DNA of 64,000 nt from a virus: the IMG/VR virus record IMGVR_UViG_3300025759_000058; one strand, 5' to 3'. Under the pieces are notes generated by a model, which was not told where the DNA came from, searched no databases, and worked only from the letters and a program-made list of their open reading frames with translations. Positions 1 through 64,000 of the stretch are shown in pieces; position 1 is the stretch's first letter; each line of letters starts with the position of its first letter. A program made the translations under genes and the position numbers.

Positions 1-59
1 TAGACGATGAATATTGGTACGAACAGTATTCAAAAAAATACAAAAAAGAGTTGCTCAAA

Positions 60-91
60 TTTGAGCTTTTGGATTAAGTTTCTTATATTTA
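60..91 (+). promoter_or_regulatory. class I promoter (TTTG-N20-TATATTTA)
   Basis: TTTG at 60-63 and TATATTTA at 84-91. Same architecture as 13 other intergenic copies; resembles the Bacteroidota -33/-7 promoter. Confidence 0.65.
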
Positions 92-112
92 TATAAACAA
101 AACAGAGTTATT

Positions 113-409
113 ATGTTTAAATTCAAAGATGTTGATGTCACGTTTGACATGCGCAAAATGCCTAAGTATGATCAAGAGTATCTGAAAACCATGGCATACG
201 AAATGGTTCAGTCTCCGTCATTTTTGCATTCCGGAAAGTCGTTCAATCAAAAGTATCCTGGCGCTGCTAATTTTATGTACTTTGATAACTTTAATAAGAT
301 GGCATCTGCAATGTCAGAGTTTAATGATGGCTGGCATTATTATGTCTCTCATTTGCTCCATGGACGCAAGTATTGGTTGGCATGGACATTTCGTAGTAAG
401 GAAAATTAA
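113..409 (+). CDS. hypothetical protein
   Basis: 98 aa ORF downstream of the promoter; stop overlaps the queD start. Confidence 0.7.
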   Translation: MFKFKDVDVTFDMRKMPKYDQEYLKTMAYEMVQSPSFLHSGKSFNQKYPGAANFMYFDNFNKMASAMSEFNDGWHYYVSHLLHGRKYWLAWTFRSKEN

Positions 410-912
410 TGAAATTTCAATCTTCTAAATTATTCGACGGTTATTCAACCGTATTCCGACAATGGCGTGCTACAGGAACTCATTGTAAGTTTTTACATGG
501 TTATGCAATATCATTTCGTGTATGGTTTGAAGGCGAATTAGACGAACGTAATTGGGTTTGGGACTTCGGTGGAATGAAACGAGCTCAGACAAAAATTGAA
601 GGCGTAGAAGATGCCCATGGTCGTACAGTAATGCCTTTGACGCCTAAAGAATATTTTTCTTGGTTACTTGATCATACCGTAGTCGTAGCCGAAGATGATC
701 CATTTTTAGAAGAATTCAAAAAAATGGATACTCATGGTATAATTCAATTAAGAGTCTTGCCGGCAACAGGATGTGAACGATTTGCTGAGTATTTATTTAA
801 TCAGATAGATCAATTTTTGCAAATAGAAACCGACGGACGAGTTAGCGTCGCTAAAGTAGAGGTATATGAACATGATAAAAATAGTGCTAGCTTTTCTAAA
901 GAAAGCGTATAA
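409..912 (+). CDS. queD: 6-carboxytetrahydropterin synthase QueD
   Basis: HCKFLHGY motif (CxxxHG), WVWDFG, LDHT, C-terminal EVYE; clustered with queE and folE. Confidence 0.92.
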   Translation: MKFQSSKLFDGYSTVFRQWRATGTHCKFLHGYAISFRVWFEGELDERNWVWDFGGMKRAQTKIEGVEDAHGRTVMPLTPKEYFSWLLDHTVVVAEDDPFLEEFKKMDTHGIIQLRVLPATGCERFAEYLFNQIDQFLQIETDGRVSVAKVEVYEHDKNSASFSKESV

Positions 913-977
913 TTACTTAGAGTTTTTAGAAAAACATCGAATTAAAGCTATGATACATAGTGGTAGAGGATGGTAAT

Positions 978-1751
978 ATGAATAAACGAATAGAAGACTA
1001 TAATAAGACATTGCCGGTTGTAGAAGTATATGCATGTGTTCAATCGGAAGGAAGTCGCCAAGGAATGCCTACGATTGCAATTCGTACGACAGGATGCACC
1101 CACCGTTGTTGGTTTGGTGAAGGTGGATGGTGCGATAGCTGGTATACGAGTATCCATCCTGAAAAAGGCACGTTTACATTTAATGACATTATTAAAGCAT
1201 ATGATGATAATCCTCATATCAAAGAAATGATGTTAACGGGCGGTTCGCCGACAATGCATCCGGTACTAGTTAATGAGCTCACTCATTTTGCAAATGAACG
1301 TGATATAGTAATCACAATTGAAACAGAGGGGTCGCATTATGTGGAAACTGATTACCCAATTGGGCTTTTATCTCTTAGTCCGAAGTTTAGTAATTCTGTA
1401 CCTAGGGTGGGTATTTCTACACCGGCTGGTAAGGTGGTTGATGAACGATTTGTGGCCCAACATAATAAGTTTCGGTTACATAAAGAAAATATTCAAAAAA
1501 TGATCGACTTCCATACTAATTACCATTACAAGCCAGTATGGGATGGTACAGATAAAAATCTAAAAGAAATTGAAGAATTTCGTGTAGAACTTGGAATTCC
1601 AAAAAATAAAACATATATTATGCCAGCTGGTGATAATAGAGAGACATTGATTGAAATGTATCCTAAAACGATCGAGATGTGTACTCGAGAAGGTTATAAC
1701 TTTACCGGCAGAGAACATATTATTGCTTACAATACAGAACGCGGAGTATAA
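978..1751 (+). CDS. queE: 7-carboxy-7-deazaguanine synthase QueE (radical SAM)
   Basis: EVYACVQSEG, IRTTGCTHRC...WCDS, LTGGSP, IETEG, SLSPK motifs. ATG at 978 preferred over the TTG at 960. Confidence 0.92.
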   Translation: MNKRIEDYNKTLPVVEVYACVQSEGSRQGMPTIAIRTTGCTHRCWFGEGGWCDSWYTSIHPEKGTFTFNDIIKAYDDNPHIKEMMLTGGSPTMHPVLVNELTHFANERDIVITIETEGSHYVETDYPIGLLSLSPKFSNSVPRVGISTPAGKVVDERFVAQHNKFRLHKENIQKMIDFHTNYHYKPVWDGTDKNLKEIEEFRVELGIPKNKTYIMPAGDNRETLIEMYPKTIEMCTREGYNFTGREHIIAYNTERGV

Positions 1752-1752
1752 A

Positions 1753-2052
1753 ATGAAAATGATTCCTACAGGTGATTATCTCTTGCTTGAGAAGCAAGAA
1801 GAATCAAAAACGGCTAGTGGTATTATCTTGACAGGTAAAGAAAATACATTGGTATATGCAAAAGTAGTTGCAGCAGGTCCTGGTATTTTTACGCAGACCG
1901 GCGATAGAATTAAAATGGATATCCAAAAAGGCGATACCGTAGTAACGAGAGCTGATTTATTGCAAGGTCGCAGTAACCAGATTGATATCGATGGTAACAA
2001 ATATTATCTAGTGCGTGCATCAGAAATTTTAATGGCAGATGTTAATGAATAA
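1753..2052 (+). CDS. groES: co-chaperonin GroES
   Basis: PTGDYLL, KTASGIIL mobile loop, VVAAGPG, GDTVV, YLVRASEIL. Confidence 0.9.
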   Translation: MKMIPTGDYLLLEKQEESKTASGIILTGKENTLVYAKVVAAGPGIFTQTGDRIKMDIQKGDTVVTRADLLQGRSNQIDIDGNKYYLVRASEILMADVNE

Positions 2053-2719
2053 GGATATAAACTTAGAACTTGTTAAAGCAGGTTATGCTAACGGCGTAGC
2101 TCCCGGCCGACCGATGACAGAAAAAGAAAAGGCGTCTATGATACGAGATGCAGAGGAAGCATTTGGAAAATTCCTTGATGCTCTTAAATGTGATTGGCGT
2201 AATGATCCAAACTCTGATAAGACACCGTATAGAGTAGCAAAGGCATATGTAAATGATCTATGGGCAGGTCGCTACGAATCAGCACCTGATATCACGGCTT
2301 TCCCATCAGATGGTTATGATGGTATGGTATTTGAAGGCGGCATTCCATTAACAAGTATGTGTTCGCACCATCACCAGACGATCATGGGTCGAGTACATGT
2401 TGCATATATTCCAGGCGAAGAAAGTAAAGTCGTCGGTCTTAGTAAATTAAATCGCTTAGTTGAACACTTTGGTCGTCGTGGTGCAATACAAGAGCAATTG
2501 ACAGTTGCTATACACCATGCCATTGATTCTATTATTGACGATAACAAAGGCGTTGCTGTTATGATCGAAGCTACTCATAACTGTGTACAATGCCGAGGTG
2601 TTAAGCATGGCGGCGCTAGTATGAAGACTAGTAAATTAACTGGCGCATTTAAACAAGATGCGGCTACTAGAAATGAGTTTTATGAATTTGTGAGAGGATA
2701 TGGAAATATTAATTCCTGA
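2045..2719 (+). CDS. folE: GTP cyclohydrolase I FolE
   Basis: TPYRVAK, SMCSHH, VGLSKLNR, QEQLT, HNCVQCRGV. Confidence 0.95.
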   Translation: MNKDINLELVKAGYANGVAPGRPMTEKEKASMIRDAEEAFGKFLDALKCDWRNDPNSDKTPYRVAKAYVNDLWAGRYESAPDITAFPSDGYDGMVFEGGIPLTSMCSHHHQTIMGRVHVAYIPGEESKVVGLSKLNRLVEHFGRRGAIQEQLTVAIHHAIDSIIDDNKGVAVMIEATHNCVQCRGVKHGGASMKTSKLTGAFKQDAATRNEFYEFVRGYGNINS

Positions 2720-3206
2720 ATATAAGATCGAGCGCCGGGTTCGTGCCATGGCGCATAAGTTATCTGAAGAACATAAAAATAGCGGAAATTCATTGCCACC
2801 TGTAATGATATGCGTCTTAAATGGCGGATTCATGTTTTTTACAGATCTAGTCCGCGATATGGGTATTGATATACAAATTGATTTTATACGCCCAAAGTCA
2901 TATGATGGTAAAGATAATAGTAAAGGCGTGACATTTACAAAAGAATTAGAATTAGATCTTAAAGGTAAGCGTGTTTATATCGTAGAAGATATTATTGATA
3001 CGGGTAACACTATGATAGAAATTTTGCAGCGCGTGTCTGATAAGATGCCTGAGGATGTAAAAATTGTTACATTGGTTGAACGTAAAGATGCGACCATGCC
3101 AGCCGATCATGCATGTTTTACTATAGGCGATGAATGGGTTGTTGGGTATGGATTTGATGATAACTCACTCAAAAGAAATTACAGAAACATTTATAAAATA
3201 AACTAA
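2700..3206 (+). CDS. hpt: hypoxanthine/guanine phosphoribosyltransferase
   Basis: VLNGGFMFFTDL, PRPP-binding loop IVEDIIDTGNT, VVGYGFD. Confidence 0.92.
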   Translation: MEILIPEYKIERRVRAMAHKLSEEHKNSGNSLPPVMICVLNGGFMFFTDLVRDMGIDIQIDFIRPKSYDGKDNSKGVTFTKELELDLKGKRVYIVEDIIDTGNTMIEILQRVSDKMPEDVKIVTLVERKDATMPADHACFTIGDEWVVGYGFDDNSLKRNYRNIYKIN

Positions 3207-3418
3207 TGTGGTTAAATTATGAAACTGTCCGTAAGGGGTATAAGACAAAAGGTCCGGACTTACGTAACCTACCAGACCCCGATAAGCATCAAAAGATGTC
3301 ATTTATCAAATCTGGCATTAGGATTGCAGGTTATATTTGTATTCCCTTTAGTTTAATCACAGCGACTATTTTGCTAGTAGCAAGTGAAATTGTTGGTGTA
3401 ATAGAAGAATTAGTATGA
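3206..3418 (+). CDS. small membrane protein
   Basis: 70 aa with a hydrophobic C-terminal helix; translationally coupled on both sides. Confidence 0.65.
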   Translation: MWLNYETVRKGYKTKGPDLRNLPDPDKHQKMSFIKSGIRIAGYICIPFSLITATILLVASEIVGVIEELV

Positions 3419-3675
3419 AAAAGTTATTATATTTTAGTGCTGCATGGTGTGGGCCATGCCGCATGTTAGGTCCTGTTATGGAAGAAATTGCAGACGAAGG
3501 TATTATAGAAGTAGATAAAATTGATGTCGATGAAAACCAGGCATTGACTCAGCAGTATGGTGTACGTAATATTCCTACTGTTTTACTTGTTGATGATACT
3601 GGCAAGGAAGTTGCAAAAAAGGTCGGCGCGAATCCGAAGACAACATATATTGAAATGATTAATGAGAATTCGTAA
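3415..3675 (+). CDS. trxA: thioredoxin
   Basis: WCGPC active site and the cis-Pro loop IPT. Confidence 0.95.
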   Translation: MKKLLYFSAAWCGPCRMLGPVMEEIADEGIIEVDKIDVDENQALTQQYGVRNIPTVLLVDDTGKEVAKKVGANPKTTYIEMINENS

Positions 3676-6156
3676 ATGTATCAAGCGATAGCATATCGAA
3701 ACAAAGATAATTCGATACATATCTGGGATGATACTAAAGGATATTATTCTTTTAAATACCAGCCATATGCTTATCGTAAAGCCACATATGGTGAACATGT
3801 TGCACTCGATGGCGAGCGTGTCACAAAGATATCAGAGTTTGATCGTAACGAGCCCGGGCTATATGAACATGACATCAATCCAGAAACTCGTACGTTAATT
3901 GATCTATACACAGATTCAGATGAATCGTCTGTAGGCCATTCTACACTGTTTATTGATATTGAGGTTGATGTTGAAGACGGATTTCCTACACCTGAAACAG
4001 CGGAAAATGAAATAACATCTATTGCAATTTACGACGCCGCTGGCGATGAAAAGTTTGTATGGATTTTAGATCCATCTGGTCAAGTGCCTAATTTAAAACA
4101 AGGTAATTTAGAGACAGTTTCATGTAAGAGCGAGTATGAGCTACTTCAAAAGTTTATGTCTAAATACTTCGAGATTCAGCCTACAATTATAACTGGGTGG
4201 AATATTGATTTCTTTGATATTCCCTATCTTTATAACCGTATGGTAAATGTAATGGGCGAATCTTTTGCTAGAAAGTTATCACCTATTAATGATGTTATTT
4301 GGCTTAAACATCGCAATCGATATCGAATATCCGGCGTATCGTGCTTAGACTATATGGCATTGTACAAAAACTTTACATATTCTCAAGAATCTAGTTATTC
4401 GCTAGAGGCAATATCTCAAAAAGAATTAGGTAAAGGTAAACTTAAGTATGAAGGTACATTGGATACTTTGTTAAAAACAGATATTCAAAAGTACGTTGAT
4501 TATAACATGAACGATGTTGACCTGGTAGTTGAGTTAGATCAGAAAATGAAATTGATCGATCTAGCACGTGGTATCTGCCATAAAGGTCATGTGCCATATG
4601 AAGATTTCCTTTTTGCTACTAGATACCTTGATGGCGCGGCATTAACTTATTTAAAGCGACAAGACATTGTAGCACCTAGTCGTAAGCCACGTGATTCCGA
4701 TGAACCTTTAGATCTGTTAGGAGCCTTTGTTAAGGCACCAAATCCGGGTCGTTATAAATGGGTATACGACCTTGACTTGACATCGCTGTATCCTAGCATT
4801 ATTATGACACTTAATGTATCGCCTGAAACGAAAGTGACTAAGCTTAGTAACTTTGACGGTACTAAGTATGTAAAAGGATTAGGACAACATTATACTGACG
4901 GTTGGAATGGATGGGAGGATAGCAACGAGCTGCAAATCTATCTACAGAAAAATTTATATTCTATTGCAGCAAATGGCGTAGTGTATGATACAAAGATAAA
5001 TGGATTTCTCCCATCCATTCTTCGTAAATGGTTTGATGAACGTGTAGAATTCAAAAACTTACGTAAACGGTATGAAAAGGAAGGCGATGCTGCGAAAGCA
5101 GAATACTTTGACCGTATGCAGTTAGTTACTAAAATTCTTCTTAACTCGTTCTACGGCGTACTAGGTAATCCAGGTTTTAGATTCTTTGATCCAGATAATG
5201 CGGTTGCAATTACATCGACTGGTCAGCAGTTGATCAAATTTACGGCAGATATAGGCAATCAATATTACAAGAATGAGTTAGGAGTAGATAAAGATTATTG
5301 TATTTACACTGATACTGATTCAACGTTTTTCTCATCATTACCAATTATTAAAAAGCGGTATCCAGACTTTGATATATCAGATGAAGAATGGATGGCAAAG
5401 AAAACAATTGAAGTTGCTAGTGAAGTTCAAGATTTTATCAACAAAGCGTATGATATGTATGGCAAACGATTCCATAATGTAGATACGCATAGATTTGACA
5501 TTAAACAAGAATTTGTAGCTAAAGCCGGTCTATGGATTGCAAAGAAACGTTATGCACAATGGTTAATTAATCAAGAAGGTCATACGATTTCTAGACTAGA
5601 TGTGAAAGGATTAGATGTTGTACGATCATCATTTCCTCCAGCCTTCCGTAAATTTATGGCTGAGGTGTTAGAGGATATTCTTAATGATATCGATAAAGTT
5701 GCGTTGGATGAAAAAATCTTAGCATTTAAGGAATCAATTAAAGACCGAGACTTGCTAGATATCATGTTTCCAGTTGGCGTTAAAAATGTAACAAAATATG
5801 TTACAAAAGGAGCTAAGCCATTTGCTCCGCCGGCCAAAGGTACGCCGGTTCATGTGAAGTCGGCTATCAATTACAATGATATGTTAAAACATCATAATAT
5901 TCGTAGCGTTCGAGAAATTATCAACGGTGAAAAAATTAAATGGACATATGTTAAACAAAATCCGATGCATCTCAATACTATTGCAATGAAAGGATATGAG
6001 GATCCAGATGTTATTATCAATTTTATTAAACAGTTTATTGACCATGATAAGATTTTTAAGTCATCATTTGAAAATAAGCTCAATGATTTTTATGATGCAT
6101 TAGATTGGGGTCGTATCCCTGAGAATAACAACTTAGGAAAGTTTTTTGCATTTTAA
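3676..6156 (+). CDS. family B DNA polymerase (T4 gp43-like)
   Basis: Exonuclease motifs DIE, GWNIDFFD and YNMND; polymerase motifs DLTSLYPS, KILLNSFYG, YTDTDS, KKRY. Confidence 0.97.
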   Translation: MYQAIAYRNKDNSIHIWDDTKGYYSFKYQPYAYRKATYGEHVALDGERVTKISEFDRNEPGLYEHDINPETRTLIDLYTDSDESSVGHSTLFIDIEVDVEDGFPTPETAENEITSIAIYDAAGDEKFVWILDPSGQVPNLKQGNLETVSCKSEYELLQKFMSKYFEIQPTIITGWNIDFFDIPYLYNRMVNVMGESFARKLSPINDVIWLKHRNRYRISGVSCLDYMALYKNFTYSQESSYSLEAISQKELGKGKLKYEGTLDTLLKTDIQKYVDYNMNDVDLVVELDQKMKLIDLARGICHKGHVPYEDFLFATRYLDGAALTYLKRQDIVAPSRKPRDSDEPLDLLGAFVKAPNPGRYKWVYDLDLTSLYPSIIMTLNVSPETKVTKLSNFDGTKYVKGLGQHYTDGWNGWEDSNELQIYLQKNLYSIAANGVVYDTKINGFLPSILRKWFDERVEFKNLRKRYEKEGDAAKAEYFDRMQLVTKILLNSFYGVLGNPGFRFFDPDNAVAITSTGQQLIKFTADIGNQYYKNELGVDKDYCIYTDTDSTFFSSLPIIKKRYPDFDISDEEWMAKKTIEVASEVQDFINKAYDMYGKRFHNVDTHRFDIKQEFVAKAGLWIAKKRYAQWLINQEGHTISRLDVKGLDVVRSSFPPAFRKFMAEVLEDILNDIDKVALDEKILAFKESIKDRDLLDIMFPVGVKNVTKYVTKGAKPFAPPAKGTPVHVKSAINYNDMLKHHNIRSVREIINGEKIKWTYVKQNPMHLNTIAMKGYEDPDVIINFIKQFIDHDKIFKSSFENKLNDFYDALDWGRIPENNNLGKFFAF

Positions 6157-6188
6157 TTTGGTTATTGAAGAAAAACAACTTATATTTA
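6157..6188 (+). promoter_or_regulatory. class I promoter driving the hypothetical-GT-dpdA-clamp operon
   Basis: TTTG-N20-TATATTTA, with ATG 4 nt downstream. Confidence 0.7.
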
Positions 6189-6192
6189 AGTC

Positions 6193-6627
6193 ATGATAGG
6201 TTACAAAGATACATGGGTCGGTATGGAATGCGAAGGGCGTTTATCCGACATTGAAACATTGTTTGTTGGCTCATTAGGTAATGAATGGGATGAACAAAAA
6301 GATAAATGGATTTTGCAGCAGCATGTCTATTTCTGTTCTCCAGCTGTTGAGCAAATGATTGAGTCAGGCAATTGGCCTGAGATGTTTAACTTCTTGTCGA
6401 CGACCTCGAGGCTAGTAACGTTTGAGGTACCCGAAGGCAAGTTGCATATGATTCCAGCTCAGATCCGTAATATGGTTCATATTATGTACATGTTCCATTC
6501 GCCTGATTTCGAATTACTTAAGTCGAATGATTCAATGAAAGTAGTACATGGCGATTATCGATTGCATTGTATTACTAAATGCAATATGCAGGAAGTAACT
6601 CCGGATGGGTATAAACATGACAAATAA
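6193..6627 (+). CDS. hypothetical protein, first gene of the dpdA operon
   Basis: 144 aa with a GMECEGR...TLFV segment; overlaps the next gene. Confidence 0.75.
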   Translation: MIGYKDTWVGMECEGRLSDIETLFVGSLGNEWDEQKDKWILQQHVYFCSPAVEQMIESGNWPEMFNFLSTTSRLVTFEVPEGKLHMIPAQIRNMVHIMYMFHSPDFELLKSNDSMKVVHGDYRLHCITKCNMQEVTPDGYKHDK

Positions 6628-7669
6628 TACAATATACATTGTCGATTTAGAAGCGGTAGAAACTAGATATACTGCTCAATGGAAGACTCATATTCCTAAA
6701 TTGTTACTGGAAACGGTAACTGCAGATAAAATCGTAACAATATCCGGACCTACAGATATTCCTGATGCAACGACGCCTGGAGCCTTTTTAAACTTTGGCG
6801 GTACGAATATCTACAAAAGTGATCAGATGATGCAGATTGCTAGGCTATTTACTGAAGGTAAAGTCAAAGAAGGTGATCATTTTATTTATACGGATGCCTG
6901 GAATCCTACGATATTGCAACTAAAGTATATGAGTCAGTTGTTACAGATTCCTGTAAAGATTCATGGCCTATGGCATGCTGGTAATTATGATAAAAATGAT
7001 TTTTTAGGGCGTCTGATTACTAATCAATGGGTGACAGATGCTGAGTTCGCCATGGCACGTGCTATTGATTACAACTGGTTCGCATCAGATTATCATATCA
7101 AGTTGTTTAGAGATACATTTGGTTATGCAGATATAAAATGTTTTCGTACAGGATGGCCAATGGAGTATCTAAAAGATCTCATTAAAAAAAATCTTAAACG
7201 CGATTTAATACTTTTCCCTCATAGAATTGCACCGGAAAAGCAAGTTGAGATATTTAAAGATTTGGCAAAGCAGTTGCCTGAATATAAGTTTGTTATTTGC
7301 CAAGAAGAAGAATTATCTAAAGATCAATATCATAAGCTACTTGGACAAAGTAAAATGGTATTTTCGGCAAATTTACAAGAGACGTTGGGTATATCATGTT
7401 ACGAAGGTGCATTGGCAGGCGCAATGCCATTAGTTCCAGACCGTTTAAGTTATACAGAAATGTATGATGATACGTTTAAATATCCAAGTGAATGGACAGA
7501 GTCATACGAAGCGTATGAAGCTAATAAAGATAAATTAATTACACATATACGTATTATGATGAATGAGTTCGATCGTAAAGTAAACACAATTGCTGCCCAG
7601 GCAGAGTTTTTACACGATCAGTATTTTTCATGTACAGGTTTACAGAGATTGTTAAATGGACAAGCCTAA
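6617..7669 (+). CDS. GT-B fold glycosyltransferase
   Basis: FPHRIAPEKQ and QETLGISCYEG resemble GT4 donor-binding motifs (R..xxK and E-x7-E); overlaps dpdA. Confidence 0.8.
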   Translation: MTNNTIYIVDLEAVETRYTAQWKTHIPKLLLETVTADKIVTISGPTDIPDATTPGAFLNFGGTNIYKSDQMMQIARLFTEGKVKEGDHFIYTDAWNPTILQLKYMSQLLQIPVKIHGLWHAGNYDKNDFLGRLITNQWVTDAEFAMARAIDYNWFASDYHIKLFRDTFGYADIKCFRTGWPMEYLKDLIKKNLKRDLILFPHRIAPEKQVEIFKDLAKQLPEYKFVICQEEELSKDQYHKLLGQSKMVFSANLQETLGISCYEGALAGAMPLVPDRLSYTEMYDDTFKYPSEWTESYEAYEANKDKLITHIRIMMNEFDRKVNTIAAQAEFLHDQYFSCTGLQRLLNGQA

Positions 7670-8858
7670 AGAGTTTATATATTTTCCGTCATTATCTGCC
7701 GGCGGATTTGCCTCTGCGTTGATAAAAGACCAAAAACTTTCATCGGGGGTTTCTTGTAGATTTTATTCTGATGAGTATCCGGAAGAATTTCGACATAAAT
7801 ATTTTCTTGTAACTGCAGGACATTACTATAAGAAAATGGATATACGTCAACAAATGGGTTTAGGTAAAGATGTATTAGTCTTTGGCGACTCTGGTGGCTA
7901 TCAAATTGCAACTGGTGCATTGAAGTATAGCAATGATTTACGAGAGAAGATTTTTCATTGGTTAGAGGCTAATTCCGATGTTGCAGCGAATTTAGATATA
8001 CCACCTAAGACGGTATACGAGAATAAGTTTTATCAATGTGCTGACATTAGCTTTGATAATTTCGCATGGTTTGAAAAACACCAGTCTGGTAAGACTAAGT
8101 TTCTTAATATGTTGCAAGGATCTAATCCTCAAGAATATGATTGGTGGTATCACAAGTTTAAGCATTTTGAGTTCTCCGGTTGGGCAATTGGCGGTCCGCA
8201 AAAGTTAGTTGATTTTATGTGGGCATTGGCATTAATGCTTAAAAATAGAGAATTTGAAAATAAAAATTTAGAGTATCTGCATTTGTTAGGTATTTCAAAA
8301 TTATCAGATTTCTTTATTTTATCGACGATTCAAAAGTTGATGAATAAGCACTTTGATAATAGAATAACAGTTACAACGGATTCTAGTTCTCCAGGACAAT
8401 ATCCTGTATATGGAACGTATTTACATTCGCATAATATCAAAAAATTATCATTCTCAGATGTATATATGCCAAAAGGCGATAACATTCCAGAATTAGAAAA
8501 GGATGTACATGTACCGTGTAGTTTAGATTGCCCGGCATGTAAAGACTTTGTTTGGGGTATGTTAGAAGAGTATAACAAAGATGCCGTACCGCGTATGGTT
8601 TTGCATAATGTTCATCTATTCCAGCATTCCATTAAAGAAGTAAATAAAATAGTAGCCGCTCATCCAGAAGTAGCTCAATATATGGTACCTGACAACTTAG
8701 CTGCAGTACTGCGTAGTATTCATGAAATGTTTGAAGATCCTGATAAAGCGATTACAACATATGAAAAGTATAAGCAATACTATCAAAAGTTTGGAGGACA
8801 AAGTATTACAACAATCAATAAAGATATTTTTAATCAGTTTTTTGAAGAGAAGAAATAA
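7656..8858 (+). CDS. dpdA: DpdA-like 7-deazaguanine DNA transglycosylase (TGT superfamily)
   Basis: DSGGYQ, LDIPP, LQG, HLLG, TDSSS and a C-terminal Zn site CSLDCPAC...HN; lies near queD/queE/folE. Confidence 0.85.
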   Translation: MDKPKEFIYFPSLSAGGFASALIKDQKLSSGVSCRFYSDEYPEEFRHKYFLVTAGHYYKKMDIRQQMGLGKDVLVFGDSGGYQIATGALKYSNDLREKIFHWLEANSDVAANLDIPPKTVYENKFYQCADISFDNFAWFEKHQSGKTKFLNMLQGSNPQEYDWWYHKFKHFEFSGWAIGGPQKLVDFMWALALMLKNREFENKNLEYLHLLGISKLSDFFILSTIQKLMNKHFDNRITVTTDSSSPGQYPVYGTYLHSHNIKKLSFSDVYMPKGDNIPELEKDVHVPCSLDCPACKDFVWGMLEEYNKDAVPRMVLHNVHLFQHSIKEVNKIVAAHPEVAQYMVPDNLAAVLRSIHEMFEDPDKAITTYEKYKQYYQKFGGQSITTINKDIFNQFFEEKK

Positions 8859-9589
8859 TGAAGAAAACAGACTTACTAAACTTCGTAAGCCGCTATCATT
8901 TAGCAGGAGCAACGACATCAGTGAAATGGGAGGTTCCTGGAGATGGCGTTGTTAAGACAAAATTTATTACGGATGATCAGAATGTTATTGGCGAAGTGAC
9001 TCTTAACAATGATGCGTTAGATAATGGTTCTGAAAAAGAGCTAGGCGTATATGCAACGCCTCAGTTAGTCAAAATGTTATCAGCTGTAAATGAGGATATT
9101 GACGTAAAAATTAATTCAATTGATTCTAAAGCAGTTTCAATGGGCATTAAAGATAAGGACATGAATATGACATTTATGTTAGCAGACTTGTCAGTAATTA
9201 GACAAGTACCTGATCTAAAGAATACGCCAGATTGGAATGTGACTGTTGATATTGATAAGGACTTTATGACTAAGTTCATTAAAGCAAAAAATGCATTGCC
9301 AGAGTCAGAAAACTTCGGTGTTCGATGTGAGAACGGCCGTGTTGAATTTATTTTGAATTATTCTTCTATTAACAATAATCGTATTACATATGGATTCAAT
9401 AATGAAAGTTCAGATGATATGTCAGTTGTATGTTTCTCATCAAATCTTCTTAAAGAGATTTTGACGGCAAATAAAGATGCTACTACTGGTAAGTTAGAAG
9501 TATCGTCCGCCGGCTTAGCTCGCGCTTCGTTTGAAACGGCCGGTGAATTTGAGTCTACATATTATTTGGTACAATTGCAAGCTAGTTAA
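8858..9589 (+). CDS. sliding clamp (gp45/PCNA-like)
   Basis: 243 aa acidic two-domain protein ending STYYL; positioned between polymerase and clamp loader. Confidence 0.75.
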   Translation: MKKTDLLNFVSRYHLAGATTSVKWEVPGDGVVKTKFITDDQNVIGEVTLNNDALDNGSEKELGVYATPQLVKMLSAVNEDIDVKINSIDSKAVSMGIKDKDMNMTFMLADLSVIRQVPDLKNTPDWNVTVDIDKDFMTKFIKAKNALPESENFGVRCENGRVEFILNYSSINNNRITYGFNNESSDDMSVVCFSSNLLKEILTANKDATTGKLEVSSAGLARASFETAGEFESTYYLVQLQAS

Positions 9590-9591
9590 TT

Positions 9592-10032
9592 ATGATTGAC
9601 GTAAAATTTAAAAAGTTAACACCTAAGGCAGTTACACCATCATATGCAAAGCCAGGAGATGCGGGTATGGATGTAACTGCGGTAGGCCATAAGATAGACC
9701 CGAACAATAATTTTATAGAATATCATACGGGGTTAGCATTAGAGATTCCGGAGGGATATGTAGGATTGCTGTTTCCTCGTTCATCTGTATCTAAAACAGA
9801 TCTTCGATTGGCTAACTGTGTAGGTGTAGTAGATTCAGGGTATCGGGGTGAAATTACATTTAGATATAAGTTTCAAAAAGATGCGTATTTTGCTAGCCTT
9901 AAACGATATCAAGATGGAGAACGAGTCGGTCAATTAGTTGTAATGCCATATCCACAAGTCAATTTGATAGAAGCAGAAGAATTATCAGAAACAATGCGTG
10001 GCAAAGGAGGTTACGGGTCAACAGGTAAATAA
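9592..10032 (+). CDS. dut: trimeric dUTPase
   Basis: AGMD, PRSS, GVVDSGYRGE, RVGQL, RGKGGYGSTG. Confidence 0.97.
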   Translation: MIDVKFKKLTPKAVTPSYAKPGDAGMDVTAVGHKIDPNNNFIEYHTGLALEIPEGYVGLLFPRSSVSKTDLRLANCVGVVDSGYRGEITFRYKFQKDAYFASLKRYQDGERVGQLVVMPYPQVNLIEAEELSETMRGKGGYGSTGK

Positions 10033-10033
10033 A

Positions 10034-12582
<2,549 letters not shown>

Positions 12583-12614
12583 GTTGATAAAAAGATTATA
12601 TATTAGGAAATATA

Positions 12615-12845
12615 ATGGATAAAAAAGAAAGAGCAATGCAGGCACGTGGCATGAAACCGTTACGTGCAGAAGATTTAATCGATATCATATGTGAGTCATG
12701 CGGAGGACGATTCTTTAAAGAAGTTCAGTCATTTAAACGCGTGCCTGCACTTCTTTCTCCGACTGGTAAAGAACAGATTATGCCAGTGCCTACTTTTAGA
12801 TGTGATGACTGCGGCCATATTAATGAAGAGTTTATGCCTAAGTAA
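12615..12845 (+). CDS. zinc-ribbon protein
   Basis: CESC...CDDC. Confidence 0.75.
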   Translation: MDKKERAMQARGMKPLRAEDLIDIICESCGGRFFKEVQSFKRVPALLSPTGKEQIMPVPTFRCDDCGHINEEFMPK

Positions 12846-13285
12846 TGACTAAGAAACCGAAAACTATATTTGATCATCTCGCCGGCATTAGTCATAAAAA
12901 AGATGAATGGAATTCACTGACAGAAGCAGATCAAAAATCTTTTTCGCCATATTTAATTAACAGATGGCTATCGATGCAATACGATCTAATTGAGGTTGTG
13001 GATGCATTGCAGAGGTTTACTATAGGCCCATTATCGACAAAGCATGTATATCAGTTATATTATGACGTTTTGCCAGCAAAGCGTTATTTTGCAAAATATA
13101 TTAAAGGTAAGGCATCTGTTAAATTTGACAAGGAGTTATTGACACTGATAGCAAATCACTTTCAGATATCAAAACAAGAAGCTACTGATTATCTAGAAAT
13201 ATGGTTAACGTCAGATGCCGAGCCTCTCAGAGAGATCTTACGTAAATATGGTAAAACGGACAAAGAGATAAAGAAATGGCTATAA
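12845..13285 (+). CDS. clamp loader small subunit (gp62-like)
   Basis: FSPYLINRWLS and YQLYY...KRYFAKYIK resemble gp62-family motifs; replisome context. Confidence 0.7.
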   Translation: MTKKPKTIFDHLAGISHKKDEWNSLTEADQKSFSPYLINRWLSMQYDLIEVVDALQRFTIGPLSTKHVYQLYYDVLPAKRYFAKYIKGKASVKFDKELLTLIANHFQISKQEATDYLEIWLTSDAEPLREILRKYGKTDKEIKKWL

Positions 13286-13545
13286 GCAAATTTATACGAG
13301 AAACAAAAAACAAAGTAGAACTTTCAGAAACTGTACATCACCCCGATCATTATGGCGGCGAAGATAATATTTACGAAGCTATAAAAGTTATTGAAGCTTG
13401 GGGATTAAATTTCGCATTAGGAAATACAGTTAAATACATTTCACGAGCCGGCAAAAAAGATCCTAACAAGACGCTAGAAGATCTAGAAAAGGCACTTTGG
13501 TATTTAGAACGTGAAATATCTCGTATAAAAGATTTGGATAAATAA
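13276..13545 (+). CDS. DUF3310/SaV-like protein
   Basis: HPDHY, EAI, GNTVKYISRAGKK, EDLEKALWYL. Confidence 0.85.
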   Translation: MAISKFIRETKNKVELSETVHHPDHYGGEDNIYEAIKVIEAWGLNFALGNTVKYISRAGKKDPNKTLEDLEKALWYLEREISRIKDLDK

Positions 13546-13564
13546 TCATTATTTCTTATATTTA
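13533..13564 (+). promoter_or_regulatory. class I promoter
   Basis: TTTG-N20-TATATTTA, with ATG 4 nt downstream. Confidence 0.7.
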
Positions 13565-13568
13565 GAGT

Positions 13569-14501
13569 ATGCATAGTTTAATTAAGTTTAATATACGAGA
13601 ACCTAACGGCGAACGTAAGATATCATACTCTCAATTTTCAATGTATAGCAAATGTCCTAAACAATGGGAATTGGCATATGTACAAAATTTACGAGAGTTT
13701 AGGCAGAGTATTCATACACTATTCGGTACGGCATTTCATGAGACGCTTCAAGAATATTTGACGGTAATGTATGAACAATCGGCAAAAAAGGCTGATGAAC
13801 TCGATGTCAATGGCATGCTCCTCAACAAGATGGCAGATGCATATGCACATGCCGTGAAGGAGATGGGCGAACATTTTTCGAATAAGTTTGAACTTAATGA
13901 GTTTTATAATGACGGTGTACTCATTCTAGATTATCTTAAAAAGAATAGATCAAAATATTTTTCTGCTAGGCATGAAGAGTTGGTAGGTATCGAAGTTCCA
14001 ATTTACCACCAGGCAGATGATGATAATAGTTCTGTTATGATGATGGGGTTTCTAGATATTGTCATACGAGATAAGCGTACGGATCGTATTAAGATTATCG
14101 ATATTAAGACAAGTACACAAGGATGGAATAAGTATCAAAAGGCTGATAAACTAAAGGCGTCGCAGTTAGTTTTATATAAAGAATACTTTGCTCAGCAATT
14201 TGGGTTTGATGTAGATAAAATTGATATACTATATTTAATTGTTAAGCGTAAGTTAATTGAAGGAGCGATGTTTCCACAGAAACGTGTGCAAGAATTTGTG
14301 CCGGCGAGCGGTAAGCCTACAAGAAACAAACTTAAGAGTTCATTGAACAATTGGATTGGTTCAAGTTTTGATAAAGATGGAAATTACAACGTTAATAAAA
14401 CATATCCAGCGGTTGCCGGCAAGAATAAGAAAAATTGCAAATACTGTGAATTTGCAGATCGTGAAGATCTTTGCCCTGTTGCTAAAAGGATCAAAGAATG
14501 A
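13569..14501 (+). CDS. PD-(D/E)XK nuclease (RecB/Cas4-like)
   Basis: SYSQ...CP, GTAFH, GFLD...IIDIKT, QLxxY, and C-terminal CKYC...CP Fe-S-type cysteines. Confidence 0.88.
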   Translation: MHSLIKFNIREPNGERKISYSQFSMYSKCPKQWELAYVQNLREFRQSIHTLFGTAFHETLQEYLTVMYEQSAKKADELDVNGMLLNKMADAYAHAVKEMGEHFSNKFELNEFYNDGVLILDYLKKNRSKYFSARHEELVGIEVPIYHQADDDNSSVMMMGFLDIVIRDKRTDRIKIIDIKTSTQGWNKYQKADKLKASQLVLYKEYFAQQFGFDVDKIDILYLIVKRKLIEGAMFPQKRVQEFVPASGKPTRNKLKSSLNNWIGSSFDKDGNYNVNKTYPAVAGKNKKNCKYCEFADREDLCPVAKRIKE

Positions 14502-14896
14502 AAATCGCGATGATTGGATCTAGGCACTATGAAAAGCCTAGAAAAATACGAGACACGATTACTAATTCTAAACGGAAGTTTGGCGATGAATTGATAATTA
14601 TTTCCGGTGGGGCAAAAGATGGAGCTGATCGGTATATAAAAAAGTATGCAATAGAGTTTGGTGTTACGTATAAAGAGTTTAATCCAGCACATACACCGAG
14701 AAATCTATACAGTGCTATGTCAGAAGATTATTACAATAAGCCGTATCACGTGTCTCAATTTCATCATCGTAATATGCTACTGGCTAAAGATTGTGATGTA
14801 ATGATTGCATTTGCGGAAGGCGATGTTACTAACGGCACAAAAAGTGCAATTCAAGCAGCAAAACGGCTTGGAAAAAAGGTGGTTATTATCACCTAA
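14498..14896 (+). CDS. SLOG-family (YspA/DUF2493-like) protein
   Basis: IGSR, SGGAKDGAD, RN, GT motifs. Confidence 0.8.
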   Translation: MKIAMIGSRHYEKPRKIRDTITNSKRKFGDELIIISGGAKDGADRYIKKYAIEFGVTYKEFNPAHTPRNLYSAMSEDYYNKPYHVSQFHHRNMLLAKDCDVMIAFAEGDVTNGTKSAIQAAKRLGKKVVIIT

Positions 14897-14899
14897 ATC

Positions 14900-14908
14900 A
14901 TATTTATA
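14900..14908 (+). promoter_or_regulatory. class II (putative late) promoter motif ATATTTATA ahead of the glycan cluster
   Basis: The motif recurs shortly before gene starts at 32497, 32899, 33882, 55239, 55602, 57495 and 63212. Confidence 0.5.
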
Positions 14909-14940
14909 ATAAAGAAAAAGAACGGTTATACGGAGATTTA

Positions 14941-16401
14941 ATGGAACAGTTACAGTTACCTAAGCTTAGGAAGATTGATCCTAACAAACCAAAAAAGAAA
15001 AAGATTTTATTGTTATCAGATGACTTGCGCATGCATTCTGGTATTGCAACAATGTCACGTGAATTTGTAATGGGCACTCTTAAAGAGTATGACTGGGTAC
15101 AGATTAGTGCAGCAGTAAAGCATCCAGAAGAGGGCAAAATTATGGATTTGTCCCAAAGCGTTGCAAAAGAGACTGGTATTAATGATGCATATTTAAAGTT
15201 ATATCCTGTATCAGGGTACGGTAATGCACAGATATTGCAGCAAGTAATGAATATTGAAAAGCCGGATGCAATATTGCACTTTACAGATCCTAGGTTCTGG
15301 GGTTGGTTATATCAACTTGAACATTCGCTTCGTCAGCACATCCCCCTTATGTATTATAATATTTGGGATGATTTGCCATATCCGCATTGGAACGAACCAT
15401 TTTACGAGTCATGTGATTTGATCATGAACATTTCACGTCAGACTCAAAACATTGTAAAAAATGTTCTTAAAAAGTATCCTAAACCAGATTGGGCAGTGCA
15501 ATGGGTATCGCATGGTATTAATGAAAATGATTTCCGTATTATTAACGAATTGGATAAAGATTGGAATGAGTATAAAAAGTTTAGTGATGATTTTAAGAAA
15601 ACTCATGACGTAGACTTTATTGTGTTCTGGAACAATAGGAACATTCGACGTAAGCAACCAGGGGATTTAGTGTTAGCGTTTAGTGAGTTTTGCAATCGAT
15701 TACCAAAAGAAAAGGCAGACCGTACATGTTTACTAATGCATACTCAGCCAGTAGATCAAAATGGTACAGATTTATATGCTGTCGCAAATACAGTTGCACC
15801 TAATAGAAAAGTTTTCTTCACTGATGGGCATATAGATAGAAAGCAATTAAACTTCTTGTACAATATGGCCGATGTAACTGCTAATATTGCATCTAATGAA
15901 GGCTTTGGTTTATCTCACGCAGAATCGTTAATGGCCGGCACGCCGATTATTAATAATGTAACGGGCGGTCTTCAAGATGGATGTCGTTTCGAAGATGAAG
16001 AAGGGAATTGGATAGAATTCGATACAGAGTTTCCATCTAATCATAATGGAAGATATAAAAAGCATGCAGAGTGGGCTAAACCAGTATTTCCGACAAACAG
16101 ATCATTACAGGGCTCACCACCGACGCCGTATATATTTGATGATAGAGTTGACTACAAGGATGTTGCGGATGCAATTGAATATTGGTATGAGTTAACACCA
16201 CAAGAGCGTGCTGAGATGGGCGAAGCTGGACATGAATGGGCAATTGGTGATGAATCAAATTATTCGGCTAGAAAGATGTCTGAGCGATTTATAGAATGTA
16301 TTAATACATGTTTAGATAATTGGACACCGAAAGAAAAATTCACGATGTATTCAGTGCCATTAAAACAAAGTTATGAATTTGAAAAAATAGGAGTATTATG
16401 A
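14941..16401 (+). CDS. GT4-family glycosyltransferase
   Basis: NRNIRRKQ, NEGFGLSHAESLMAGTP. Confidence 0.9.
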   Translation: MEQLQLPKLRKIDPNKPKKKKILLLSDDLRMHSGIATMSREFVMGTLKEYDWVQISAAVKHPEEGKIMDLSQSVAKETGINDAYLKLYPVSGYGNAQILQQVMNIEKPDAILHFTDPRFWGWLYQLEHSLRQHIPLMYYNIWDDLPYPHWNEPFYESCDLIMNISRQTQNIVKNVLKKYPKPDWAVQWVSHGINENDFRIINELDKDWNEYKKFSDDFKKTHDVDFIVFWNNRNIRRKQPGDLVLAFSEFCNRLPKEKADRTCLLMHTQPVDQNGTDLYAVANTVAPNRKVFFTDGHIDRKQLNFLYNMADVTANIASNEGFGLSHAESLMAGTPIINNVTGGLQDGCRFEDEEGNWIEFDTEFPSNHNGRYKKHAEWAKPVFPTNRSLQGSPPTPYIFDDRVDYKDVADAIEYWYELTPQERAEMGEAGHEWAIGDESNYSARKMSERFIECINTCLDNWTPKEKFTMYSVPLKQSYEFEKIGVL

Positions 16402-17729
16402 AACCATATATAGTAGTAATGGGTCCGGTGGCCACTAGGTCCGGATATGGCAATCATATGAGGGACTTATGTATAAGCTTAATTGATTCGGATAAGTATG
16501 AAGTTGATATAATTTCATTGCCATGGGGAAACACTCCTATGGATGCACTCAAAGCAGATAACGAAGAACATCAGCGTATTTCTAGTCGTATTGCTAAGCA
16601 AAATATATCGCGTAAGCCAGATGTATTTATTCAAGTATCTGTCGCAAATGAATTTCAGGCGCATGGAAAATACAACATCGGTATTACAGCCGGCGTTGAG
16701 ACAGATCAGCCGCCTGGCGAATTTATCGAAGGCTGCAATAAAATGGATTTGATTATCGCCACTTCAGAGTATACGAAAGAGAGCTTGCAAAAAGTATCAT
16801 ATGATAAGTTAGATAAGAAGACTAATCAAAAAATTGGCGATATTCGTCTAACTACGCCTATCGAAGTATTAGCAGAAGGAGCAGACCATTCGATTTATAA
16901 AAAACTAAAACGAGCCGAAATTCATGAGTCGGTTGATGCATATTTGAGCAAAATACCTTCATCATTTAACTTTTTATTTGTTGGTCATTGGTTAAAAGGA
17001 GCCCCTGGTCATGATCGTAAAGATGTTGCTATGATGATTAAGACATTTTGCGAAACATTTAAAAATAAAGCAAAACAGAATAAACCTGGTTTGATCTTAA
17101 AAACTAGCCATGCAACGTTTAGTATAATGGACCGAGATGAAATTTTCCGTAAAATACAAGAGATTTTAGAACCGTACGGCGATAAGGCTCCTAACATCTA
17201 TTTGATACATGGCGACTTAACGGATGAAGAAATGAATTCATTATATAACCATTCAAAGGTAAAGGCAATGATATCATTTACTAAAGGTGAAGGATTCGGA
17301 CGTCCGTTATTGGAATTTACATTTAGTGGTAAGCCAGTAATTGCCTCTGACCACTCCGGCCATAAAGATTTCTTACGTGTGAGTCATATGTTACCGGGCG
17401 AACTTACTAAAGTACATAAATCGGCAGCCGATCAATTTATACTTGAAGGTTCAAATTGGTTTACTGTAAACTATCAATATGCATCTAAAGTTCTTAAAGA
17501 TTGTGTTGACAACTATAAAAATTACATGAAGGCAGCTAAAGAACAGTTTAAGATTAGCCGTAAAGAATTTACACGAGATATAATGGCTAGCAAATTATGT
17601 GCAATAGTTGATAAAGGTATAGACTCAGTGCCTAAAGAAGTATCATTGCAATTGCCAAAACTTAAAAAATCGTCTAATTCTAGTACCCCTAAGTTAAAAT
17701 TACCAAAACTTAATAAGGTAGAAGCATGA
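16398..17729 (+). CDS. GT4-family glycosyltransferase
   Basis: SGYG, DRKD, GEGFGRPLLEF..SGKPVI. Confidence 0.9.
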   Translation: MKPYIVVMGPVATRSGYGNHMRDLCISLIDSDKYEVDIISLPWGNTPMDALKADNEEHQRISSRIAKQNISRKPDVFIQVSVANEFQAHGKYNIGITAGVETDQPPGEFIEGCNKMDLIIATSEYTKESLQKVSYDKLDKKTNQKIGDIRLTTPIEVLAEGADHSIYKKLKRAEIHESVDAYLSKIPSSFNFLFVGHWLKGAPGHDRKDVAMMIKTFCETFKNKAKQNKPGLILKTSHATFSIMDRDEIFRKIQEILEPYGDKAPNIYLIHGDLTDEEMNSLYNHSKVKAMISFTKGEGFGRPLLEFTFSGKPVIASDHSGHKDFLRVSHMLPGELTKVHKSAADQFILEGSNWFTVNYQYASKVLKDCVDNYKNYMKAAKEQFKISRKEFTRDIMASKLCAIVDKGIDSVPKEVSLQLPKLKKSSNSSTPKLKLPKLNKVEA

Positions 17730-18244
17730 AAGATTTAAAAGCAGATTATGATAGCACTTCGCCGATAACAGGTAACTTTTGTGTTATGGAAGAATCGGAT
17801 CCAGAAACTAATACTACATCGTATATGTGTATGGAGTCAGGTTGGACAACGTCAGACCATATGAAAATTGGGTCAGATTTAGTGCAAGCATTTGAGGAGA
17901 ACTGTACGGAACTAATGCGCAAATCTCGTATAGATGATGAAGAACGTGGATTAGTTTGGTTTCCTGCGTTTATGCAAATGCCTAATGCAATGTTGTACTG
18001 TACCGGTGCTGATGTATCATCACTGAAATGGGAAGTTGCGGCAGTTATATCTGTTCCAGATGAAGAGAAGGAAAGATATCCTATTCCAGGACGCCCAGGC
18101 GAATACTATACGTCTAAGTTGGATGTCGAAAATGCTAATCAATATGATAAGTTAGACTTTGAGACGGCATTAAACGAACTATATGATATCGTAGAAAAAG
18201 GTTATAATGAGTATAAAGATCAGTTACGCGATTCCGGTATGTAA
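17726..18244 (+). CDS. hypothetical protein
   Basis: 172 aa acidic ORF, translationally coupled. Confidence 0.75.
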   Translation: MKDLKADYDSTSPITGNFCVMEESDPETNTTSYMCMESGWTTSDHMKIGSDLVQAFEENCTELMRKSRIDDEERGLVWFPAFMQMPNAMLYCTGADVSSLKWEVAAVISVPDEEKERYPIPGRPGEYYTSKLDVENANQYDKLDFETALNELYDIVEKGYNEYKDQLRDSGM

Positions 18245-18842
18245 TGAATGGATGGAATTAGAGCATCTTCTAAAATACCTATTTAAACATAAACGTGATC
18301 AAGATGAGATTGTAGTTCAATGTGATAAAGGAAATACTACACCTAACGTGTATCAAGTACTACAAGAATATTCTACTTATTATTCTGTAGGATTTAAAGT
18401 AACTGAGTTCCCTTTAAACAAAGATTTTGCTTCATTTAAAAACAACCTTAAAGATAATTGTTCGGGGGATTACATATTCCAAATTGATGCCGACGAATAT
18501 CCAGATGAATATTTAATGGACATGATTGAGCCTACCATTAATATGAACAATTCAGTTGATATATTCTGGGTACCTAGAATTAATAAAGTAAATGGGCTTA
18601 CTCAAGAGCATATTAACGCTTGGAAATGGAATGTCGATCGCGATGGAAGAGTTAATTTTCCAGACTATCAATGTCGTATCATGAAGAACGTGAAAAGAAT
18701 TAAATGGAAAAATAAAGTCCATGAAGTACTTACAGGATACAAGACAGAGGCTAAATTACCTGCAAATGATGAATTTTGTCTAATTCATATCAAAGATATT
18801 AAACGTCAAGAACATCAAAATGCATTTTATGATACGATATGA
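18207..18842 (+). CDS. GT2-family glycosyltransferase
   Basis: YAIPVCNE, IDADE (DxD), VHE. Confidence 0.88.
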   Translation: MSIKISYAIPVCNEWMELEHLLKYLFKHKRDQDEIVVQCDKGNTTPNVYQVLQEYSTYYSVGFKVTEFPLNKDFASFKNNLKDNCSGDYIFQIDADEYPDEYLMDMIEPTINMNNSVDIFWVPRINKVNGLTQEHINAWKWNVDRDGRVNFPDYQCRIMKNVKRIKWKNKVHEVLTGYKTEAKLPANDEFCLIHIKDIKRQEHQNAFYDTI

Positions 18843-19861
18843 TTAAGATCAAATTATATGAATTAGATAAACATCGTAATGAGTGTGCGTTTCGGCCATA
18901 TATAGCCGCTCAACACGTATTACGTGATATTGGGATAGAATTTACGCAGGGTGATTCGTATGATTATGCATGGATAGCTCAAGCTAGTTTTCTTAATAAG
19001 AAAGTATCATTAGGTCAGTCTGTAAACGATGGGTTAGAATTTTTGTCTAAAATTACCGGCGACTATATGTTGTTAGATGGGCAAGATTCTACATCATTAC
19101 TTGGCTCGTACGAAGTATTTAAAGAGTCTAATGCATTGCTTCTATTAAAGAATAGTCTGTTGAAGAATCGATCGTTATATAAACAAGGCTCACAACTAGG
19201 ACGATATTATTGGGGACCGGGCGATTATAAATTAGAAGATTTCGACGACTATTCAGATCGTATAGTATTAAGTGGTACGAATTGGTTATCTACTCATTGG
19301 GCTGGTATCAATGTACAATGGCAACAAATTGATAGACCACGTAAATACGATGTGTCAGCTATGTTTCAATATCCATCCAAGCAAATTAATTATGAACATG
19401 GAATTGACCAGACCACGCCATATGATAAGTTTCGTACTAATTGTATAGATCAACTTAATCAATCGTCTAGACTAGTTGCTAAATTAGAAAACGGCGAACG
19501 CGTATCACAACAGGAATACTTTCAACGAATGTATGATTCGAAGCTTATAGTAGCTCCGTTCGGATATGGCGAAATGGCTCCTAGAGATTTAGAAGCAGCG
19601 ATGTTCGGATCAGTGCTTATTAAGCCAGATATGAGTTACGTAGATACTAATCCAAATGTGTTTGTACCTAACGAAACGTATATTCCATGTAAACATGATT
19701 TTAGTGACCTGAACGAAAAAATTGAAGAAATATTAGGAAATCAGGAGCAATATTCTTATATTATTAACAACGCACGTGCTAAGTATATTGAGGCAATGGA
19801 TCCACAGACATTAGCAATGAATGTGTATAACATATTTAAACAGTTGGACGGGATAGAATAA
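18839..19861 (+). CDS. putative GT-B glycosyltransferase (paralog of 24654-25676)
   Basis: SKLIVAPFGYGE..PRDLEAAMFGSVLIKP; shares DSTSLLG.YEVF with its paralog. Confidence 0.75.
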   Translation: MIKIKLYELDKHRNECAFRPYIAAQHVLRDIGIEFTQGDSYDYAWIAQASFLNKKVSLGQSVNDGLEFLSKITGDYMLLDGQDSTSLLGSYEVFKESNALLLLKNSLLKNRSLYKQGSQLGRYYWGPGDYKLEDFDDYSDRIVLSGTNWLSTHWAGINVQWQQIDRPRKYDVSAMFQYPSKQINYEHGIDQTTPYDKFRTNCIDQLNQSSRLVAKLENGERVSQQEYFQRMYDSKLIVAPFGYGEMAPRDLEAAMFGSVLIKPDMSYVDTNPNVFVPNETYIPCKHDFSDLNEKIEEILGNQEQYSYIINNARAKYIEAMDPQTLAMNVYNIFKQLDGIE

Positions 19862-21009
19862 TGAAAAAAATATGGTACGCTCCTTATAAGTTTGAATCTT
19901 ATGGCAATGAGGAAATAAAAGCAGTTGAAGAATCATTAAAATCTGGTTGGTTAGGAGGACAAGGTCCTAGATCGGTTAAGTTCGAAAAAGAAATTGCAAA
20001 AAGATTTGGTAAGAAATATGGAGTATTTGTCAACTCCGGAAGTTCTGCATGTTTATTAGCAATAGCATCCCTTGATCTTCCTAAAGGAAGTAAAATTATA
20101 ACTCCTGCTTGTACTTTTTCAACAACACTAGCTCCTATTATTCAATTAGGATACATTCCTGTATTTGTTGATGTCGATCCTACTTCATATTGTGCTAAAG
20201 TAGAAGATATAATGGAAGTTCTAGACAAGGATGTAAGAGCTATAATGCTCCCTAACTTAATAGGCAACAAACCAGACTGGGAATCCCTCAGATTTGAATT
20301 AGATAACCATAACAGACACGATGTGTTATTGATAGAAGACTCAGCAGATACTATCACTCATACAGAATGTACTGATGTGTCTACTACTAGTTTTTATGCT
20401 TCTCATGTTATCACAGCTGGTGGAGTTGGAGGTATGGTAATGTTTAACGATAAAAAACATGTCACACGTTGCCTCCAATACAGAGATTGGGGGCGTATAG
20501 GAGATGATTCTGAAATAATGGATGATCGTTTTAACCACAAAGTAGATGGAATTCCTTATGATCATAAATTTTTATATAGTGTGTTAGGGTACCACATGAA
20601 AGCTTGTGAAATGAATGCTGCTTTTGGCCTTGTTCAACTAAAAAGATTTGAAAAATTCTCTAAAATTCGTAGAGAAAATTTTGAAAGATACTTAGAAAAT
20701 TTACAAGGTGTAGGAGATTTAGTTCTTCCTAATGATAGTCTTAAACCTAATTGGTTAGCTATTCCTTTACAAACTGAAAAAAGATTTGAACTCCTTACAT
20801 TCCTTGAAGAAAATAATATTCAAACTAGAGTAACATTTGCTGGTAATGTAACACGTCACCCAGTTTATAGAGAATATTTGCAAGAGTTTACTAACTCAGA
20901 TATTATTATGAAAAACGGTTTTTTGTTAGGAGCTCACCATGGAATGACAATTGAAGATGTAGATTATGTTTGTGATAAAATTAAAGAATTTTTTGCACGA
21001 CAATTATAG
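19861..21009 (+). CDS. DegT/DnrJ-fold PLP enzyme, RfbH/ColD-like NDP-sugar 3-dehydratase
   Basis: VNSGSSA, IEDSAD, SFYASHVITAGG with His at the usual Lys position, RDWGR. Confidence 0.85.
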   Translation: MKKIWYAPYKFESYGNEEIKAVEESLKSGWLGGQGPRSVKFEKEIAKRFGKKYGVFVNSGSSACLLAIASLDLPKGSKIITPACTFSTTLAPIIQLGYIPVFVDVDPTSYCAKVEDIMEVLDKDVRAIMLPNLIGNKPDWESLRFELDNHNRHDVLLIEDSADTITHTECTDVSTTSFYASHVITAGGVGGMVMFNDKKHVTRCLQYRDWGRIGDDSEIMDDRFNHKVDGIPYDHKFLYSVLGYHMKACEMNAAFGLVQLKRFEKFSKIRRENFERYLENLQGVGDLVLPNDSLKPNWLAIPLQTEKRFELLTFLEENNIQTRVTFAGNVTRHPVYREYLQEFTNSDIIMKNGFLLGAHHGMTIEDVDYVCDKIKEFFARQL

Positions 21010-21029
21010 TTATCAATGGAGTCAAAAAG

Positions 21030-21710
21030 ATGAAGAATATTTCAATTTTAGGTGACGGCTTATTAGGATCAGAATTACAAAATCAACGATCGAACTGGAT
21101 GTTATATTCTCGGCGACAGACGAATTTTGATATTAAAGATATCAATATACCTGAGTCAGATGTAATTATTAACTGCATAGCACATACAAATACATATGAT
21201 ACAGATCGACAACCTAATTGGGACGTAAATTATAAATTCGTATCAGATTTAGTAGAATATTGTAATACGACTAATACTAAATTAGTTCATATATCAACAG
21301 ATTATATATATTCAAATTCTGACACAAATGCAACGGAAGATTCAGTGCCAGTTCATTGTAATAATTGGTATGGGTATACAAAGCTATTAGCAGACGGCTA
21401 TGTACAGTTAAAAAGTAATGATTATTTAATTATTAGATGTACACATAAGCCGACTCCATTTCCATACGAATCAGCTTGGATTGATCAAATTGGTAATTTT
21501 GACTATGTCGATTTAATAGCTTCATTGATAATAAAACTTGTAGAAAAAAATTGTTACGGCGTTTATAATGTGGGCACTCATACAAAGACTATGCATGAAT
21601 TAGCAAAACGTACTAGGATAGTAAGTTCATCATTCCGCCCAACATATGTGCCTGGCAATACTAGTATGAACATTAACAAATTAACAGGAGTTATATGCGA
21701 TTTGCATTAA
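21030..21710 (+). CDS. RmlD-like NDP-4-keto-sugar reductase
   Basis: GDGLLG, HISTDY, YGYTK (YxxxK). Confidence 0.85.
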   Translation: MKNISILGDGLLGSELQNQRSNWMLYSRRQTNFDIKDINIPESDVIINCIAHTNTYDTDRQPNWDVNYKFVSDLVEYCNTTNTKLVHISTDYIYSNSDTNATEDSVPVHCNNWYGYTKLLADGYVQLKSNDYLIIRCTHKPTPFPYESAWIDQIGNFDYVDLIASLIIKLVEKNCYGVYNVGTHTKTMHELAKRTRIVSSSFRPTYVPGNTSMNINKLTGVICDLH

Positions 21711-22648
21711 TAGTCGATAGTTGTGGCGTTGGATCTTATCAAGTTAAAGATAATAAAGCATATTCATTAATCGACGGCAACGTGCCATTTCAATTTCACC
21801 ATTCTATTGGTAATGAATGTTTTATGGGATTCTGGAGTTTGCCATTTGTTTTCGATGGATGTTTTATTAATTGGAGCGAATGGACCGATTTACCAGATCT
21901 AGATTTAGAAGTAATATTTATATCGATTGAAAAACGTTTTGATACTTGTACTATTGAACATTTACGTGAAAAATATCCAAATGCTAAAATTTATGGTTAT
22001 GTAAAAGAAACGTGGAATTGGGAACATGCGTGGAAGCAGCGATTACACGTACTCAATCAATGTGATAAAGTTATAATACCAGTTGAAAATCTTGGACTAT
22101 TTCCTCAACTAACAGCTAATTGTATACGTGATATAGAATACTTACCACAGCCAGTAAATATAGATTATTTATATAATCATTATTACACTGATGAACGTAC
22201 CGATTCTATATTTGCCTATGATATTGTATGGAATCAGTCTAGACGCGGTAATACAATTAAATTTGCACAATATCTTAGTCAAAAATATAACGTAGATCTG
22301 ATTAATATTAATACTCAATATGAAAAAAATCAATGGGAAGCTTTTTTAAATTACTGGCCTAAATGTACATTTCATGTAAACTTAGACCCAATGCCTATGT
22401 TTCCAGGTCAACAAGCAATCCAATGTGCTACTCTAGGCGTTATTCAATTAGGCGGAGTTAATGATTCGCATGCGCGATTGTTTCATGAAACGGCTACAAA
22501 TGATCTTAAACTTTTAGAAGATAAATTTGTAGAATATTTAGAAAATTTTGATAGACGTATAGAAGTAATGGAAAATGCATTCCATAAAGTTAATAAACTG
22601 TATTCATTTGAAGCAGTATATAATAAATTTAATAGGATCATAGAATGA
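21695..22648 (+). CDS. putative glycosyltransferase
   Basis: GT-B-like C-terminus (GQQAIQCATLG...AFHKVNKLYSF); cluster context. Confidence 0.55.
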   Translation: MRFALIVDSCGVGSYQVKDNKAYSLIDGNVPFQFHHSIGNECFMGFWSLPFVFDGCFINWSEWTDLPDLDLEVIFISIEKRFDTCTIEHLREKYPNAKIYGYVKETWNWEHAWKQRLHVLNQCDKVIIPVENLGLFPQLTANCIRDIEYLPQPVNIDYLYNHYYTDERTDSIFAYDIVWNQSRRGNTIKFAQYLSQKYNVDLININTQYEKNQWEAFLNYWPKCTFHVNLDPMPMFPGQQAIQCATLGVIQLGGVNDSHARLFHETATNDLKLLEDKFVEYLENFDRRIEVMENAFHKVNKLYSFEAVYNKFNRIIE

Positions 22649-23328
22649 AAGTAGGATTTATCACGACAAGCCACTGGTCAGATGAATTCCGTCCGGATGG
22701 CGGTATGTTTATTAAAAGATTTCATACAACTTTAAAAGAACATTGTAGATTTAATTATCAACTGTATATTATTGATAATGCATCTACTTATAAAATAGAC
22801 GTTCCTTCAGATGCATTATATACTCGGATTGATGATCAACGAATTGCCGGTATTACCGGTGCATGGAATCGTGGCATATATCAAGCTTATACAGATAGAT
22901 GTGATATTATTATCAATTGTAATGATGATTTATATTTCAATGAGACTATTAATGTATTTATTCAATATATACATCATGATAATAACGATGATATAATTTA
23001 CAGTGCATTGTCAAATGGAATATTGGGTGGCGCACAAAAAGCTAATGCTCCTTCGCAAGGCATTCAGATAAAATCATGTAACAGCGATCATACATGTATT
23101 AATGGCTTCTTTTTTGGTATGACACGTAAACATTATGAAAAATATCGATTTACGGAAGATCAATATTTCAACAAAAATAATCGTCACAATGGCGGCGATG
23201 GTAAATGGGGAGGTCAGGAAGGACAGTTTATCGAAAATTCGGAAAAAGGATTATTTGCTAAAGTTGTTAATGAATGTTGGCTACCACATGACAAACTCCG
23301 CGGTTGGAAACAATTAGTAGGACAGTAA
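22645..23328 (+). CDS. GT2-like glycosyltransferase
   Basis: IIDNAS, GAWNRG, NDD. Confidence 0.75.
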   Translation: MKVGFITTSHWSDEFRPDGGMFIKRFHTTLKEHCRFNYQLYIIDNASTYKIDVPSDALYTRIDDQRIAGITGAWNRGIYQAYTDRCDIIINCNDDLYFNETINVFIQYIHHDNNDDIIYSALSNGILGGAQKANAPSQGIQIKSCNSDHTCINGFFFGMTRKHYEKYRFTEDQYFNKNNRHNGGDGKWGGQEGQFIENSEKGLFAKVVNECWLPHDKLRGWKQLVGQ

Positions 23329-24077
23329 TGAGAACAGAAGATACGAATACTACTTACGAACATCTTTGTAAGATGTTAGATAATAATAAACGCGTATATT
23401 ATAGCAGATTCGGCGATGGCGATTTTTATATAATGAATGGCCGCAGAGAGAAAATGCATCAACATTCGCCTGAACTGGAACGAGAATTAACAGAAGCATT
23501 TCTCATTGAAGACCCGTTGTATTTAAGAGGCGCTATGGTTAACTATCCTACGGAACCCGGCATGAGACCAGGGTTATTTGCTCCGCCTTCAGATAATAGT
23601 ATGATAGAACATTGGCTGATTAATAATCAAAAGATACCGCCATCAACTACTTTTTATAGTCATATCATGTTCCATTATATCTCAGTATTTAAACAAGATA
23701 AAATGAAACATTTTCTAAACACGTACATACGTCCGCGTACTAAAATGTTTATTGGTGCAGTGCCTAAAGAGGTAATTGAAAAATTAGTTGGGCCGATCGA
23801 TTTTTACGTTAATGTCCCGGAACGCGACGCATATTATACAATCGATGATTGGTACCCATCTATCTTAGAAAATATAGATAAAGTGGATTTATGTCTTCCA
23901 GCAGCAGGAATGGCTGGCCGTGTTATTCAAAAACGATTATGGAAGTTAGATAAAGATATACATTCAATTGATTTAGGGTCTGTTATTGACGCGGCATGTA
24001 ATGTTTCATCTAGAACCTGGATTGATCTCGTAGACCGAGGCGATGCCAGCAGTAAAATTTCAAATTTATTATTATGA
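23328..24077 (+). CDS. GT-D fold (DUF1792-like) glycosyltransferase
   Basis: SRFGDGD, AAGMAG, IDLGS motifs. Confidence 0.75.
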   Translation: MRTEDTNTTYEHLCKMLDNNKRVYYSRFGDGDFYIMNGRREKMHQHSPELERELTEAFLIEDPLYLRGAMVNYPTEPGMRPGLFAPPSDNSMIEHWLINNQKIPPSTTFYSHIMFHYISVFKQDKMKHFLNTYIRPRTKMFIGAVPKEVIEKLVGPIDFYVNVPERDAYYTIDDWYPSILENIDKVDLCLPAAGMAGRVIQKRLWKLDKDIHSIDLGSVIDAACNVSSRTWIDLVDRGDASSKISNLLL

Positions 24078-24667
24078 TTATAAACAAAACATTAGTAGAT
24101 GCTATTGACTTAACGTCGTATGTACACTTGATCTCTCGTAAAGATCATAAGCCAATTTTTCTAGCACCAGCCGGTGAAAATCATTATAAACTATTAGCTT
24201 ATATTGCCACTCAATTAAATAATAAACTGATTATTGAGTTAGGTACGCATGAAGGAACGAGTAGTACGGCATTAGCTATTAATAAGTCGAACAAAATAGT
24301 TACATTCGACGTAAAAGATATGTATACGGTGACAGCCCAGCCTTCAAATGTAGAACGTAAGATTGGTAACATATTTAAACTGGGCATGCAAGATGTATTA
24401 TTGCAGTCCGCAGTTATTTTCTTAGATACTGCTCATCGCGGAGATTTTGAATGGGAAGTATATTCATTTCTTAAAGAGAACGACTATAAAGGCATTCTAG
24501 TCTTAGATGACATTCATTGGAATGACGCCATGAAAAAGTTTTGGGAAAAAATTGATACGATTAAATATGATGTCACGCATTTAGGCCATGGCATTTGCCC
24601 GGATGGGATTGCCGGTACCGGGATTGTAGATTTTAGTGATCAGGTAGTTATAGATGATAAAAATTAA
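24074..24667 (+). CDS. class I SAM-dependent methyltransferase
   Basis: IELGTHEGTS, FLDTAH, VLDDIHW. Confidence 0.82.
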   Translation: MIINKTLVDAIDLTSYVHLISRKDHKPIFLAPAGENHYKLLAYIATQLNNKLIIELGTHEGTSSTALAINKSNKIVTFDVKDMYTVTAQPSNVERKIGNIFKLGMQDVLLQSAVIFLDTAHRGDFEWEVYSFLKENDYKGILVLDDIHWNDAMKKFWEKIDTIKYDVTHLGHGICPDGIAGTGIVDFSDQVVIDDKN

Positions 24668-25676
24668 ATTGTCCGATCCGACAGATCAAAAAAACTTTAG
24701 CGGGCTGTTACATGCACGTGATATACTACCCGAGTATAGTATACAGCTCACAGATTCAAATGACTATGATTATGAATTTGTATCTCATAAGAATTATGTA
24801 GATTCTTCTATACCACTCGAATATAGTATAGAAAAAGGTATCAATGCATTAGCAAATAAGACTGGCGATTATTTTTTGTTTAGTGGTGCAGATTCTACGT
24901 CATTGTTAGGTGCATATGAAGTTTTTTCTGAAAGTAGTGCAAAGTTTTTATTCAAAAAACAACTATTATCTCGTGAAGATTATAGACAGCCGGCAGCGTT
25001 GAATAAATGGTTCTTTGGTAATGGGACATTATTAGACAAAGGATATGATATTCCTAACGATGAATATAATCGTATACAATTAACTGGTTATAATGTAGGA
25101 CACAATTGGCCACATCTGCATCAATTACAGTATCCAACTAACGTACGTGATATTGACGTATGTGCAGTATATCAAACACATATCCCACGTGAAGTATATG
25201 ATCATGAAGTACGTAGTGATACATTATATGCTGCACACCGCGATAGAGCCTGGCAAGAATTATCAAATCTCGAAAAGAAGTATCGTATCATAAAAGGACA
25301 GTCGACACCACAACAATTTGTAGAGATTATGAAACGATCTAAAATCGGAATATCGCCATTTGGAATGGGCGAATTATGTTATAGAGATCTAGAACTAGTA
25401 CAGTGGGGATGCCTACTCGTTAAACCAGATATATCTAAAGTGAAAACAAAGCCGGACTTTTTCAAACCGATGGAAACATATGTTCCGGTCAAGCCAGATT
25501 GGTCAAATCTAAACGAAACAGTTGAGAAAATACTTGGAAATTGGCAAGATTATCAATATATTATCGATAATGCAAGAAGGCAGTTATCAGAAATGTATTC
25601 ATATCATAATGTTTGTATGCACTGGTACAAATTTTTTGCTAACTTAGATAATATATCTACGCAGGAAGAACAATGA
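24654..25676 (+). CDS. putative GT-B glycosyltransferase (paralog of 18839-19861)
   Basis: SKIGISPFGMGE..YRDLE..WGCLLVKP. Confidence 0.75.
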   Translation: MIKIKLSDPTDQKNFSGLLHARDILPEYSIQLTDSNDYDYEFVSHKNYVDSSIPLEYSIEKGINALANKTGDYFLFSGADSTSLLGAYEVFSESSAKFLFKKQLLSREDYRQPAALNKWFFGNGTLLDKGYDIPNDEYNRIQLTGYNVGHNWPHLHQLQYPTNVRDIDVCAVYQTHIPREVYDHEVRSDTLYAAHRDRAWQELSNLEKKYRIIKGQSTPQQFVEIMKRSKIGISPFGMGELCYRDLELVQWGCLLVKPDISKVKTKPDFFKPMETYVPVKPDWSNLNETVEKILGNWQDYQYIIDNARRQLSEMYSYHNVCMHWYKFFANLDNISTQEEQ

Positions 25677-26275
25677 AAAAGATATTAGCAATTGCTCCGC
25701 ATACTGATGATATTGAGTTAGGTTGCGGCGCAACGTTAAATAAACTAAAAGATACATGCCAGATTGATGTAATCGGCATTACATCGGCACAGCCACTAGC
25801 AATTGGCGACCCTGTAGAAGAATTCTACCAAGCAATGTCCATACTTAAAGCTAATGTGACATTTTTAGACTATACACCTAGAATATTAAATGAACAACGA
25901 CAGAAATTGCTAGATTATTTTTGGAAACTTAATCAAAATAATAAATACGATTTAGTTTTCTGTCCATCATCATACGACCATCACCAGGACCACCAAGTAG
26001 TATATCAAGAAACGTTTAGAGCATTTAAGCATTCGACTATTTTAGGATATGAACTGCCATGGAATAATCGCACGTTTAGGACAGATGTGTTTATATCAGT
26101 ACAAGAAGATGATCTAAATGCTAAAATAAAGATGTTAGATTGTTACAAAACGCAACAGGAGCGTGCGTTTATGTGTAAAGATTACGTATATGATATGGCT
26201 CGTACACGCGGATTGCAAGTTGGCAAGAAATATGTAGAATCATTTGAAGCAATTAGAATTGTAGATTTAGTATGA
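25673..26275 (+). CDS. PIG-L/LmbE-family N-deacetylase
   Basis: APHTDD, DHHQDH, YELP. Confidence 0.9.
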   Translation: MKKILAIAPHTDDIELGCGATLNKLKDTCQIDVIGITSAQPLAIGDPVEEFYQAMSILKANVTFLDYTPRILNEQRQKLLDYFWKLNQNNKYDLVFCPSSYDHHQDHQVVYQETFRAFKHSTILGYELPWNNRTFRTDVFISVQEDDLNAKIKMLDCYKTQQERAFMCKDYVYDMARTRGLQVGKKYVESFEAIRIVDLV

Positions 26276-27603
26276 AAAATGTAGTATGGTGGGCTGGTGT
26301 AAAAACTAGCGAATTCAATGATAAATACGGCGGCCATGATTGGATTGAAATATCAAAAAAATCTTGGCAGTACTGGTGCAAACAGAATGATGTAGAGTTT
26401 GTTGCATTCGAGGAACCTATTGAAAAAGATGTACGTCGGTTTAGAATCAATTGGCAAAAATCTATTTTTGTATTTGATGAATTGGAACGTCGTAATATCG
26501 ATTATGATCAGATATGTCTTGTCGATGCATCGTCAATAATTAAATGGGATGCGCCAAATTTCTTTAACTTAACAGACCATCAGTTTTGTGCTGTTAAAGA
26601 AACAGATAACATGAATTGGATGTTGGCTAGTATAAAGGGGTATGAGCCATTTTTTGGATATAAACTTGACCCAATCAAGTATTTTAGTAGCGGCTTCTTA
26701 GTCTTTAATAAATTGCATAGAGAGCTGTTCATGTCATTTAAACAGCTATATTATGATAATGTAGATACATTTGTAAAATTACAGGATGAAATAGTACGTA
26801 AAGGTACAGAACAAACGCCATTAAATTATTTAGCACAGATACAAGGAGTCGATGTAAAGTTTCTATCGCCGGCATGGAAGTTGACTCATATAAATCGTAA
26901 AGAAATGTTTCAGCATAATTGGCAACTTCAAGAAGATGCTCGTCCATTTTTTGAAAAGTATGGTTATATATGGTTCTTTACTGGAATTAATAAAGAGAAT
27001 CGATCACATATTATGTCTCAAGCTTGGGAAAGGTATAAGACATTTTATTCAGACGATCACGTGTTAAATAAGATTAAGAATAAACATATTGCAAAATATA
27101 CTACGAGTCATAAATTTAAACAGGATATATTATACTTTTTTTCAGCTGAAAAATATAAACAAATGAATGTGCTTGAATTAGGTGCATGCCGCGGCGACAC
27201 GACTCGTATATTAGCCGAATGTTTTAATCATGTTTATAGCTACGAGCTCGATAATACTAATATTGCGGATGCTCGAAATATTACTAGTGATTGTGATAAT
27301 GTAACATTGACATGTGCTGATGTATATGACAAAGACTTCGATTTACCAGATGTCGAAATTCATGTAGCATTTATAGACGCAGGCCATACAGCCGACCATA
27401 TTAAATATGATATTGAACGTATTAAACGTAAATATGGAGATGTTATAATGATATTTGATGACTATGGGCAACCGGACCGGGCATTGTATAATGAAATTAA
27501 TCAATTAGCTGTTGATAGATATATTGGTGAAAATGCAGGCTTTGTAACTGCAAATGGAATTAAATTTGTAACATCAGAAGGTGTTATATGTAATATGAAG
27601 TAA
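26272..27603 (+). CDS. GT-A (GT8-like) glycosyltransferase fused to a SAM methyltransferase
   Basis: N-terminal VDAS, FSSG, EQTPLN; C-terminal LELGACRG, FIDAGH, FDDY. Confidence 0.8.
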   Translation: MKNVVWWAGVKTSEFNDKYGGHDWIEISKKSWQYWCKQNDVEFVAFEEPIEKDVRRFRINWQKSIFVFDELERRNIDYDQICLVDASSIIKWDAPNFFNLTDHQFCAVKETDNMNWMLASIKGYEPFFGYKLDPIKYFSSGFLVFNKLHRELFMSFKQLYYDNVDTFVKLQDEIVRKGTEQTPLNYLAQIQGVDVKFLSPAWKLTHINRKEMFQHNWQLQEDARPFFEKYGYIWFFTGINKENRSHIMSQAWERYKTFYSDDHVLNKIKNKHIAKYTTSHKFKQDILYFFSAEKYKQMNVLELGACRGDTTRILAECFNHVYSYELDNTNIADARNITSDCDNVTLTCADVYDKDFDLPDVEIHVAFIDAGHTADHIKYDIERIKRKYGDVIMIFDDYGQPDRALYNEINQLAVDRYIGENAGFVTANGIKFVTSEGVICNMK

Positions 27604-27606
27604 GAT

Positions 27607-28386
27607 ATGAAAAATATTATATTCTTAGTTGATGTAAAATTGCCCGGTAAGCAAAAAGATGTAGGTCGTTGGGCCGGAACGCGAAGCGATCCGTATAAGT
27701 TTAGTATTGATAGTTGGAAAGAGTGGAGTAAACATAACAATTGTGAAGTATTTATTCTCAATGATTTAATACGAGATCATAGCGATATGCCAGTTTCATG
27801 GCAACGGTATTATATATTTGATCTATTAGAAGCCAATGAAATAGAATATGATCAGATTATGTATGTAGATGCTGATACAATCGTGCATCCAGATTGTCCT
27901 AATGTATTCGAAATGAGTGATAGGAAATTTTGTTTTGTACATAATGATGGTAGCTATGATTGGGTTCTGCGTAGTATAGAAAATTATTCAAGACATTTCT
28001 TTAACGGATATATGTTTAGATTCGATCACTATTTCGACTCAGGCATGTTAATTTTTAATAAAGATCATAAACAATTTTTCAGTGATATCATATCATTTTT
28101 TGATAATAATCGAGATAGACTGCTTGAAGCGGAGAAAGTATGGCATGTGGGAACAGATCAGACCCCGGTCAATTTTTTAACGCATATAAATGAAATTGAT
28201 TACAAAGTGTTGCCATATGAGTATAATATGGTCGATTTGAATCGTAAGGAATTATTACAAGAAGATCTGCCTTTTACTCAATTAGGATGGATATATCAGT
28301 ACAATTCGATTCCAAACAATAAAGATGATCGATTGACATATTATTGGATGGAAAAAACATATAATAAGCTTTACAAAGGAAAATAA
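27607..28386 (+). CDS. GT8-like glycosyltransferase
   Basis: YVDAD, FDSG, DQTPVN, LPYEYN; paralogous to the N-terminal domain of the preceding gene. Confidence 0.8.
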   Translation: MKNIIFLVDVKLPGKQKDVGRWAGTRSDPYKFSIDSWKEWSKHNNCEVFILNDLIRDHSDMPVSWQRYYIFDLLEANEIEYDQIMYVDADTIVHPDCPNVFEMSDRKFCFVHNDGSYDWVLRSIENYSRHFFNGYMFRFDHYFDSGMLIFNKDHKQFFSDIISFFDNNRDRLLEAEKVWHVGTDQTPVNFLTHINEIDYKVLPYEYNMVDLNRKELLQEDLPFTQLGWIYQYNSIPNNKDDRLTYYWMEKTYNKLYKGK

Positions 28387-28387
28387 A

Positions 28388-28855
28388 ATGGGATTAGGTA
28401 GAATAGATTTAAGTGATTTATGCCAAGCATTTATTGTAGATATATTACCGGCGGGTTCGACAATTGTAGAATTAGGCAGTGGATATGGAACTAAACGCTT
28501 AACAAAGCATTATACAGTGTATTCAGTAGAACAAAATAAGTCATGGGTCGGTTTTTGTGATAAATCGAATTATATTCATGCTCCTATAATCGATGGCTGG
28601 TATGATCCCGGTATCTTAAAAGAGCAGTTGCCGGGCGAGTATGACATGTTGATAATCGACGGTCCCGGCAGCGTCGGAAGGTCATATTTTATGCGGCATA
28701 TTGAACTATTCCCTAATCTAAATAATATTCCAATTATCGTAGACGATGCTAATAGAAATGAAGAGAGGATATTATTGAATGAGTTGTCTAACTATCTCGG
28801 TAAAGAATATTCATTAATAGAAAATGATCCGGGAACAGCTTACTTTATGCCATGA
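28388..28855 (+). CDS. putative methyltransferase
   Basis: VELGSGYGT, IIDGP, IVDDANR. Confidence 0.75.
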   Translation: MGLGRIDLSDLCQAFIVDILPAGSTIVELGSGYGTKRLTKHYTVYSVEQNKSWVGFCDKSNYIHAPIIDGWYDPGILKEQLPGEYDMLIIDGPGSVGRSYFMRHIELFPNLNNIPIIVDDANRNEERILLNELSNYLGKEYSLIENDPGTAYFMP

Positions 28856-29817
28856 AACGAACTAAATTTGCAATAGGATGTCTAGTTCAGTGGTATGAAT
28901 GTGACATAATCGAAGAATATATCGATTCATTGAAAGATGCGATTGAAGAGTATGACGGCGATGTATTAGTAGACTTTACTATATGTTTGAATCAAGATCT
29001 CGAGAAATGTATTAGCGCTGAGCAATTAAAGCTTTGTGAAGCTAAAATAGGAAATCAAATATTAGATATTAGATTTAAAACTAAATTTACGCGTGAATTA
29101 GTAACAGTTGCGGATTATAGAAGAGAATTTAATGATAAGTATTGTGATTTAGCTGATGTATTAATTTGGGGTGAAAGTGATGCGATATTGCCTAAGCAAA
29201 TGTTTACTGTATTAGACAGACTCCATCATATGTCATTACAAAACAACAATCCTAAATATTTAGCATTTTTTGGGACATGTAAGATGTGGGATGATACTTG
29301 GAAAGTATTAGAGCATAATGACTTTACTGATAAGCCGTTTATAGAAGATGATACTGAAAACTGGTGGAGTCTGCGTTATGACATGACTAAAGATGAGATG
29401 AATGCCATCAATGATAAAACAGATGAATTGGATGTACGATTAGTGTCACCGCATAAGTTTAATGGCTGTGGCTTGGTTATTTCGTCTGAAGTAATCCGCG
29501 CCGGCGTAAACATTCCTAAGTCAGTATTCTTTGTACATGAGGATTCGGCATTTATGTTTATGACAAATAAAGTATTAGGTAATATACCTCAGTATATAAT
29601 TAAGAATATCTTACTAGTCCATAACAGAAAACATCGAAATAAACGGATGTATATTAAAGGTGAGGAAGCATTCGATGCAAAAGATCCAGGGGCTAAACGT
29701 AGATCAAATAAATGGTATACTCTAGCAAATAAGATGTGTGACCAGAACTATCATAATCTATTCAATCCATCATATAAATCCTTTTCATGGGAAGATGTAT
29801 GGGCTAATGTAAAATAA
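28852..29817 (+). CDS. GT-A fold glycosyltransferase
   Basis: WGESD, HED, VHN; cluster context. Confidence 0.6.
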   Translation: MKRTKFAIGCLVQWYECDIIEEYIDSLKDAIEEYDGDVLVDFTICLNQDLEKCISAEQLKLCEAKIGNQILDIRFKTKFTRELVTVADYRREFNDKYCDLADVLIWGESDAILPKQMFTVLDRLHHMSLQNNNPKYLAFFGTCKMWDDTWKVLEHNDFTDKPFIEDDTENWWSLRYDMTKDEMNAINDKTDELDVRLVSPHKFNGCGLVISSEVIRAGVNIPKSVFFVHEDSAFMFMTNKVLGNIPQYIIKNILLVHNRKHRNKRMYIKGEEAFDAKDPGAKRRSNKWYTLANKMCDQNYHNLFNPSYKSFSWEDVWANVK

Positions 29818-29839
29818 AAAAATAAAAAAAAATTCTGGT

Positions 29840-31336
29840 ATGAAACGTACGATAAAATTTATACAAATCGGCACTAGTGTAGCGAATGATGACGTATTTG
29901 AAAAAGTAAAAGATTGCGACATCGAATTAGGAATATTAGTAGAACCGATACCGAAGTTCAAGGAAGAGATTTTACAGTGCTATGATGGCATAGATAATAT
30001 ATATTTAGAGCAAGTTGCAATAGTTTCAGAAAATTCTGACCAGCAAAATGCTACTCTTTTTTGTAGTGATACGCATCTAGGCATTGCGTCGTTCAATAAA
30101 GATCATTTAATTGTACATAGAATAAATGATGCGGATATATATGAAATAAACACGCCTTGTCTTAAGGTATCTGATATATTTGAAAAATATGACATACAAG
30201 AACTAGATTATTTGTTTATAGACACTGAAGGTTCGGATGCGGACATACTTCTATCTATAGATTTCGCGAAAGTTAACATTACAGAAATCGTATTTGAAGA
30301 TATTCATATAGATGGACCGCAGAAATTTGGAGGAAATAAGACTAGGGAGTTGTTTACTCATTTAATGCGATCTGGATATACTCTTACTAAAGAACATAAA
30401 TGGAATACTACAGCGAAACTGCAACATAAAATAACAACGTGCATTTCTACAAACAATAATTTAGAGTATCTTAAATTAGCAGTGCAGTCTGTTAGGCAGA
30501 ATGCATACTACAAAAATATGCCAATTATCGTTTATGCAGAAAATTGTACGGATGGTACCGATGAATGGCTAGCTGATAATGAATACGATATTGAATATTA
30601 TATTGAAAAGAATGATACCGAAAAGGGCATCGGAGGCGGTATGGATTTTTGTGTTGACAAAGCTAAAACGGAGTTTGTTAACATTATTCATTCTGATATG
30701 TGGATTGCGCCAAATCAAGACTTAGAACTACTTAAGTTATATACAGGACTAGATCCTAATGAAAGACTTATAGCATCGTCTTTTAGAATCCAACCAAAAA
30801 TATTTCCTAATGACCCAGATTATAGGCCTGGCACGGTATTTGTACCTATGAATGAATTCGGTGCATATCATAATGATTTTGACAGTAAATATTTTGATGA
30901 ATGGTCTTTGGAATTTTGTGAAGAAAATGATATATTTGTAAGGAAAGGTGGAGGCGCCGGCTTTTTTTGTAGAAAACGAGATTATGAATGGATTGGCGGT
31001 AATGATCCACAGTTTGCACCGGCCTCTTGGGAAGATAAAGATTTGTTTATTCGAATGCAGTTAGAAGGATATACATTTAAGATGACGAGCAAGTCTGTGG
31101 TATGGCATTTTAGTGCACGTGGCAGTCATTTTAGAGATGAAGCTAAAGATGACTTTAGCAAGAAATCCCAAAGGCAAATCAGATCTGAACAATTTAATTC
31201 ACAGAAATTTATAAACAAATGGGGCCGGCTACCTGAAGATGATGAACAGACATTTGTTAAGCCTATTTATGGAACTAATGTAAAAACAAGATTAGGAAGT
31301 TATGAAGATAAGTTTAATTCAGCCATCTCGCAATAA
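29840..31336 (+). CDS. FkbM-like methyltransferase fused to a GT2 glycosyltransferase
   Basis: N-terminal IQIG, VEP, IDTEG; C-terminal CTDGT, HSDM, GG.D, WED, WHF. Confidence 0.85.
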   Translation: MKRTIKFIQIGTSVANDDVFEKVKDCDIELGILVEPIPKFKEEILQCYDGIDNIYLEQVAIVSENSDQQNATLFCSDTHLGIASFNKDHLIVHRINDADIYEINTPCLKVSDIFEKYDIQELDYLFIDTEGSDADILLSIDFAKVNITEIVFEDIHIDGPQKFGGNKTRELFTHLMRSGYTLTKEHKWNTTAKLQHKITTCISTNNNLEYLKLAVQSVRQNAYYKNMPIIVYAENCTDGTDEWLADNEYDIEYYIEKNDTEKGIGGGMDFCVDKAKTEFVNIIHSDMWIAPNQDLELLKLYTGLDPNERLIASSFRIQPKIFPNDPDYRPGTVFVPMNEFGAYHNDFDSKYFDEWSLEFCEENDIFVRKGGGAGFFCRKRDYEWIGGNDPQFAPASWEDKDLFIRMQLEGYTFKMTSKSVVWHFSARGSHFRDEAKDDFSKKSQRQIRSEQFNSQKFINKWGRLPEDDEQTFVKPIYGTNVKTRLGSYEDKFNSAISQ

Positions 31337-32513
31337 TTTAAAGTATCTCAAATGGTCATATGATTCGATACGTAAGAACCAAGGCAACCATATAGTTGAA
31401 ATTTGTGTAGCTGATGACGATAGTAGCGATGGTACGTGGGAATGGTGTCAAGAACGAATGGCTGCGGATAAACATTTCAGCGCTATTCGTAATGAATCCG
31501 GAAAACGATTAGGTCATACGATATTATATGATCAATTAGTTAATGAAGTTGCTAGTCATGATATTTGTATGATTTATCATGCAGATATGTATTTATGCCC
31601 AGGTGCTTTAGATGCTATTGAAGATGAACTTAAAGAAAAAACAATAGTATCTTTAACTCGAATTGAACCACCATTACACCCAGATGGCCCTGAAAAGATA
31701 CTTAAAGACTTTGGTGTTGAACCTGAAGAGTTTAATGAACATGGCTTATTAGAGTTTATCAATTCTAGAGTACCGGCTAATGATACTACTGAAGGGATAT
31801 TTGCTCCATGGGCATTTTGGAAGAGAGACTTTCAAAAAATAGGCGGCCATGACCCATTGTATGCGCCGCAGTCTAAAGAAGATAGTGATATATTTAATCG
31901 ATTTCACCTTAATGGCATTAAATTTATACAAACATGGCATGGCTGTGTTTATCACATGACATGTAGAGGAAGCCGAAGGAACACGCATGATGGTGCACCT
32001 AATATACAAACGAACAATCCAGAGTGGGAAGCTCAGAACATCCGGTCAACTCGTAACTTTATTCGTAAATGGGGACATTTCGTTAAACATGATAGGTATA
32101 TGAAACCTATCATTCCGCCGAAGTATAATATTGAGTTTAGAGTGTTTAACTGCACATTAAATGCATTAGCTCAATTAGAACCATGGTGTTCGATAATATA
32201 CACCGATTTGCCAGAATCTGATCGGCAGAGATATATCAAGCAGGAACAGGTTAATACTAGATTTAAGCTTTCTAATCGTGTATATGGATTAATGGGAGAG
32301 CTAGCATCAGAAGCTGATATCTTGGTAAGAATAGATTGTAATAATTTTGATTGGCAACGAGATTTTTATTATATTCAGCATATGTCAGAAATTATTAATG
32401 ATAGTGGCGAGCAAGGTACATTCGATTTAGGAAATCTAAGAATCACTATCGAAGATATGTCGACATATGAAAGCGATTTAATCGTCTGTGAAAGTAATAT
32501 TTATTCAAAATGA
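31302..32513 (+). CDS. GT2-family glycosyltransferase
   Basis: DDDSSDGT, HADM, IGGHD, EDSD, YH. Confidence 0.88.
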   Translation: MKISLIQPSRNNLKYLKWSYDSIRKNQGNHIVEICVADDDSSDGTWEWCQERMAADKHFSAIRNESGKRLGHTILYDQLVNEVASHDICMIYHADMYLCPGALDAIEDELKEKTIVSLTRIEPPLHPDGPEKILKDFGVEPEEFNEHGLLEFINSRVPANDTTEGIFAPWAFWKRDFQKIGGHDPLYAPQSKEDSDIFNRFHLNGIKFIQTWHGCVYHMTCRGSRRNTHDGAPNIQTNNPEWEAQNIRSTRNFIRKWGHFVKHDRYMKPIIPPKYNIEFRVFNCTLNALAQLEPWCSIIYTDLPESDRQRYIKQEQVNTRFKLSNRVYGLMGELASEADILVRIDCNNFDWQRDFYYIQHMSEIINDSGEQGTFDLGNLRITIEDMSTYESDLIVCESNIYSK

Positions 32514-32761
32514 TGTACTATATTTTGTACCCCGGCGATACGGAGTCAGATGCTATTAGAGAAATTAATCAATTAGGCGAGGATAATGGATTTGGTGTAT
32601 TTTGGGCCGGCCAAGGATTAAATGTACTGCAAAGAGCAGTAGAACAAAATCATGATATTGTAGAACATTTTTCAATCTTCGATGAACGTCGTAACTCATA
32701 TACAATCGAAGAATTTTTAACTAAAATAGCAAAACTTAAAGTTAGGATTAATAATGGGTAA
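32510..32761 (+). CDS. hypothetical protein
   Basis: 83 aa ORF preceded by ATATTTATT at 32497. Confidence 0.65.
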   Translation: MMYYILYPGDTESDAIREINQLGEDNGFGVFWAGQGLNVLQRAVEQNHDIVEHFSIFDERRNSYTIEEFLTKIAKLKVRINNG

Positions 32762-32894
32762 GTTTCAATGGCGAGAAGTCGATGAATATGAAAGAGCAGG
32801 TAGCCAGAAAATTAAACGTCGTACTAAGTTTATTGATGAGGATGGTACGGATTTGTCTCCAAAAAAGCCGCAGCGTAGAGCCAAGCGTAAATAA
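32754..32894 (+). CDS. small basic protein (46 aa; not in the ORF track)
   Basis: MGKFQWREV...PKKPQRRAKRK fills the gap and overlaps the upstream stop. Confidence 0.55.
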   Translation: MGKFQWREVDEYERAGSQKIKRRTKFIDEDGTDLSPKKPQRRAKRK

Positions 32895-32922
32895 TCAGAT
32901 ATTTATTGAAAAAGGAATTAAT

Positions 32923-33528
32923 ATGTGTTATACTAGAGAACAAATAGAAGCTGCTATGCAGTCTAAAGGATACCGTTGGTTTACTAATGGCGATTATAAC
33001 GTTAATATCGTAGGTGTACGTAACATGGACACTGCCGGCGAAGTAACTAACAAATTTGACGACTGCGTTACTATTTCATACAAAGAAAATGATGAATGGC
33101 AATTTAGATGTTATGAAGCAACTACAGATCCAGGTAAGTATTGGATGGAAAATCTAATCAACCCAGATGGTGCTGCTATTCTTAAACCAGGCCAATATCG
33201 TAAGTCTCATAAGATAAGATTACATCGCGGTCAATATGAAGCGTTAGGTCAATGCGGTCCATTAAAAGTATATAGGGATGATGACCAGGACTTAACATAT
33301 GATATTAGCGAAGAAAATGTTCAGGAAGGATTGTTTGGCATTAATATCCATAGAGCAACTAAATGGGAAGGCAAAACATCTACACAAGTTGATAAGTGGT
33401 CAGCTGGGTGTCAGGTAATTGCTTCCAATGACGATTGGCATGAATTCATGGACGTGATGTATAAAGCAAGAGATGCATGGGGTAATTCGTTTACTTATAC
33501 TCTGCTTGAATCTACAGATATAGCTTAA
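32923..33528 (+). CDS. putative endolysin / YkuD-like (L,D-transpeptidase fold) peptidoglycan enzyme
   Basis: GINIH...WSAGCQV His/Cys motif. True start at 32923, after the ATATTTATT motif and AAGGA. Confidence 0.65.
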   Translation: MCYTREQIEAAMQSKGYRWFTNGDYNVNIVGVRNMDTAGEVTNKFDDCVTISYKENDEWQFRCYEATTDPGKYWMENLINPDGAAILKPGQYRKSHKIRLHRGQYEALGQCGPLKVYRDDDQDLTYDISEENVQEGLFGINIHRATKWEGKTSTQVDKWSAGCQVIASNDDWHEFMDVMYKARDAWGNSFTYTLLESTDIA

Positions 33529-33872
33529 TGAGAAATTTGTTATATGGTTTTGTCTTGTTTCTTGCCGGGCAAACATTAATTTGGTTTCAAACTAATTTGC
33601 AGTTTATTAATACATGGGCAAAGGAACATCCGTTTCTAATGTCGATTATTTTTAGTACTCCTATATCATATATGTTTATTAAAGCCACAGGCTTTTTAGC
33701 TGATTATTATGACGGCGCAATTTGGCCCGGCCGGATGATAGGCTTCGGGTCTGGGATGATAGTATTCGCCTTCTTAGCCTATTTAATACTAGGCGAAGGC
33801 ATAAGTGCAAAGACTGCAGTAAGCTTGGTATTAGCTACTACACTTGTACTTATTCAAGTACTATGGAAATAA
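33528..33872 (+). CDS. 4-TM small membrane protein (SMR/EamA-like; holin candidate)
   Basis: Four hydrophobic helices; coupled to the putative endolysin. Confidence 0.55.
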   Translation: MRNLLYGFVLFLAGQTLIWFQTNLQFINTWAKEHPFLMSIIFSTPISYMFIKATGFLADYYDGAIWPGRMIGFGSGMIVFAFLAYLILGEGISAKTAVSLVLATTLVLIQVLWK

Positions 33873-33909
33873 GGTTGTATGATATTTATTAAAAAGAACT
33901 GGAGTACTC

Positions 33910-34788
33910 ATGAATTTAAAATCTCTACTCAATGAGATAATGTCTGAAGATGCCGTTGATGATTTAGCGAATGCATTCGAGACTGAAAAGATACCGGCAT
34001 TTACAGTAGCATTAGCTAATGCTATTAAAGATCCAAAGGTTAAAGCAATATTAGATGCAGGACTTGCTGACGGCTCGTTAAAGGATGATCAATTTATGTT
34101 TTCAGAGAAGCGTATACAATGTAAAAAATTACAGCCGACGCAGAACGAAATAGGATTCGATCAAAGTATTCAGAATTTATTAACAGATAAACACGGATCA
34201 TTAGAATCTATATTACGTGGCCAAGCTGATATGGGTCCTAATCCTATTGTAACTTATGACGGTAAGTTTATCATTGATGGACATCACAGATGGTCTCAAG
34301 CATTTACAGCTAATCCTAATAGTACAATTAGAGCAGTAGATATAAAAGCTAAGTCAGGTTACAGCCATTTAGATATTCTTAAAGTGGTACACGCCGCGGT
34401 CGCTAAACAATTAGGCAAAGTACCGTCTAATACAGCTCTAGGAAGTAATATACTCAAAGGCACTACGGAAGCAATTGTACAACGTGAAGTAGATGCTAAT
34501 CTAACGGATGAAGCTAGAAATATCTGGATGGAATTTGGCCAGAATATAGATTCGGATGCGGATATTGCACGCCAGATTACAGCTAATATAAATTTAATGG
34601 CTAAGAAAGGAAGTGCATTAGGCGCTCCTGGCAGAGAACATATGCCCCAAACGGATGCTGGTAATTTAAAGACAGCGGATACATTAAAACAACTTAAAGG
34701 TATAGTTAATGTTACCGAACCGTTTCAGGAATCGGTACGTGAAAAGTTTACTAGAATAGCGAGATTAAGAAAATATGGAAACGCCTGA
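33910..34788 (+). CDS. ParB/Srx-like domain protein with MNLKSLLNE leader
   Basis: LQPTQ and IIDGHHRW motifs. Confidence 0.75.
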   Translation: MNLKSLLNEIMSEDAVDDLANAFETEKIPAFTVALANAIKDPKVKAILDAGLADGSLKDDQFMFSEKRIQCKKLQPTQNEIGFDQSIQNLLTDKHGSLESILRGQADMGPNPIVTYDGKFIIDGHHRWSQAFTANPNSTIRAVDIKAKSGYSHLDILKVVHAAVAKQLGKVPSNTALGSNILKGTTEAIVQREVDANLTDEARNIWMEFGQNIDSDADIARQITANINLMAKKGSALGAPGREHMPQTDAGNLKTADTLKQLKGIVNVTEPFQESVREKFTRIARLRKYGNA

Positions 34789-35575
34789 ATACTTTGATAA
34801 CGTAACGATTGGCCAGTTTGCATTAACTGGTGTGCCGACTAAAGTATACGTTAATAACAGATATTTAAACATTACAGATCCGGATGATGTAGAGGATGCA
34901 TCTGTTGGATTTGGAATGGATGAGGATTCGGAAATGCATCCTTTCGATTATCGTTTAGTGCGACATTTACTTGTTGGCGGCGAAGTTGTCGATTTAGAGA
35001 CATTTAAAAAGGCATCTGAAGATGAATCAGGTGCTAAGGATGATTCTAAAGGCGAAGATAAGAAAGACAAGGAAGAGGATAAAGGCGAGGATAAGGAGTC
35101 AGATAAAGATAAAGGCGATGAAAAGGATAAAGAAGAGAAGAATCCTTTCGAAAGTATTTTAAAACTAAAGAGTATAGTCTCAGAATTAACAAAAGATGAG
35201 TTTGATGCTCAACAAGATTCATTGGAAGCAGACATGGATGCAGGAAAAGCAAAAATAGATGCAGCTAAAAAGAAATTAGCTGACTTGAAAAAACAACCGA
35301 TAGAAGAAGCGGCTAAGCCGAAATTTACGCAAGGCGATATTATTCAGAACACGGATAAAGAATGCGGTAGCTATGGTGCAATAGGTGTTGTTCAGAAAGT
35401 ATACAAAGATGACGATATTGAGAATGTCGTGTATAGAATAACAAATAATGGTCCTATGTTTAAGACTGGCGATTTGAGTACTAATAGAGCTGATCAATTA
35501 AAGGCGTATAGTAAAGACGATTTAATGCCAGATCCAGAGCTGCCCGAAGGAGAGCAGGTAAAGGAGAAAAAGTAA
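34775..35575 (+). CDS. hypothetical virion-associated protein with a D/E/K low-complexity linker
   Basis: Repeated DKGEDK-type units near 35030-35140, followed by an internal leader-like LKLKSIVSE. Confidence 0.65.
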   Translation: METPEYFDNVTIGQFALTGVPTKVYVNNRYLNITDPDDVEDASVGFGMDEDSEMHPFDYRLVRHLLVGGEVVDLETFKKASEDESGAKDDSKGEDKKDKEEDKGEDKESDKDKGDEKDKEEKNPFESILKLKSIVSELTKDEFDAQQDSLEADMDAGKAKIDAAKKKLADLKKQPIEEAAKPKFTQGDIIQNTDKECGSYGAIGVVQKVYKDDDIENVVYRITNNGPMFKTGDLSTNRADQLKAYSKDDLMPDPELPEGEQVKEKK

Positions 35576-36009
35576 TGGCGTCTGGTAAAAAAAAAGGCAT
35601 CGACGGAAAAGCATGTTGGGACGGATATCGCTATGCCGGAACCGAGGATGGAAAAGATAAATGCGTTAAGGTCAGTGAGTCATTAAAATTAGAAATCTGG
35701 GAGCATTCGCAGCCAGTGTTATGGCAAGAAGCAGAATACCAAGGACGTACGGTTAAATTAGGTAAAGTACAGAGAGGCGGCAAGAAGAAGTTTCAAGTGT
35801 ATGTACAAGATCCTAAAACTAAAAATGTTAAGAAAGTGTCATTTGGCGATACGACAGGACTTAGTATCAAAACTAAAGATCCAGATAGACGTAGATCGTT
35901 TAGAGCTAGACATAATTGCGATAATCCAGGTCCCAGGACAAAAGCAAGATATTGGTCATGCCGTATGTGGTCTGGCCCGGACGCTGTTAAGAATATGCTA
36001 AAGAAATGA
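35575..36009 (+). CDS. basic protein resembling T4-like phage head-associated proteins
   Basis: CWDGY, KVSFGD, RRSFRARHNC, ARYWSC motifs recalled from large myovirus proteins. Confidence 0.6.
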   Translation: MASGKKKGIDGKACWDGYRYAGTEDGKDKCVKVSESLKLEIWEHSQPVLWQEAEYQGRTVKLGKVQRGGKKKFQVYVQDPKTKNVKKVSFGDTTGLSIKTKDPDRRRSFRARHNCDNPGPRTKARYWSCRMWSGPDAVKNMLKK

Positions 36010-36851
36010 TTAAATTAAAAGATTTATTAGTTGAGTATCGCTCCGTTAAAGGTTTAGATACATTCGATTCCTCTAAAGAGAACGTTGTATTTTGGTCTGA
36101 TGGTATTATTATGATCAACCCTGAAAAGCCAATGGATGCAGCATCGGCAATGAGGACACTCACTAGTAAGTTTACAGGTCCTATTAGTATACAAGTAGAT
36201 CCAGTAAAAAAGTTTGTTACGATTTTTGATTATGATGATTGGAGTTCATTTAAGACAGTACCTTCATTTCAACAAGCCATAAAAGATTTAGTTCGTTTAA
36301 AATTGGTCAAGCCGAATTACGGTTTAAGAATTGGGTTATCAAATACAACAAAAAACCTGGGCAAATCTACAGTAAATGCGCTTCTGAAATATGATGCAAG
36401 TTATTCAAATACTATTCCTAGAGCATTTCATGGTACTACTGTAAAAGATTTAGGAACAATCAAACGATTAGGACTTGTTCCACCTAGCAAGAATAAATAC
36501 TCGGTATTGAAATGGGATGCGTTTTACACTGACGATTCGCCAGATAATATTTATCTATCTACGGATTTCGAACGTGCTGATACATATGCGAGACATGCGG
36601 TAGAAAAATACAAGGAAATAGGTATTAAAACTAAGCCTGTAATTTTGCAAGTAGATAATTTACCTATTGACAATGTAGTAGCGGATGACGATTTTAGATC
36701 AAACATGAGTATGGTCCATCTGATGAGTGTATTTCAGACGGGCAAAAAAGTAGATCCAGATTCATATATGTCGTCGATACGTAGTACTGCGCAATTCGGG
36801 TACAGAGGTCGTATACCAGCTTCGAAGATAACAAAGATTCATAAAATATGA
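36006..36851 (+). CDS. putative H-type ADP-ribosyltransferase-fold protein with MIKLKDLLVE leader
   Basis: AFHGT...IKRLGL, IYLST...A..YA, VILQV. Confidence 0.6.
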   Translation: MIKLKDLLVEYRSVKGLDTFDSSKENVVFWSDGIIMINPEKPMDAASAMRTLTSKFTGPISIQVDPVKKFVTIFDYDDWSSFKTVPSFQQAIKDLVRLKLVKPNYGLRIGLSNTTKNLGKSTVNALLKYDASYSNTIPRAFHGTTVKDLGTIKRLGLVPPSKNKYSVLKWDAFYTDDSPDNIYLSTDFERADTYARHAVEKYKEIGIKTKPVILQVDNLPIDNVVADDDFRSNMSMVHLMSVFQTGKKVDPDSYMSSIRSTAQFGYRGRIPASKITKIHKI

Positions 36852-37009
36852 TTAAACTTAAAGAAATGTTATCAGGATATGAACCAGTTGATGATTCTAA
36901 ATCTAACTTCGACCGGCCAGCTCATTATGAAGAGTATTATAAAAACTTAACGCCGAGCGAGTTTTCTGTAATGCGGAAGGGCAACTATATCGTAATAAAG
37001 ATTACATAA
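36848..37009 (+). CDS. small protein with MIKLKEML leader (53 aa; not in the ORF track)
   Basis: ATGA overlap with the upstream stop; carries the same leader. Confidence 0.6.
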   Translation: MIKLKEMLSGYEPVDDSKSNFDRPAHYEEYYKNLTPSEFSVMRKGNYIVIKIT

Positions 37010-37012
37010 TCT

Positions 37013-37043
37013 TTTGATTTATGTAATATAGTTTTTATATTTA
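37013..37043 (+). promoter_or_regulatory. class I promoter
   Basis: TTTG-N19-TATATTTA. Confidence 0.6.
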
Positions 37044-37048
37044 AGGAG

Positions 37049-37252
37049 ATGGTGATGGAAGAAAATTATCTCGAGTTAGCACTAGATGAAGTATACCAAC
37101 TAGTTGCATCAGGCGTTCGATGGCCGGAAAGCTTACAATCATCTTCTCATCGTAAAGCGTTCTTACGTGATATGATTGAATATTACGAAGAACATGAAGA
37201 ATATGAAAGATGTGCAACGTTACAGGAAATGATCAATGAATTGGAAGATTGA
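37049..37252 (+). CDS. hypothetical protein (UVR-like C-terminal motif)
   Basis: EEYERCATL motif. Confidence 0.6.
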   Translation: MVMEENYLELALDEVYQLVASGVRWPESLQSSSHRKAFLRDMIEYYEEHEEYERCATLQEMINELED

Positions 37253-37442
37253 ATCTCGTCCTATAGATGTTTATGAATTAGGACCAAATGATACACAACA
37301 AAAATATATTGTTTATGTATTAGATGATTTCGGCCGTCCTATTGAAGCCGAAGAGGCGTATGGAATAGAAGACCGTACACGTAAAACAAGATTATTTACA
37401 GCAAAGTATGGTAAATACATAGTAAAAATTGAACATCAGTAA
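37236..37442 (+). CDS. hypothetical protein
   Basis: 68 aa ORF overlapping the upstream gene. Confidence 0.6.
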   Translation: MNWKIESRPIDVYELGPNDTQQKYIVYVLDDFGRPIEAEEAYGIEDRTRKTRLFTAKYGKYIVKIEHQ

Positions 37443-37463
37443 TGTGGTATACAACTTGTACAT

Positions 37464-37730
37464 ATGACGTTGAAGTCCAATACACGCTCAAAGAGAAGAA
37501 AAAAGTTTAAGATTCATCTATTAGATGATGAGTTCAATTCATTTGAGCATGTCATTGTAGTATTGACATCATTGTTACCGGCATGCAATACAATTCGTGC
37601 AGAATCAATAGCCATGATTACACATAACGCCGGCCGATGTCATATCTATTCGGGGTTTGCGCCTGAAGCATTTGTGATGTACGCAAATTTAAAAAAAGCT
37701 GGCTTAACAGTTTCTTTAGATCGATCATGA
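37464..37730 (+). CDS. clpS: ClpS-like N-degron adaptor
   Basis: LLDDEFNSFEHVI...AMITHNAG...LKKAGLTV. Confidence 0.78.
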   Translation: MTLKSNTRSKRRKKFKIHLLDDEFNSFEHVIVVLTSLLPACNTIRAESIAMITHNAGRCHIYSGFAPEAFVMYANLKKAGLTVSLDRS

Positions 37731-38203
37731 AAAAGTATTTAGTTATATCATTTCTATTTATACCGATGACGATGTCATTAACGCCAATGCCCAGCCTTAA
37801 TTTACAGTTACCGCATGTACGAAAGATTACGCCTATTCAAGTAGACTCAATACAGCAAAGAGATGATCTTATCGCAGCCTTGATTCAGGTTGAATCGTCT
37901 GGTAATGATAAGGCATATAATGAATCTGAAGATGCGGTTGGATGTCTACAAATTCGACGTGTAATGGTAAGAGAAGTAAATCGTATCCTACGGCGTACGA
38001 ATAGTAAAGATAGATATGATATGGCCGATCGATGGAATTGTGATAAATCAAAAGAGATGTTCAATATATGGCGTGAATATCACCATGCCGATAGTGAATA
38101 CGAAACTATTGCCCGTAATTGGAATGGAGGCCCGAAAGGCTATAGTATGAGAGCTACGGAACGTTATTGGAAAAAAGTACAAAATCATTTGGATAGTAAA
38201 TAA
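37727..38203 (+). CDS. lytic transglycosylase / lysozyme-like protein with an N-terminal anchor
   Basis: IQVESSG, AVGCLQI, WNGGP. Confidence 0.8.
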   Translation: MKKYLVISFLFIPMTMSLTPMPSLNLQLPHVRKITPIQVDSIQQRDDLIAALIQVESSGNDKAYNESEDAVGCLQIRRVMVREVNRILRRTNSKDRYDMADRWNCDKSKEMFNIWREYHHADSEYETIARNWNGGPKGYSMRATERYWKKVQNHLDSK

Positions 38204-38219
38204 TACTTTTATATATTTA
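38188..38219 (+). promoter_or_regulatory. class I promoter
   Basis: TTTG-N20-TATATTTA, with ATG 4 nt downstream. Confidence 0.7.
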
Positions 38220-38223
38220 AGAC

Positions 38224-38571
38224 ATGATAACAAATGTAATAGTTAAATTGCAGGTAGATGGATTACACTCCTGGCCGGATGCAAAAAAGGTATTTCCCGA
38301 AGTAGGATTCCTTTCAGATAATCATCGACACATGTTTCATGTTACAGCTAAGAAGCGTGTAAATCATGATGATCGAGATGTTGAATTTATCATGTTTAAA
38401 CGAGATATTGAAGAGTATCTACATGATAAGTATTGGAGGCAAGATTACCGATCACATTTCTTTGGAGCAAAATCATGCGAAATGATTGCTAGAGAAATTT
38501 TAGAATATTTTGGTTGCGAATATGTATCGGTATTCGAAGATAATGAAAATGGTGCAGAAATCTATATTTAA
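38224..38571 (+). CDS. dpdL: QueD-paralog T-fold protein, DpdL-like CDG decarboxylase
   Basis: LSDNHRHMF matches the LxxxHRHxF signature I recall for DpdL; also SCEMIA and VFEDNENGA. Confidence 0.7.
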   Translation: MITNVIVKLQVDGLHSWPDAKKVFPEVGFLSDNHRHMFHVTAKKRVNHDDRDVEFIMFKRDIEEYLHDKYWRQDYRSHFFGAKSCEMIAREILEYFGCEYVSVFEDNENGAEIYI

Positions 38572-38579
38572 AAATACAA

Positions 38580-38876
38580 ATGGATAAAAACAAAACAATT
38601 CCTACTAATCGAGTTATCACAGAATGGTATGAGGCTATGGACGCCATGTCCGTAAATGTGTCACCCACAGCATCGACATTATTGCAAGCAGTTTTAGATC
38701 AATATGATATCCAGCAACGTAATCGCGATGTATGGCAAGAATTCTTACGGACAGATGTTGACGAACTTCCGATGTTTTATTCATCATTGACTGAAGAGGA
38801 GCGCAGTATCATCGATGCCCGCCGAGCCTCATCATGGAGAGATGCTCGTAGCAGCAAAGAACTTCTTAAAGGATAA
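38580..38876 (+). CDS. hypothetical protein
   Basis: 98 aa ORF. Confidence 0.65.
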   Translation: MDKNKTIPTNRVITEWYEAMDAMSVNVSPTASTLLQAVLDQYDIQQRNRDVWQEFLRTDVDELPMFYSSLTEEERSIIDARRASSWRDARSSKELLKG

Positions 38877-38878
38877 CA

Positions 38879-39400
38879 ATGACGTATAAGCCGGGCGACG
38901 GACGACCTGCAATGAATATATCGGAATCAGAGATCCGGTATGCCATGGAGAATACTAGGTCATGTGCTGAAGCTGCTCGGTTTTTAAAAGTTTCGTACGA
39001 AACGTTTCGTAAGTATGCGAAGTTATATAAAGATTCAAAATCTGGAAAAACGTTATTTGAACTGCATAAGAATGCAAACGGCAAAGGTATACCGAAACCA
39101 CAAAGAGAACGATTGCGCGGCCATTATGGCATTGAAGATATTCTAGAAGGCAAGTATCCTAAGTATAATCGACATCGACTTAAATCGCGCTTGTTGCGTA
39201 GCGGTTTGATTGAAGAGAAATGCGAATGTTGTGGTTTTAATGAAAGGCGCGTAACGGACTATACAGTTCCTTTGTTACTAGATTGGATTGATGGAGATTT
39301 TACAAATCATAAGCGAGAAAATTTACGTTTTCTATGTTATAACTGCTATTATCTCATTGTTGGTAACCCGTTGGGCGGGAGAATGAAAAATTCTTACTAA
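38879..39400 (+). CDS. HTH plus degenerate HNH Zn-finger protein
   Basis: AEAARFLKVSYETFRKY (HTH); CECC...LDWIDG..N..ENLRFLCYNC. Confidence 0.7.
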   Translation: MTYKPGDGRPAMNISESEIRYAMENTRSCAEAARFLKVSYETFRKYAKLYKDSKSGKTLFELHKNANGKGIPKPQRERLRGHYGIEDILEGKYPKYNRHRLKSRLLRSGLIEEKCECCGFNERRVTDYTVPLLLDWIDGDFTNHKRENLRFLCYNCYYLIVGNPLGGRMKNSY

Positions 39401-39416
39401 AAAAGTTTGAAAAAGC

Positions 39417-39448
39417 TTAGGATTCGAAAATCATTATACTTATCTTTA
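39417..39448 (+). promoter_or_regulatory. class I promoter
   Basis: TTAG-N20-TATCTTTA with an upstream A-tract. Confidence 0.75.
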
Positions 39449-39451
39449 AGT

Positions 39452-39736
39452 ATGAAAAAAGTTAAAAAGATGCAACGTTTGAAATTTCAATTGACAATCG
39501 AGTCACCGGCGTTCCTTGTTGGAATTGCAGGTTTGGTTTTGGCAATCATGACCGGTACTGGTAAGATGGCAGAGTATATTTCTTTTCAAAGTGTAGATAA
39601 CGAAATGGCATTTGCTTTTGTGACTATGTTGATGATGTTTACAGGGTTCTACGCCGGCGTAAGAGTTCGTCGTATTAAAAGGTTTGAGCGTTACGGAAGT
39701 GACGTAGATGTTGTTCGAGATGGCAAAAAAGGATAA
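39452..39736 (+). CDS. 2-TM membrane protein
   Basis: Two hydrophobic helices; start at 39452 or 39470. Confidence 0.65.
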   Translation: MKKVKKMQRLKFQLTIESPAFLVGIAGLVLAIMTGTGKMAEYISFQSVDNEMAFAFVTMLMMFTGFYAGVRVRRIKRFERYGSDVDVVRDGKKG

Positions 39737-39866
39737 ACGTAAAATTGACGGCTATTCCACCGGCGAGTTATCGCAATTGGCCCGTAGAAGAATGATTCAA
39801 AAAGATCACGGTGATAAAACTAAATATGACCGTAAAAATAAAGATTGGAAAAATGAAGAACTTTAA
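39720..39866 (+). CDS. small basic protein (48 aa; not in the ORF track)
   Basis: MAKKDKRKID...HGDKTKYDRKNKDWKNEEL; overlaps both neighbours. Confidence 0.55.
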   Translation: MAKKDKRKIDGYSTGELSQLARRRMIQKDHGDKTKYDRKNKDWKNEEL

Positions 39867-40086
39867 GATTGAAATTGAAGAACATGAAGATATCTCAGGA
39901 ATTCATTATAGAATTCGTGAGAAGCATTATGCATTTGGATTCTTGAGAGTAGTGAATGAGTTGTACAGCAAACATTATACTTCATATGAAGATGCCGCAG
40001 AGGTTGCGGATCGGTATCGTCAACATTGTTTGCGTGCAAATAGCAAAAGAACATTCGTAAAAAAAGTTACGGAAATTGTTGGCTAA
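39853..40086 (+). CDS. hypothetical protein
   Basis: ATG at 39853 preferred as start. Confidence 0.6.
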   Translation: MKNFKIEIEEHEDISGIHYRIREKHYAFGFLRVVNELYSKHYTSYEDAAEVADRYRQHCLRANSKRTFVKKVTEIVG

Positions 40087-40088
40087 GG

Positions 40089-40120
40089 TTAGGATCTAAA
40101 TATAGAAGTTCTTATATTTA
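40089..40120 (+). promoter_or_regulatory. class I promoter of the tRNA cluster
   Basis: TTAG-N20-TATATTTA, about 20 nt upstream of tRNA-Leu. Confidence 0.75.
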
Positions 40121-40139
40121 AGAGATGAGTTTAAAACAT

Positions 40140-40225
40140 GGCCGGATGATGGAATTGGTAGACATGACAGACTTAAAATCTGTTGAGCCGAAGGGCTCGT
40201 GCGGGTTCGACTCCCGCTCCGGCTA
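40140..40225 (+). tRNA. trnL: tRNA-Leu(TAA)
   Basis: Acceptor GGCCGGA/TCCGGCT; anticodon arm ACAGA-CTTAAAA-TCTGT; long variable arm; GGTTCGA T-loop. Confidence 0.95.
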
Positions 40226-40242
40226 CCTTATTTTTAATAACA

Positions 40243-40464
40243 ATGGAATTTGAAGTAATTGACTCTAAAGAAGTTTGGTGGGCGGTTACAAATCAATATG
40301 AAGTCGCCTTTAAGGATGGTAACACTTTTAGTTTTCGAGCTGCTGAAGATCCTAACGGTACTGATTTCTATGTGTTATCCGATGATGGCTGGTCGCCTTT
40401 AGAAGATGGTAATGAATATCATGATTCATTTTATGAGGCATGGAGTGAAGGTACATTAGATTAA
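40243..40464 (+). CDS. acidic hypothetical protein between tRNAs
   Basis: 73 aa from ATG 40243; the ORF-track start falls inside the tRNA. Confidence 0.65.
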   Translation: MEFEVIDSKEVWWAVTNQYEVAFKDGNTFSFRAAEDPNGTDFYVLSDDGWSPLEDGNEYHDSFYEAWSEGTLD

Positions 40465-40470
40465 CAATAT

Positions 40471-40544
40471 GCGCCCGTAGCTCAGCTGGATAGAGCAACA
40501 GCCTTCTAAGCTGTGGGTCATAGGTTCGAATCCTATCGGGCGTA
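40471..40544 (+). tRNA. trnR: tRNA-Arg(TCT)
   Basis: GCGCCCG/CGGGCGT; ACAGC-CTTCTAA-GCTGT; GGTTCGAATCC. Confidence 0.95.
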
Positions 40545-40548
40545 CGAG

Positions 40549-40561
40549 AGTTCTTTGACAT
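40549..40561 (+). promoter_or_regulatory. boxA-like antitermination element
   Basis: AGTTCTTTGACAT directly after tRNA-Arg, similar to rrn-spacer boxA (GYTCTTT core). Confidence 0.45.
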
Positions 40562-40619
40562 CTTGGTTTTAATTCGCTGATGCCGTCACTGCGAAAAATA
40601 AATTATGACGAGCCAATAT

Positions 40620-40693
40620 GGGGACGTAGCTCAATTGGTTAGAGCATCAAGCTTATATCTTGAAGGTCGTAGGTTCAATTCCTACCGTCCCTA
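40620..40693 (+). tRNA. trnI: tRNA-Ile(TAT)
   Basis: GGGGACG/CGTCCCT; TCAAG-CTTATAT-CTTGA; GGTTCAATTCC. Confidence 0.9.
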
Positions 40694-40696
40694 CAC

Positions 40697-40856
40697 TAGT
40701 TGTGTGAGTTGGTTAGGTAGCAGCACAACACCTGGTCGGAGGCTAACCTCTCACGGACCGAGGAAATACTACTTAAGTGTAGCGTTTAGATTATTTTGTA
40801 CGAAACAAATATCCAGTTGGTAGTCTGACACTACAAGTGCCCCTTCAGGGGTGCGG
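40697..40856 (+). ncRNA. putative structured RNA between tRNA-Ile and tRNA-Asn
   Basis: Several stems and a possible pseudoknot (see findings); no credible ORF. Confidence 0.4.
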
Positions 40857-40860
40857 ATCT

Positions 40861-40934
40861 GATCTCTTAGCTCAGTTGGTTAGAGCATCTGACTGTTAAT
40901 CAGAGGGTCCTGGGTTCGAGCCCCAGAGAGATCG
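40861..40934 (+). tRNA. trnN: tRNA-Asn(GTT)
   Basis: GATCTCT/AGAGATC; TCTGA-CTGTTAA-TCAGA; GGTTCGAGCCC. Confidence 0.95.
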
Positions 40935-40950
40935 CCTGAAGACTGCGTAC

Positions 40951-41025
40951 GCAGTATATAGCTCAATTGGTTAGAGCACTGGTTTGTGGTACCAGAGGTT
41001 ATCAGTTCGATTCTGATTATACTGC
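40951..41025 (+). tRNA. trnH: tRNA-His(GTG) with encoded G-1
   Basis: G-CAGTATA/TATACTG-C; CTGGT-TTGTGGT-ACCAG; AGTTCGATTCT. Confidence 0.92.
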
Positions 41026-41064
41026 CATATTTTATTATAAGTAAACTGTTGAAAAGATGAATGA

Positions 41065-41304
41065 ATGCAATACCAATATGATCCTGCCTTTAAGGATAAC
41101 CCTTATTTAACAACATACCCCAGTATAGGAGATGAAGTAGACATAGTAATTGATGATATTGGATATGATCACCAATGTGATAAACCAAATCCACCCCCTT
41201 GGTGTCCTAATGCTAATGTCCCTTTAGAAGTAAGCCCACTAGGCTTGATTTTATCAATGGCGTTTGGCATATTATTATTAAAAATGAAAACTAATGTTAC
41301 TTAA
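41065..41304 (+). CDS. small protein with a C-terminal TM anchor
   Basis: PPPWC...VPLE, then a hydrophobic helix and basic tail. Confidence 0.55.
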   Translation: MQYQYDPAFKDNPYLTTYPSIGDEVDIVIDDIGYDHQCDKPNPPPWCPNANVPLEVSPLGLILSMAFGILLLKMKTNVT

Positions 41305-41368
41305 ATTTGCAATGTTAATATTGTTTGTATGGACAATTCAAAATTTACCATTCTAAAATCTATAAAAA

Positions 41369-41581
41369 ATGAAAAAGTTATTTTTAACACTAACAGTAGT
41401 AGGCCTCGTAGCTTGTAATTCTACTGAACAACCTATTATTATTCAGCCATGCTGCGACACGGCAGATCAAGTTGATGTACATCCTACTGATTCAAATGGC
41501 ATTTCGACTGAAATTGATTCGCTAAAAGAAGTAAATGAATTATTAGAGTATCTAGAGTCTATTCCAGCGACTCATAGATAA
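41369..41581 (+). CDS. putative lipoprotein
   Basis: MKKLFLTLTVVGLVAC signal peptide and lipobox. Confidence 0.7.
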   Translation: MKKLFLTLTVVGLVACNSTEQPIIIQPCCDTADQVDVHPTDSNGISTEIDSLKEVNELLEYLESIPATHR

Positions 41582-41605
41582 ATTTTAAAAAAAGTTACAT
41601 AAAGG

Positions 41606-41637
41606 CTTGGATTCGAAATAGTTATTTCTTATCTTTA
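41606..41637 (+). promoter_or_regulatory. class I promoter
   Basis: CTTG-N20-TATCTTTA; nearly identical to the copy at 43730. Confidence 0.75.
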
Positions 41638-41640
41638 GAT

Positions 41641-41991
41641 ATGAAGAAAAATAAAACGCCCAAGTTGATGTACGGAATTAAGATTACGACGCCATGGAGC
41701 CCGGAGATGTATGAGCACAATGAACAGGTACGTAAGCGTGTAATTGTTAATCTTAAAGAGGCATTAGATCTTGCAAAGAATAGTAAATCAACAGAGGATG
41801 TAAAACGGCTTGCAAAAGAAATTGCGGGGTATGGACACGGTCATGGATTTGGCATTGATGAGATTTATAACGATGCCGTTGCTCAATTAGATACCGTTCC
41901 CAATTATTGGTTGAACGAAGTGTATTTGCAGTTAGTATGCGATGCATATGTACCAGAGGTCCAGCCTTTCTTCGTCGGTTATGATAAATAA
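41641..41991 (+). CDS. hypothetical protein
   Basis: 116 aa with its own promoter. Confidence 0.7.
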   Translation: MKKNKTPKLMYGIKITTPWSPEMYEHNEQVRKRVIVNLKEALDLAKNSKSTEDVKRLAKEIAGYGHGHGFGIDEIYNDAVAQLDTVPNYWLNEVYLQLVCDAYVPEVQPFFVGYDK

Positions 41992-42009
41992 AAAAAAGTT
42001 ATCAGAGCA

Positions 42010-42041
42010 TTAGGATTCAAAGAAGAAAGTTCTTATCTTTA
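42010..42041 (+). promoter_or_regulatory. class I promoter
   Basis: TTAG-N20-TATCTTTA. Confidence 0.75.
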
Positions 42042-42075
42042 AGAGAGAGTTAATTAATCACCTAAATTATTTAAT

Positions 42076-43236
42076 ATGCGTAAGTATAATTATTACCGAG
42101 TAGTAGCCGACGACGTTAATGGTTTGGTTTTGATCGACAGTGACGATCGAGTAATCAAATCACATAGTTGTCGTGATATTATGATGGAAAAGGCGTATGC
42201 TGAGGATCAATGTCTTCGCCATGATATGGATGAAGACCGATGGATGCGGCGTCCGAAGAGCGAGTGGGAGAGTGAACTTAAATCAAAAGTAAATGCCATG
42301 CATGAGCAACCAATTGAAGCCGATCCAGTATTGAACTTTATTCATAATGAAGCTGTAGGATTGCGTCCCGAGACATTGATCATGTCAGACTTGAAATGGA
42401 AGTATTTAGTCCGATCTGCAGTACGTGGCAAGAACATTATGATGACCGGCCCTGCGGGTTGTGGTAAAACGATGGCCGCTAAGCAACTAGTGAATGCATT
42501 GGATCGTCCGGATTATTATTTTAATCTTGGCGCGACACAAGATCCTCGAGGGACATTGATTGGTAACACCCACTTCAAGAAAGATGAAGGGACATTGTTT
42601 TCAGAATCGATGTTTGTAAAGGCAATCCAACAAGAAGATGCAGTGATTTTGCTTGATGAGATTAGCCGGGCACACCCAGAGGCTTGGAATATTTTGATGA
42701 CAGTGCTTGATCAAGGTCAGCGGTACCTGCGATTAGATGAACATCCGGATTCGCCAACCATCAAAGTGGCAAAGGGTGTGACGTTTATTGCTACTGCAAA
42801 TATCGGTAATGAATATACGGCGACCAGGGCAATGGACCGAGCGTTAGTTGATCGTTTCGTAATTATTGAAATGGATACATTGACTATGGAACAAGAATCG
42901 GCATTGCTGAAGATGTTGCATCCGCGCTTAGATCAGAGCCATGCAGATAACATTGCAGAAATTGCATCAATGACCAGACGAGAAGTACGTAGTGAGTCAC
43001 CTCGGATCAGCAATTCATTGAGTACACGTATTAGTGTAGAGATGGCCGGATTGATGGAGGATGGATTTTCATTAGCCGAATCGGCAGAGGTATGTGTCTA
43101 TCCATTCTTTGATGAAGAAGGAGGTGTAGATTCAGAACGTACATATATCAAGCAAATTGTTCAGAAGTATGCTGATACCAATGCTGAAGAAGATATCTTC
43201 AATACACAGGCAGAGACAGCAAATAATCCATTCTAA
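42076..43236 (+). CDS. MoxR/CbbQ/NorQ-type AAA+ ATPase
   Basis: GPAGCGKT, ILLDEISRA, ATAN, DRALVDRF, STR sensor. Confidence 0.92.
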   Translation: MRKYNYYRVVADDVNGLVLIDSDDRVIKSHSCRDIMMEKAYAEDQCLRHDMDEDRWMRRPKSEWESELKSKVNAMHEQPIEADPVLNFIHNEAVGLRPETLIMSDLKWKYLVRSAVRGKNIMMTGPAGCGKTMAAKQLVNALDRPDYYFNLGATQDPRGTLIGNTHFKKDEGTLFSESMFVKAIQQEDAVILLDEISRAHPEAWNILMTVLDQGQRYLRLDEHPDSPTIKVAKGVTFIATANIGNEYTATRAMDRALVDRFVIIEMDTLTMEQESALLKMLHPRLDQSHADNIAEIASMTRREVRSESPRISNSLSTRISVEMAGLMEDGFSLAESAEVCVYPFFDEEGGVDSERTYIKQIVQKYADTNAEEDIFNTQAETANNPF

Positions 43237-43246
43237 TTTAGGTGAT

Positions 43247-43276
43247 GGGGCAGCGGGTAATGCCGGCCCCTTTTTT
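43247..43276 (+). terminator. rho-independent terminator
   Basis: GGGGC...GCCCC stem followed by TTTTTT. Confidence 0.75.
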
Positions 43277-43286
43277 ATTTTTAATC

Positions 43287-43712
43287 ATGCAAATTGATAG
43301 ATATACTGATAAAGGGTTTATACGTTACGCGGAAATGCGGTCTGATGAAACTGGTAAATATCGACAAGGAATTGTAGTTAATAAACTTCTCACAAATATG
43401 GACTGTCCCGGTGTCTATGTATTATGTAACTGTACGGATGGGTCCGTTGAGAAGATTGGCGAGACGGCCGATTTCGAAGCACGTATGCGTATGTATGTAT
43501 CAATAGTTAATACTACAAACAATAGAGTACGTAATCAAGTCAAATTCAGCGGCCTAGACGTATATGTTTATCCAACACCTGTAGTATCTGAAATCGTCAT
43601 GGGGCATAAATGTTTAACTAGCTTTCAGAAGGATTTAGAGAAATATTTATTGATGGAGTTCAGGAAAGAAAATGACGGCCGGTTACCATTACTTAATGCA
43701 TGTAATCGGTAA
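43287..43712 (+). CDS. GIY-YIG-like nuclease domain protein
   Basis: GVYVL...KIGET...RMRMY, LEKYL, PLLN. Confidence 0.6.
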   Translation: MQIDRYTDKGFIRYAEMRSDETGKYRQGIVVNKLLTNMDCPGVYVLCNCTDGSVEKIGETADFEARMRMYVSIVNTTNNRVRNQVKFSGLDVYVYPTPVVSEIVMGHKCLTSFQKDLEKYLLMEFRKENDGRLPLLNACNR

Positions 43713-43729
43713 ACTTTTTTTACAAAAGA

Positions 43730-43761
43730 TTAGGTTTCGAAATAGTTATTTCTTATCTTTA
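43730..43761 (+). promoter_or_regulatory. class I promoter
   Basis: TTAG-N20-TATCTTTA. Confidence 0.75.
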
Positions 43762-43785
43762 GATATGAAGAAAAAGGTAAATAAA

Positions 43786-45822
43786 ATGTCAAAGAGTGCT
43801 TCAAGCTTTTGGTTGGATGAAGATTTTCTTGATAATCATGGTCAGGATAAAAAAGGAAAGGATCCAATCAAATTGGCAGCATATCGTAAAGCAGTTGCAA
43901 ACTTTGTACGTATTGTAACGGGTGAGGATATTAAGGTTAAGTTTACGCAGAACGGTAAAAGTTATACGGACGGCAAAGCTGTTACTATTTCGGCTACATT
44001 AGATGATAAGAAATTTGATTCGGCTGTAGGTTTAGCTTTGCATGAGGGTTCGCATATCAAATTGACGGATTTTAATGTCGTGCGTATGATAGATGATTTC
44101 ATCCAACGTAAGGACGATTATGTGTTGGAGTATAAGCAAAAATATCAGTTAGAAGATCGATGGATGGTTAGTAACAAAATTGGTGTAACGTTACGTGATC
44201 TTCTTAATATCGTCGAAGACCGACGTATCGACAACTTTGTATATAAGTCAGCTCCCGGCTACCGCGGGTATTATCAAGCATTGTATGATAAATATTTTAA
44301 TTCAACCATTATTGATAAAGGTCTTGAATCGGACGAGTATCGTACAGAGGAGTGGGAGTCGTATATGTTCCGTATTATTAATATTACCAATCCTAAACGA
44401 GATTTAAATGCATTGAAGAGTCTTCGTACGGTATGGGATATAATGGATCTTGCAAATGTCGATCGACTTAAAAGCACGGCCGATGCATTGAATGTTGCAT
44501 GGGAGATCTTTAAAGCCGTTGAAGAATCAATTGAAGTAGTAGAAAATAAAGCTTCAGATAGCCAGCCAGATTCGGATCAGATACAAGAACAGCAATCCTA
44601 TGGCAACTCGGCAGGCACCGGAACGTCCGGAACTTCAAATGAAGATGATACTGAAGATGGTGATGATGATGGAGAATCGGCTGATGGTAGTGAAGTAGAA
44701 GCATCGCCAGGTAATATTAACGGAGGGTCTATGCCAGATGTTGAGCTTGAGCCTTTAAGTGCTAAAGAACATGATCGTCTGCAACGAGCAATTCATCAGC
44801 AAAAAGATTTTCTGAATGGTCATCTTAAGAAGACCGGTCTTAGTAAAAAGAATCTACGTGAAGTAGAAGCTTTGGAAGCAGCGTCAGTTGACGAGCGAGA
44901 AGTTTCATATACGAAGCAGTCTTATTACGGCGATACAATTCAAAAGCAAAAGGTTGTTGTCATTAAAGATATTTCAAAAGAAATGATTGATAACCTAAGA
45001 TGCGATATGTGGTCTGAATGGGGAGTAAATGATCGTCTTGAATGGGTGAATGAAGGTATCATATTTGGTACTGCATTGGGTAAGAAGTTGAAAGTGCGTG
45101 ATGATGAGAAGTCGACTAAATACAATCGTCTTCGTTCCGGCCGAATTGATAAGCGAATGATTGCAGCTGCAGGTTATGGTGCCGAAGGTATCTTTGAGAA
45201 GATTGAGACATTTGCATATCGCCCGGGCATGATTCATATTTCAATTGACAATAGCGGATCGATGAGCGGCCATAAATTCCGTAAAACAATTGTGAGTGCA
45301 ACTGCAATTGCAAAGGCTTGTAGTATGATTGATAATATGGAATGTGTTATTAGTTTTCGATCGACAGCAACGATCGGTGATCAAAGTTATCATCAGGCAT
45401 TACCGACGATTGTTATTGCATATGATAGTCGCCGAGATAGCATCATGAAGATGCGAACCATTATGCCATTCATGAATGTATGTGGCGGCACGCCAGAAGG
45501 CCTATGTTTTGATGCCGTTATGAAAGAAATTCTTGACGGTTCAAATGGTAAAGATGCATATTTTGTTAACTTCTCCGATGGTCAGCCATATTGTGGTAAC
45601 TACCATGGTGTAGCCGCATATACACATACCAAGAAGCAAGTTGATAAGATGGTTAATAATAATATCAAAGTTATTAGCTATTTTATTACAGAGAGCCGTT
45701 CATCATACGGCCACGATGAGGATGTATTTAAAACAATGTATGGTAAAGATGCATCATTCATCGATGTAACAAAAATGCGTGAAGTTGCCGGCAGTATTAA
45801 TAAGAAGTTTTTGCAAGTATAA
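43786..45822 (+). CDS. HExxH metallopeptidase-like plus VWA domain protein (CobT/NorD-like partner of the AAA+)
   Basis: HEGSH...NIVEDRRI, an acidic linker, MIDAS DNSGS, GGTP, FSDG. Start at 43765 or 43786. Confidence 0.85.
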   Translation: MSKSASSFWLDEDFLDNHGQDKKGKDPIKLAAYRKAVANFVRIVTGEDIKVKFTQNGKSYTDGKAVTISATLDDKKFDSAVGLALHEGSHIKLTDFNVVRMIDDFIQRKDDYVLEYKQKYQLEDRWMVSNKIGVTLRDLLNIVEDRRIDNFVYKSAPGYRGYYQALYDKYFNSTIIDKGLESDEYRTEEWESYMFRIINITNPKRDLNALKSLRTVWDIMDLANVDRLKSTADALNVAWEIFKAVEESIEVVENKASDSQPDSDQIQEQQSYGNSAGTGTSGTSNEDDTEDGDDDGESADGSEVEASPGNINGGSMPDVELEPLSAKEHDRLQRAIHQQKDFLNGHLKKTGLSKKNLREVEALEAASVDEREVSYTKQSYYGDTIQKQKVVVIKDISKEMIDNLRCDMWSEWGVNDRLEWVNEGIIFGTALGKKLKVRDDEKSTKYNRLRSGRIDKRMIAAAGYGAEGIFEKIETFAYRPGMIHISIDNSGSMSGHKFRKTIVSATAIAKACSMIDNMECVISFRSTATIGDQSYHQALPTIVIAYDSRRDSIMKMRTIMPFMNVCGGTPEGLCFDAVMKEILDGSNGKDAYFVNFSDGQPYCGNYHGVAAYTHTKKQVDKMVNNNIKVISYFITESRSSYGHDEDVFKTMYGKDASFIDVTKMREVAGSINKKFLQV

Positions 45823-45844
45823 TATTTAATAAAGGAAGAAGGTT

Positions 45845-46063
45845 ATGTATAGACTAACAGTACACATCGAAGGCGTTAAGCACGTAAACCGAGAAGTAAA
45901 AGTCGGTAAAGAAAAGAAGTCAAAGTCTTTCATCTATAACACGATCAGCATCAGAAACATTCCTAGTATGTTTGAGGTCAATCGTAGATTGGCGGATATG
46001 CGCGATCGATATACTATCAAACAAAAGAATGGCAAAGAATTGTATAACATAGTTCTGCAATAA
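45845..46063 (+). CDS. basic hypothetical protein
   Basis: 72 aa ORF. Confidence 0.6.
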   Translation: MYRLTVHIEGVKHVNREVKVGKEKKSKSFIYNTISIRNIPSMFEVNRRLADMRDRYTIKQKNGKELYNIVLQ

Positions 46064-46100
46064 TTTGTTTTGTTGAATAAGTTTTATTATAATAGAGGTT

Positions 46101-46751
46101 ATGAAAGTAGAATTAATTAACAAGACGCCAGATGCTGAAATGCATATTGTGGAGGTTGCACGTGTATCTAGTTCACGTACGGATAAGAAAGATAAACCGG
46201 AAGGCCTTTTATCATACTTGGTACGTCACAAGCACTGGTCACCGTTCGAGCACAGTTATGCGACGTTCGAGATTGAAACTTCCAAAGCCATCGGTATCCA
46301 GCTCATCCGTCACCGTTCATTCACTTTTCAAGAGTTTAGTCAACGATATCAAGATGTTAATCATTTGGGAGATATCTTCGAAGCCGTTGAGTTACGGTCG
46401 CAGGCAAAAGATAATAGACAAAGTTCAGTCGATGTGATTGATCCTAGGATTGACTTTAAGTATCCTGAAATAGCCGCATCCGCTGCGATAAACAGTCACC
46501 TCAAAGATGTCCATGAGTTATATGATAAACTTTTAAATGCTGGCGTAGCGCGCGAAACGGCACGAATGATTTTGCCTCTATGTACTAAGACAAAAATTCA
46601 TATGACAGGCTCATTGAGATCATGGATACATTTCTTAGAGCTACGAGATGATCCTCATGCACAGAAAGAGATTCAAGAGATTGCAAAAGAGGTTAAGCGG
46701 CAGTTTGCAGATAACTTTCCTATCATCAGTAAAGCATTAGGTTATAAATGA
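46101..46751 (+). CDS. thyX: FAD-dependent thymidylate synthase ThyX
   Basis: HWSPFEH, RHRSFTFQEFSQRY, ETARMILP, HAQKEI. Confidence 0.97.
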   Translation: MKVELINKTPDAEMHIVEVARVSSSRTDKKDKPEGLLSYLVRHKHWSPFEHSYATFEIETSKAIGIQLIRHRSFTFQEFSQRYQDVNHLGDIFEAVELRSQAKDNRQSSVDVIDPRIDFKYPEIAASAAINSHLKDVHELYDKLLNAGVARETARMILPLCTKTKIHMTGSLRSWIHFLELRDDPHAQKEIQEIAKEVKRQFADNFPIISKALGYK

Positions 46752-46999
46752 TTGAAGTATTTGGATGGTTATGTACCATCATTATATTAGCCGGTTTCGT
46801 ATTAAATAGCTATGGTAGATTATATCCGGCACTGATAACATGGATTGTAGGTGATATTGGCTGGATAGTCTATGATGTATTTATTGATAACATATCACAT
46901 CTAGCTTTATCAATGGCTATCATTGGTATCAATGTATTCGGTATCGTCAATCTATTAAAAAAGAAACGCAATGAAGATCGCCGTTTGGATGAACACTAA
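46748..46999 (+). CDS. 3-TM small membrane protein
   Basis: Three hydrophobic segments. Confidence 0.65.
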   Translation: MIEVFGWLCTIIILAGFVLNSYGRLYPALITWIVGDIGWIVYDVFIDNISHLALSMAIIGINVFGIVNLLKKKRNEDRRLDEH

Positions 47000-47195
47000 A
47001 GATTTGTCTAAAGCAGATCGTGGTGAGTATGTACCATTCTATCATACAAAGCCATCATATCCAGTAACAGCTGTATTTGCTCAAGTACAACTTACATATG
47101 ATGAATACGTATATTTGAATGACAATAAACCAAAAGATGTTAGCCACGTTAATAATTACGACTACGGCGACGTATATGGAGATACAGACTATTGA
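46971..47195 (+). CDS. hypothetical protein
   Basis: 74 aa; weakly similar to the next ORF (AVW/QIW, LTYDEY/VTYDWF). Confidence 0.6.
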   Translation: MKIAVWMNTKDLSKADRGEYVPFYHTKPSYPVTAVFAQVQLTYDEYVYLNDNKPKDVSHVNNYDYGDVYGDTDY

Positions 47196-47383
47196 AACCA
47201 GTAGTCCAAATATGGATCCATGAATCAGCACTGGCTCAAATAGAACGTGGCAACTTTCCTAGTAGTATATGGACCAGAGACCCAGGCAAAGAGAACGTTA
47301 TTTGTATCAATGTAACATATGATTGGTTCAGGTCAATGCGTGAGTATGAACTTAAACTAAAACAAAACGATTTACCATTTTAA
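47192..47383 (+). CDS. hypothetical protein
   Basis: 63 aa with a TTG start, coupled on both sides. Confidence 0.55.
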   Translation: MKPVVQIWIHESALAQIERGNFPSSIWTRDPGKENVICINVTYDWFRSMREYELKLKQNDLPF

Positions 47384-47769
47384 TGCAACTAATAACAACA
47401 CATCCTGTAAAGAAATCAGATTTAGGTTTCCATGGAAATCTATTTGGTGGTAAGCTACTGGCATGGATAGATGCCGCGGCTGCCGCATATGCCTCGGAGG
47501 TATGTGATTCACCTAGGATGGTTACTGTTGCAATAGAAAGATGTAACTTTAGACGGCCTGCTAAAGAAGGCCAAATGATAAAAATATATGGCGATGTTGA
47601 CTCTATAGGAACTAGTAGTATTACTTTACGGCTAGAGGCTAGAACACATAATGTCTACAACGGCAATCAGAATATCGTATTGAATACTAAAATTGTATTC
47701 GTACGTATTGATGAACAAGGCGATGCGATTCCAATATCAGATCGCGTACGTAATAAGTTTGAATCTTAA
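47383..47769 (+). CDS. acyl-CoA thioesterase (HotDog fold, YciA-like)
   Basis: HGNLFGGKLLAWID, MVTV, GTSS, FVRIDEQG. Confidence 0.88.
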   Translation: MQLITTHPVKKSDLGFHGNLFGGKLLAWIDAAAAAYASEVCDSPRMVTVAIERCNFRRPAKEGQMIKIYGDVDSIGTSSITLRLEARTHNVYNGNQNIVLNTKIVFVRIDEQGDAIPISDRVRNKFES

Positions 47770-47806
47770 CCAAATATAATTTTTAAAAACCTTAAAGGAG
47801 AAAACA

Positions 47807-50530
47807 ATGAAAACAATGGTTAATGTGATGCTGACAATGTTTATGATGGCAATGTCAGTTCCAATCTTTGCCCAAATTACGGGTAAAGTAGTTGATTCTA
47901 GTAACGGCGATCCACTCGTCGGCGCTAGCGTGTATAAGGAAGGTAACCAGACTGGTGTATCGACAAATGTCGATGGCGGGTTTGATTTATCTGCAGAAGC
48001 TACTGGTAACATAGTTATCAGTTTTATCGGTTATGAAACGGCTACATTGGCAGCTGCAACCGATATGGGTATAATTAGCCTTGACCCTACAGCATTAACA
48101 TTGGCAACTGCCTCTGTTATTGCTAATGTGGTTGATGTGGCTAAAGTAAGAGAAACGCCTGTTGCAGTATCTACTATTGCACCTGCTGAAATTGAATTGA
48201 AAGTCGGTAACCAAGAGTTTCCGGAGATCATGAATAGTACGCCTAGCGTATATGCGACTAAGCAAGGCGGCGGTTATGGTGATTCTCGTATATCATTGAG
48301 AGGTTTTGACCAACGGAATACTTCGTTCCTTATTAATGGTCAGCCTGTTAACGATATGGAAAATGGTTGGGTGTATTGGTCCAATTGGCAAGGGTTGACG
48401 GATGTAGCTTCCGGCATTCAAATTCAACGTGGCTTAGGTGCAACTAGATTAGCAGTGCCATCCGTAGGCGGAACTGTATCTATCTTCACTAAGGCCGCAG
48501 AAAGAGAACGTGGAGGATCTGTATCAGAAACGCTCGGTAATGATGGCTATGCTAAGACATCTGTAACTTGGTCATCCGGTAAGAATGACAATGGTTGGGC
48601 TTCTTCTTTCTTGTTGAGCAAGTGGGCTGGTAACGGCTACATTGACAATACGTCAGGTGAAGGCTGGACATACTTTGGTGCTATAGGATATGAGCCAGAG
48701 GGGTCAAAGCATGCACTTAACCTGTCAGTGTTAGGCGCCGGCCAATGGCACCACCAGAGAGACTTATGGGTATCAATTAGAGATTATCAAACGTTCGGTG
48801 AACAGAATGATGATGGTATTAATACTCGTTGGAACTCTGATGGTGGTACATTGAATGGCGAAGAGTACAATATGCGTCGTAACTTCTACAACAAGCCTTT
48901 GGCGACATTTAACTGGGACTGGGATATCAATGAAAACTTAACATTGAATACCTCAGTTTACGGTTCGGCGGGACGTGGAGGCGGAACAGGGCCACGTGGT
49001 AAGAACTATGACGTATTACCATACAATGTAGACCTGTATCAATTTATGTATGAAGATAGCGTAACGGCATTCCGTACGGACGATGGCCATGTTGATTATG
49101 ATGCTATTGTTGCTGATAACCAAGCTGGTGCATTACCGCATGATGGATCCGTTAATGAAGACTTTGCTGGTCAGTTGATCGGTGGACATAGTTATGGTGA
49201 TTCGACTATTTTCAAATCAGGTATGATTCGTAGAGCATCCATGAACTCCCATGACTGGGTCGGTGCTATCTCTAATTTGGAATATAATAAAGGCAATTGG
49301 AGAGCATCTGTTGGATTGGATTTGCGTAAGTATACAGGTTACCACTACCGTGTTGTCAATGACTTGTTAGGATTTGATGCTTACTATTCCGTAGGCAATA
49401 ATAATAGTAACGGCCAAATGATTAATACAACGGTAGAAGCTAGGCCATTTGCTAACACAGGATTAAATGGTCCTAAGATTGATTACTATAACGTAGGTAA
49501 TGTTGGATGGACAGGCGTAAATGGTTTGCTTGAGTATAACAACCAGAGCAATATTACAGCTGTTGTCCAGGCTGGTGTTTCTAACCAATCATACCAACGT
49601 GAAGATTACTTTGATCAACCTAACAATCCTATATCAGATGTTGCTAATTTGATAGGTGGTTATGTAAAGGGCGGATTGAACTACAACTTGGATGAAAGAT
49701 CCAATGTATTCTTCAATACCGGCATGATCTCAAGACAGCCTATGTTTGATGCAGTGTTCCCTAACTATGCTAATAACATCAATGAAGATCTCGAAAATGA
49801 GCAGATCCGTTCATTGGAATTGGGATATGGCTTCATTGGTAATGACTTGACATTGAATGCTAATGTATATTCAACGACATGGGGTAATAGATTCATCTCC
49901 CGTTCATTGACCAATGCACAAGGCGTCGATGGGTTTGCGCAGTTTAGAGATATCGATGTACAGCATAACGGTATTGAACTTGAATCAACATACAGACCAA
50001 ATAGCGATCTTAAATTGACCGGTATGTTGTCTATAGGCGATTGGAGATATACTAAGAACTTTACAGCGACCATCTTTGATGAGAATCAAACAGAGATTGG
50101 TACCGGAACGCTTTATACGAAAGGCGCAAAGGTAGGTGACGCTGCTCAGTTCACTGGCAACCTCGGTGTTGATTATCGAATCGGCAAGACGATTAATGTA
50201 GATGCTCGTTATAGATTCGTAGATGGTCTGTATGCAGACTATTCTATTAATGATTCAGACTTCTTGAATCCAGATAATAACGGTGCATTGCAATTACCTT
50301 CATACGGTTTATTAGACGCCGGCACCACTGTAAGATTCAATATGTTTGGCAATGATGCTACATTTAGAATTAATGTCAACAACGTATTGAATACTACGTA
50401 TATCGCAGAGTCTAATACTAATATCCATGCTACTGCAGATTCAGATACATGGAATGGAGTTGATACTCAGAACTTCGTATGGTTCGGCTTTGGTCGTACA
50501 TGGAACGCTTCTTTGAAGTATAACTTCTAA
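47807..50530 (+). CDS. TonB-dependent outer-membrane receptor (Bacteroidota type, N-terminal CarboxypepD_reg-like domain)
   Basis: Signal peptide; ITGKVVDS..PLVGASV; plug ISLRGF..LINGQP..IQRG; C-terminal GRTWNASLKYNF beta-signal. Confidence 0.93.
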   Translation: MKTMVNVMLTMFMMAMSVPIFAQITGKVVDSSNGDPLVGASVYKEGNQTGVSTNVDGGFDLSAEATGNIVISFIGYETATLAAATDMGIISLDPTALTLATASVIANVVDVAKVRETPVAVSTIAPAEIELKVGNQEFPEIMNSTPSVYATKQGGGYGDSRISLRGFDQRNTSFLINGQPVNDMENGWVYWSNWQGLTDVASGIQIQRGLGATRLAVPSVGGTVSIFTKAAERERGGSVSETLGNDGYAKTSVTWSSGKNDNGWASSFLLSKWAGNGYIDNTSGEGWTYFGAIGYEPEGSKHALNLSVLGAGQWHHQRDLWVSIRDYQTFGEQNDDGINTRWNSDGGTLNGEEYNMRRNFYNKPLATFNWDWDINENLTLNTSVYGSAGRGGGTGPRGKNYDVLPYNVDLYQFMYEDSVTAFRTDDGHVDYDAIVADNQAGALPHDGSVNEDFAGQLIGGHSYGDSTIFKSGMIRRASMNSHDWVGAISNLEYNKGNWRASVGLDLRKYTGYHYRVVNDLLGFDAYYSVGNNNSNGQMINTTVEARPFANTGLNGPKIDYYNVGNVGWTGVNGLLEYNNQSNITAVVQAGVSNQSYQREDYFDQPNNPISDVANLIGGYVKGGLNYNLDERSNVFFNTGMISRQPMFDAVFPNYANNINEDLENEQIRSLELGYGFIGNDLTLNANVYSTTWGNRFISRSLTNAQGVDGFAQFRDIDVQHNGIELESTYRPNSDLKLTGMLSIGDWRYTKNFTATIFDENQTEIGTGTLYTKGAKVGDAAQFTGNLGVDYRIGKTINVDARYRFVDGLYADYSINDSDFLNPDNNGALQLPSYGLLDAGTTVRFNMFGNDATFRINVNNVLNTTYIAESNTNIHATADSDTWNGVDTQNFVWFGFGRTWNASLKYNF

Positions 50531-50550
50531 TGAATGAAATGCTATGCGTT

Positions 50551-50587
50551 GAGAGTGTGCCTACGGGCACCTCTCTTCGCTTAGTTT
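50551..50587 (+). terminator. hairpin with a cUACGg tetraloop after the TBDR (terminator-like)
   Basis: GAGAG-T-GTGCC-TACG-GGCAC-CTCTC; weak U-tract. Confidence 0.55.
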
Positions 50588-50603
50588 AAAGAAATTAGTA
50601 TGT

Positions 50604-50996
50604 ATGAGTAAGTATCCGGATAATGTAGCATGGGACGATGAAGAAGAGAGATGGATTGCTCACATACTGCCATATGCATCTAATGTAGGTGCACCTGTTA
50701 TTAAACCAGATAATATAGATAGTTGGAGAGAACGAGGTGTTAGCAAAGTTAACCACCATTTAGAATCTAAGTTCTTAGAACTTAAAGACCAATATCTTTC
50801 TTTAGTAGAAGAATTCCGGTGGAATGATATTATCTATAATGCAAAATTTAGTTTCGAGCCTGTAGTAGGTGAAGTGTATTATTTATATAAGTCCAATGAT
50901 GAACACTTCTTATCATTAATATCTCCTAATGAATGGAATAAAGAATGTATAGGCTCGTTCCGATTAAATGCAGATCAAAGATGGACGAAACAATGA
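50604..50996 (+). CDS. DUF2452-like protein
   Basis: LPYASNVGAP, YNAKFSFEPVVGEVYYLY, SLISPNEW. Confidence 0.72.
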   Translation: MSKYPDNVAWDDEEERWIAHILPYASNVGAPVIKPDNIDSWRERGVSKVNHHLESKFLELKDQYLSLVEEFRWNDIIYNAKFSFEPVVGEVYYLYKSNDEHFLSLISPNEWNKECIGSFRLNADQRWTKQ

Positions 50997-51190
50997 AGAT
51001 CTCAGATGAGACGAAGAGAGAATATATTGATAGACTCAATATAGTTGGCGGATTCATAGATGAGTTATTACTACATCACCCAGTGTCCTCATACAATTTA
51101 GACTTTAAAGAAAAAGTAGAAGAGGCCGCGGAGATATTATGGGAAGTGTATACAACAGCCCAAGATAAGTATAAAAACAAAACTCTTTAA
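50993..51190 (+). CDS. hypothetical protein
   Basis: ATGA overlap start at 50993. Confidence 0.6.
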   Translation: MKISDETKREYIDRLNIVGGFIDELLLHHPVSSYNLDFKEKVEEAAEILWEVYTTAQDKYKNKTL

Positions 51191-51210
51191 AGAAATTCTA
51201 GTAAGAATCT

Positions 51211-51242
51211 CTAGGATTTGAAAAGTATTTACCTTATCTTTA
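51211..51242 (+). promoter_or_regulatory. class I promoter
   Basis: CTAG-N20-TATCTTTA. Confidence 0.7.
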
Positions 51243-51252
51243 TGTGTAAGTT

Positions 51253-51588
51253 ATGACTAAATATAAAAATCGATATGGAGATATTTTCACATTCGAAGTA
51301 AATGAACGTGGAAATATTGATTGGAAAGGTAACTTTGAGTATTGCCGTTTCAGTTATGTTGATAACCTAGAAGATTTAATTATGATAGACCCAAGTGGTG
51401 GACCTTATATCGAAATTGGAGCTGATATGAGTCTGTTTGGTTTAGAAGGAAAAGTTGCAGGCTTCATCCCACAAGAATATGGTTATGAACTTGTAATTGA
51501 ACCTTGTGAGGTGTGTGATGGTAAAACATACCACAAATTGACTTGCCAAAATAACCCAAACAAACAACCTAAAGTTCAAATACAATGA
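51253..51588 (+). CDS. hypothetical phage protein
   Basis: NRYGD...DPSGGPYI. Confidence 0.7.
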   Translation: MTKYKNRYGDIFTFEVNERGNIDWKGNFEYCRFSYVDNLEDLIMIDPSGGPYIEIGADMSLFGLEGKVAGFIPQEYGYELVIEPCEVCDGKTYHKLTCQNNPNKQPKVQIQ

Positions 51589-51728
51589 CTGAAAAAGAAA
51601 TACTTAACAAGATCTTTGAGTTTGAAACCTATTGCACAGCAAGATTTGATTCTGAACATCGGGTTGCTATAGCAGTCTATGATTACGTTAAACAAATGAA
51701 ACGTGAGTTTAACTCCAAAGAGGAATGA
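51585..51728 (+). CDS. small hypothetical protein (47 aa; not in the ORF track)
   Basis: ATGA overlaps at both ends. Confidence 0.6.
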   Translation: MTEKEILNKIFEFETYCTARFDSEHRVAIAVYDYVKQMKREFNSKEE

Positions 51729-51949
51729 ACGAAGTAGAAATCTTTATTAATCGACTCAAAAAAATAGGTATTGAACTTGAACTAATGGGTAATGTACCTT
51801 GGATTTATTTATCTAAAGTAAACGGTAATAGAATACAGCCTGAGGATTATAATGCTAATCATGGTTTTACTATAGCATGGAATAGGGATAAGATTGAATT
51901 GGATTCTGATACCAGGCGAACATTTCAAGTAATTAGAAAGTACAAATGA
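51725..51949 (+). CDS. hypothetical protein
   Basis: 74 aa, translationally coupled. Confidence 0.65.
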   Translation: MNEVEIFINRLKKIGIELELMGNVPWIYLSKVNGNRIQPEDYNANHGFTIAWNRDKIELDSDTRRTFQVIRKYK

Positions 51950-52173
51950 AAGTAACAATTGAATTTAACCTTCCTGAACAACAAGAGAAGTATGAGGATT
52001 TCATGAACGGAGAAAAATGGAAATATGTCGTCAGAGAGTTTGACGAGTATATGAGAGGGATGCTTAAATGGAACACAGAGAACTTAGACGAATCTCAACT
52101 ACTTACAGTGAGGCAAATCAGAAGTATGCTGCTCAATTATATAGAACAAGAAACCTTAAGATTACATGAATAA
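51946..52173 (+). CDS. hypothetical protein
   Basis: 75 aa beginning MKVTIEFNLPE. Confidence 0.65.
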   Translation: MKVTIEFNLPEQQEKYEDFMNGEKWKYVVREFDEYMRGMLKWNTENLDESQLLTVRQIRSMLLNYIEQETLRLHE

Positions 52174-52228
52174 AACTAAAGGATAAATCTAAAAATTTCT
52201 TAAAAATGAAAAAAAAGTTATCATAGCA

Positions 52229-52261
52229 CTAGGATTCATAAGGTGAATATCCTTATCTTTA
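52229..52261 (+). promoter_or_regulatory. class I promoter
   Basis: CTAG-N21-TATCTTTA with an upstream A-tract. Confidence 0.7.
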
Positions 52262-52338
52262 GATAATTGGAAAGAAATGGTTGCGGAGCAAGTAATGGGT
52301 GTAGCATAATAAAAAGAATAAATAAAGATATAAGTATC

Positions 52339-52557
52339 ATGAGTATATTGTATAAAGGTTTAGGAGTGTTCTTCGGTAGTTTGGGTCTAGTTATATTGAT
52401 TGCATTGATTGCAGCGTTACCGACGTACCTGCTATGGAACGCATGCCTAGTACCAGCAATCGAAGGCATTAATGAGATCGGATTTGGTCAGGCAGTAGGG
52501 ATTAATATCTTATCTAGTATTTTGTTTAAATCGAGTCATAACGACAACAACAAGTAA
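52339..52557 (+). CDS. small membrane protein
   Basis: Hydrophobic; LWN..P...EIGF.QA.G...L..ILFK. Confidence 0.65.
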   Translation: MSILYKGLGVFFGSLGLVILIALIAALPTYLLWNACLVPAIEGINEIGFGQAVGINILSSILFKSSHNDNNK

Positions 52558-52558
52558 A

Positions 52559-52915
52559 ATGGATAAAAATTTTACAGCGGTAAGGAACGGTGGAATCCAA
52601 ATGAACATTAACGGTTTCCGGATCAGTATTCAATTTGGGCCAGGTAATTACGTTTCGGATCCATCCATACGGTTCAACGGCAAATGGGACGCTTCATTGC
52701 ATGCAGAAAATGGTATATGGCAAAGTGATGATGCCGAAGTGATGATCTGGGGTAGAGACGACCAACCTCTTTTTAAATTGGATGACGGTATTATCGATGA
52801 TCAAGTAATGGGATGGTGTACATCTGATTGTGTAGCTAGAATGATCGGATGTCTAGCTAGTTGTGGAGATGAAGATCCACGGAGAGCGATTGCGCAAATT
52901 TGGAAGGCACAATAA
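52559..52915 (+). CDS. hypothetical phage protein
   Basis: NGFRISIQFGPGNY...AEV...VMGW. Confidence 0.7.
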   Translation: MDKNFTAVRNGGIQMNINGFRISIQFGPGNYVSDPSIRFNGKWDASLHAENGIWQSDDAEVMIWGRDDQPLFKLDDGIIDDQVMGWCTSDCVARMIGCLASCGDEDPRRAIAQIWKAQ

Positions 52916-52917
52916 TC

Positions 52918-53193
52918 ATGAGTGGATTTATATTAGGCATAGTAGTAAGTATATTTCTAACATTGGTTAATGTTGCATTCATATGGTATTCAAAGCGTAT
53001 TAGTGGACCTTCGGCCTTTGCATTAATGCAAGCAGGAATGCTAGTTAAATTTATGCTAGGTGTTATCATGACATTCTGTATTATCAAGTTAACGGATGAT
53101 ATTAACCTTTGGGCATATGCATTAGTGTTAGGTATATTTGTATGTATATCATTCCCAGTTTCAGCTTACATAATGACACGTAATGGACAATAA
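52918..53193 (+). CDS. 3-TM membrane protein
   Basis: Three hydrophobic helices. Confidence 0.65.
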   Translation: MSGFILGIVVSIFLTLVNVAFIWYSKRISGPSAFALMQAGMLVKFMLGVIMTFCIIKLTDDINLWAYALVLGIFVCISFPVSAYIMTRNGQ

Positions 53194-53620
53194 AAAGAAA
53201 CAGAAATATTATACAGGGCCATGGCAGGTGCATCCGAGTAAGGTGTATATGTATAGTGAGGTCAGCGCCAGTGAGGATAAGACATGTGAGGAGAGCTCGT
53301 CCTCCCTAGGGTCGACTCGCGAGGCCTCCGGCCCAGTATGGACAGAAGGGCAGTTCATGGAAGTATTAAACATGTGCGAGCATACAGATCGATATCGAAA
53401 GCATGACAAGTGGATGGTGCATGTATTTCGTACGGGTAGGCGATATGCAGTTGCATTGAATCGTATTGAATACAATCGTGTAGAAATGCTTTGGAAGCGC
53501 CAAGGAGACGATCGGGAACATGTGACTTGCATTCAACCCAATTGCATGATAGATTCACCAGAAGCCCAATCCATCCTACGGCAAATGTATGATGACATAA
53601 AGAAGAAGCAATGGAAATAA
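53183..53620 (+). CDS. hypothetical protein
   Basis: 145 aa ORF. Confidence 0.55.
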   Translation: MDNKKKQKYYTGPWQVHPSKVYMYSEVSASEDKTCEESSSSLGSTREASGPVWTEGQFMEVLNMCEHTDRYRKHDKWMVHVFRTGRRYAVALNRIEYNRVEMLWKRQGDDREHVTCIQPNCMIDSPEAQSILRQMYDDIKKKQWK

Positions 53621-53736
53621 TGGATCAAGGAAAGCGAAGAAACCAAATAGCAGATTCAGAAAGAATGCTATATGCAGCGTATGCAATAGTAGCAATAATA
53701 ACAATAGCAGTATTGATAGTATCAATATGGTATTGA
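53620..53736 (+). CDS. 38 aa single-TM peptide (not in the ORF track)
   Basis: TAATG coupling; MDQGKRRNQ followed by a hydrophobic helix. Confidence 0.5.
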   Translation: MDQGKRRNQIADSERMLYAAYAIVAIITIAVLIVSIWY

Positions 53737-54017
53737 ATGCAATCCAGAACGCTACGCTAACCTGGAATCCATGGGGAAATGATTCAATCTAACCGTACAT
53801 AGAGTTCGTTTAAAGAACTAGCAAAGTACCATATGATTCGTACCATATATCCTAGTAGCCTTGTTATTTGAACCATTAAATCAATTGATAAGAGATAAGT
53901 AGTAAAGGGTTATGCATATGTGTCTAGTGTATCATGATATCAGTATAGAGTCTAGGAAGATTGGGGTAGTACCGTTACGTCTTTCTTTCGGAAAAAAAAA
54001 TTTTTTTGCAATAAAGA

Positions 54018-54091
54018 AATTAGGATATACGAAATGTTCATTCTGACAGGAAAAAAGCTATATAATAATTAGGATTTACGGAATGTTTATT
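54018..54091 (+). repeat. two imperfect 25-bp direct repeats
   Basis: AATTAGGATATACGAAATGTTCATT (54018-54042) and AATTAGGATTTACGGAATGTTTATT (54067-54091), with 3 mismatches. Confidence 0.75.
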
Positions 54092-54196
54092 TATTAAGAC
54101 TTTTTAATATAATCTTATAATCAAGGCGTACGGGTGGTTGCGATTATGCTGCGTATATTAATAGCGTAACTTTTCTGAAACTTTTCTGGTGATATA

Positions 54197-54228
54197 TTTG
54201 GATTCGGAGAGATTTGTCCTTATCTTTA
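54197..54228 (+). promoter_or_regulatory. class I promoter
   Basis: TTTG-N20-TATCTTTA. Confidence 0.75.
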
Positions 54229-54252
54229 AGTATGAATAAAAAGGTAAAGGAT

Positions 54253-54525
54253 ATGAATTATTCGGAATTAGCTCAGATGAGCCTCGAGGATTTGCGCAAG
54301 TTGAACCGCATGGTAGTTGATACCATTAAGCGTAAGCGTTCGGAAGTAGCGCATGTGACCAAGGAGCAATTGTATGTAGGTGCTAATGTATCCGTTAACC
54401 ATCCTAAGTTGCTCGGTAAGCAGTTGAGGGTTGAGAAGATCAATCGTGTTAAGTGCGTCCTTAAGGTCCTGAATGGAAAGGGTACTTATACGGTACCGAT
54501 GAGTATGATTACCATTAACCGATAA
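54253..54525 (+). CDS. small basic protein (N-terminal helix plus SH3-like barrel)
   Basis: VGANVSV...VEKINRVKCVL...YTVPMSMI; start at 54232 or 54253. Confidence 0.7.
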   Translation: MNYSELAQMSLEDLRKLNRMVVDTIKRKRSEVAHVTKEQLYVGANVSVNHPKLLGKQLRVEKINRVKCVLKVLNGKGTYTVPMSMITINR

Positions 54526-54539
54526 TAAATATAAAGATC

Positions 54540-54749
54540 ATGTATACCTTAACTATTAGTACTTTGTTTTGGAGCATTGGATGTGCGTTCATGTTGCTAG
54601 CATATATGTTTGCTATCGATGTCCGTAGGCATTATAAGAGCTTTAAACATGTACGAGATAATTCAGATGAGTTCATGCTCGAATATTCGGATTGCCCGGA
54701 TCTTGCTTCGACCGTAGCATTATTCCTAATTAGAAAAAAAAGCTCCTAA
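54540..54749 (+). CDS. small membrane protein
   Basis: N-terminal TM helix. Confidence 0.55.
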   Translation: MYTLTISTLFWSIGCAFMLLAYMFAIDVRRHYKSFKHVRDNSDEFMLEYSDCPDLASTVALFLIRKKSS

Positions 54750-54753
54750 AGCA

Positions 54754-54785
54754 TTAGGATCCCGTTAGAATAAACCTTATCTTTA
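54754..54785 (+). promoter_or_regulatory. class I promoter (last copy in the window)
   Basis: TTAG-N20-TATCTTTA. Confidence 0.75.
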
Positions 54786-54806
54786 GATATGGATAAAAAG
54801 GTAACA

Positions 54807-54962
54807 ATGTATGAAGCGATCGCCAATGCTATATACAACGGCGAGTTCGATCGCGTAATTGAATTGCTGGAACGGTACGATAGCTGTTACGGAAAGATGA
54901 ATATAGAAGAAGCAGCGCAAGTAGCAAGAATACATAATGCAATAGTAGAAGCAGCATCATAA
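54807..54962 (+). CDS. small hypothetical protein (not in the ORF track)
   Basis: MYEAIANAIYNGEF...; has its own promoter. Confidence 0.55.
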   Translation: MYEAIANAIYNGEFDRVIELLERYDSCYGKMNIEEAAQVARIHNAIVEAAS

Positions 54963-55236
54963 TATATAAGAGCGCTATATATATAGAGATACCATACCGA
55001 ACCAGGGTGGATCAGGGGCATACCTAGCAATACCTGGGGCAAGCACCCCTATATACCCCAAAAGCAGCCCAAAACCGCCCTATATAGGGGAGTATACCGG
55101 TTAACCTTAACATACCAGGTGCTACCGGTGCTCTGGGTGGCCTTAATCTAATTTCTCTTGTGAACAACGCTTTTTGCCTATAGCCCCTGGTCTGTATAGT
55201 TAGAGGCTATGCCTCCATGCCCCTAGGCATGCTCGA
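54963..55236. other. non-coding junction, candidate origin or genome terminus
   Basis: Repeated ATACC units, palindrome CCCTATATAGGG (55078-55089), and a switch from purine-rich to C-rich top strand. Confidence 0.4.
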
Positions 55237-55256
55237 GCATATTTATATTTAGTTAA
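55237..55256 (+). promoter_or_regulatory. 20-bp repeated element containing the class II motif
   Basis: GCATATTTATATTTAGTTAA is identical at 55237-55256 and 55600-55619, each 16 nt before an ATG. Confidence 0.65.
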
Positions 55257-55272
55257 CAAAAGGACATTACAT

Positions 55273-55563
55273 ATGCGTATACTTGCAATAGTTTTCATGA
55301 TCATCGGTACGGGTTGTGCTTCAACCCATAATATGCAATGCGATGAATTGTACGGGGATTACAATTGCCCCAACCATAGGAGTGTTTCATACTGGTATTC
55401 CCCATCCCCTTATAGTTCATATTACCCCAATACCCAGACCGTTCATTATGTACCCGTGTATATACCTAACAAGCCCATATGCCCCGAGCCTACACCAGAA
55501 CCAGTCAGGGTGGGGCCTAGGCCACAAGGTACTATTACACATCATCGATCAAAGCGTGATTAG
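55273..55563 (+). CDS. putative Pro/Tyr-rich lipoprotein
   Basis: MRILAIVFMIIGTGC lipobox-like signal. Confidence 0.6.
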   Translation: MRILAIVFMIIGTGCASTHNMQCDELYGDYNCPNHRSVSYWYSPSPYSSYYPNTQTVHYVPVYIPNKPICPEPTPEPVRVGPRPQGTITHHRSKRD

Positions 55564-55599
55564 TATAATTGCAATTACAAGCATTTATACCAATACAAT

Positions 55600-55619
55600 G
55601 CATATTTATATTTAGTTAA
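55600..55619 (+). promoter_or_regulatory. 20-bp repeated element containing the class II motif (copy 2)
   Basis: Identical to 55237-55256. Confidence 0.65.
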
Positions 55620-55635
55620 TTCAAAAAGGAAACTC

Positions 55636-55869
55636 ATGAACAAATCACAATTGCGCGCTATTATAAGAGAAGAGATTGCCATGATTAAAAATCTCAATGA
55701 GCGCGAAGTATATCGATCTGCCGAATTTGAAGAAATTGATGGCGCTATAGAAACACTCATGGATAACATGAATATTGCATATACCGATAAAAATATAGTG
55801 CGTAAATTTGAAAATATGCTCAAGCAGATATCCGATTATAATACGCAAGTAGGCACCCAAATCCAATAA
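55636..55869 (+). CDS. small protein with a QLRAIIREEI...LNE leader
   Basis: Amphipathic leader ending in L-N-E; a related RLRKIILEEY..ITE segment occurs inside 58293-59741. Confidence 0.7.
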   Translation: MNKSQLRAIIREEIAMIKNLNEREVYRSAEFEEIDGAIETLMDNMNIAYTDKNIVRKFENMLKQISDYNTQVGTQIQ

Positions 55870-56035
55870 CATGAAGCATTCCGAATTACGAGCAATGGAC
55901 GCACTCAATGGCAAACGGATTGCCGGCCGTGCATTTAAGTATTCGGATACCACACAATTGTATCGGATTACTAAGCCGAAGCCACACGATGGGGGCATGG
56001 CTAGCTGATAAAGGCTTTAAAGTACAACTCGAATC

Positions 56036-56686
56036 ATGATAAAACTTAAAGATTTCATACCGGAAGATTTTAAAGATGCGGCGTTCCATGGTAATGGAAT
56101 GACACCGCAGGAAATGAGAACGAATACATGCTCCGTAACATGGGAAAATCCAGAACAAGATACTGGATGCCCTCAGTTTTCATTTAAAGGCGGTAAGATA
56201 TCTAAAGAGAATCAACAACTGGCAATGCAGTATCTTAATTCAGAACATATTAAAGTATTAATAGCATTTTCTTCCGGAGGCCCTTTATTAATGCAATCTT
56301 TAACCGCTGGAGCAAAAAGGCCAGATCAAATTAATTTTGTTGCACCTGCATGGAAAAAACATTGGGTATCGGCGCCTATTAATCCTAAGGATTGTGCAGG
56401 TAAAGGTTTTATCGTGCAAGGTGTAGATGATGTTGCCGTACCAATTGCACATTCCATAGAGTTGTCAATACAGAGCGGATTACCTTTATATCTATTTCCA
56501 GACCGCGGTCATATCAATATTTTAAAACATAAGTTATCAACTGCAGGAGGAACGCCAATATCAAGAAATGAGTTAAAAACTGCGTTAAAATATTTACCAG
56601 ACTGGGGATCGGAGAGGGATGGTAATTCTAATGAAATCAAACAGCAACAAGAATGGTTTAATACTTTTATTGGCAAAGCTTCGTAA
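56036..56686 (+). CDS. alpha/beta hydrolase with MIKLKDFIPE leader
   Basis: Nucleophile elbow AFSSGG, QGVDDVAVP (Asp), RGH (His). Confidence 0.72.
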   Translation: MIKLKDFIPEDFKDAAFHGNGMTPQEMRTNTCSVTWENPEQDTGCPQFSFKGGKISKENQQLAMQYLNSEHIKVLIAFSSGGPLLMQSLTAGAKRPDQINFVAPAWKKHWVSAPINPKDCAGKGFIVQGVDDVAVPIAHSIELSIQSGLPLYLFPDRGHINILKHKLSTAGGTPISRNELKTALKYLPDWGSERDGNSNEIKQQQEWFNTFIGKAS

Positions 56687-56702
56687 TTCTTAGCAGTAGC
56701 AG

Positions 56703-57473
56703 ATGATTAAATTACGTGACATATTACAAGAATTAGATTACGGTAAAAAACTATTTGCTCATGACCCGGACGATCAAATCGCCGATTATCCGTTTGATTG
56801 GGATAAATTTATTGAAAAGTTATATTCACCGGACTTCGAAGCTAATACATGGGCCGAAGATGCTATGCTTAAAGCATTGCAAGCTTATACTTCCGGTAAA
56901 CAAGGCCGTACCGATACATTAGCCAACATGTTGCGTAAATTGTTACCTCTCAAATCCAAATTCCCACGTATATTAGATCCGATGGGTAACACTACAAAAC
57001 CGCCATCCTGGAAGATGGATTTAGATTGGGCTGCTGATTATCCTGATCATGCATGGCGAGGCACTCGTGTGACCCCTGCGTGGGCACATGGTCAATTGGC
57101 CAATCCATCGGTATACCGCACCATTGCAATATCTCAAGCATGGTCCACACTCGATGGACCTGCGGACAACCTAAAAGCATACATCATCGATGATGGATCT
57201 GTAACCTATCGATCTAAGGGTGAGGCTATGATATCATTTTCCGAATCCCCACGTACTGCACTTAATTTTGCTAAAAAAGCGAGTGGTAATACTTTGCCTG
57301 TTATATTAGGCGTATCTAAACGGCATCCGGAATTGATCATGAATATAGATTCCATGGAGGCCTTATCAGAATATAATGAAGCCGAAATGTTTCTTTTGAA
57401 CAGTACCTTTAACCCCGATGTTATTGTATTTTTAGATCCATGGAGTCCAGACTATATAGCATCCTTAGTATGA
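56703..57473 (+). CDS. putative R-S-E ADP-ribosyltransferase paralog 1 (MIKLRDILQE leader)
   Basis: AWRG, ISFS...ALNFA, NEAE. Confidence 0.65.
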   Translation: MIKLRDILQELDYGKKLFAHDPDDQIADYPFDWDKFIEKLYSPDFEANTWAEDAMLKALQAYTSGKQGRTDTLANMLRKLLPLKSKFPRILDPMGNTTKPPSWKMDLDWAADYPDHAWRGTRVTPAWAHGQLANPSVYRTIAISQAWSTLDGPADNLKAYIIDDGSVTYRSKGEAMISFSESPRTALNFAKKASGNTLPVILGVSKRHPELIMNIDSMEALSEYNEAEMFLLNSTFNPDVIVFLDPWSPDYIASLV

Positions 57474-57527
57474 CTTACTTTACATAAGTACTTGATATTT
57501 ATTAATAGATACAAGGAATAATTGTTT

Positions 57528-58283
57528 ATGATACGACTTACCCAATTACTACAAGAAATAGATGCCCCGATAGCTGGTATTGCTAATTTAGTAGCATTAA
57601 ATGCCACAGGGTCTGGCTCAGATACCGAATCGGTCGAAGATTTATCATTTAAATTTAGGTCTAAGAAAGGCCGGAAGACGAAGGGTGTATTAATTCATGA
57701 CATCATTACTATAGATGTATTTAATTCTCCTGGCAAAGAAAATATACAATTATTACCATACCATTTAATCTTTGGAGAATCGAGTATGGCAATTTTTGAT
57801 GCGTTCGGTGCAAATGAGGTCGCCGGACTTAAACGAAGTGATTGTCAAGCACATTTAGATAAATTAGCTGCAGAAGGAAAGACGGAAGCCGATGATGCAT
57901 TTATAGCCGGACTTGTTAACTTTGCAGGAGAGAAAATATTTCAGTTTATCAATGTAACAAGAGCATCGATTCCAGGATTCATTAATCGTATTTTACCACA
58001 TGAATCGTTACATATGACTCGATATTTAATTACATTGGAAGGTAATGAATGGATGAGGAATAATCTTAGTACACCAAATTGGTGGGAAGATGATCGTGCA
58101 GTAATGATTGACCTTACTAATGATAATGAAGAATATTTTGCCGAAGTACTTGAACGTATTAATGCAGTTGCTTATGATCGTTGGGCAAAGGCAAAAGGAT
58201 TAATACAAAAGCCTGTAGTTACATCCTTGAAGCCACTTAGCCCGGATGAGTATAAAACACAAAATATTAAGATTAAAAAATAG
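57528..58283 (+). CDS. HExxH metallopeptidase-like protein with MIRLTQLLQE leader
   Basis: LPHESLH followed by NEEYFAE. Confidence 0.62.
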   Translation: MIRLTQLLQEIDAPIAGIANLVALNATGSGSDTESVEDLSFKFRSKKGRKTKGVLIHDIITIDVFNSPGKENIQLLPYHLIFGESSMAIFDAFGANEVAGLKRSDCQAHLDKLAAEGKTEADDAFIAGLVNFAGEKIFQFINVTRASIPGFINRILPHESLHMTRYLITLEGNEWMRNNLSTPNWWEDDRAVMIDLTNDNEEYFAEVLERINAVAYDRWAKAKGLIQKPVVTSLKPLSPDEYKTQNIKIKK

Positions 58284-58292
58284 GAATGATCG

Positions 58293-59741
58293 ATGAATGA
58301 TAAAAAACATGATTCAAAGATTAACGAATCGCCTGATATAAATGATCCAGTTTTAGTAGCATTCAGAGCTGCTAAGATGAACCGTGAAAAGGAATTGGCA
58401 AAACCAAAGCGTAAGCCACTTTATGGTAAGCAAAGACAAAGAGCTGAAGATGTCTTATGGAACATTAGTCGGGAGCTAAAAGAACTTTATGCTGAAAGAG
58501 GTCAAATATTAATTGACATGGAGCAGGAAGCCGAGATTGAAGGTGGTTCAATTGCCAATGAATATGGTGATCGATTAAATAAGATTGAAGATCGAATTCA
58601 AAAGTTACTCTCTAACAGAAAACAATTAGAAATGAAATTGGCAGAGTCTAAGGAGATTGACGAATCATGCGGTTGTGATCATTCAAATAAGCAAAATCTT
58701 AAAGAATTTGATTTAACTGATATTAGTGTATGGGAAGCCATTTTCGCCGGCGGCCTGTTTGAAGTAGGAAGAATGGCCGTTGATGTATTAGTGGCAATTG
58801 GATTTATTGCATTATCAGGTATTTCTTTATCAGCTGCGTTATTAATTAATAAAGTAAGACAAGTACGTAAAGATCGTAGAGCTATTAAAGGTGCAAAAGA
58901 AGCACAAGATTGGCTAGCGTCGACACCTGAGATGAAAGCCTTTAATAAGATTTTAGCAGATGTAGAACGTGCACGTACTAAGATGGCTAAAACAAAACGT
59001 CCGATTGACGGAGGAGATGATGCTGCATATAAAAACGCTACTGATGCATTTAAATCAATTTCAGATAAACGAAAGACCACGGGATTGTCATTATATAAGA
59101 AAGCAGTTAATGCTGGATTATCAAACGAAGCTTTAGAATATCTCGTAGATAATATCGAATATATGTCCGTAGCAAAAAGTATGTATGATCGCCGCACGAC
59201 AAATGAAGGCATCATGAGTGAGTTAGACTTGATGGCACAAGAAGCTAGCGATTTTAACGACTTCATTAATGATGTATTCAGTGATCCTGCGTATAGAAAA
59301 CATAAAGGTAATCAAGAAGTCATGGACTTTTTAGATATCTTTTATAAAGAGAGAAGAGGTGCAGTATCTGAACAGTCTAATATTTTAGTAAGTAGATTAC
59401 GTAAGATTATTTTAGAAGAATATATTAAGATTACTGAAGCTAAACGTATTAATAGGTCACAGACTAAAATTTATGAAAAAGGATTTAAGGAAGCTATTCC
59501 GTCTGTAAAATGGGTAAAATCGGCATTTCATCGCGGTGAACCGAAACTGTTTATAGATTATTCTAAATTTTCGGATAGAGCAAAATTACAACGTGTCGGA
59601 GAACAACTGGGGCTTACATATGTAGCCGATGGCCGTGTAACAAATAGACCAGGCTTAGATTACAATAGAGGTGATAGGATGACGGGAGGTAGCGGTACTT
59701 TAGGTATTGGCAATAATTGGATGGTATTTATAAAGGAATAA
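58293..59741 (+). CDS. multidomain virion-associated protein, possible polyprotein
   Basis: Coiled coil, hydrophobic hairpin, and many hydrophobic-x-E sites at apparent domain junctions. Confidence 0.65.
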   Translation: MNDKKHDSKINESPDINDPVLVAFRAAKMNREKELAKPKRKPLYGKQRQRAEDVLWNISRELKELYAERGQILIDMEQEAEIEGGSIANEYGDRLNKIEDRIQKLLSNRKQLEMKLAESKEIDESCGCDHSNKQNLKEFDLTDISVWEAIFAGGLFEVGRMAVDVLVAIGFIALSGISLSAALLINKVRQVRKDRRAIKGAKEAQDWLASTPEMKAFNKILADVERARTKMAKTKRPIDGGDDAAYKNATDAFKSISDKRKTTGLSLYKKAVNAGLSNEALEYLVDNIEYMSVAKSMYDRRTTNEGIMSELDLMAQEASDFNDFINDVFSDPAYRKHKGNQEVMDFLDIFYKERRGAVSEQSNILVSRLRKIILEEYIKITEAKRINRSQTKIYEKGFKEAIPSVKWVKSAFHRGEPKLFIDYSKFSDRAKLQRVGEQLGLTYVADGRVTNRPGLDYNRGDRMTGGSGTLGIGNNWMVFIKE

Positions 59742-59745
59742 AAAA

Positions 59746-60114
59746 ATGTCAAAGTTAAAAAAACTATTACCAAAACGCATTATTAAAGAATCGGTAGTGT
59801 CAGAGGCACCGTCCGCATACGAAAAGTTTGCACGTAATGCAATGAATTTGAAATCACTTATACCGGCAGTATTTAGAAAAAATGTCGAACCATGGGAAGC
59901 AGTTGAATATACCGATCGTCTTTCAAAGGATATAACAATACTGAATCATACCATGTTAAAAACATTGAAGGCTAAAGTTACTGCCGGTGAAATAGATGAT
60001 GCAACACGTAAGGAAATATCTAAATTAGTTACTGAAATTGATTTTGCATTGCTAGATGTCAATGATGCTCGTAAAGAATTAGAAAAATATTTAGATTCGT
60101 TTGGTATGGCATAA
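59746..60114 (+). CDS. hypothetical protein with MSKLKKLL...IKE leader
   Basis: Leader variant; helical protein. Confidence 0.7.
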   Translation: MSKLKKLLPKRIIKESVVSEAPSAYEKFARNAMNLKSLIPAVFRKNVEPWEAVEYTDRLSKDITILNHTMLKTLKAKVTAGEIDDATRKEISKLVTEIDFALLDVNDARKELEKYLDSFGMA

Positions 60115-60118
60115 GACT

Positions 60119-60736
60119 ATGTTACGATTAAAACAAGTATTACTTGAAGTGTTGAACGAAATGCCGTTAATTACGTTGCAAAATAAAACGGCATATGCAG
60201 ATGATAAGCCTCTTAAATCGATGGATTTGGAAACCATCGGTCCTAATGTAACTATATACCACGAAGAAAAGGGTAACTTTTTTATTGCAAAAAATAAAGT
60301 ATACTTATGGTTTACTTCCACTGAAAACTGGGTTGATAAAGTTAATGCCGGCGAATATGATCTTGTCATGTTTCCTATTAAGACATTATCTAATGCATTT
60401 ACATTAAGTCCAATTACTGATGTATGGCGGAAATCGAAAGCTAGAGGGAAGACAGAAGTTTTAGGTATGATAGAAGCATATTTAGATGACAAAGAGTTAA
60501 TTATTCAGATGATGAGTGTACGTAATCCTTATCGTAAAAATAGAATTAATTCGTTTATGCTAGATTCGCTCAAAGAAAAGTTTCCAACTCATGAGCTAGT
60601 ATTTGAAGATCCGACAAATGATGGATGGAACTTTATAGCTAGCTATGACCCCAATGCACGTGCAATAGATTCTTCCGGGGAAGAAGTACAGATGCCATCA
60701 AAAATTGCAGCAAAACACTTAAAAAAGGTAAAGTAA
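60119..60736 (+). CDS. GNAT-like acetyltransferase with MLRLKQVLLE leader
   Basis: Motif A-like MSVRNPYRKNRINSFML, and PTNDGWNF. Confidence 0.6.
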   Translation: MLRLKQVLLEVLNEMPLITLQNKTAYADDKPLKSMDLETIGPNVTIYHEEKGNFFIAKNKVYLWFTSTENWVDKVNAGEYDLVMFPIKTLSNAFTLSPITDVWRKSKARGKTEVLGMIEAYLDDKELIIQMMSVRNPYRKNRINSFMLDSLKEKFPTHELVFEDPTNDGWNFIASYDPNARAIDSSGEEVQMPSKIAAKHLKKVK

Positions 60737-60814
60737 TGTCACAGCTATATGAGTATACCGGTCCAGCAAAATATCGAATTGCTCGTATGAAAGGCAAATG
60801 GGGCAGCTAATAAT

Positions 60815-61606
60815 ATGTTACAATTACGTAGCATAATGAATGAATTCGATTACGGTCGTCGACCGTTAGATGATCCACAAGGCTGGAAGCCTGAAGATGT
60901 ACAGTTAGGCGTCCACTTCCTTAAAAGCCGTTACGGAATGACATTATCAGATTTTGGTTTGGAAGGTGAGCCAAATACGGAAGATGAGAAACAGTTAATA
61001 GCATTCCTTGAAGAATTTTTTGATATGCCAGAAATGGTTGCTAATAAAGCAAAGTTTGCGGATATGTTAAGTGTGCTAGTCAAAGTTAAGTCTAAATTTC
61101 CTAAGTTATTAGATCCGGCACAAGGTACGCCGAAAGAGTTTATATGGAGAGGGGCTACTATAACACGAGATATATTCATGGATCTAAATTGGAAGGTCAT
61201 TAAAAAGGCTGATCCATATCTCGTAGCTACAAGTCCAATCAAGCCAGTTAAACCTAGATCAGGCCGCGGCGTTCATTCTTTTACAGCTGTCTGGCAAACC
61301 GCATGGAAGTTTGCTAATAGACATAATATTCATCCTAATATGTGGCGTATTCCATGCGTTTTTAAGATAAGTGTAAAAGATAAAAATACATTATTTAATC
61401 CTATGTTTTTAAATACAATTGGAATGTGGAGTGAGTTTGAAGTACTATATGTAGGCGATAGTTTTAAGCCGATAGAATATCAAATACCATCATATGTCAT
61501 TAAACGTATAATGTCGCTTCAAAATAAAGCTGATCAAACTCCGGAGGTTGCTGCATTTTATTCAAAACTAACGCCAATGGCAGCTGAAATGAAGATCTTA
61601 AAATGA
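60815..61606 (+). CDS. putative R-S-E ADP-ribosyltransferase paralog 2 (MLQLRSIMNE leader)
   Basis: IWRG, HSFT...AWKFA, SEFEVL. Confidence 0.68.
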   Translation: MLQLRSIMNEFDYGRRPLDDPQGWKPEDVQLGVHFLKSRYGMTLSDFGLEGEPNTEDEKQLIAFLEEFFDMPEMVANKAKFADMLSVLVKVKSKFPKLLDPAQGTPKEFIWRGATITRDIFMDLNWKVIKKADPYLVATSPIKPVKPRSGRGVHSFTAVWQTAWKFANRHNIHPNMWRIPCVFKISVKDKNTLFNPMFLNTIGMWSEFEVLYVGDSFKPIEYQIPSYVIKRIMSLQNKADQTPEVAAFYSKLTPMAAEMKILK

Positions 61607-62457
61607 TTCGGCTTCGTAATATATTACAAGAATTCGAATATGGTGATCGTTTATTCGATGACCCAAAGCAATTTAGTATGACTGCTCGTGCTGATACTAG
61701 CTTCATGAAGTATTGGGCACCATTTATAAATGGCGAAGAAAATACGTCAGATGAATACTATTTATTAAACGCATTAAAGTCTTGGTCCGAAGATCCCCCC
61801 GATGAGAGATGGCTTAATCAACGTGTAGATGACCTTAAGTTTTTACTGACACTTAAAAATAAATACCGAAAAATACTGGACCCATCTGAGAGTAAATTTG
61901 CACATCCTAAGTATGTATTTCGTGTTGCAACAATCCCAATGTCAACAGCTGTTAAAGCATTAAAGACGTTAAGTAGTAATGAACTACGTACGGATTATTC
62001 AAATAAAAATCCTATAGATATTGATATGCCAGTAACTTTAAAGTCTCGAAGTAAACGTGGGTATTATTCGTTTACAACACAATTTAATGTTGCAATGTCA
62101 CTAGCCGGACATGCCCAATTGGGTGCCGCAAAATATGATCAGGTTTACTATTATAAACGAATACCAGCAATTATTAAAGTAGAACATAACTCGCCAAAAT
62201 TATTATTCAATCCGGACTTTTTTGAAGGAATTTCTAGATATGGGGCTGAAAGCGAAACGCTATATGTAGACTCTAAAATAAAAGCAGCTGGTATAGTACT
62301 TCCTACAAACTTCATCGAAGAAATTGTAACAGGAGGTGAACGTTATACGTCAGGCGGCTCGATTGAAAAATACCGAGATTCATTAATAAGCCAGTTTCCT
62401 GATGATCCAGATGTACAGGCATTATATAAAATTCTAGATCCTATAGTCAATCTATGA
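61603..62457 (+). CDS. putative R-S-E ADP-ribosyltransferase paralog 3 (MIRLRNILQE leader)
   Basis: VFRV, YSFTT...A, AESETL. Confidence 0.65.
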   Translation: MIRLRNILQEFEYGDRLFDDPKQFSMTARADTSFMKYWAPFINGEENTSDEYYLLNALKSWSEDPPDERWLNQRVDDLKFLLTLKNKYRKILDPSESKFAHPKYVFRVATIPMSTAVKALKTLSSNELRTDYSNKNPIDIDMPVTLKSRSKRGYYSFTTQFNVAMSLAGHAQLGAAKYDQVYYYKRIPAIIKVEHNSPKLLFNPDFFEGISRYGAESETLYVDSKIKAAGIVLPTNFIEEIVTGGERYTSGGSIEKYRDSLISQFPDDPDVQALYKILDPIVNL

Positions 62458-63212
62458 TCAAATTACGTAATATATTGCAAGAATTTGATTACGGTAAGCG
62501 ATTATTTGCTGATCCAGAAAATTACGATAATGTACTTGACGCTGATGAATTAGGTCCTATAGGCTATGATAATATATGGGATATAGAAACTGATACTGAG
62601 GATGAGATACGTGCTATGGATTTGTTAAGTACGTTTTATCAAGGCGATTTTGTCGGTTTAGATGAGAGTGAATTAAAGATTCTTATTAAATCGTTGAAAC
62701 GATTAAAGGCAAAATTTCCAAAGATTTTAGACCCAAAGACTAGTCCAGAAATTGAAAAATATGTTTATCGCGGTGCAACTATATCTATAGATGCAATCAA
62801 AGATATGCCATTTAAATTAGTATCTAATGATATAATCTTTACAGTACCAGCTAAGTTCGAAGTACATCCTCGGTCGGGCCGGCCGATGCATTCATTTAGT
62901 GTCGAAAAATATATGGCTGAGTCATATGTGCACGGTAAAGTATACGACTCTATATTAGACCCCGGCCGTATTCCGATTGTAATACATGTTAATGTCAACG
63001 ATCCTAATTTATTATTTTCAACAAACTTTTCGTCATTACATAGTACATTTGATGATGAAAAGGAAGTGTTCTATGCAAACAAAACTATTACAGTGAGTAA
63101 ATTATCAATTAAACACTCACTAGTGCAAGATATATACAAAAATATCTTCGATTTGCCTGAAGACTCAAAATACTATGACGTATATACTAAATTGTATAAT
63201 GTTACAGCATAA
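62454..63212 (+). CDS. putative R-S-E ADP-ribosyltransferase paralog 4 (MIKLRNILQE leader)
   Basis: VYRG, HSFS...A, DEKEVF. Confidence 0.68.
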   Translation: MIKLRNILQEFDYGKRLFADPENYDNVLDADELGPIGYDNIWDIETDTEDEIRAMDLLSTFYQGDFVGLDESELKILIKSLKRLKAKFPKILDPKTSPEIEKYVYRGATISIDAIKDMPFKLVSNDIIFTVPAKFEVHPRSGRPMHSFSVEKYMAESYVHGKVYDSILDPGRIPIVIHVNVNDPNLLFSTNFSSLHSTFDDEKEVFYANKTITVSKLSIKHSLVQDIYKNIFDLPEDSKYYDVYTKLYNVTA

Positions 63213-63221
63213 TATTTATAT

Positions 63222-64000
63222 ATGATGATTAGTCTAGTAAAGTTATTGCAAGAAATACGTCTATTAGAAAAAAATAAGACTGTAGATTTTTTTCGCAAAA
63301 ACCCACGTGCATTAAAATATTTTAGTATACCAGACGCTCCTGGAGGTACCGAATGGGACCTCAGATCTTTCCCAACGTCAGGTGAGCCTGTCGATACTTC
63401 TGATGTTGAGCAGGCTTATGATGCGATTGCACGATTAGACCCTTCAAATGAATTTTTGAAATCATTAAAAACAGAACTTCGTAGTTATAATAGAGAAGAT
63501 GTTTTATTGTCCATTGATAAATCATCATCATACGAAGAATTTTTACGAAAATACGGCGATACGTGGTACACTACGCTTTTTACCGCCGCCGGTGAACAAG
63601 CTTGGAAAGATTCGGCAGACCATGATACGATGAACAGACTTTGGAAACAAATACAGCGCATCACTAAAGCATTTGCAGCCCGTAGGGAAGGTACAAAAAA
63701 TATTGAGTATAAACGCTTTGAAAAGGCAATGTATAAATTAGGATTAAGCCCTAATAGTGTACGAGCTGCATTAGATTGGGTTAAGTACTATACTGCCGGC
63801 AGTTACCGTAAAATAGATCCGGAGGCCTTTGATGCTTTACAACAAATAACTGTCGACGCATCACGTTTACCTAAATACATTTATCGAGGATTTTTCTTTG
63901 ATGGCGCGAAAATTAAAGACAGAGAAAAGTTTATTCAAAAGTGGAAAGAAGGTTCGATGCCCAAAAGCGGATTACGGAAAGCTACTAGTTGGTCAGGTGA
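63222..64000 (+). CDS. 3'-truncated putative ADP-ribosyltransferase (MMISLVKLLQE leader); runs off the window
   Basis: Open frame to the window end; YYTAGSYRKI, YIYRG and ATSWS resemble VIP2/exotoxin-type ART motifs. Confidence 0.68.
   Translation, partial: MMISLVKLLQEIRLLEKNKTVDFFRKNPRALKYFSIPDAPGGTEWDLRSFPTSGEPVDTSDVEQAYDAIARLDPSNEFLKSLKTELRSYNREDVLLSIDKSSSYEEFLRKYGDTWYTTLFTAAGEQAWKDSADHDTMNRLWKQIQRITKAFAARREGTKNIEYKRFEKAMYKLGLSPNSVRAALDWVKYYTAGSYRKIDPEAFDALQQITVDASRLPKYIYRGFFFDGAKIKDREKFIQKWKEGSMPKSGLRKATSWSG

Follow-up and report, generated by a model that had tools for sequence, protein, structure and literature searches.

In phage T4, the first 10 residues of the internal protein IPIII are enough for packaging, with residues 4 and 7 (Tyr4 and Phe7) serving targeting and residues 8 and 10 serving processing, and the motif of the prohead protease is L/I-x-E (PMC9026906). 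The T4 record gives MKTYQEFIAE as the capsid targeting sequence (CTS) of IPII and IPIII, and MAKINELLRE and MELITE as the propeptides of gp24 and Alt, respectively. The internal-protein loci of T-even phages encode diverse anti-restriction proteins that have the CTS alone in common (PMC3012670). Packaging and injection have also been predicted for the polyvalent proteins found in phages and conjugative elements (Iyer et al. 2017, PMC5512222).

We describe a short CTS-like leader peptide in a 64-kb stretch of viral DNA (64,000 nucleotides of IMG/VR record IMGVR_UViG_3300025759_000058; hereafter the window). The leader is 10 residues long, with the consensus M-I-K-L-K/R-D/N-I/L-L-x-E (MIKLKDILxE type). 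Six-frame translation of the window was searched with a strict motif, M-[IL]-[KRQ]-L-[KRT]-x-h-[ILM]-x-E (regular expression M[IL][KRQ]L[KRT].[ILFVM][ILM].E), which gave eight matches (36006, 56036, 56703, 57528, 60119, 60815, 61603, and 62454), every one of them at the first codon of a plus-strand open reading frame (ORF). No strict match was obtained in 30 shuffles of the window, and none is expected by chance. Looser leaders occur at five further starts: 33910 (MNLKSLLNE), 36848 (MIKLKEMLSG), 55636 (MNKSQLRAIIRE), 59746 (MSKLKKLLPKRIIKE), and 63222 (MMISLVKLLQE). All 12 leader starts listed in a preliminary description of this DNA were found where it had placed them; its list lacked the leader at 55636. 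A PSSM scan of ORF N-termini yielded no further ORF in the window at 6 bits or more; therefore the replication and metabolic genes are without the tag, in agreement with the earlier claim that the full leader skips them. The leader is conserved at the protein level: its codons vary (Leu TTA/CTT; Ile ATT/ATA/ATC; Lys/Arg AAA/CGT/CGA/CGG), identity is 0.63 at codon positions 1 and 2 against 0.50 at position 3 and 0.41 in the next ten codons, and the DNA upstream of the tagged genes has no shared sequence.

The tagged genes, all on the plus strand, form two clusters. In the first, the gene at 33910..34788 has a variant nine-residue leader that resembles capsid-protein N-termini of relatives (MNLNSLLP and MSLHSILNE), followed by a body with a weak ParB-like nuclease match (Pfam ParBc_2, E = 4.7e-4, below the cut-off; phrog_2859, E = 1.7e-6). 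The gene at 36006..36851 starts with the canonical leader MIKLKDLLVE and is one of a conserved family with 49 homologues. Its protein may have an ADP-ribosyltransferase (ART) fold of the His-Tyr type: the family profile matched three PDB entries only (Tpt1, DarT, and diphtheria toxin), with the FHGT motif aligned and at E values of 0.2–1.9, and an AF2 single-sequence model was unusable (pLDDT 36). A 53-aa ORF at 36848..37009 has the partial leader, without Glu10.

The second cluster opens with a 77-aa protein (55636..55869), the leader of which is of a second class and ends in I-x-E. The gene at 56036..56686 (leader MIKLKDFIPE) encodes a protein with serine hydrolase-like motifs, recognised by eye only; it had no match in Pfam, PHROG, or NCBIfam, and the leader is kept in 12 of its 13 homologues. 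An HExxH domain (residues about 33–231) is encoded at 57528..58283 (MIRLTQLLQE), in a tightly packed unit with a 482-aa gene that has no canonical leader and is mentioned for context only (58293..59741). The variant leader MSKLKKLLPKRIIKE belongs to a 122-aa protein (59746..60114), and the gene at 60119..60736 (MLRLKQVLLE) has a weak GNAT-like Pfam match (E = 0.0047). Four ART-fold paralogues are encoded at 56703..57473 (MIKLRDILQE), 60815..61606 (MLQLRSIMNE), 61603..62457 (MIRLRNILQE), and 62454..63212 (MIKLRNILQE). The last tagged gene, at 63222..64000, has a variant leader and runs past the end of the window (full length 588 aa). None of the tagged window proteins had a match above the cut-off in Pfam, PHROGs, or NCBIfam, and searches of cultured phages with the tagged genes (megablast and tblastn) gave no matches.

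Because the proteins encoded at 56703, 60815, 61603, and 62454 are mutually paralogous (BLASTP 1e-9 to 1e-25), the tagged proteins of the preliminary description amount to about nine independent families rather than 12. The leader itself is real, but the portrayal of its bearers as about 12 enzymes of at least five unrelated folds was overstated, since it counted the four paralogues separately and included two small proteins that are not enzyme-like. In an alignment of 12 sequences of the paralogue family, R106, S147-F148, and E202-x-E204 are invariant. The 62454 protein was modelled with AF2 (mean pLDDT 73.5), with a well-predicted core and residues 1–47 below 50. For this model, ADP-ribosyltransferases made up all 50 VIA rows and every informative Foldseek row; Vis was the best structural match (Z 5.9), with Z values of 4–6 overall and Foldseek E values of about 0.1. 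The model, together with the Arg, Ser-x-Ser/Thr, and Glu-x-Glu motifs found in the family, gives reasonable support to an R-S-E ADP-ribosyltransferase fold for the four paralogues, which would be putative enzymes. Among the folds considered for the tagged proteins, this alone has reasonable support. The ParB (33910) and GNAT (60119) calls are weaker, their Pfam scores being below threshold; the hydrolase call for 56036 goes back to the visually recognised motifs, and the ART call for 36006 to the weak PDB profile matches. Sequence homology of the paralogue family to T4 Alt (Alt/ModA/ModB family) was not found: hhalign gave a probability of 0.3% against Alt, and a profile search of the T4 genome returned nothing. 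The family profile found nothing useful among PDB sequences, and only low-probability alignments to the 63222 protein and the 36006 family.

Two of the tagged bodies recur as domains of giant proteins. In multidomain proteins that reach 1923 aa, an internal domain shares 50–57% identity with the HExxH domain of 57528, and the body of 60119 (residues about 41–173) is homologous to a domain of four large proteins (E 1e-18 to 1e-24), in three of which it lies directly N-terminal of the HExxH domain, and in P0077 about 400 residues away. The large proteins matching these bodies (about 690–1900 aa) start without the leader; some have GNAT or RadC/JAB domains, and one, on a phage-like contig, adjoins an ART-PolyVal gene. 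The likeness to polyvalent proteins lies in adjacent domains that match the 57528 and 60119 bodies, and in the presumed delivery of several enzymes along with the DNA in either system (PMC5512222); the difference is that the present phage encodes every domain as a gene of its own, with its own leader.

Beyond the window, 39 tagged proteins from seven related genomes have L4 in 37 cases, I/L7 in 36, L/I8 in 38, and E10 in 36. Conservation stops at Glu10, with none from residue 11 on, and the (I/L)-x-E cleavage motif noted in the preliminary description stands at residues 8–10, at the very end of the conserved part. The leader is portable, as had been proposed: the bodies of the 39 proteins fall into 32 clusters, and those of 130 IMG/VR proteins into 72. 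The exact tag stands at the start of at least 131 IMG/VR ORFs, of 72 unrelated families. The tag is virus-specific; its exact DNA pattern was found in at least 120 IMG/VR stretches against 15 matches in 596 Gb of prokaryote genomes, and these 15 lay almost exclusively on MAG or SAG contigs. Sequence comparison indicates at least two interchangeable tag classes: in one orthologous family, an MIKL-type leader is swapped for an MxxxQLRxIIxE-type leader at the same junction. Relatives also have leaders of the second class (MNKSQLRAIIRE type), as do five genes of Flavobacterium phage immuto; of these five, one sits between the genes for portal and protease. The tag is present in two cultured phages, Microcystis phage Mel-JY01 (PP395634, tagged genes at 60276, 60923, and 62056) and, in one copy, immuto (NC_055915, at 24569); none of the papers searched mentioned Mel-JY01 or the string MIKLKDIL. 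By Pfam, tagged cargo consists mostly of small enzyme-like proteins. Some of the tagged Pfam domains (for example RimK, NT5C, and FMN reductase) look metabolic rather than effector-like.

We consider it likely that the leader is this lineage's functional counterpart of the T4 CTS, that is, a putative head address that is later cleaved off. The steps that we infer are core binding, cleavage, packaging, and injection: the 10-residue N-terminal propeptide would bind the scaffolding core during prohead assembly, and the protein behind it would therefore be enclosed in the head; a gp21-type (Peptidase_S77) prohead protease would then remove the leader by a cut after Glu10, and the processed cargo would leave the head with the DNA when the phage next infects a cell. 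This cargo would comprise the ADP-ribosyltransferase-fold proteins, the HExxH domain, the ParB-like nuclease candidate, and others, and it appears to resemble known packaged effectors, both in the ART fold, as in T4 Alt, and in domains of polyvalent-type giants.

Like the T4 CTS, the leader has about 10 residues at the extreme N-terminus, of which the fourth and seventh are hydrophobic and 8–10 read L/I-x-E (PMC9026906, PMC5694885), and it is common to unrelated proteins in a phage lineage with gp21, a scaffold in the gp22 position, and a gp23-type head. By analogy, the tag's residues 4, 7, 8, and 10 fall at the positions that T4 needs for targeting and cleavage, and may have the same role. 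The tag has L4 and I/L7, residues that are conserved and hydrophobic but differ from Tyr4 and Phe7 of T4. The tag coincides with MKTYQEFIAE only at M1, hydrophobic 8, and E10, no sequence homology to the T4 CTS was detected outside the motif, and the relation would be one of function and position, not of demonstrable descent. Further differences are that about 13 genes are tagged here as opposed to three to five in T4, that many of the proteins here are enzyme-like, and that there are at least two tag classes. The hypervariable internal-protein loci of T-even phages are similar in combining a conserved address peptide with rapidly changing, clustered cargo (PMC3012670), but the tag family is another one, the host phylum differs (Bacteroidota is inferred here), and the cargo is ART-fold, HExxH, and nuclease-like instead of small basic inhibitors such as IPI. 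For the ejection proteins of phiKZ-like phages and SPN3US, a gp21-related protease also cuts after Glu and the propeptides have been proposed to target the prohead (PMC9026906, PMC5694885); in contrast to the present leader, those propeptides have 80–130 residues and an S/A-x-E motif, and share no short common decapeptide.

From its gp43 polymerase, the window's phage is a distant relative of T4, and its hosts are probably Flavobacteria; its full contig measures 158–174 kb (for example ENA ERZ27275030 k141_518211). Contigs upstream of the window encode gp32, UvsX, RNase H, a gp41-type helicase, and RNR, and those downstream a ClpP-like gene, gp25, and baseplate and fibre-like genes. The prohead protease invoked in the preliminary description is indeed encoded in this T4-like lineage, as a gp21-type enzyme, but contig walking from the window's own phage reached baseplate and tail genes and not the protease or the head module, and the head genes are known from relatives. 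Relatives at 73–77% polymerase identity encode a Peptidase_S77 prohead protease (gp21 type) and a gp23 capsid protein, with an acidic protein in the gp22 (scaffold) position between the gp21 and gp23 genes. Peptidase_S77 together with a gp22-type core and a gp23 shell is present in relatives G002–G005, immuto, and Mel-JY01. Every one of the 8 tag-bearing genomes with a completeness of at least 95% encodes Peptidase_S77, although this co-occurrence is a weak discriminator because large aquatic viral contigs often come from T4-like phages. In the alignment, every sequence keeps the T4 gp23 cleavage site E65↓A66, which reads LVTE↓AN or IVSE↓AN ((L/I)-V-x-E↓A). By their N-terminal sequences, head-module proteins of the relatives bear the tag's motif: the scaffold-position protein begins with MKDLLKE↓A, a repeat of the second half of the tag, the capsid proteins start with MSLHSILNE or MKISSLLED, and the gene after gp21 with MKLKDLLE.

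These head-module features bear on two other readings of the tag. It could dock proteins to another assembly or partner, such as the tail, the baseplate, the portal exterior, or a chaperone (phage GroEL/Cpn10), and the window's own phage does encode Cpn10 (precomputed Pfam); the gene immediately before its baseplate gp25 also specifies a protein that contains a related motif (…LRTIIREEVRT). We nevertheless regard such docking as rather unlikely, because the last residues of the tag are those of the protease motif and match the conserved site of capsid maturation, the motif is borne by scaffold-position and capsid proteins, and most of the cargo is small and enzyme-like, not adhesin- or fibre-like. 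Recurrence of the motif in head-module proteins also speaks against a degradation or modification signal, in which the tag would be an N-terminal degron for ClpP-type proteolysis, or the handle of a modifying enzyme, and would time or restrain toxic enzymes. We judge this improbable: a ClpP-like protease is encoded about 14 kb downstream in the window's own phage, but no conserved neighbouring modifying enzyme was seen, and the near-complete tag-bearing genomes encode phage ClpP in three of eight cases versus S77 in eight of eight. As only those three carry it, phage ClpP was rejected as an obligatory partner of the tag. Modular promoter cassettes occur in T4-type genomes and the shared sequence is AT-rich and at the extreme 5' end of genes, but an mRNA-level translation-initiation or regulatory element spread by recombination, with a functionless peptide, is scarcely credible in view of the frequent synonymous or conservative codon changes, the lower identity at third codon positions, the lack of common upstream DNA, and an amino-acid motif that survives down to 52% polymerase identity.

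With the capsid address as the preferred reading, a broader proposition can be formulated, to which we give an even chance: MIKLKDILxE and its sister tags would be a virus-only address system in a large clade of aquatic T4-like phages, loading the head with dozens of interchangeable single-domain effectors (ART-fold, HExxH, nuclease, lysozyme, NUDIX, and Acb1-like) and in effect splitting the polyvalent giants of other phages into individually addressed genes; the tags would act by mimicking scaffold and capsid N-termini. The T4 capsid targeting sequence is already known, and this tag would add a further example. Provided that the tag does address proteins to the capsid, the injected-protein repertoire of a large group of uncultured aquatic phages could be read from metagenomes by a simple sequence rule, with candidate anti-defence and host-takeover enzymes among it. 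The same rule would link T4 internal proteins and polyvalent injected proteins, previously treated separately, and would provide a packaging tag ready for use in phages of Bacteroidota. Because two cultured phages carry the tag, the prediction of a capsid address is directly testable.

As to the timing of expression, the 73 kb examined contain no copy of TATAAATA, the canonical late promoter of T4, and the T4 promoter rule therefore does not transfer to this lineage. Across tagged IMG/VR genes, a late-type motif was barely enriched upstream (19% versus 15% for other genes). In the window, the motif ATATTTAT occurs on the plus strand at 33882..33889 (28 nt upstream of 33910), 55602..55609 (34 nt upstream of 55636), 57495..57502 (33 nt upstream of 57528), and 63212..63219 (10 nt upstream of 63222), which agrees with the earlier remark that several tagged genes follow it, and it stands at the head of both tagged clusters. 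ATATTTAT appears to behave as the late (structural-gene) promoter of the lineage, and late timing is predicted; judged by this motif, the tag in the window sits on late-type transcription units. In relatives G002 and G003, ATATTTAT precedes portal, terminase, sheath, tube, and baseplate genes, and it is also found before structural genes of the window's own phage.

The preliminary description reported an N-terminal leader of about 10 residues (the tag, of the type MIKLKDILxE) on about a dozen window proteins, and this observation is confirmed: the strict pattern M[IL][KRQ]L[KRT].[ILFVM][ILM].E has eight matches in the six-frame translation of the window, each coinciding with the start codon of a + strand gene, and none in shuffled window sequence. 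The gene starts named there stand, including four looser copies (33910, 36848, 59746, and 63222; genes are named by position), and a further tagged gene at 55636 (MNKSQLRAIIRE) had been overlooked. None of the replication and metabolic genes of the window carries a tag, as had been stated. In an all-against-all BLASTP comparison, 56703, 60815, 61603, and 62454 are paralogues; the remaining tagged proteins are alike over the first ~10 residues only.

Many relatives of the window phage are present in IMG/VR, and five long ones (G001–G005) were read at full length; their DNA polymerases are 73–77% (G001–G003) or 52% (G004 and G005) identical to that of the window, and CheckV rates G004 and G005 complete. 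The motif scan of relatives proposed earlier, made with a PSSM trained on the window copies, found N-terminal tags in all five (e.g., MIKLKDILKE, MIKLRDILNE, and MIKLKNILTE), with ~10 each in G004 and G005. Among 39 tagged proteins, residues 1–8 and 10 are highly conserved and none is from residue 11 onward; without the leader, BLASTP sorts these proteins into 32 clusters. The exact peptide MIKLKDILxE, searched for as a degenerate DNA pattern, was matched in at least 120 IMG/VR stretches. Among the matches listed, 130 of 131 begin an ORF of at least 40 aa, only eight are preceded by an in-frame ATG, and clustering of the bodies gives 72 groups. Across 596 Gb of prokaryote genomes, this pattern was matched just 15 times, almost always on a MAG or SAG contig. 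These counts and the unrelated bodies indicate that the tag is virus-specific and portable, as judged from sequence. The string MIKLKDIL was not mentioned in the literature searched. Two cultured phages carry the tag, Microcystis phage Mel-JY01 (MIKLKSLLQE, MIKLKSLLKE, and MIKLMSLVTE) and Flavobacterium phage immuto (MIKLIDLLTE), which makes the prediction testable.

On good though indirect evidence, the tag is probably a capsid-targeting leader, comparable to the capsid targeting sequence (CTS) of T4 internal proteins. In T4 IPIII, the first 10 residues are enough for packaging, residues 4 and 7 serving targeting and residues 8 and 10 processing, and gp21 cleaves after L/I-x-E (PMC9026906). 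The tag likewise has 10 residues, with conserved L4, I/L7, L/I8, and E10, and its layout is that of short propeptides in the T4 record: MKTYQEFIAE (ipII and ipIII), MAKINELLRE (gp24), and MELITE (Alt). That diverse internal proteins can share a conserved CTS is established for T-even phages (PMC3012670; PMC9026906); new here are this particular tag and its link to polyvalent-protein domains.

The prohead protease gene, which the preliminary description had proposed to locate, was found in relatives: G002–G005 encode Peptidase_S77 (gp21), as do all six exact-tag IMG/VR records that are at least 90% complete, and the only exact-tag records lacking it are 50% complete or less. The head module of G002 and G003 runs terminase, portal, small proteins, gp21, small proteins, an acidic 290-aa protein (gp22 position), and gp23, a layout matched by the annotation of immuto and Mel-JY01. 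The T4 maturation site E65|A66 is invariant across aligned gp23 N-termini (T4 FLTE|AE; G002 and G003 LVTE|AN; immuto IVSE|AN), from which the protease of this lineage very probably keeps L/I/V-x-E specificity. The scaffold-position protein of the relatives begins MKDLLKE|AIADAK, corresponding to tag residues 5–10, and the gene after gp21 begins MKLKDLLE. Their capsid proteins start MSLHSILNE (G004), MKISSLLED (G005), and MNLNSLLP (G002 and G003), which the variant leader MNLKSLLNE of 33910 resembles.

The tag might serve as a degron or as a handle for modification, given a ClpP-like gene in the window's own phage, but phage ClpP occurs in only three of eight near-complete tagged genomes vs. 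S77 in all eight. The tag may alternatively dock proteins to another part of the virion, which would leave unexplained both its terminal protease motif and its likeness to scaffold and capsid N-termini. An mRNA-level element is unlikely in view of the codons, which vary freely among tag copies (Leu TTA/CTT; Ile ATT/ATA/ATC; Lys/Arg AAA/CGT/CGA/CGG). Codon positions 1 and 2 have an identity of 0.63 and position 3 one of 0.50, compared with ~0.41 over the next ten codons; it is thus the peptide that is under selection, rather than the DNA.

A second leader class, M-x-x-S/x-Q/E-L-R-x-I-I-R/K-E, is represented in the window by 55636, in G002, G003, and G005, and on five immuto genes, one of them between the portal and protease genes. 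Nearly all 49 members of the 36006 family begin MIKLxDILxE, and a few have the second-class leader (…MQLRKIISE) on the same body, joined at the same Glu; the tag classes thus appear interchangeable. Stand-alone homologues of the 57528 body have yet other N-termini, several with a hydrophobic-hydrophobic-x-Glu stretch. Other small proteins share the N-terminal motif …(Q/E)LRxII(R/K)E(E) or a third one, MNLKxxYxRLFxG; some of them are encoded within head or baseplate modules (besides the window copy, L001:18451–18846 and L263:10001–10429 on contigs extending the window's phage; G003 25216 and 52731; immuto 81525, 102294, 102880, 113188, and 123355).

R106, S147-F148, and E202-x-E204 do not vary within the paralogue family. 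Its AF2 model (mean pLDDT 73.5) has a confident core, with residues 1–47 below 50; ADP-ribosyltransferases account for the informative Foldseek matches and for all 50 VIA rows, with only moderate scores, and include Vis (Z 5.9), Tpt1/KptA, the heat-labile, cholera, and pertussis toxin A chains, Arr, and C2-I. The family has no sequence homology to T4 Alt. The 36006-family profile had three PDB matches only (Tpt1, DarT, and diphtheria toxin), all weak and at the FHGT motif, and the Atlas leads agree with them. Earlier calls of ParB for 33910 and GNAT for 60119 fall below Pfam cut-offs, and that of a hydrolase for 56036 is backed by by-eye motifs only.

The 57528 protein carries an HExxH motif; over residues 33–231, it shares 50–57% identity with a domain internal to other proteins, the longest of 1923 aa. 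Of the four large proteins that the 60119 body matches, three have the homologous domain directly N-terminal of this HExxH domain. Some of these large proteins include GNAT or RadC/JAB domains, and none begins with the leader. They have the architecture of polyvalent proteins, for which packaging and injection are predicted (PMC5512222), whereas the window has the same domains as separate genes, one tag each. On L289, a 54-kb phage-like contig (JGI 3300050207), a 1143-aa protein combines GNAT, 60119-like, and 57528-like HExxH domains, and a separate ART-PolyVal gene lies nearby. Tagged cargo in IMG/VR includes DUF5824, RNase_T, NUDIX, lysozymes, Peptidase_M23, Zeta-toxin-like kinases, ADPrib_exo_Tox, 2H phosphoesterase, an Acb1-like protein, RimK, NT5C, and FMN reductase.

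Two upstream motifs bear on timing. Motif A, CTTAT[CA]TTTA (e.g., 6180, 13556, 41629, and 54777), resembles the Bacteroidota -7 promoter element; because it lies only 12–13 nt before the start codon of many small genes, it suggests an early, host-type promoter with very short leaders. Motif B, ATATTTAT[AT], lies 10–45 nt ahead of genes (e.g., 14900, 33882, 55602, 57495, and 63212); its position before portal, terminase, sheath, tube, and baseplate genes in G002 and G003, and before the gp25 baseplate unit of the window's own phage, suggests a late promoter. The 73 kb examined contain no copy of the T4 late consensus TATAAATA. In the window, ATATTTAT precedes 33910, 55636, 57528, and 63222; intervening tagged genes are tightly packed. 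Late-motif evidence for tagged genes is modest, since enrichment across diverse IMG/VR matches is negligible (19% vs. 15%).

All long ORFs of the window (GC 33–39%) are on the + strand. The gp43-type DNA polymerase (3676–6156) matches T4-type phages only, best Mel-JY01 (44% identity), and window DNA recurs on metagenome contigs (e.g., ENA ERZ27275032 k141_762940, 11.5 kb identical). Downstream genes with CHU_C, Hc1, and DUF4494 domains, a SusC-like TonB receptor gene inside the window, and the cultured relative immuto, retrieved with the G003 capsid protein as query (55% identity), suggest a Bacteroidota host. The receptor (47807–50530, +; 907 aa), an unusual phage auxiliary gene product, has a signal-like N-terminus and CarbopepD_reg_2, Plug, and TonB beta-barrel domains, all above Pfam cut-offs. 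QueD/PTPS-like, radical-SAM (QueE-like), Cpn10, and GTP cyclohydrolase I genes at 409–2719 (+; precomputed Pfam, matching contigs) point to a 7-deazaguanine pathway and to a phage-encoded co-chaperonin. A MoxR/CobS-like AAA+ ATPase (AAA_5) and then a 716-aa protein with a CobT_C/VWA region are encoded at 42076–45822 (+), and ThyX at 46101–46751. Downstream of the window in the same phage, the ClpP-like protease gene (PF00574; contig L261:16063–16659) lies ~4 kb upstream of baseplate gp25, near HSP20, UvdE, and HAD_PNKP genes.
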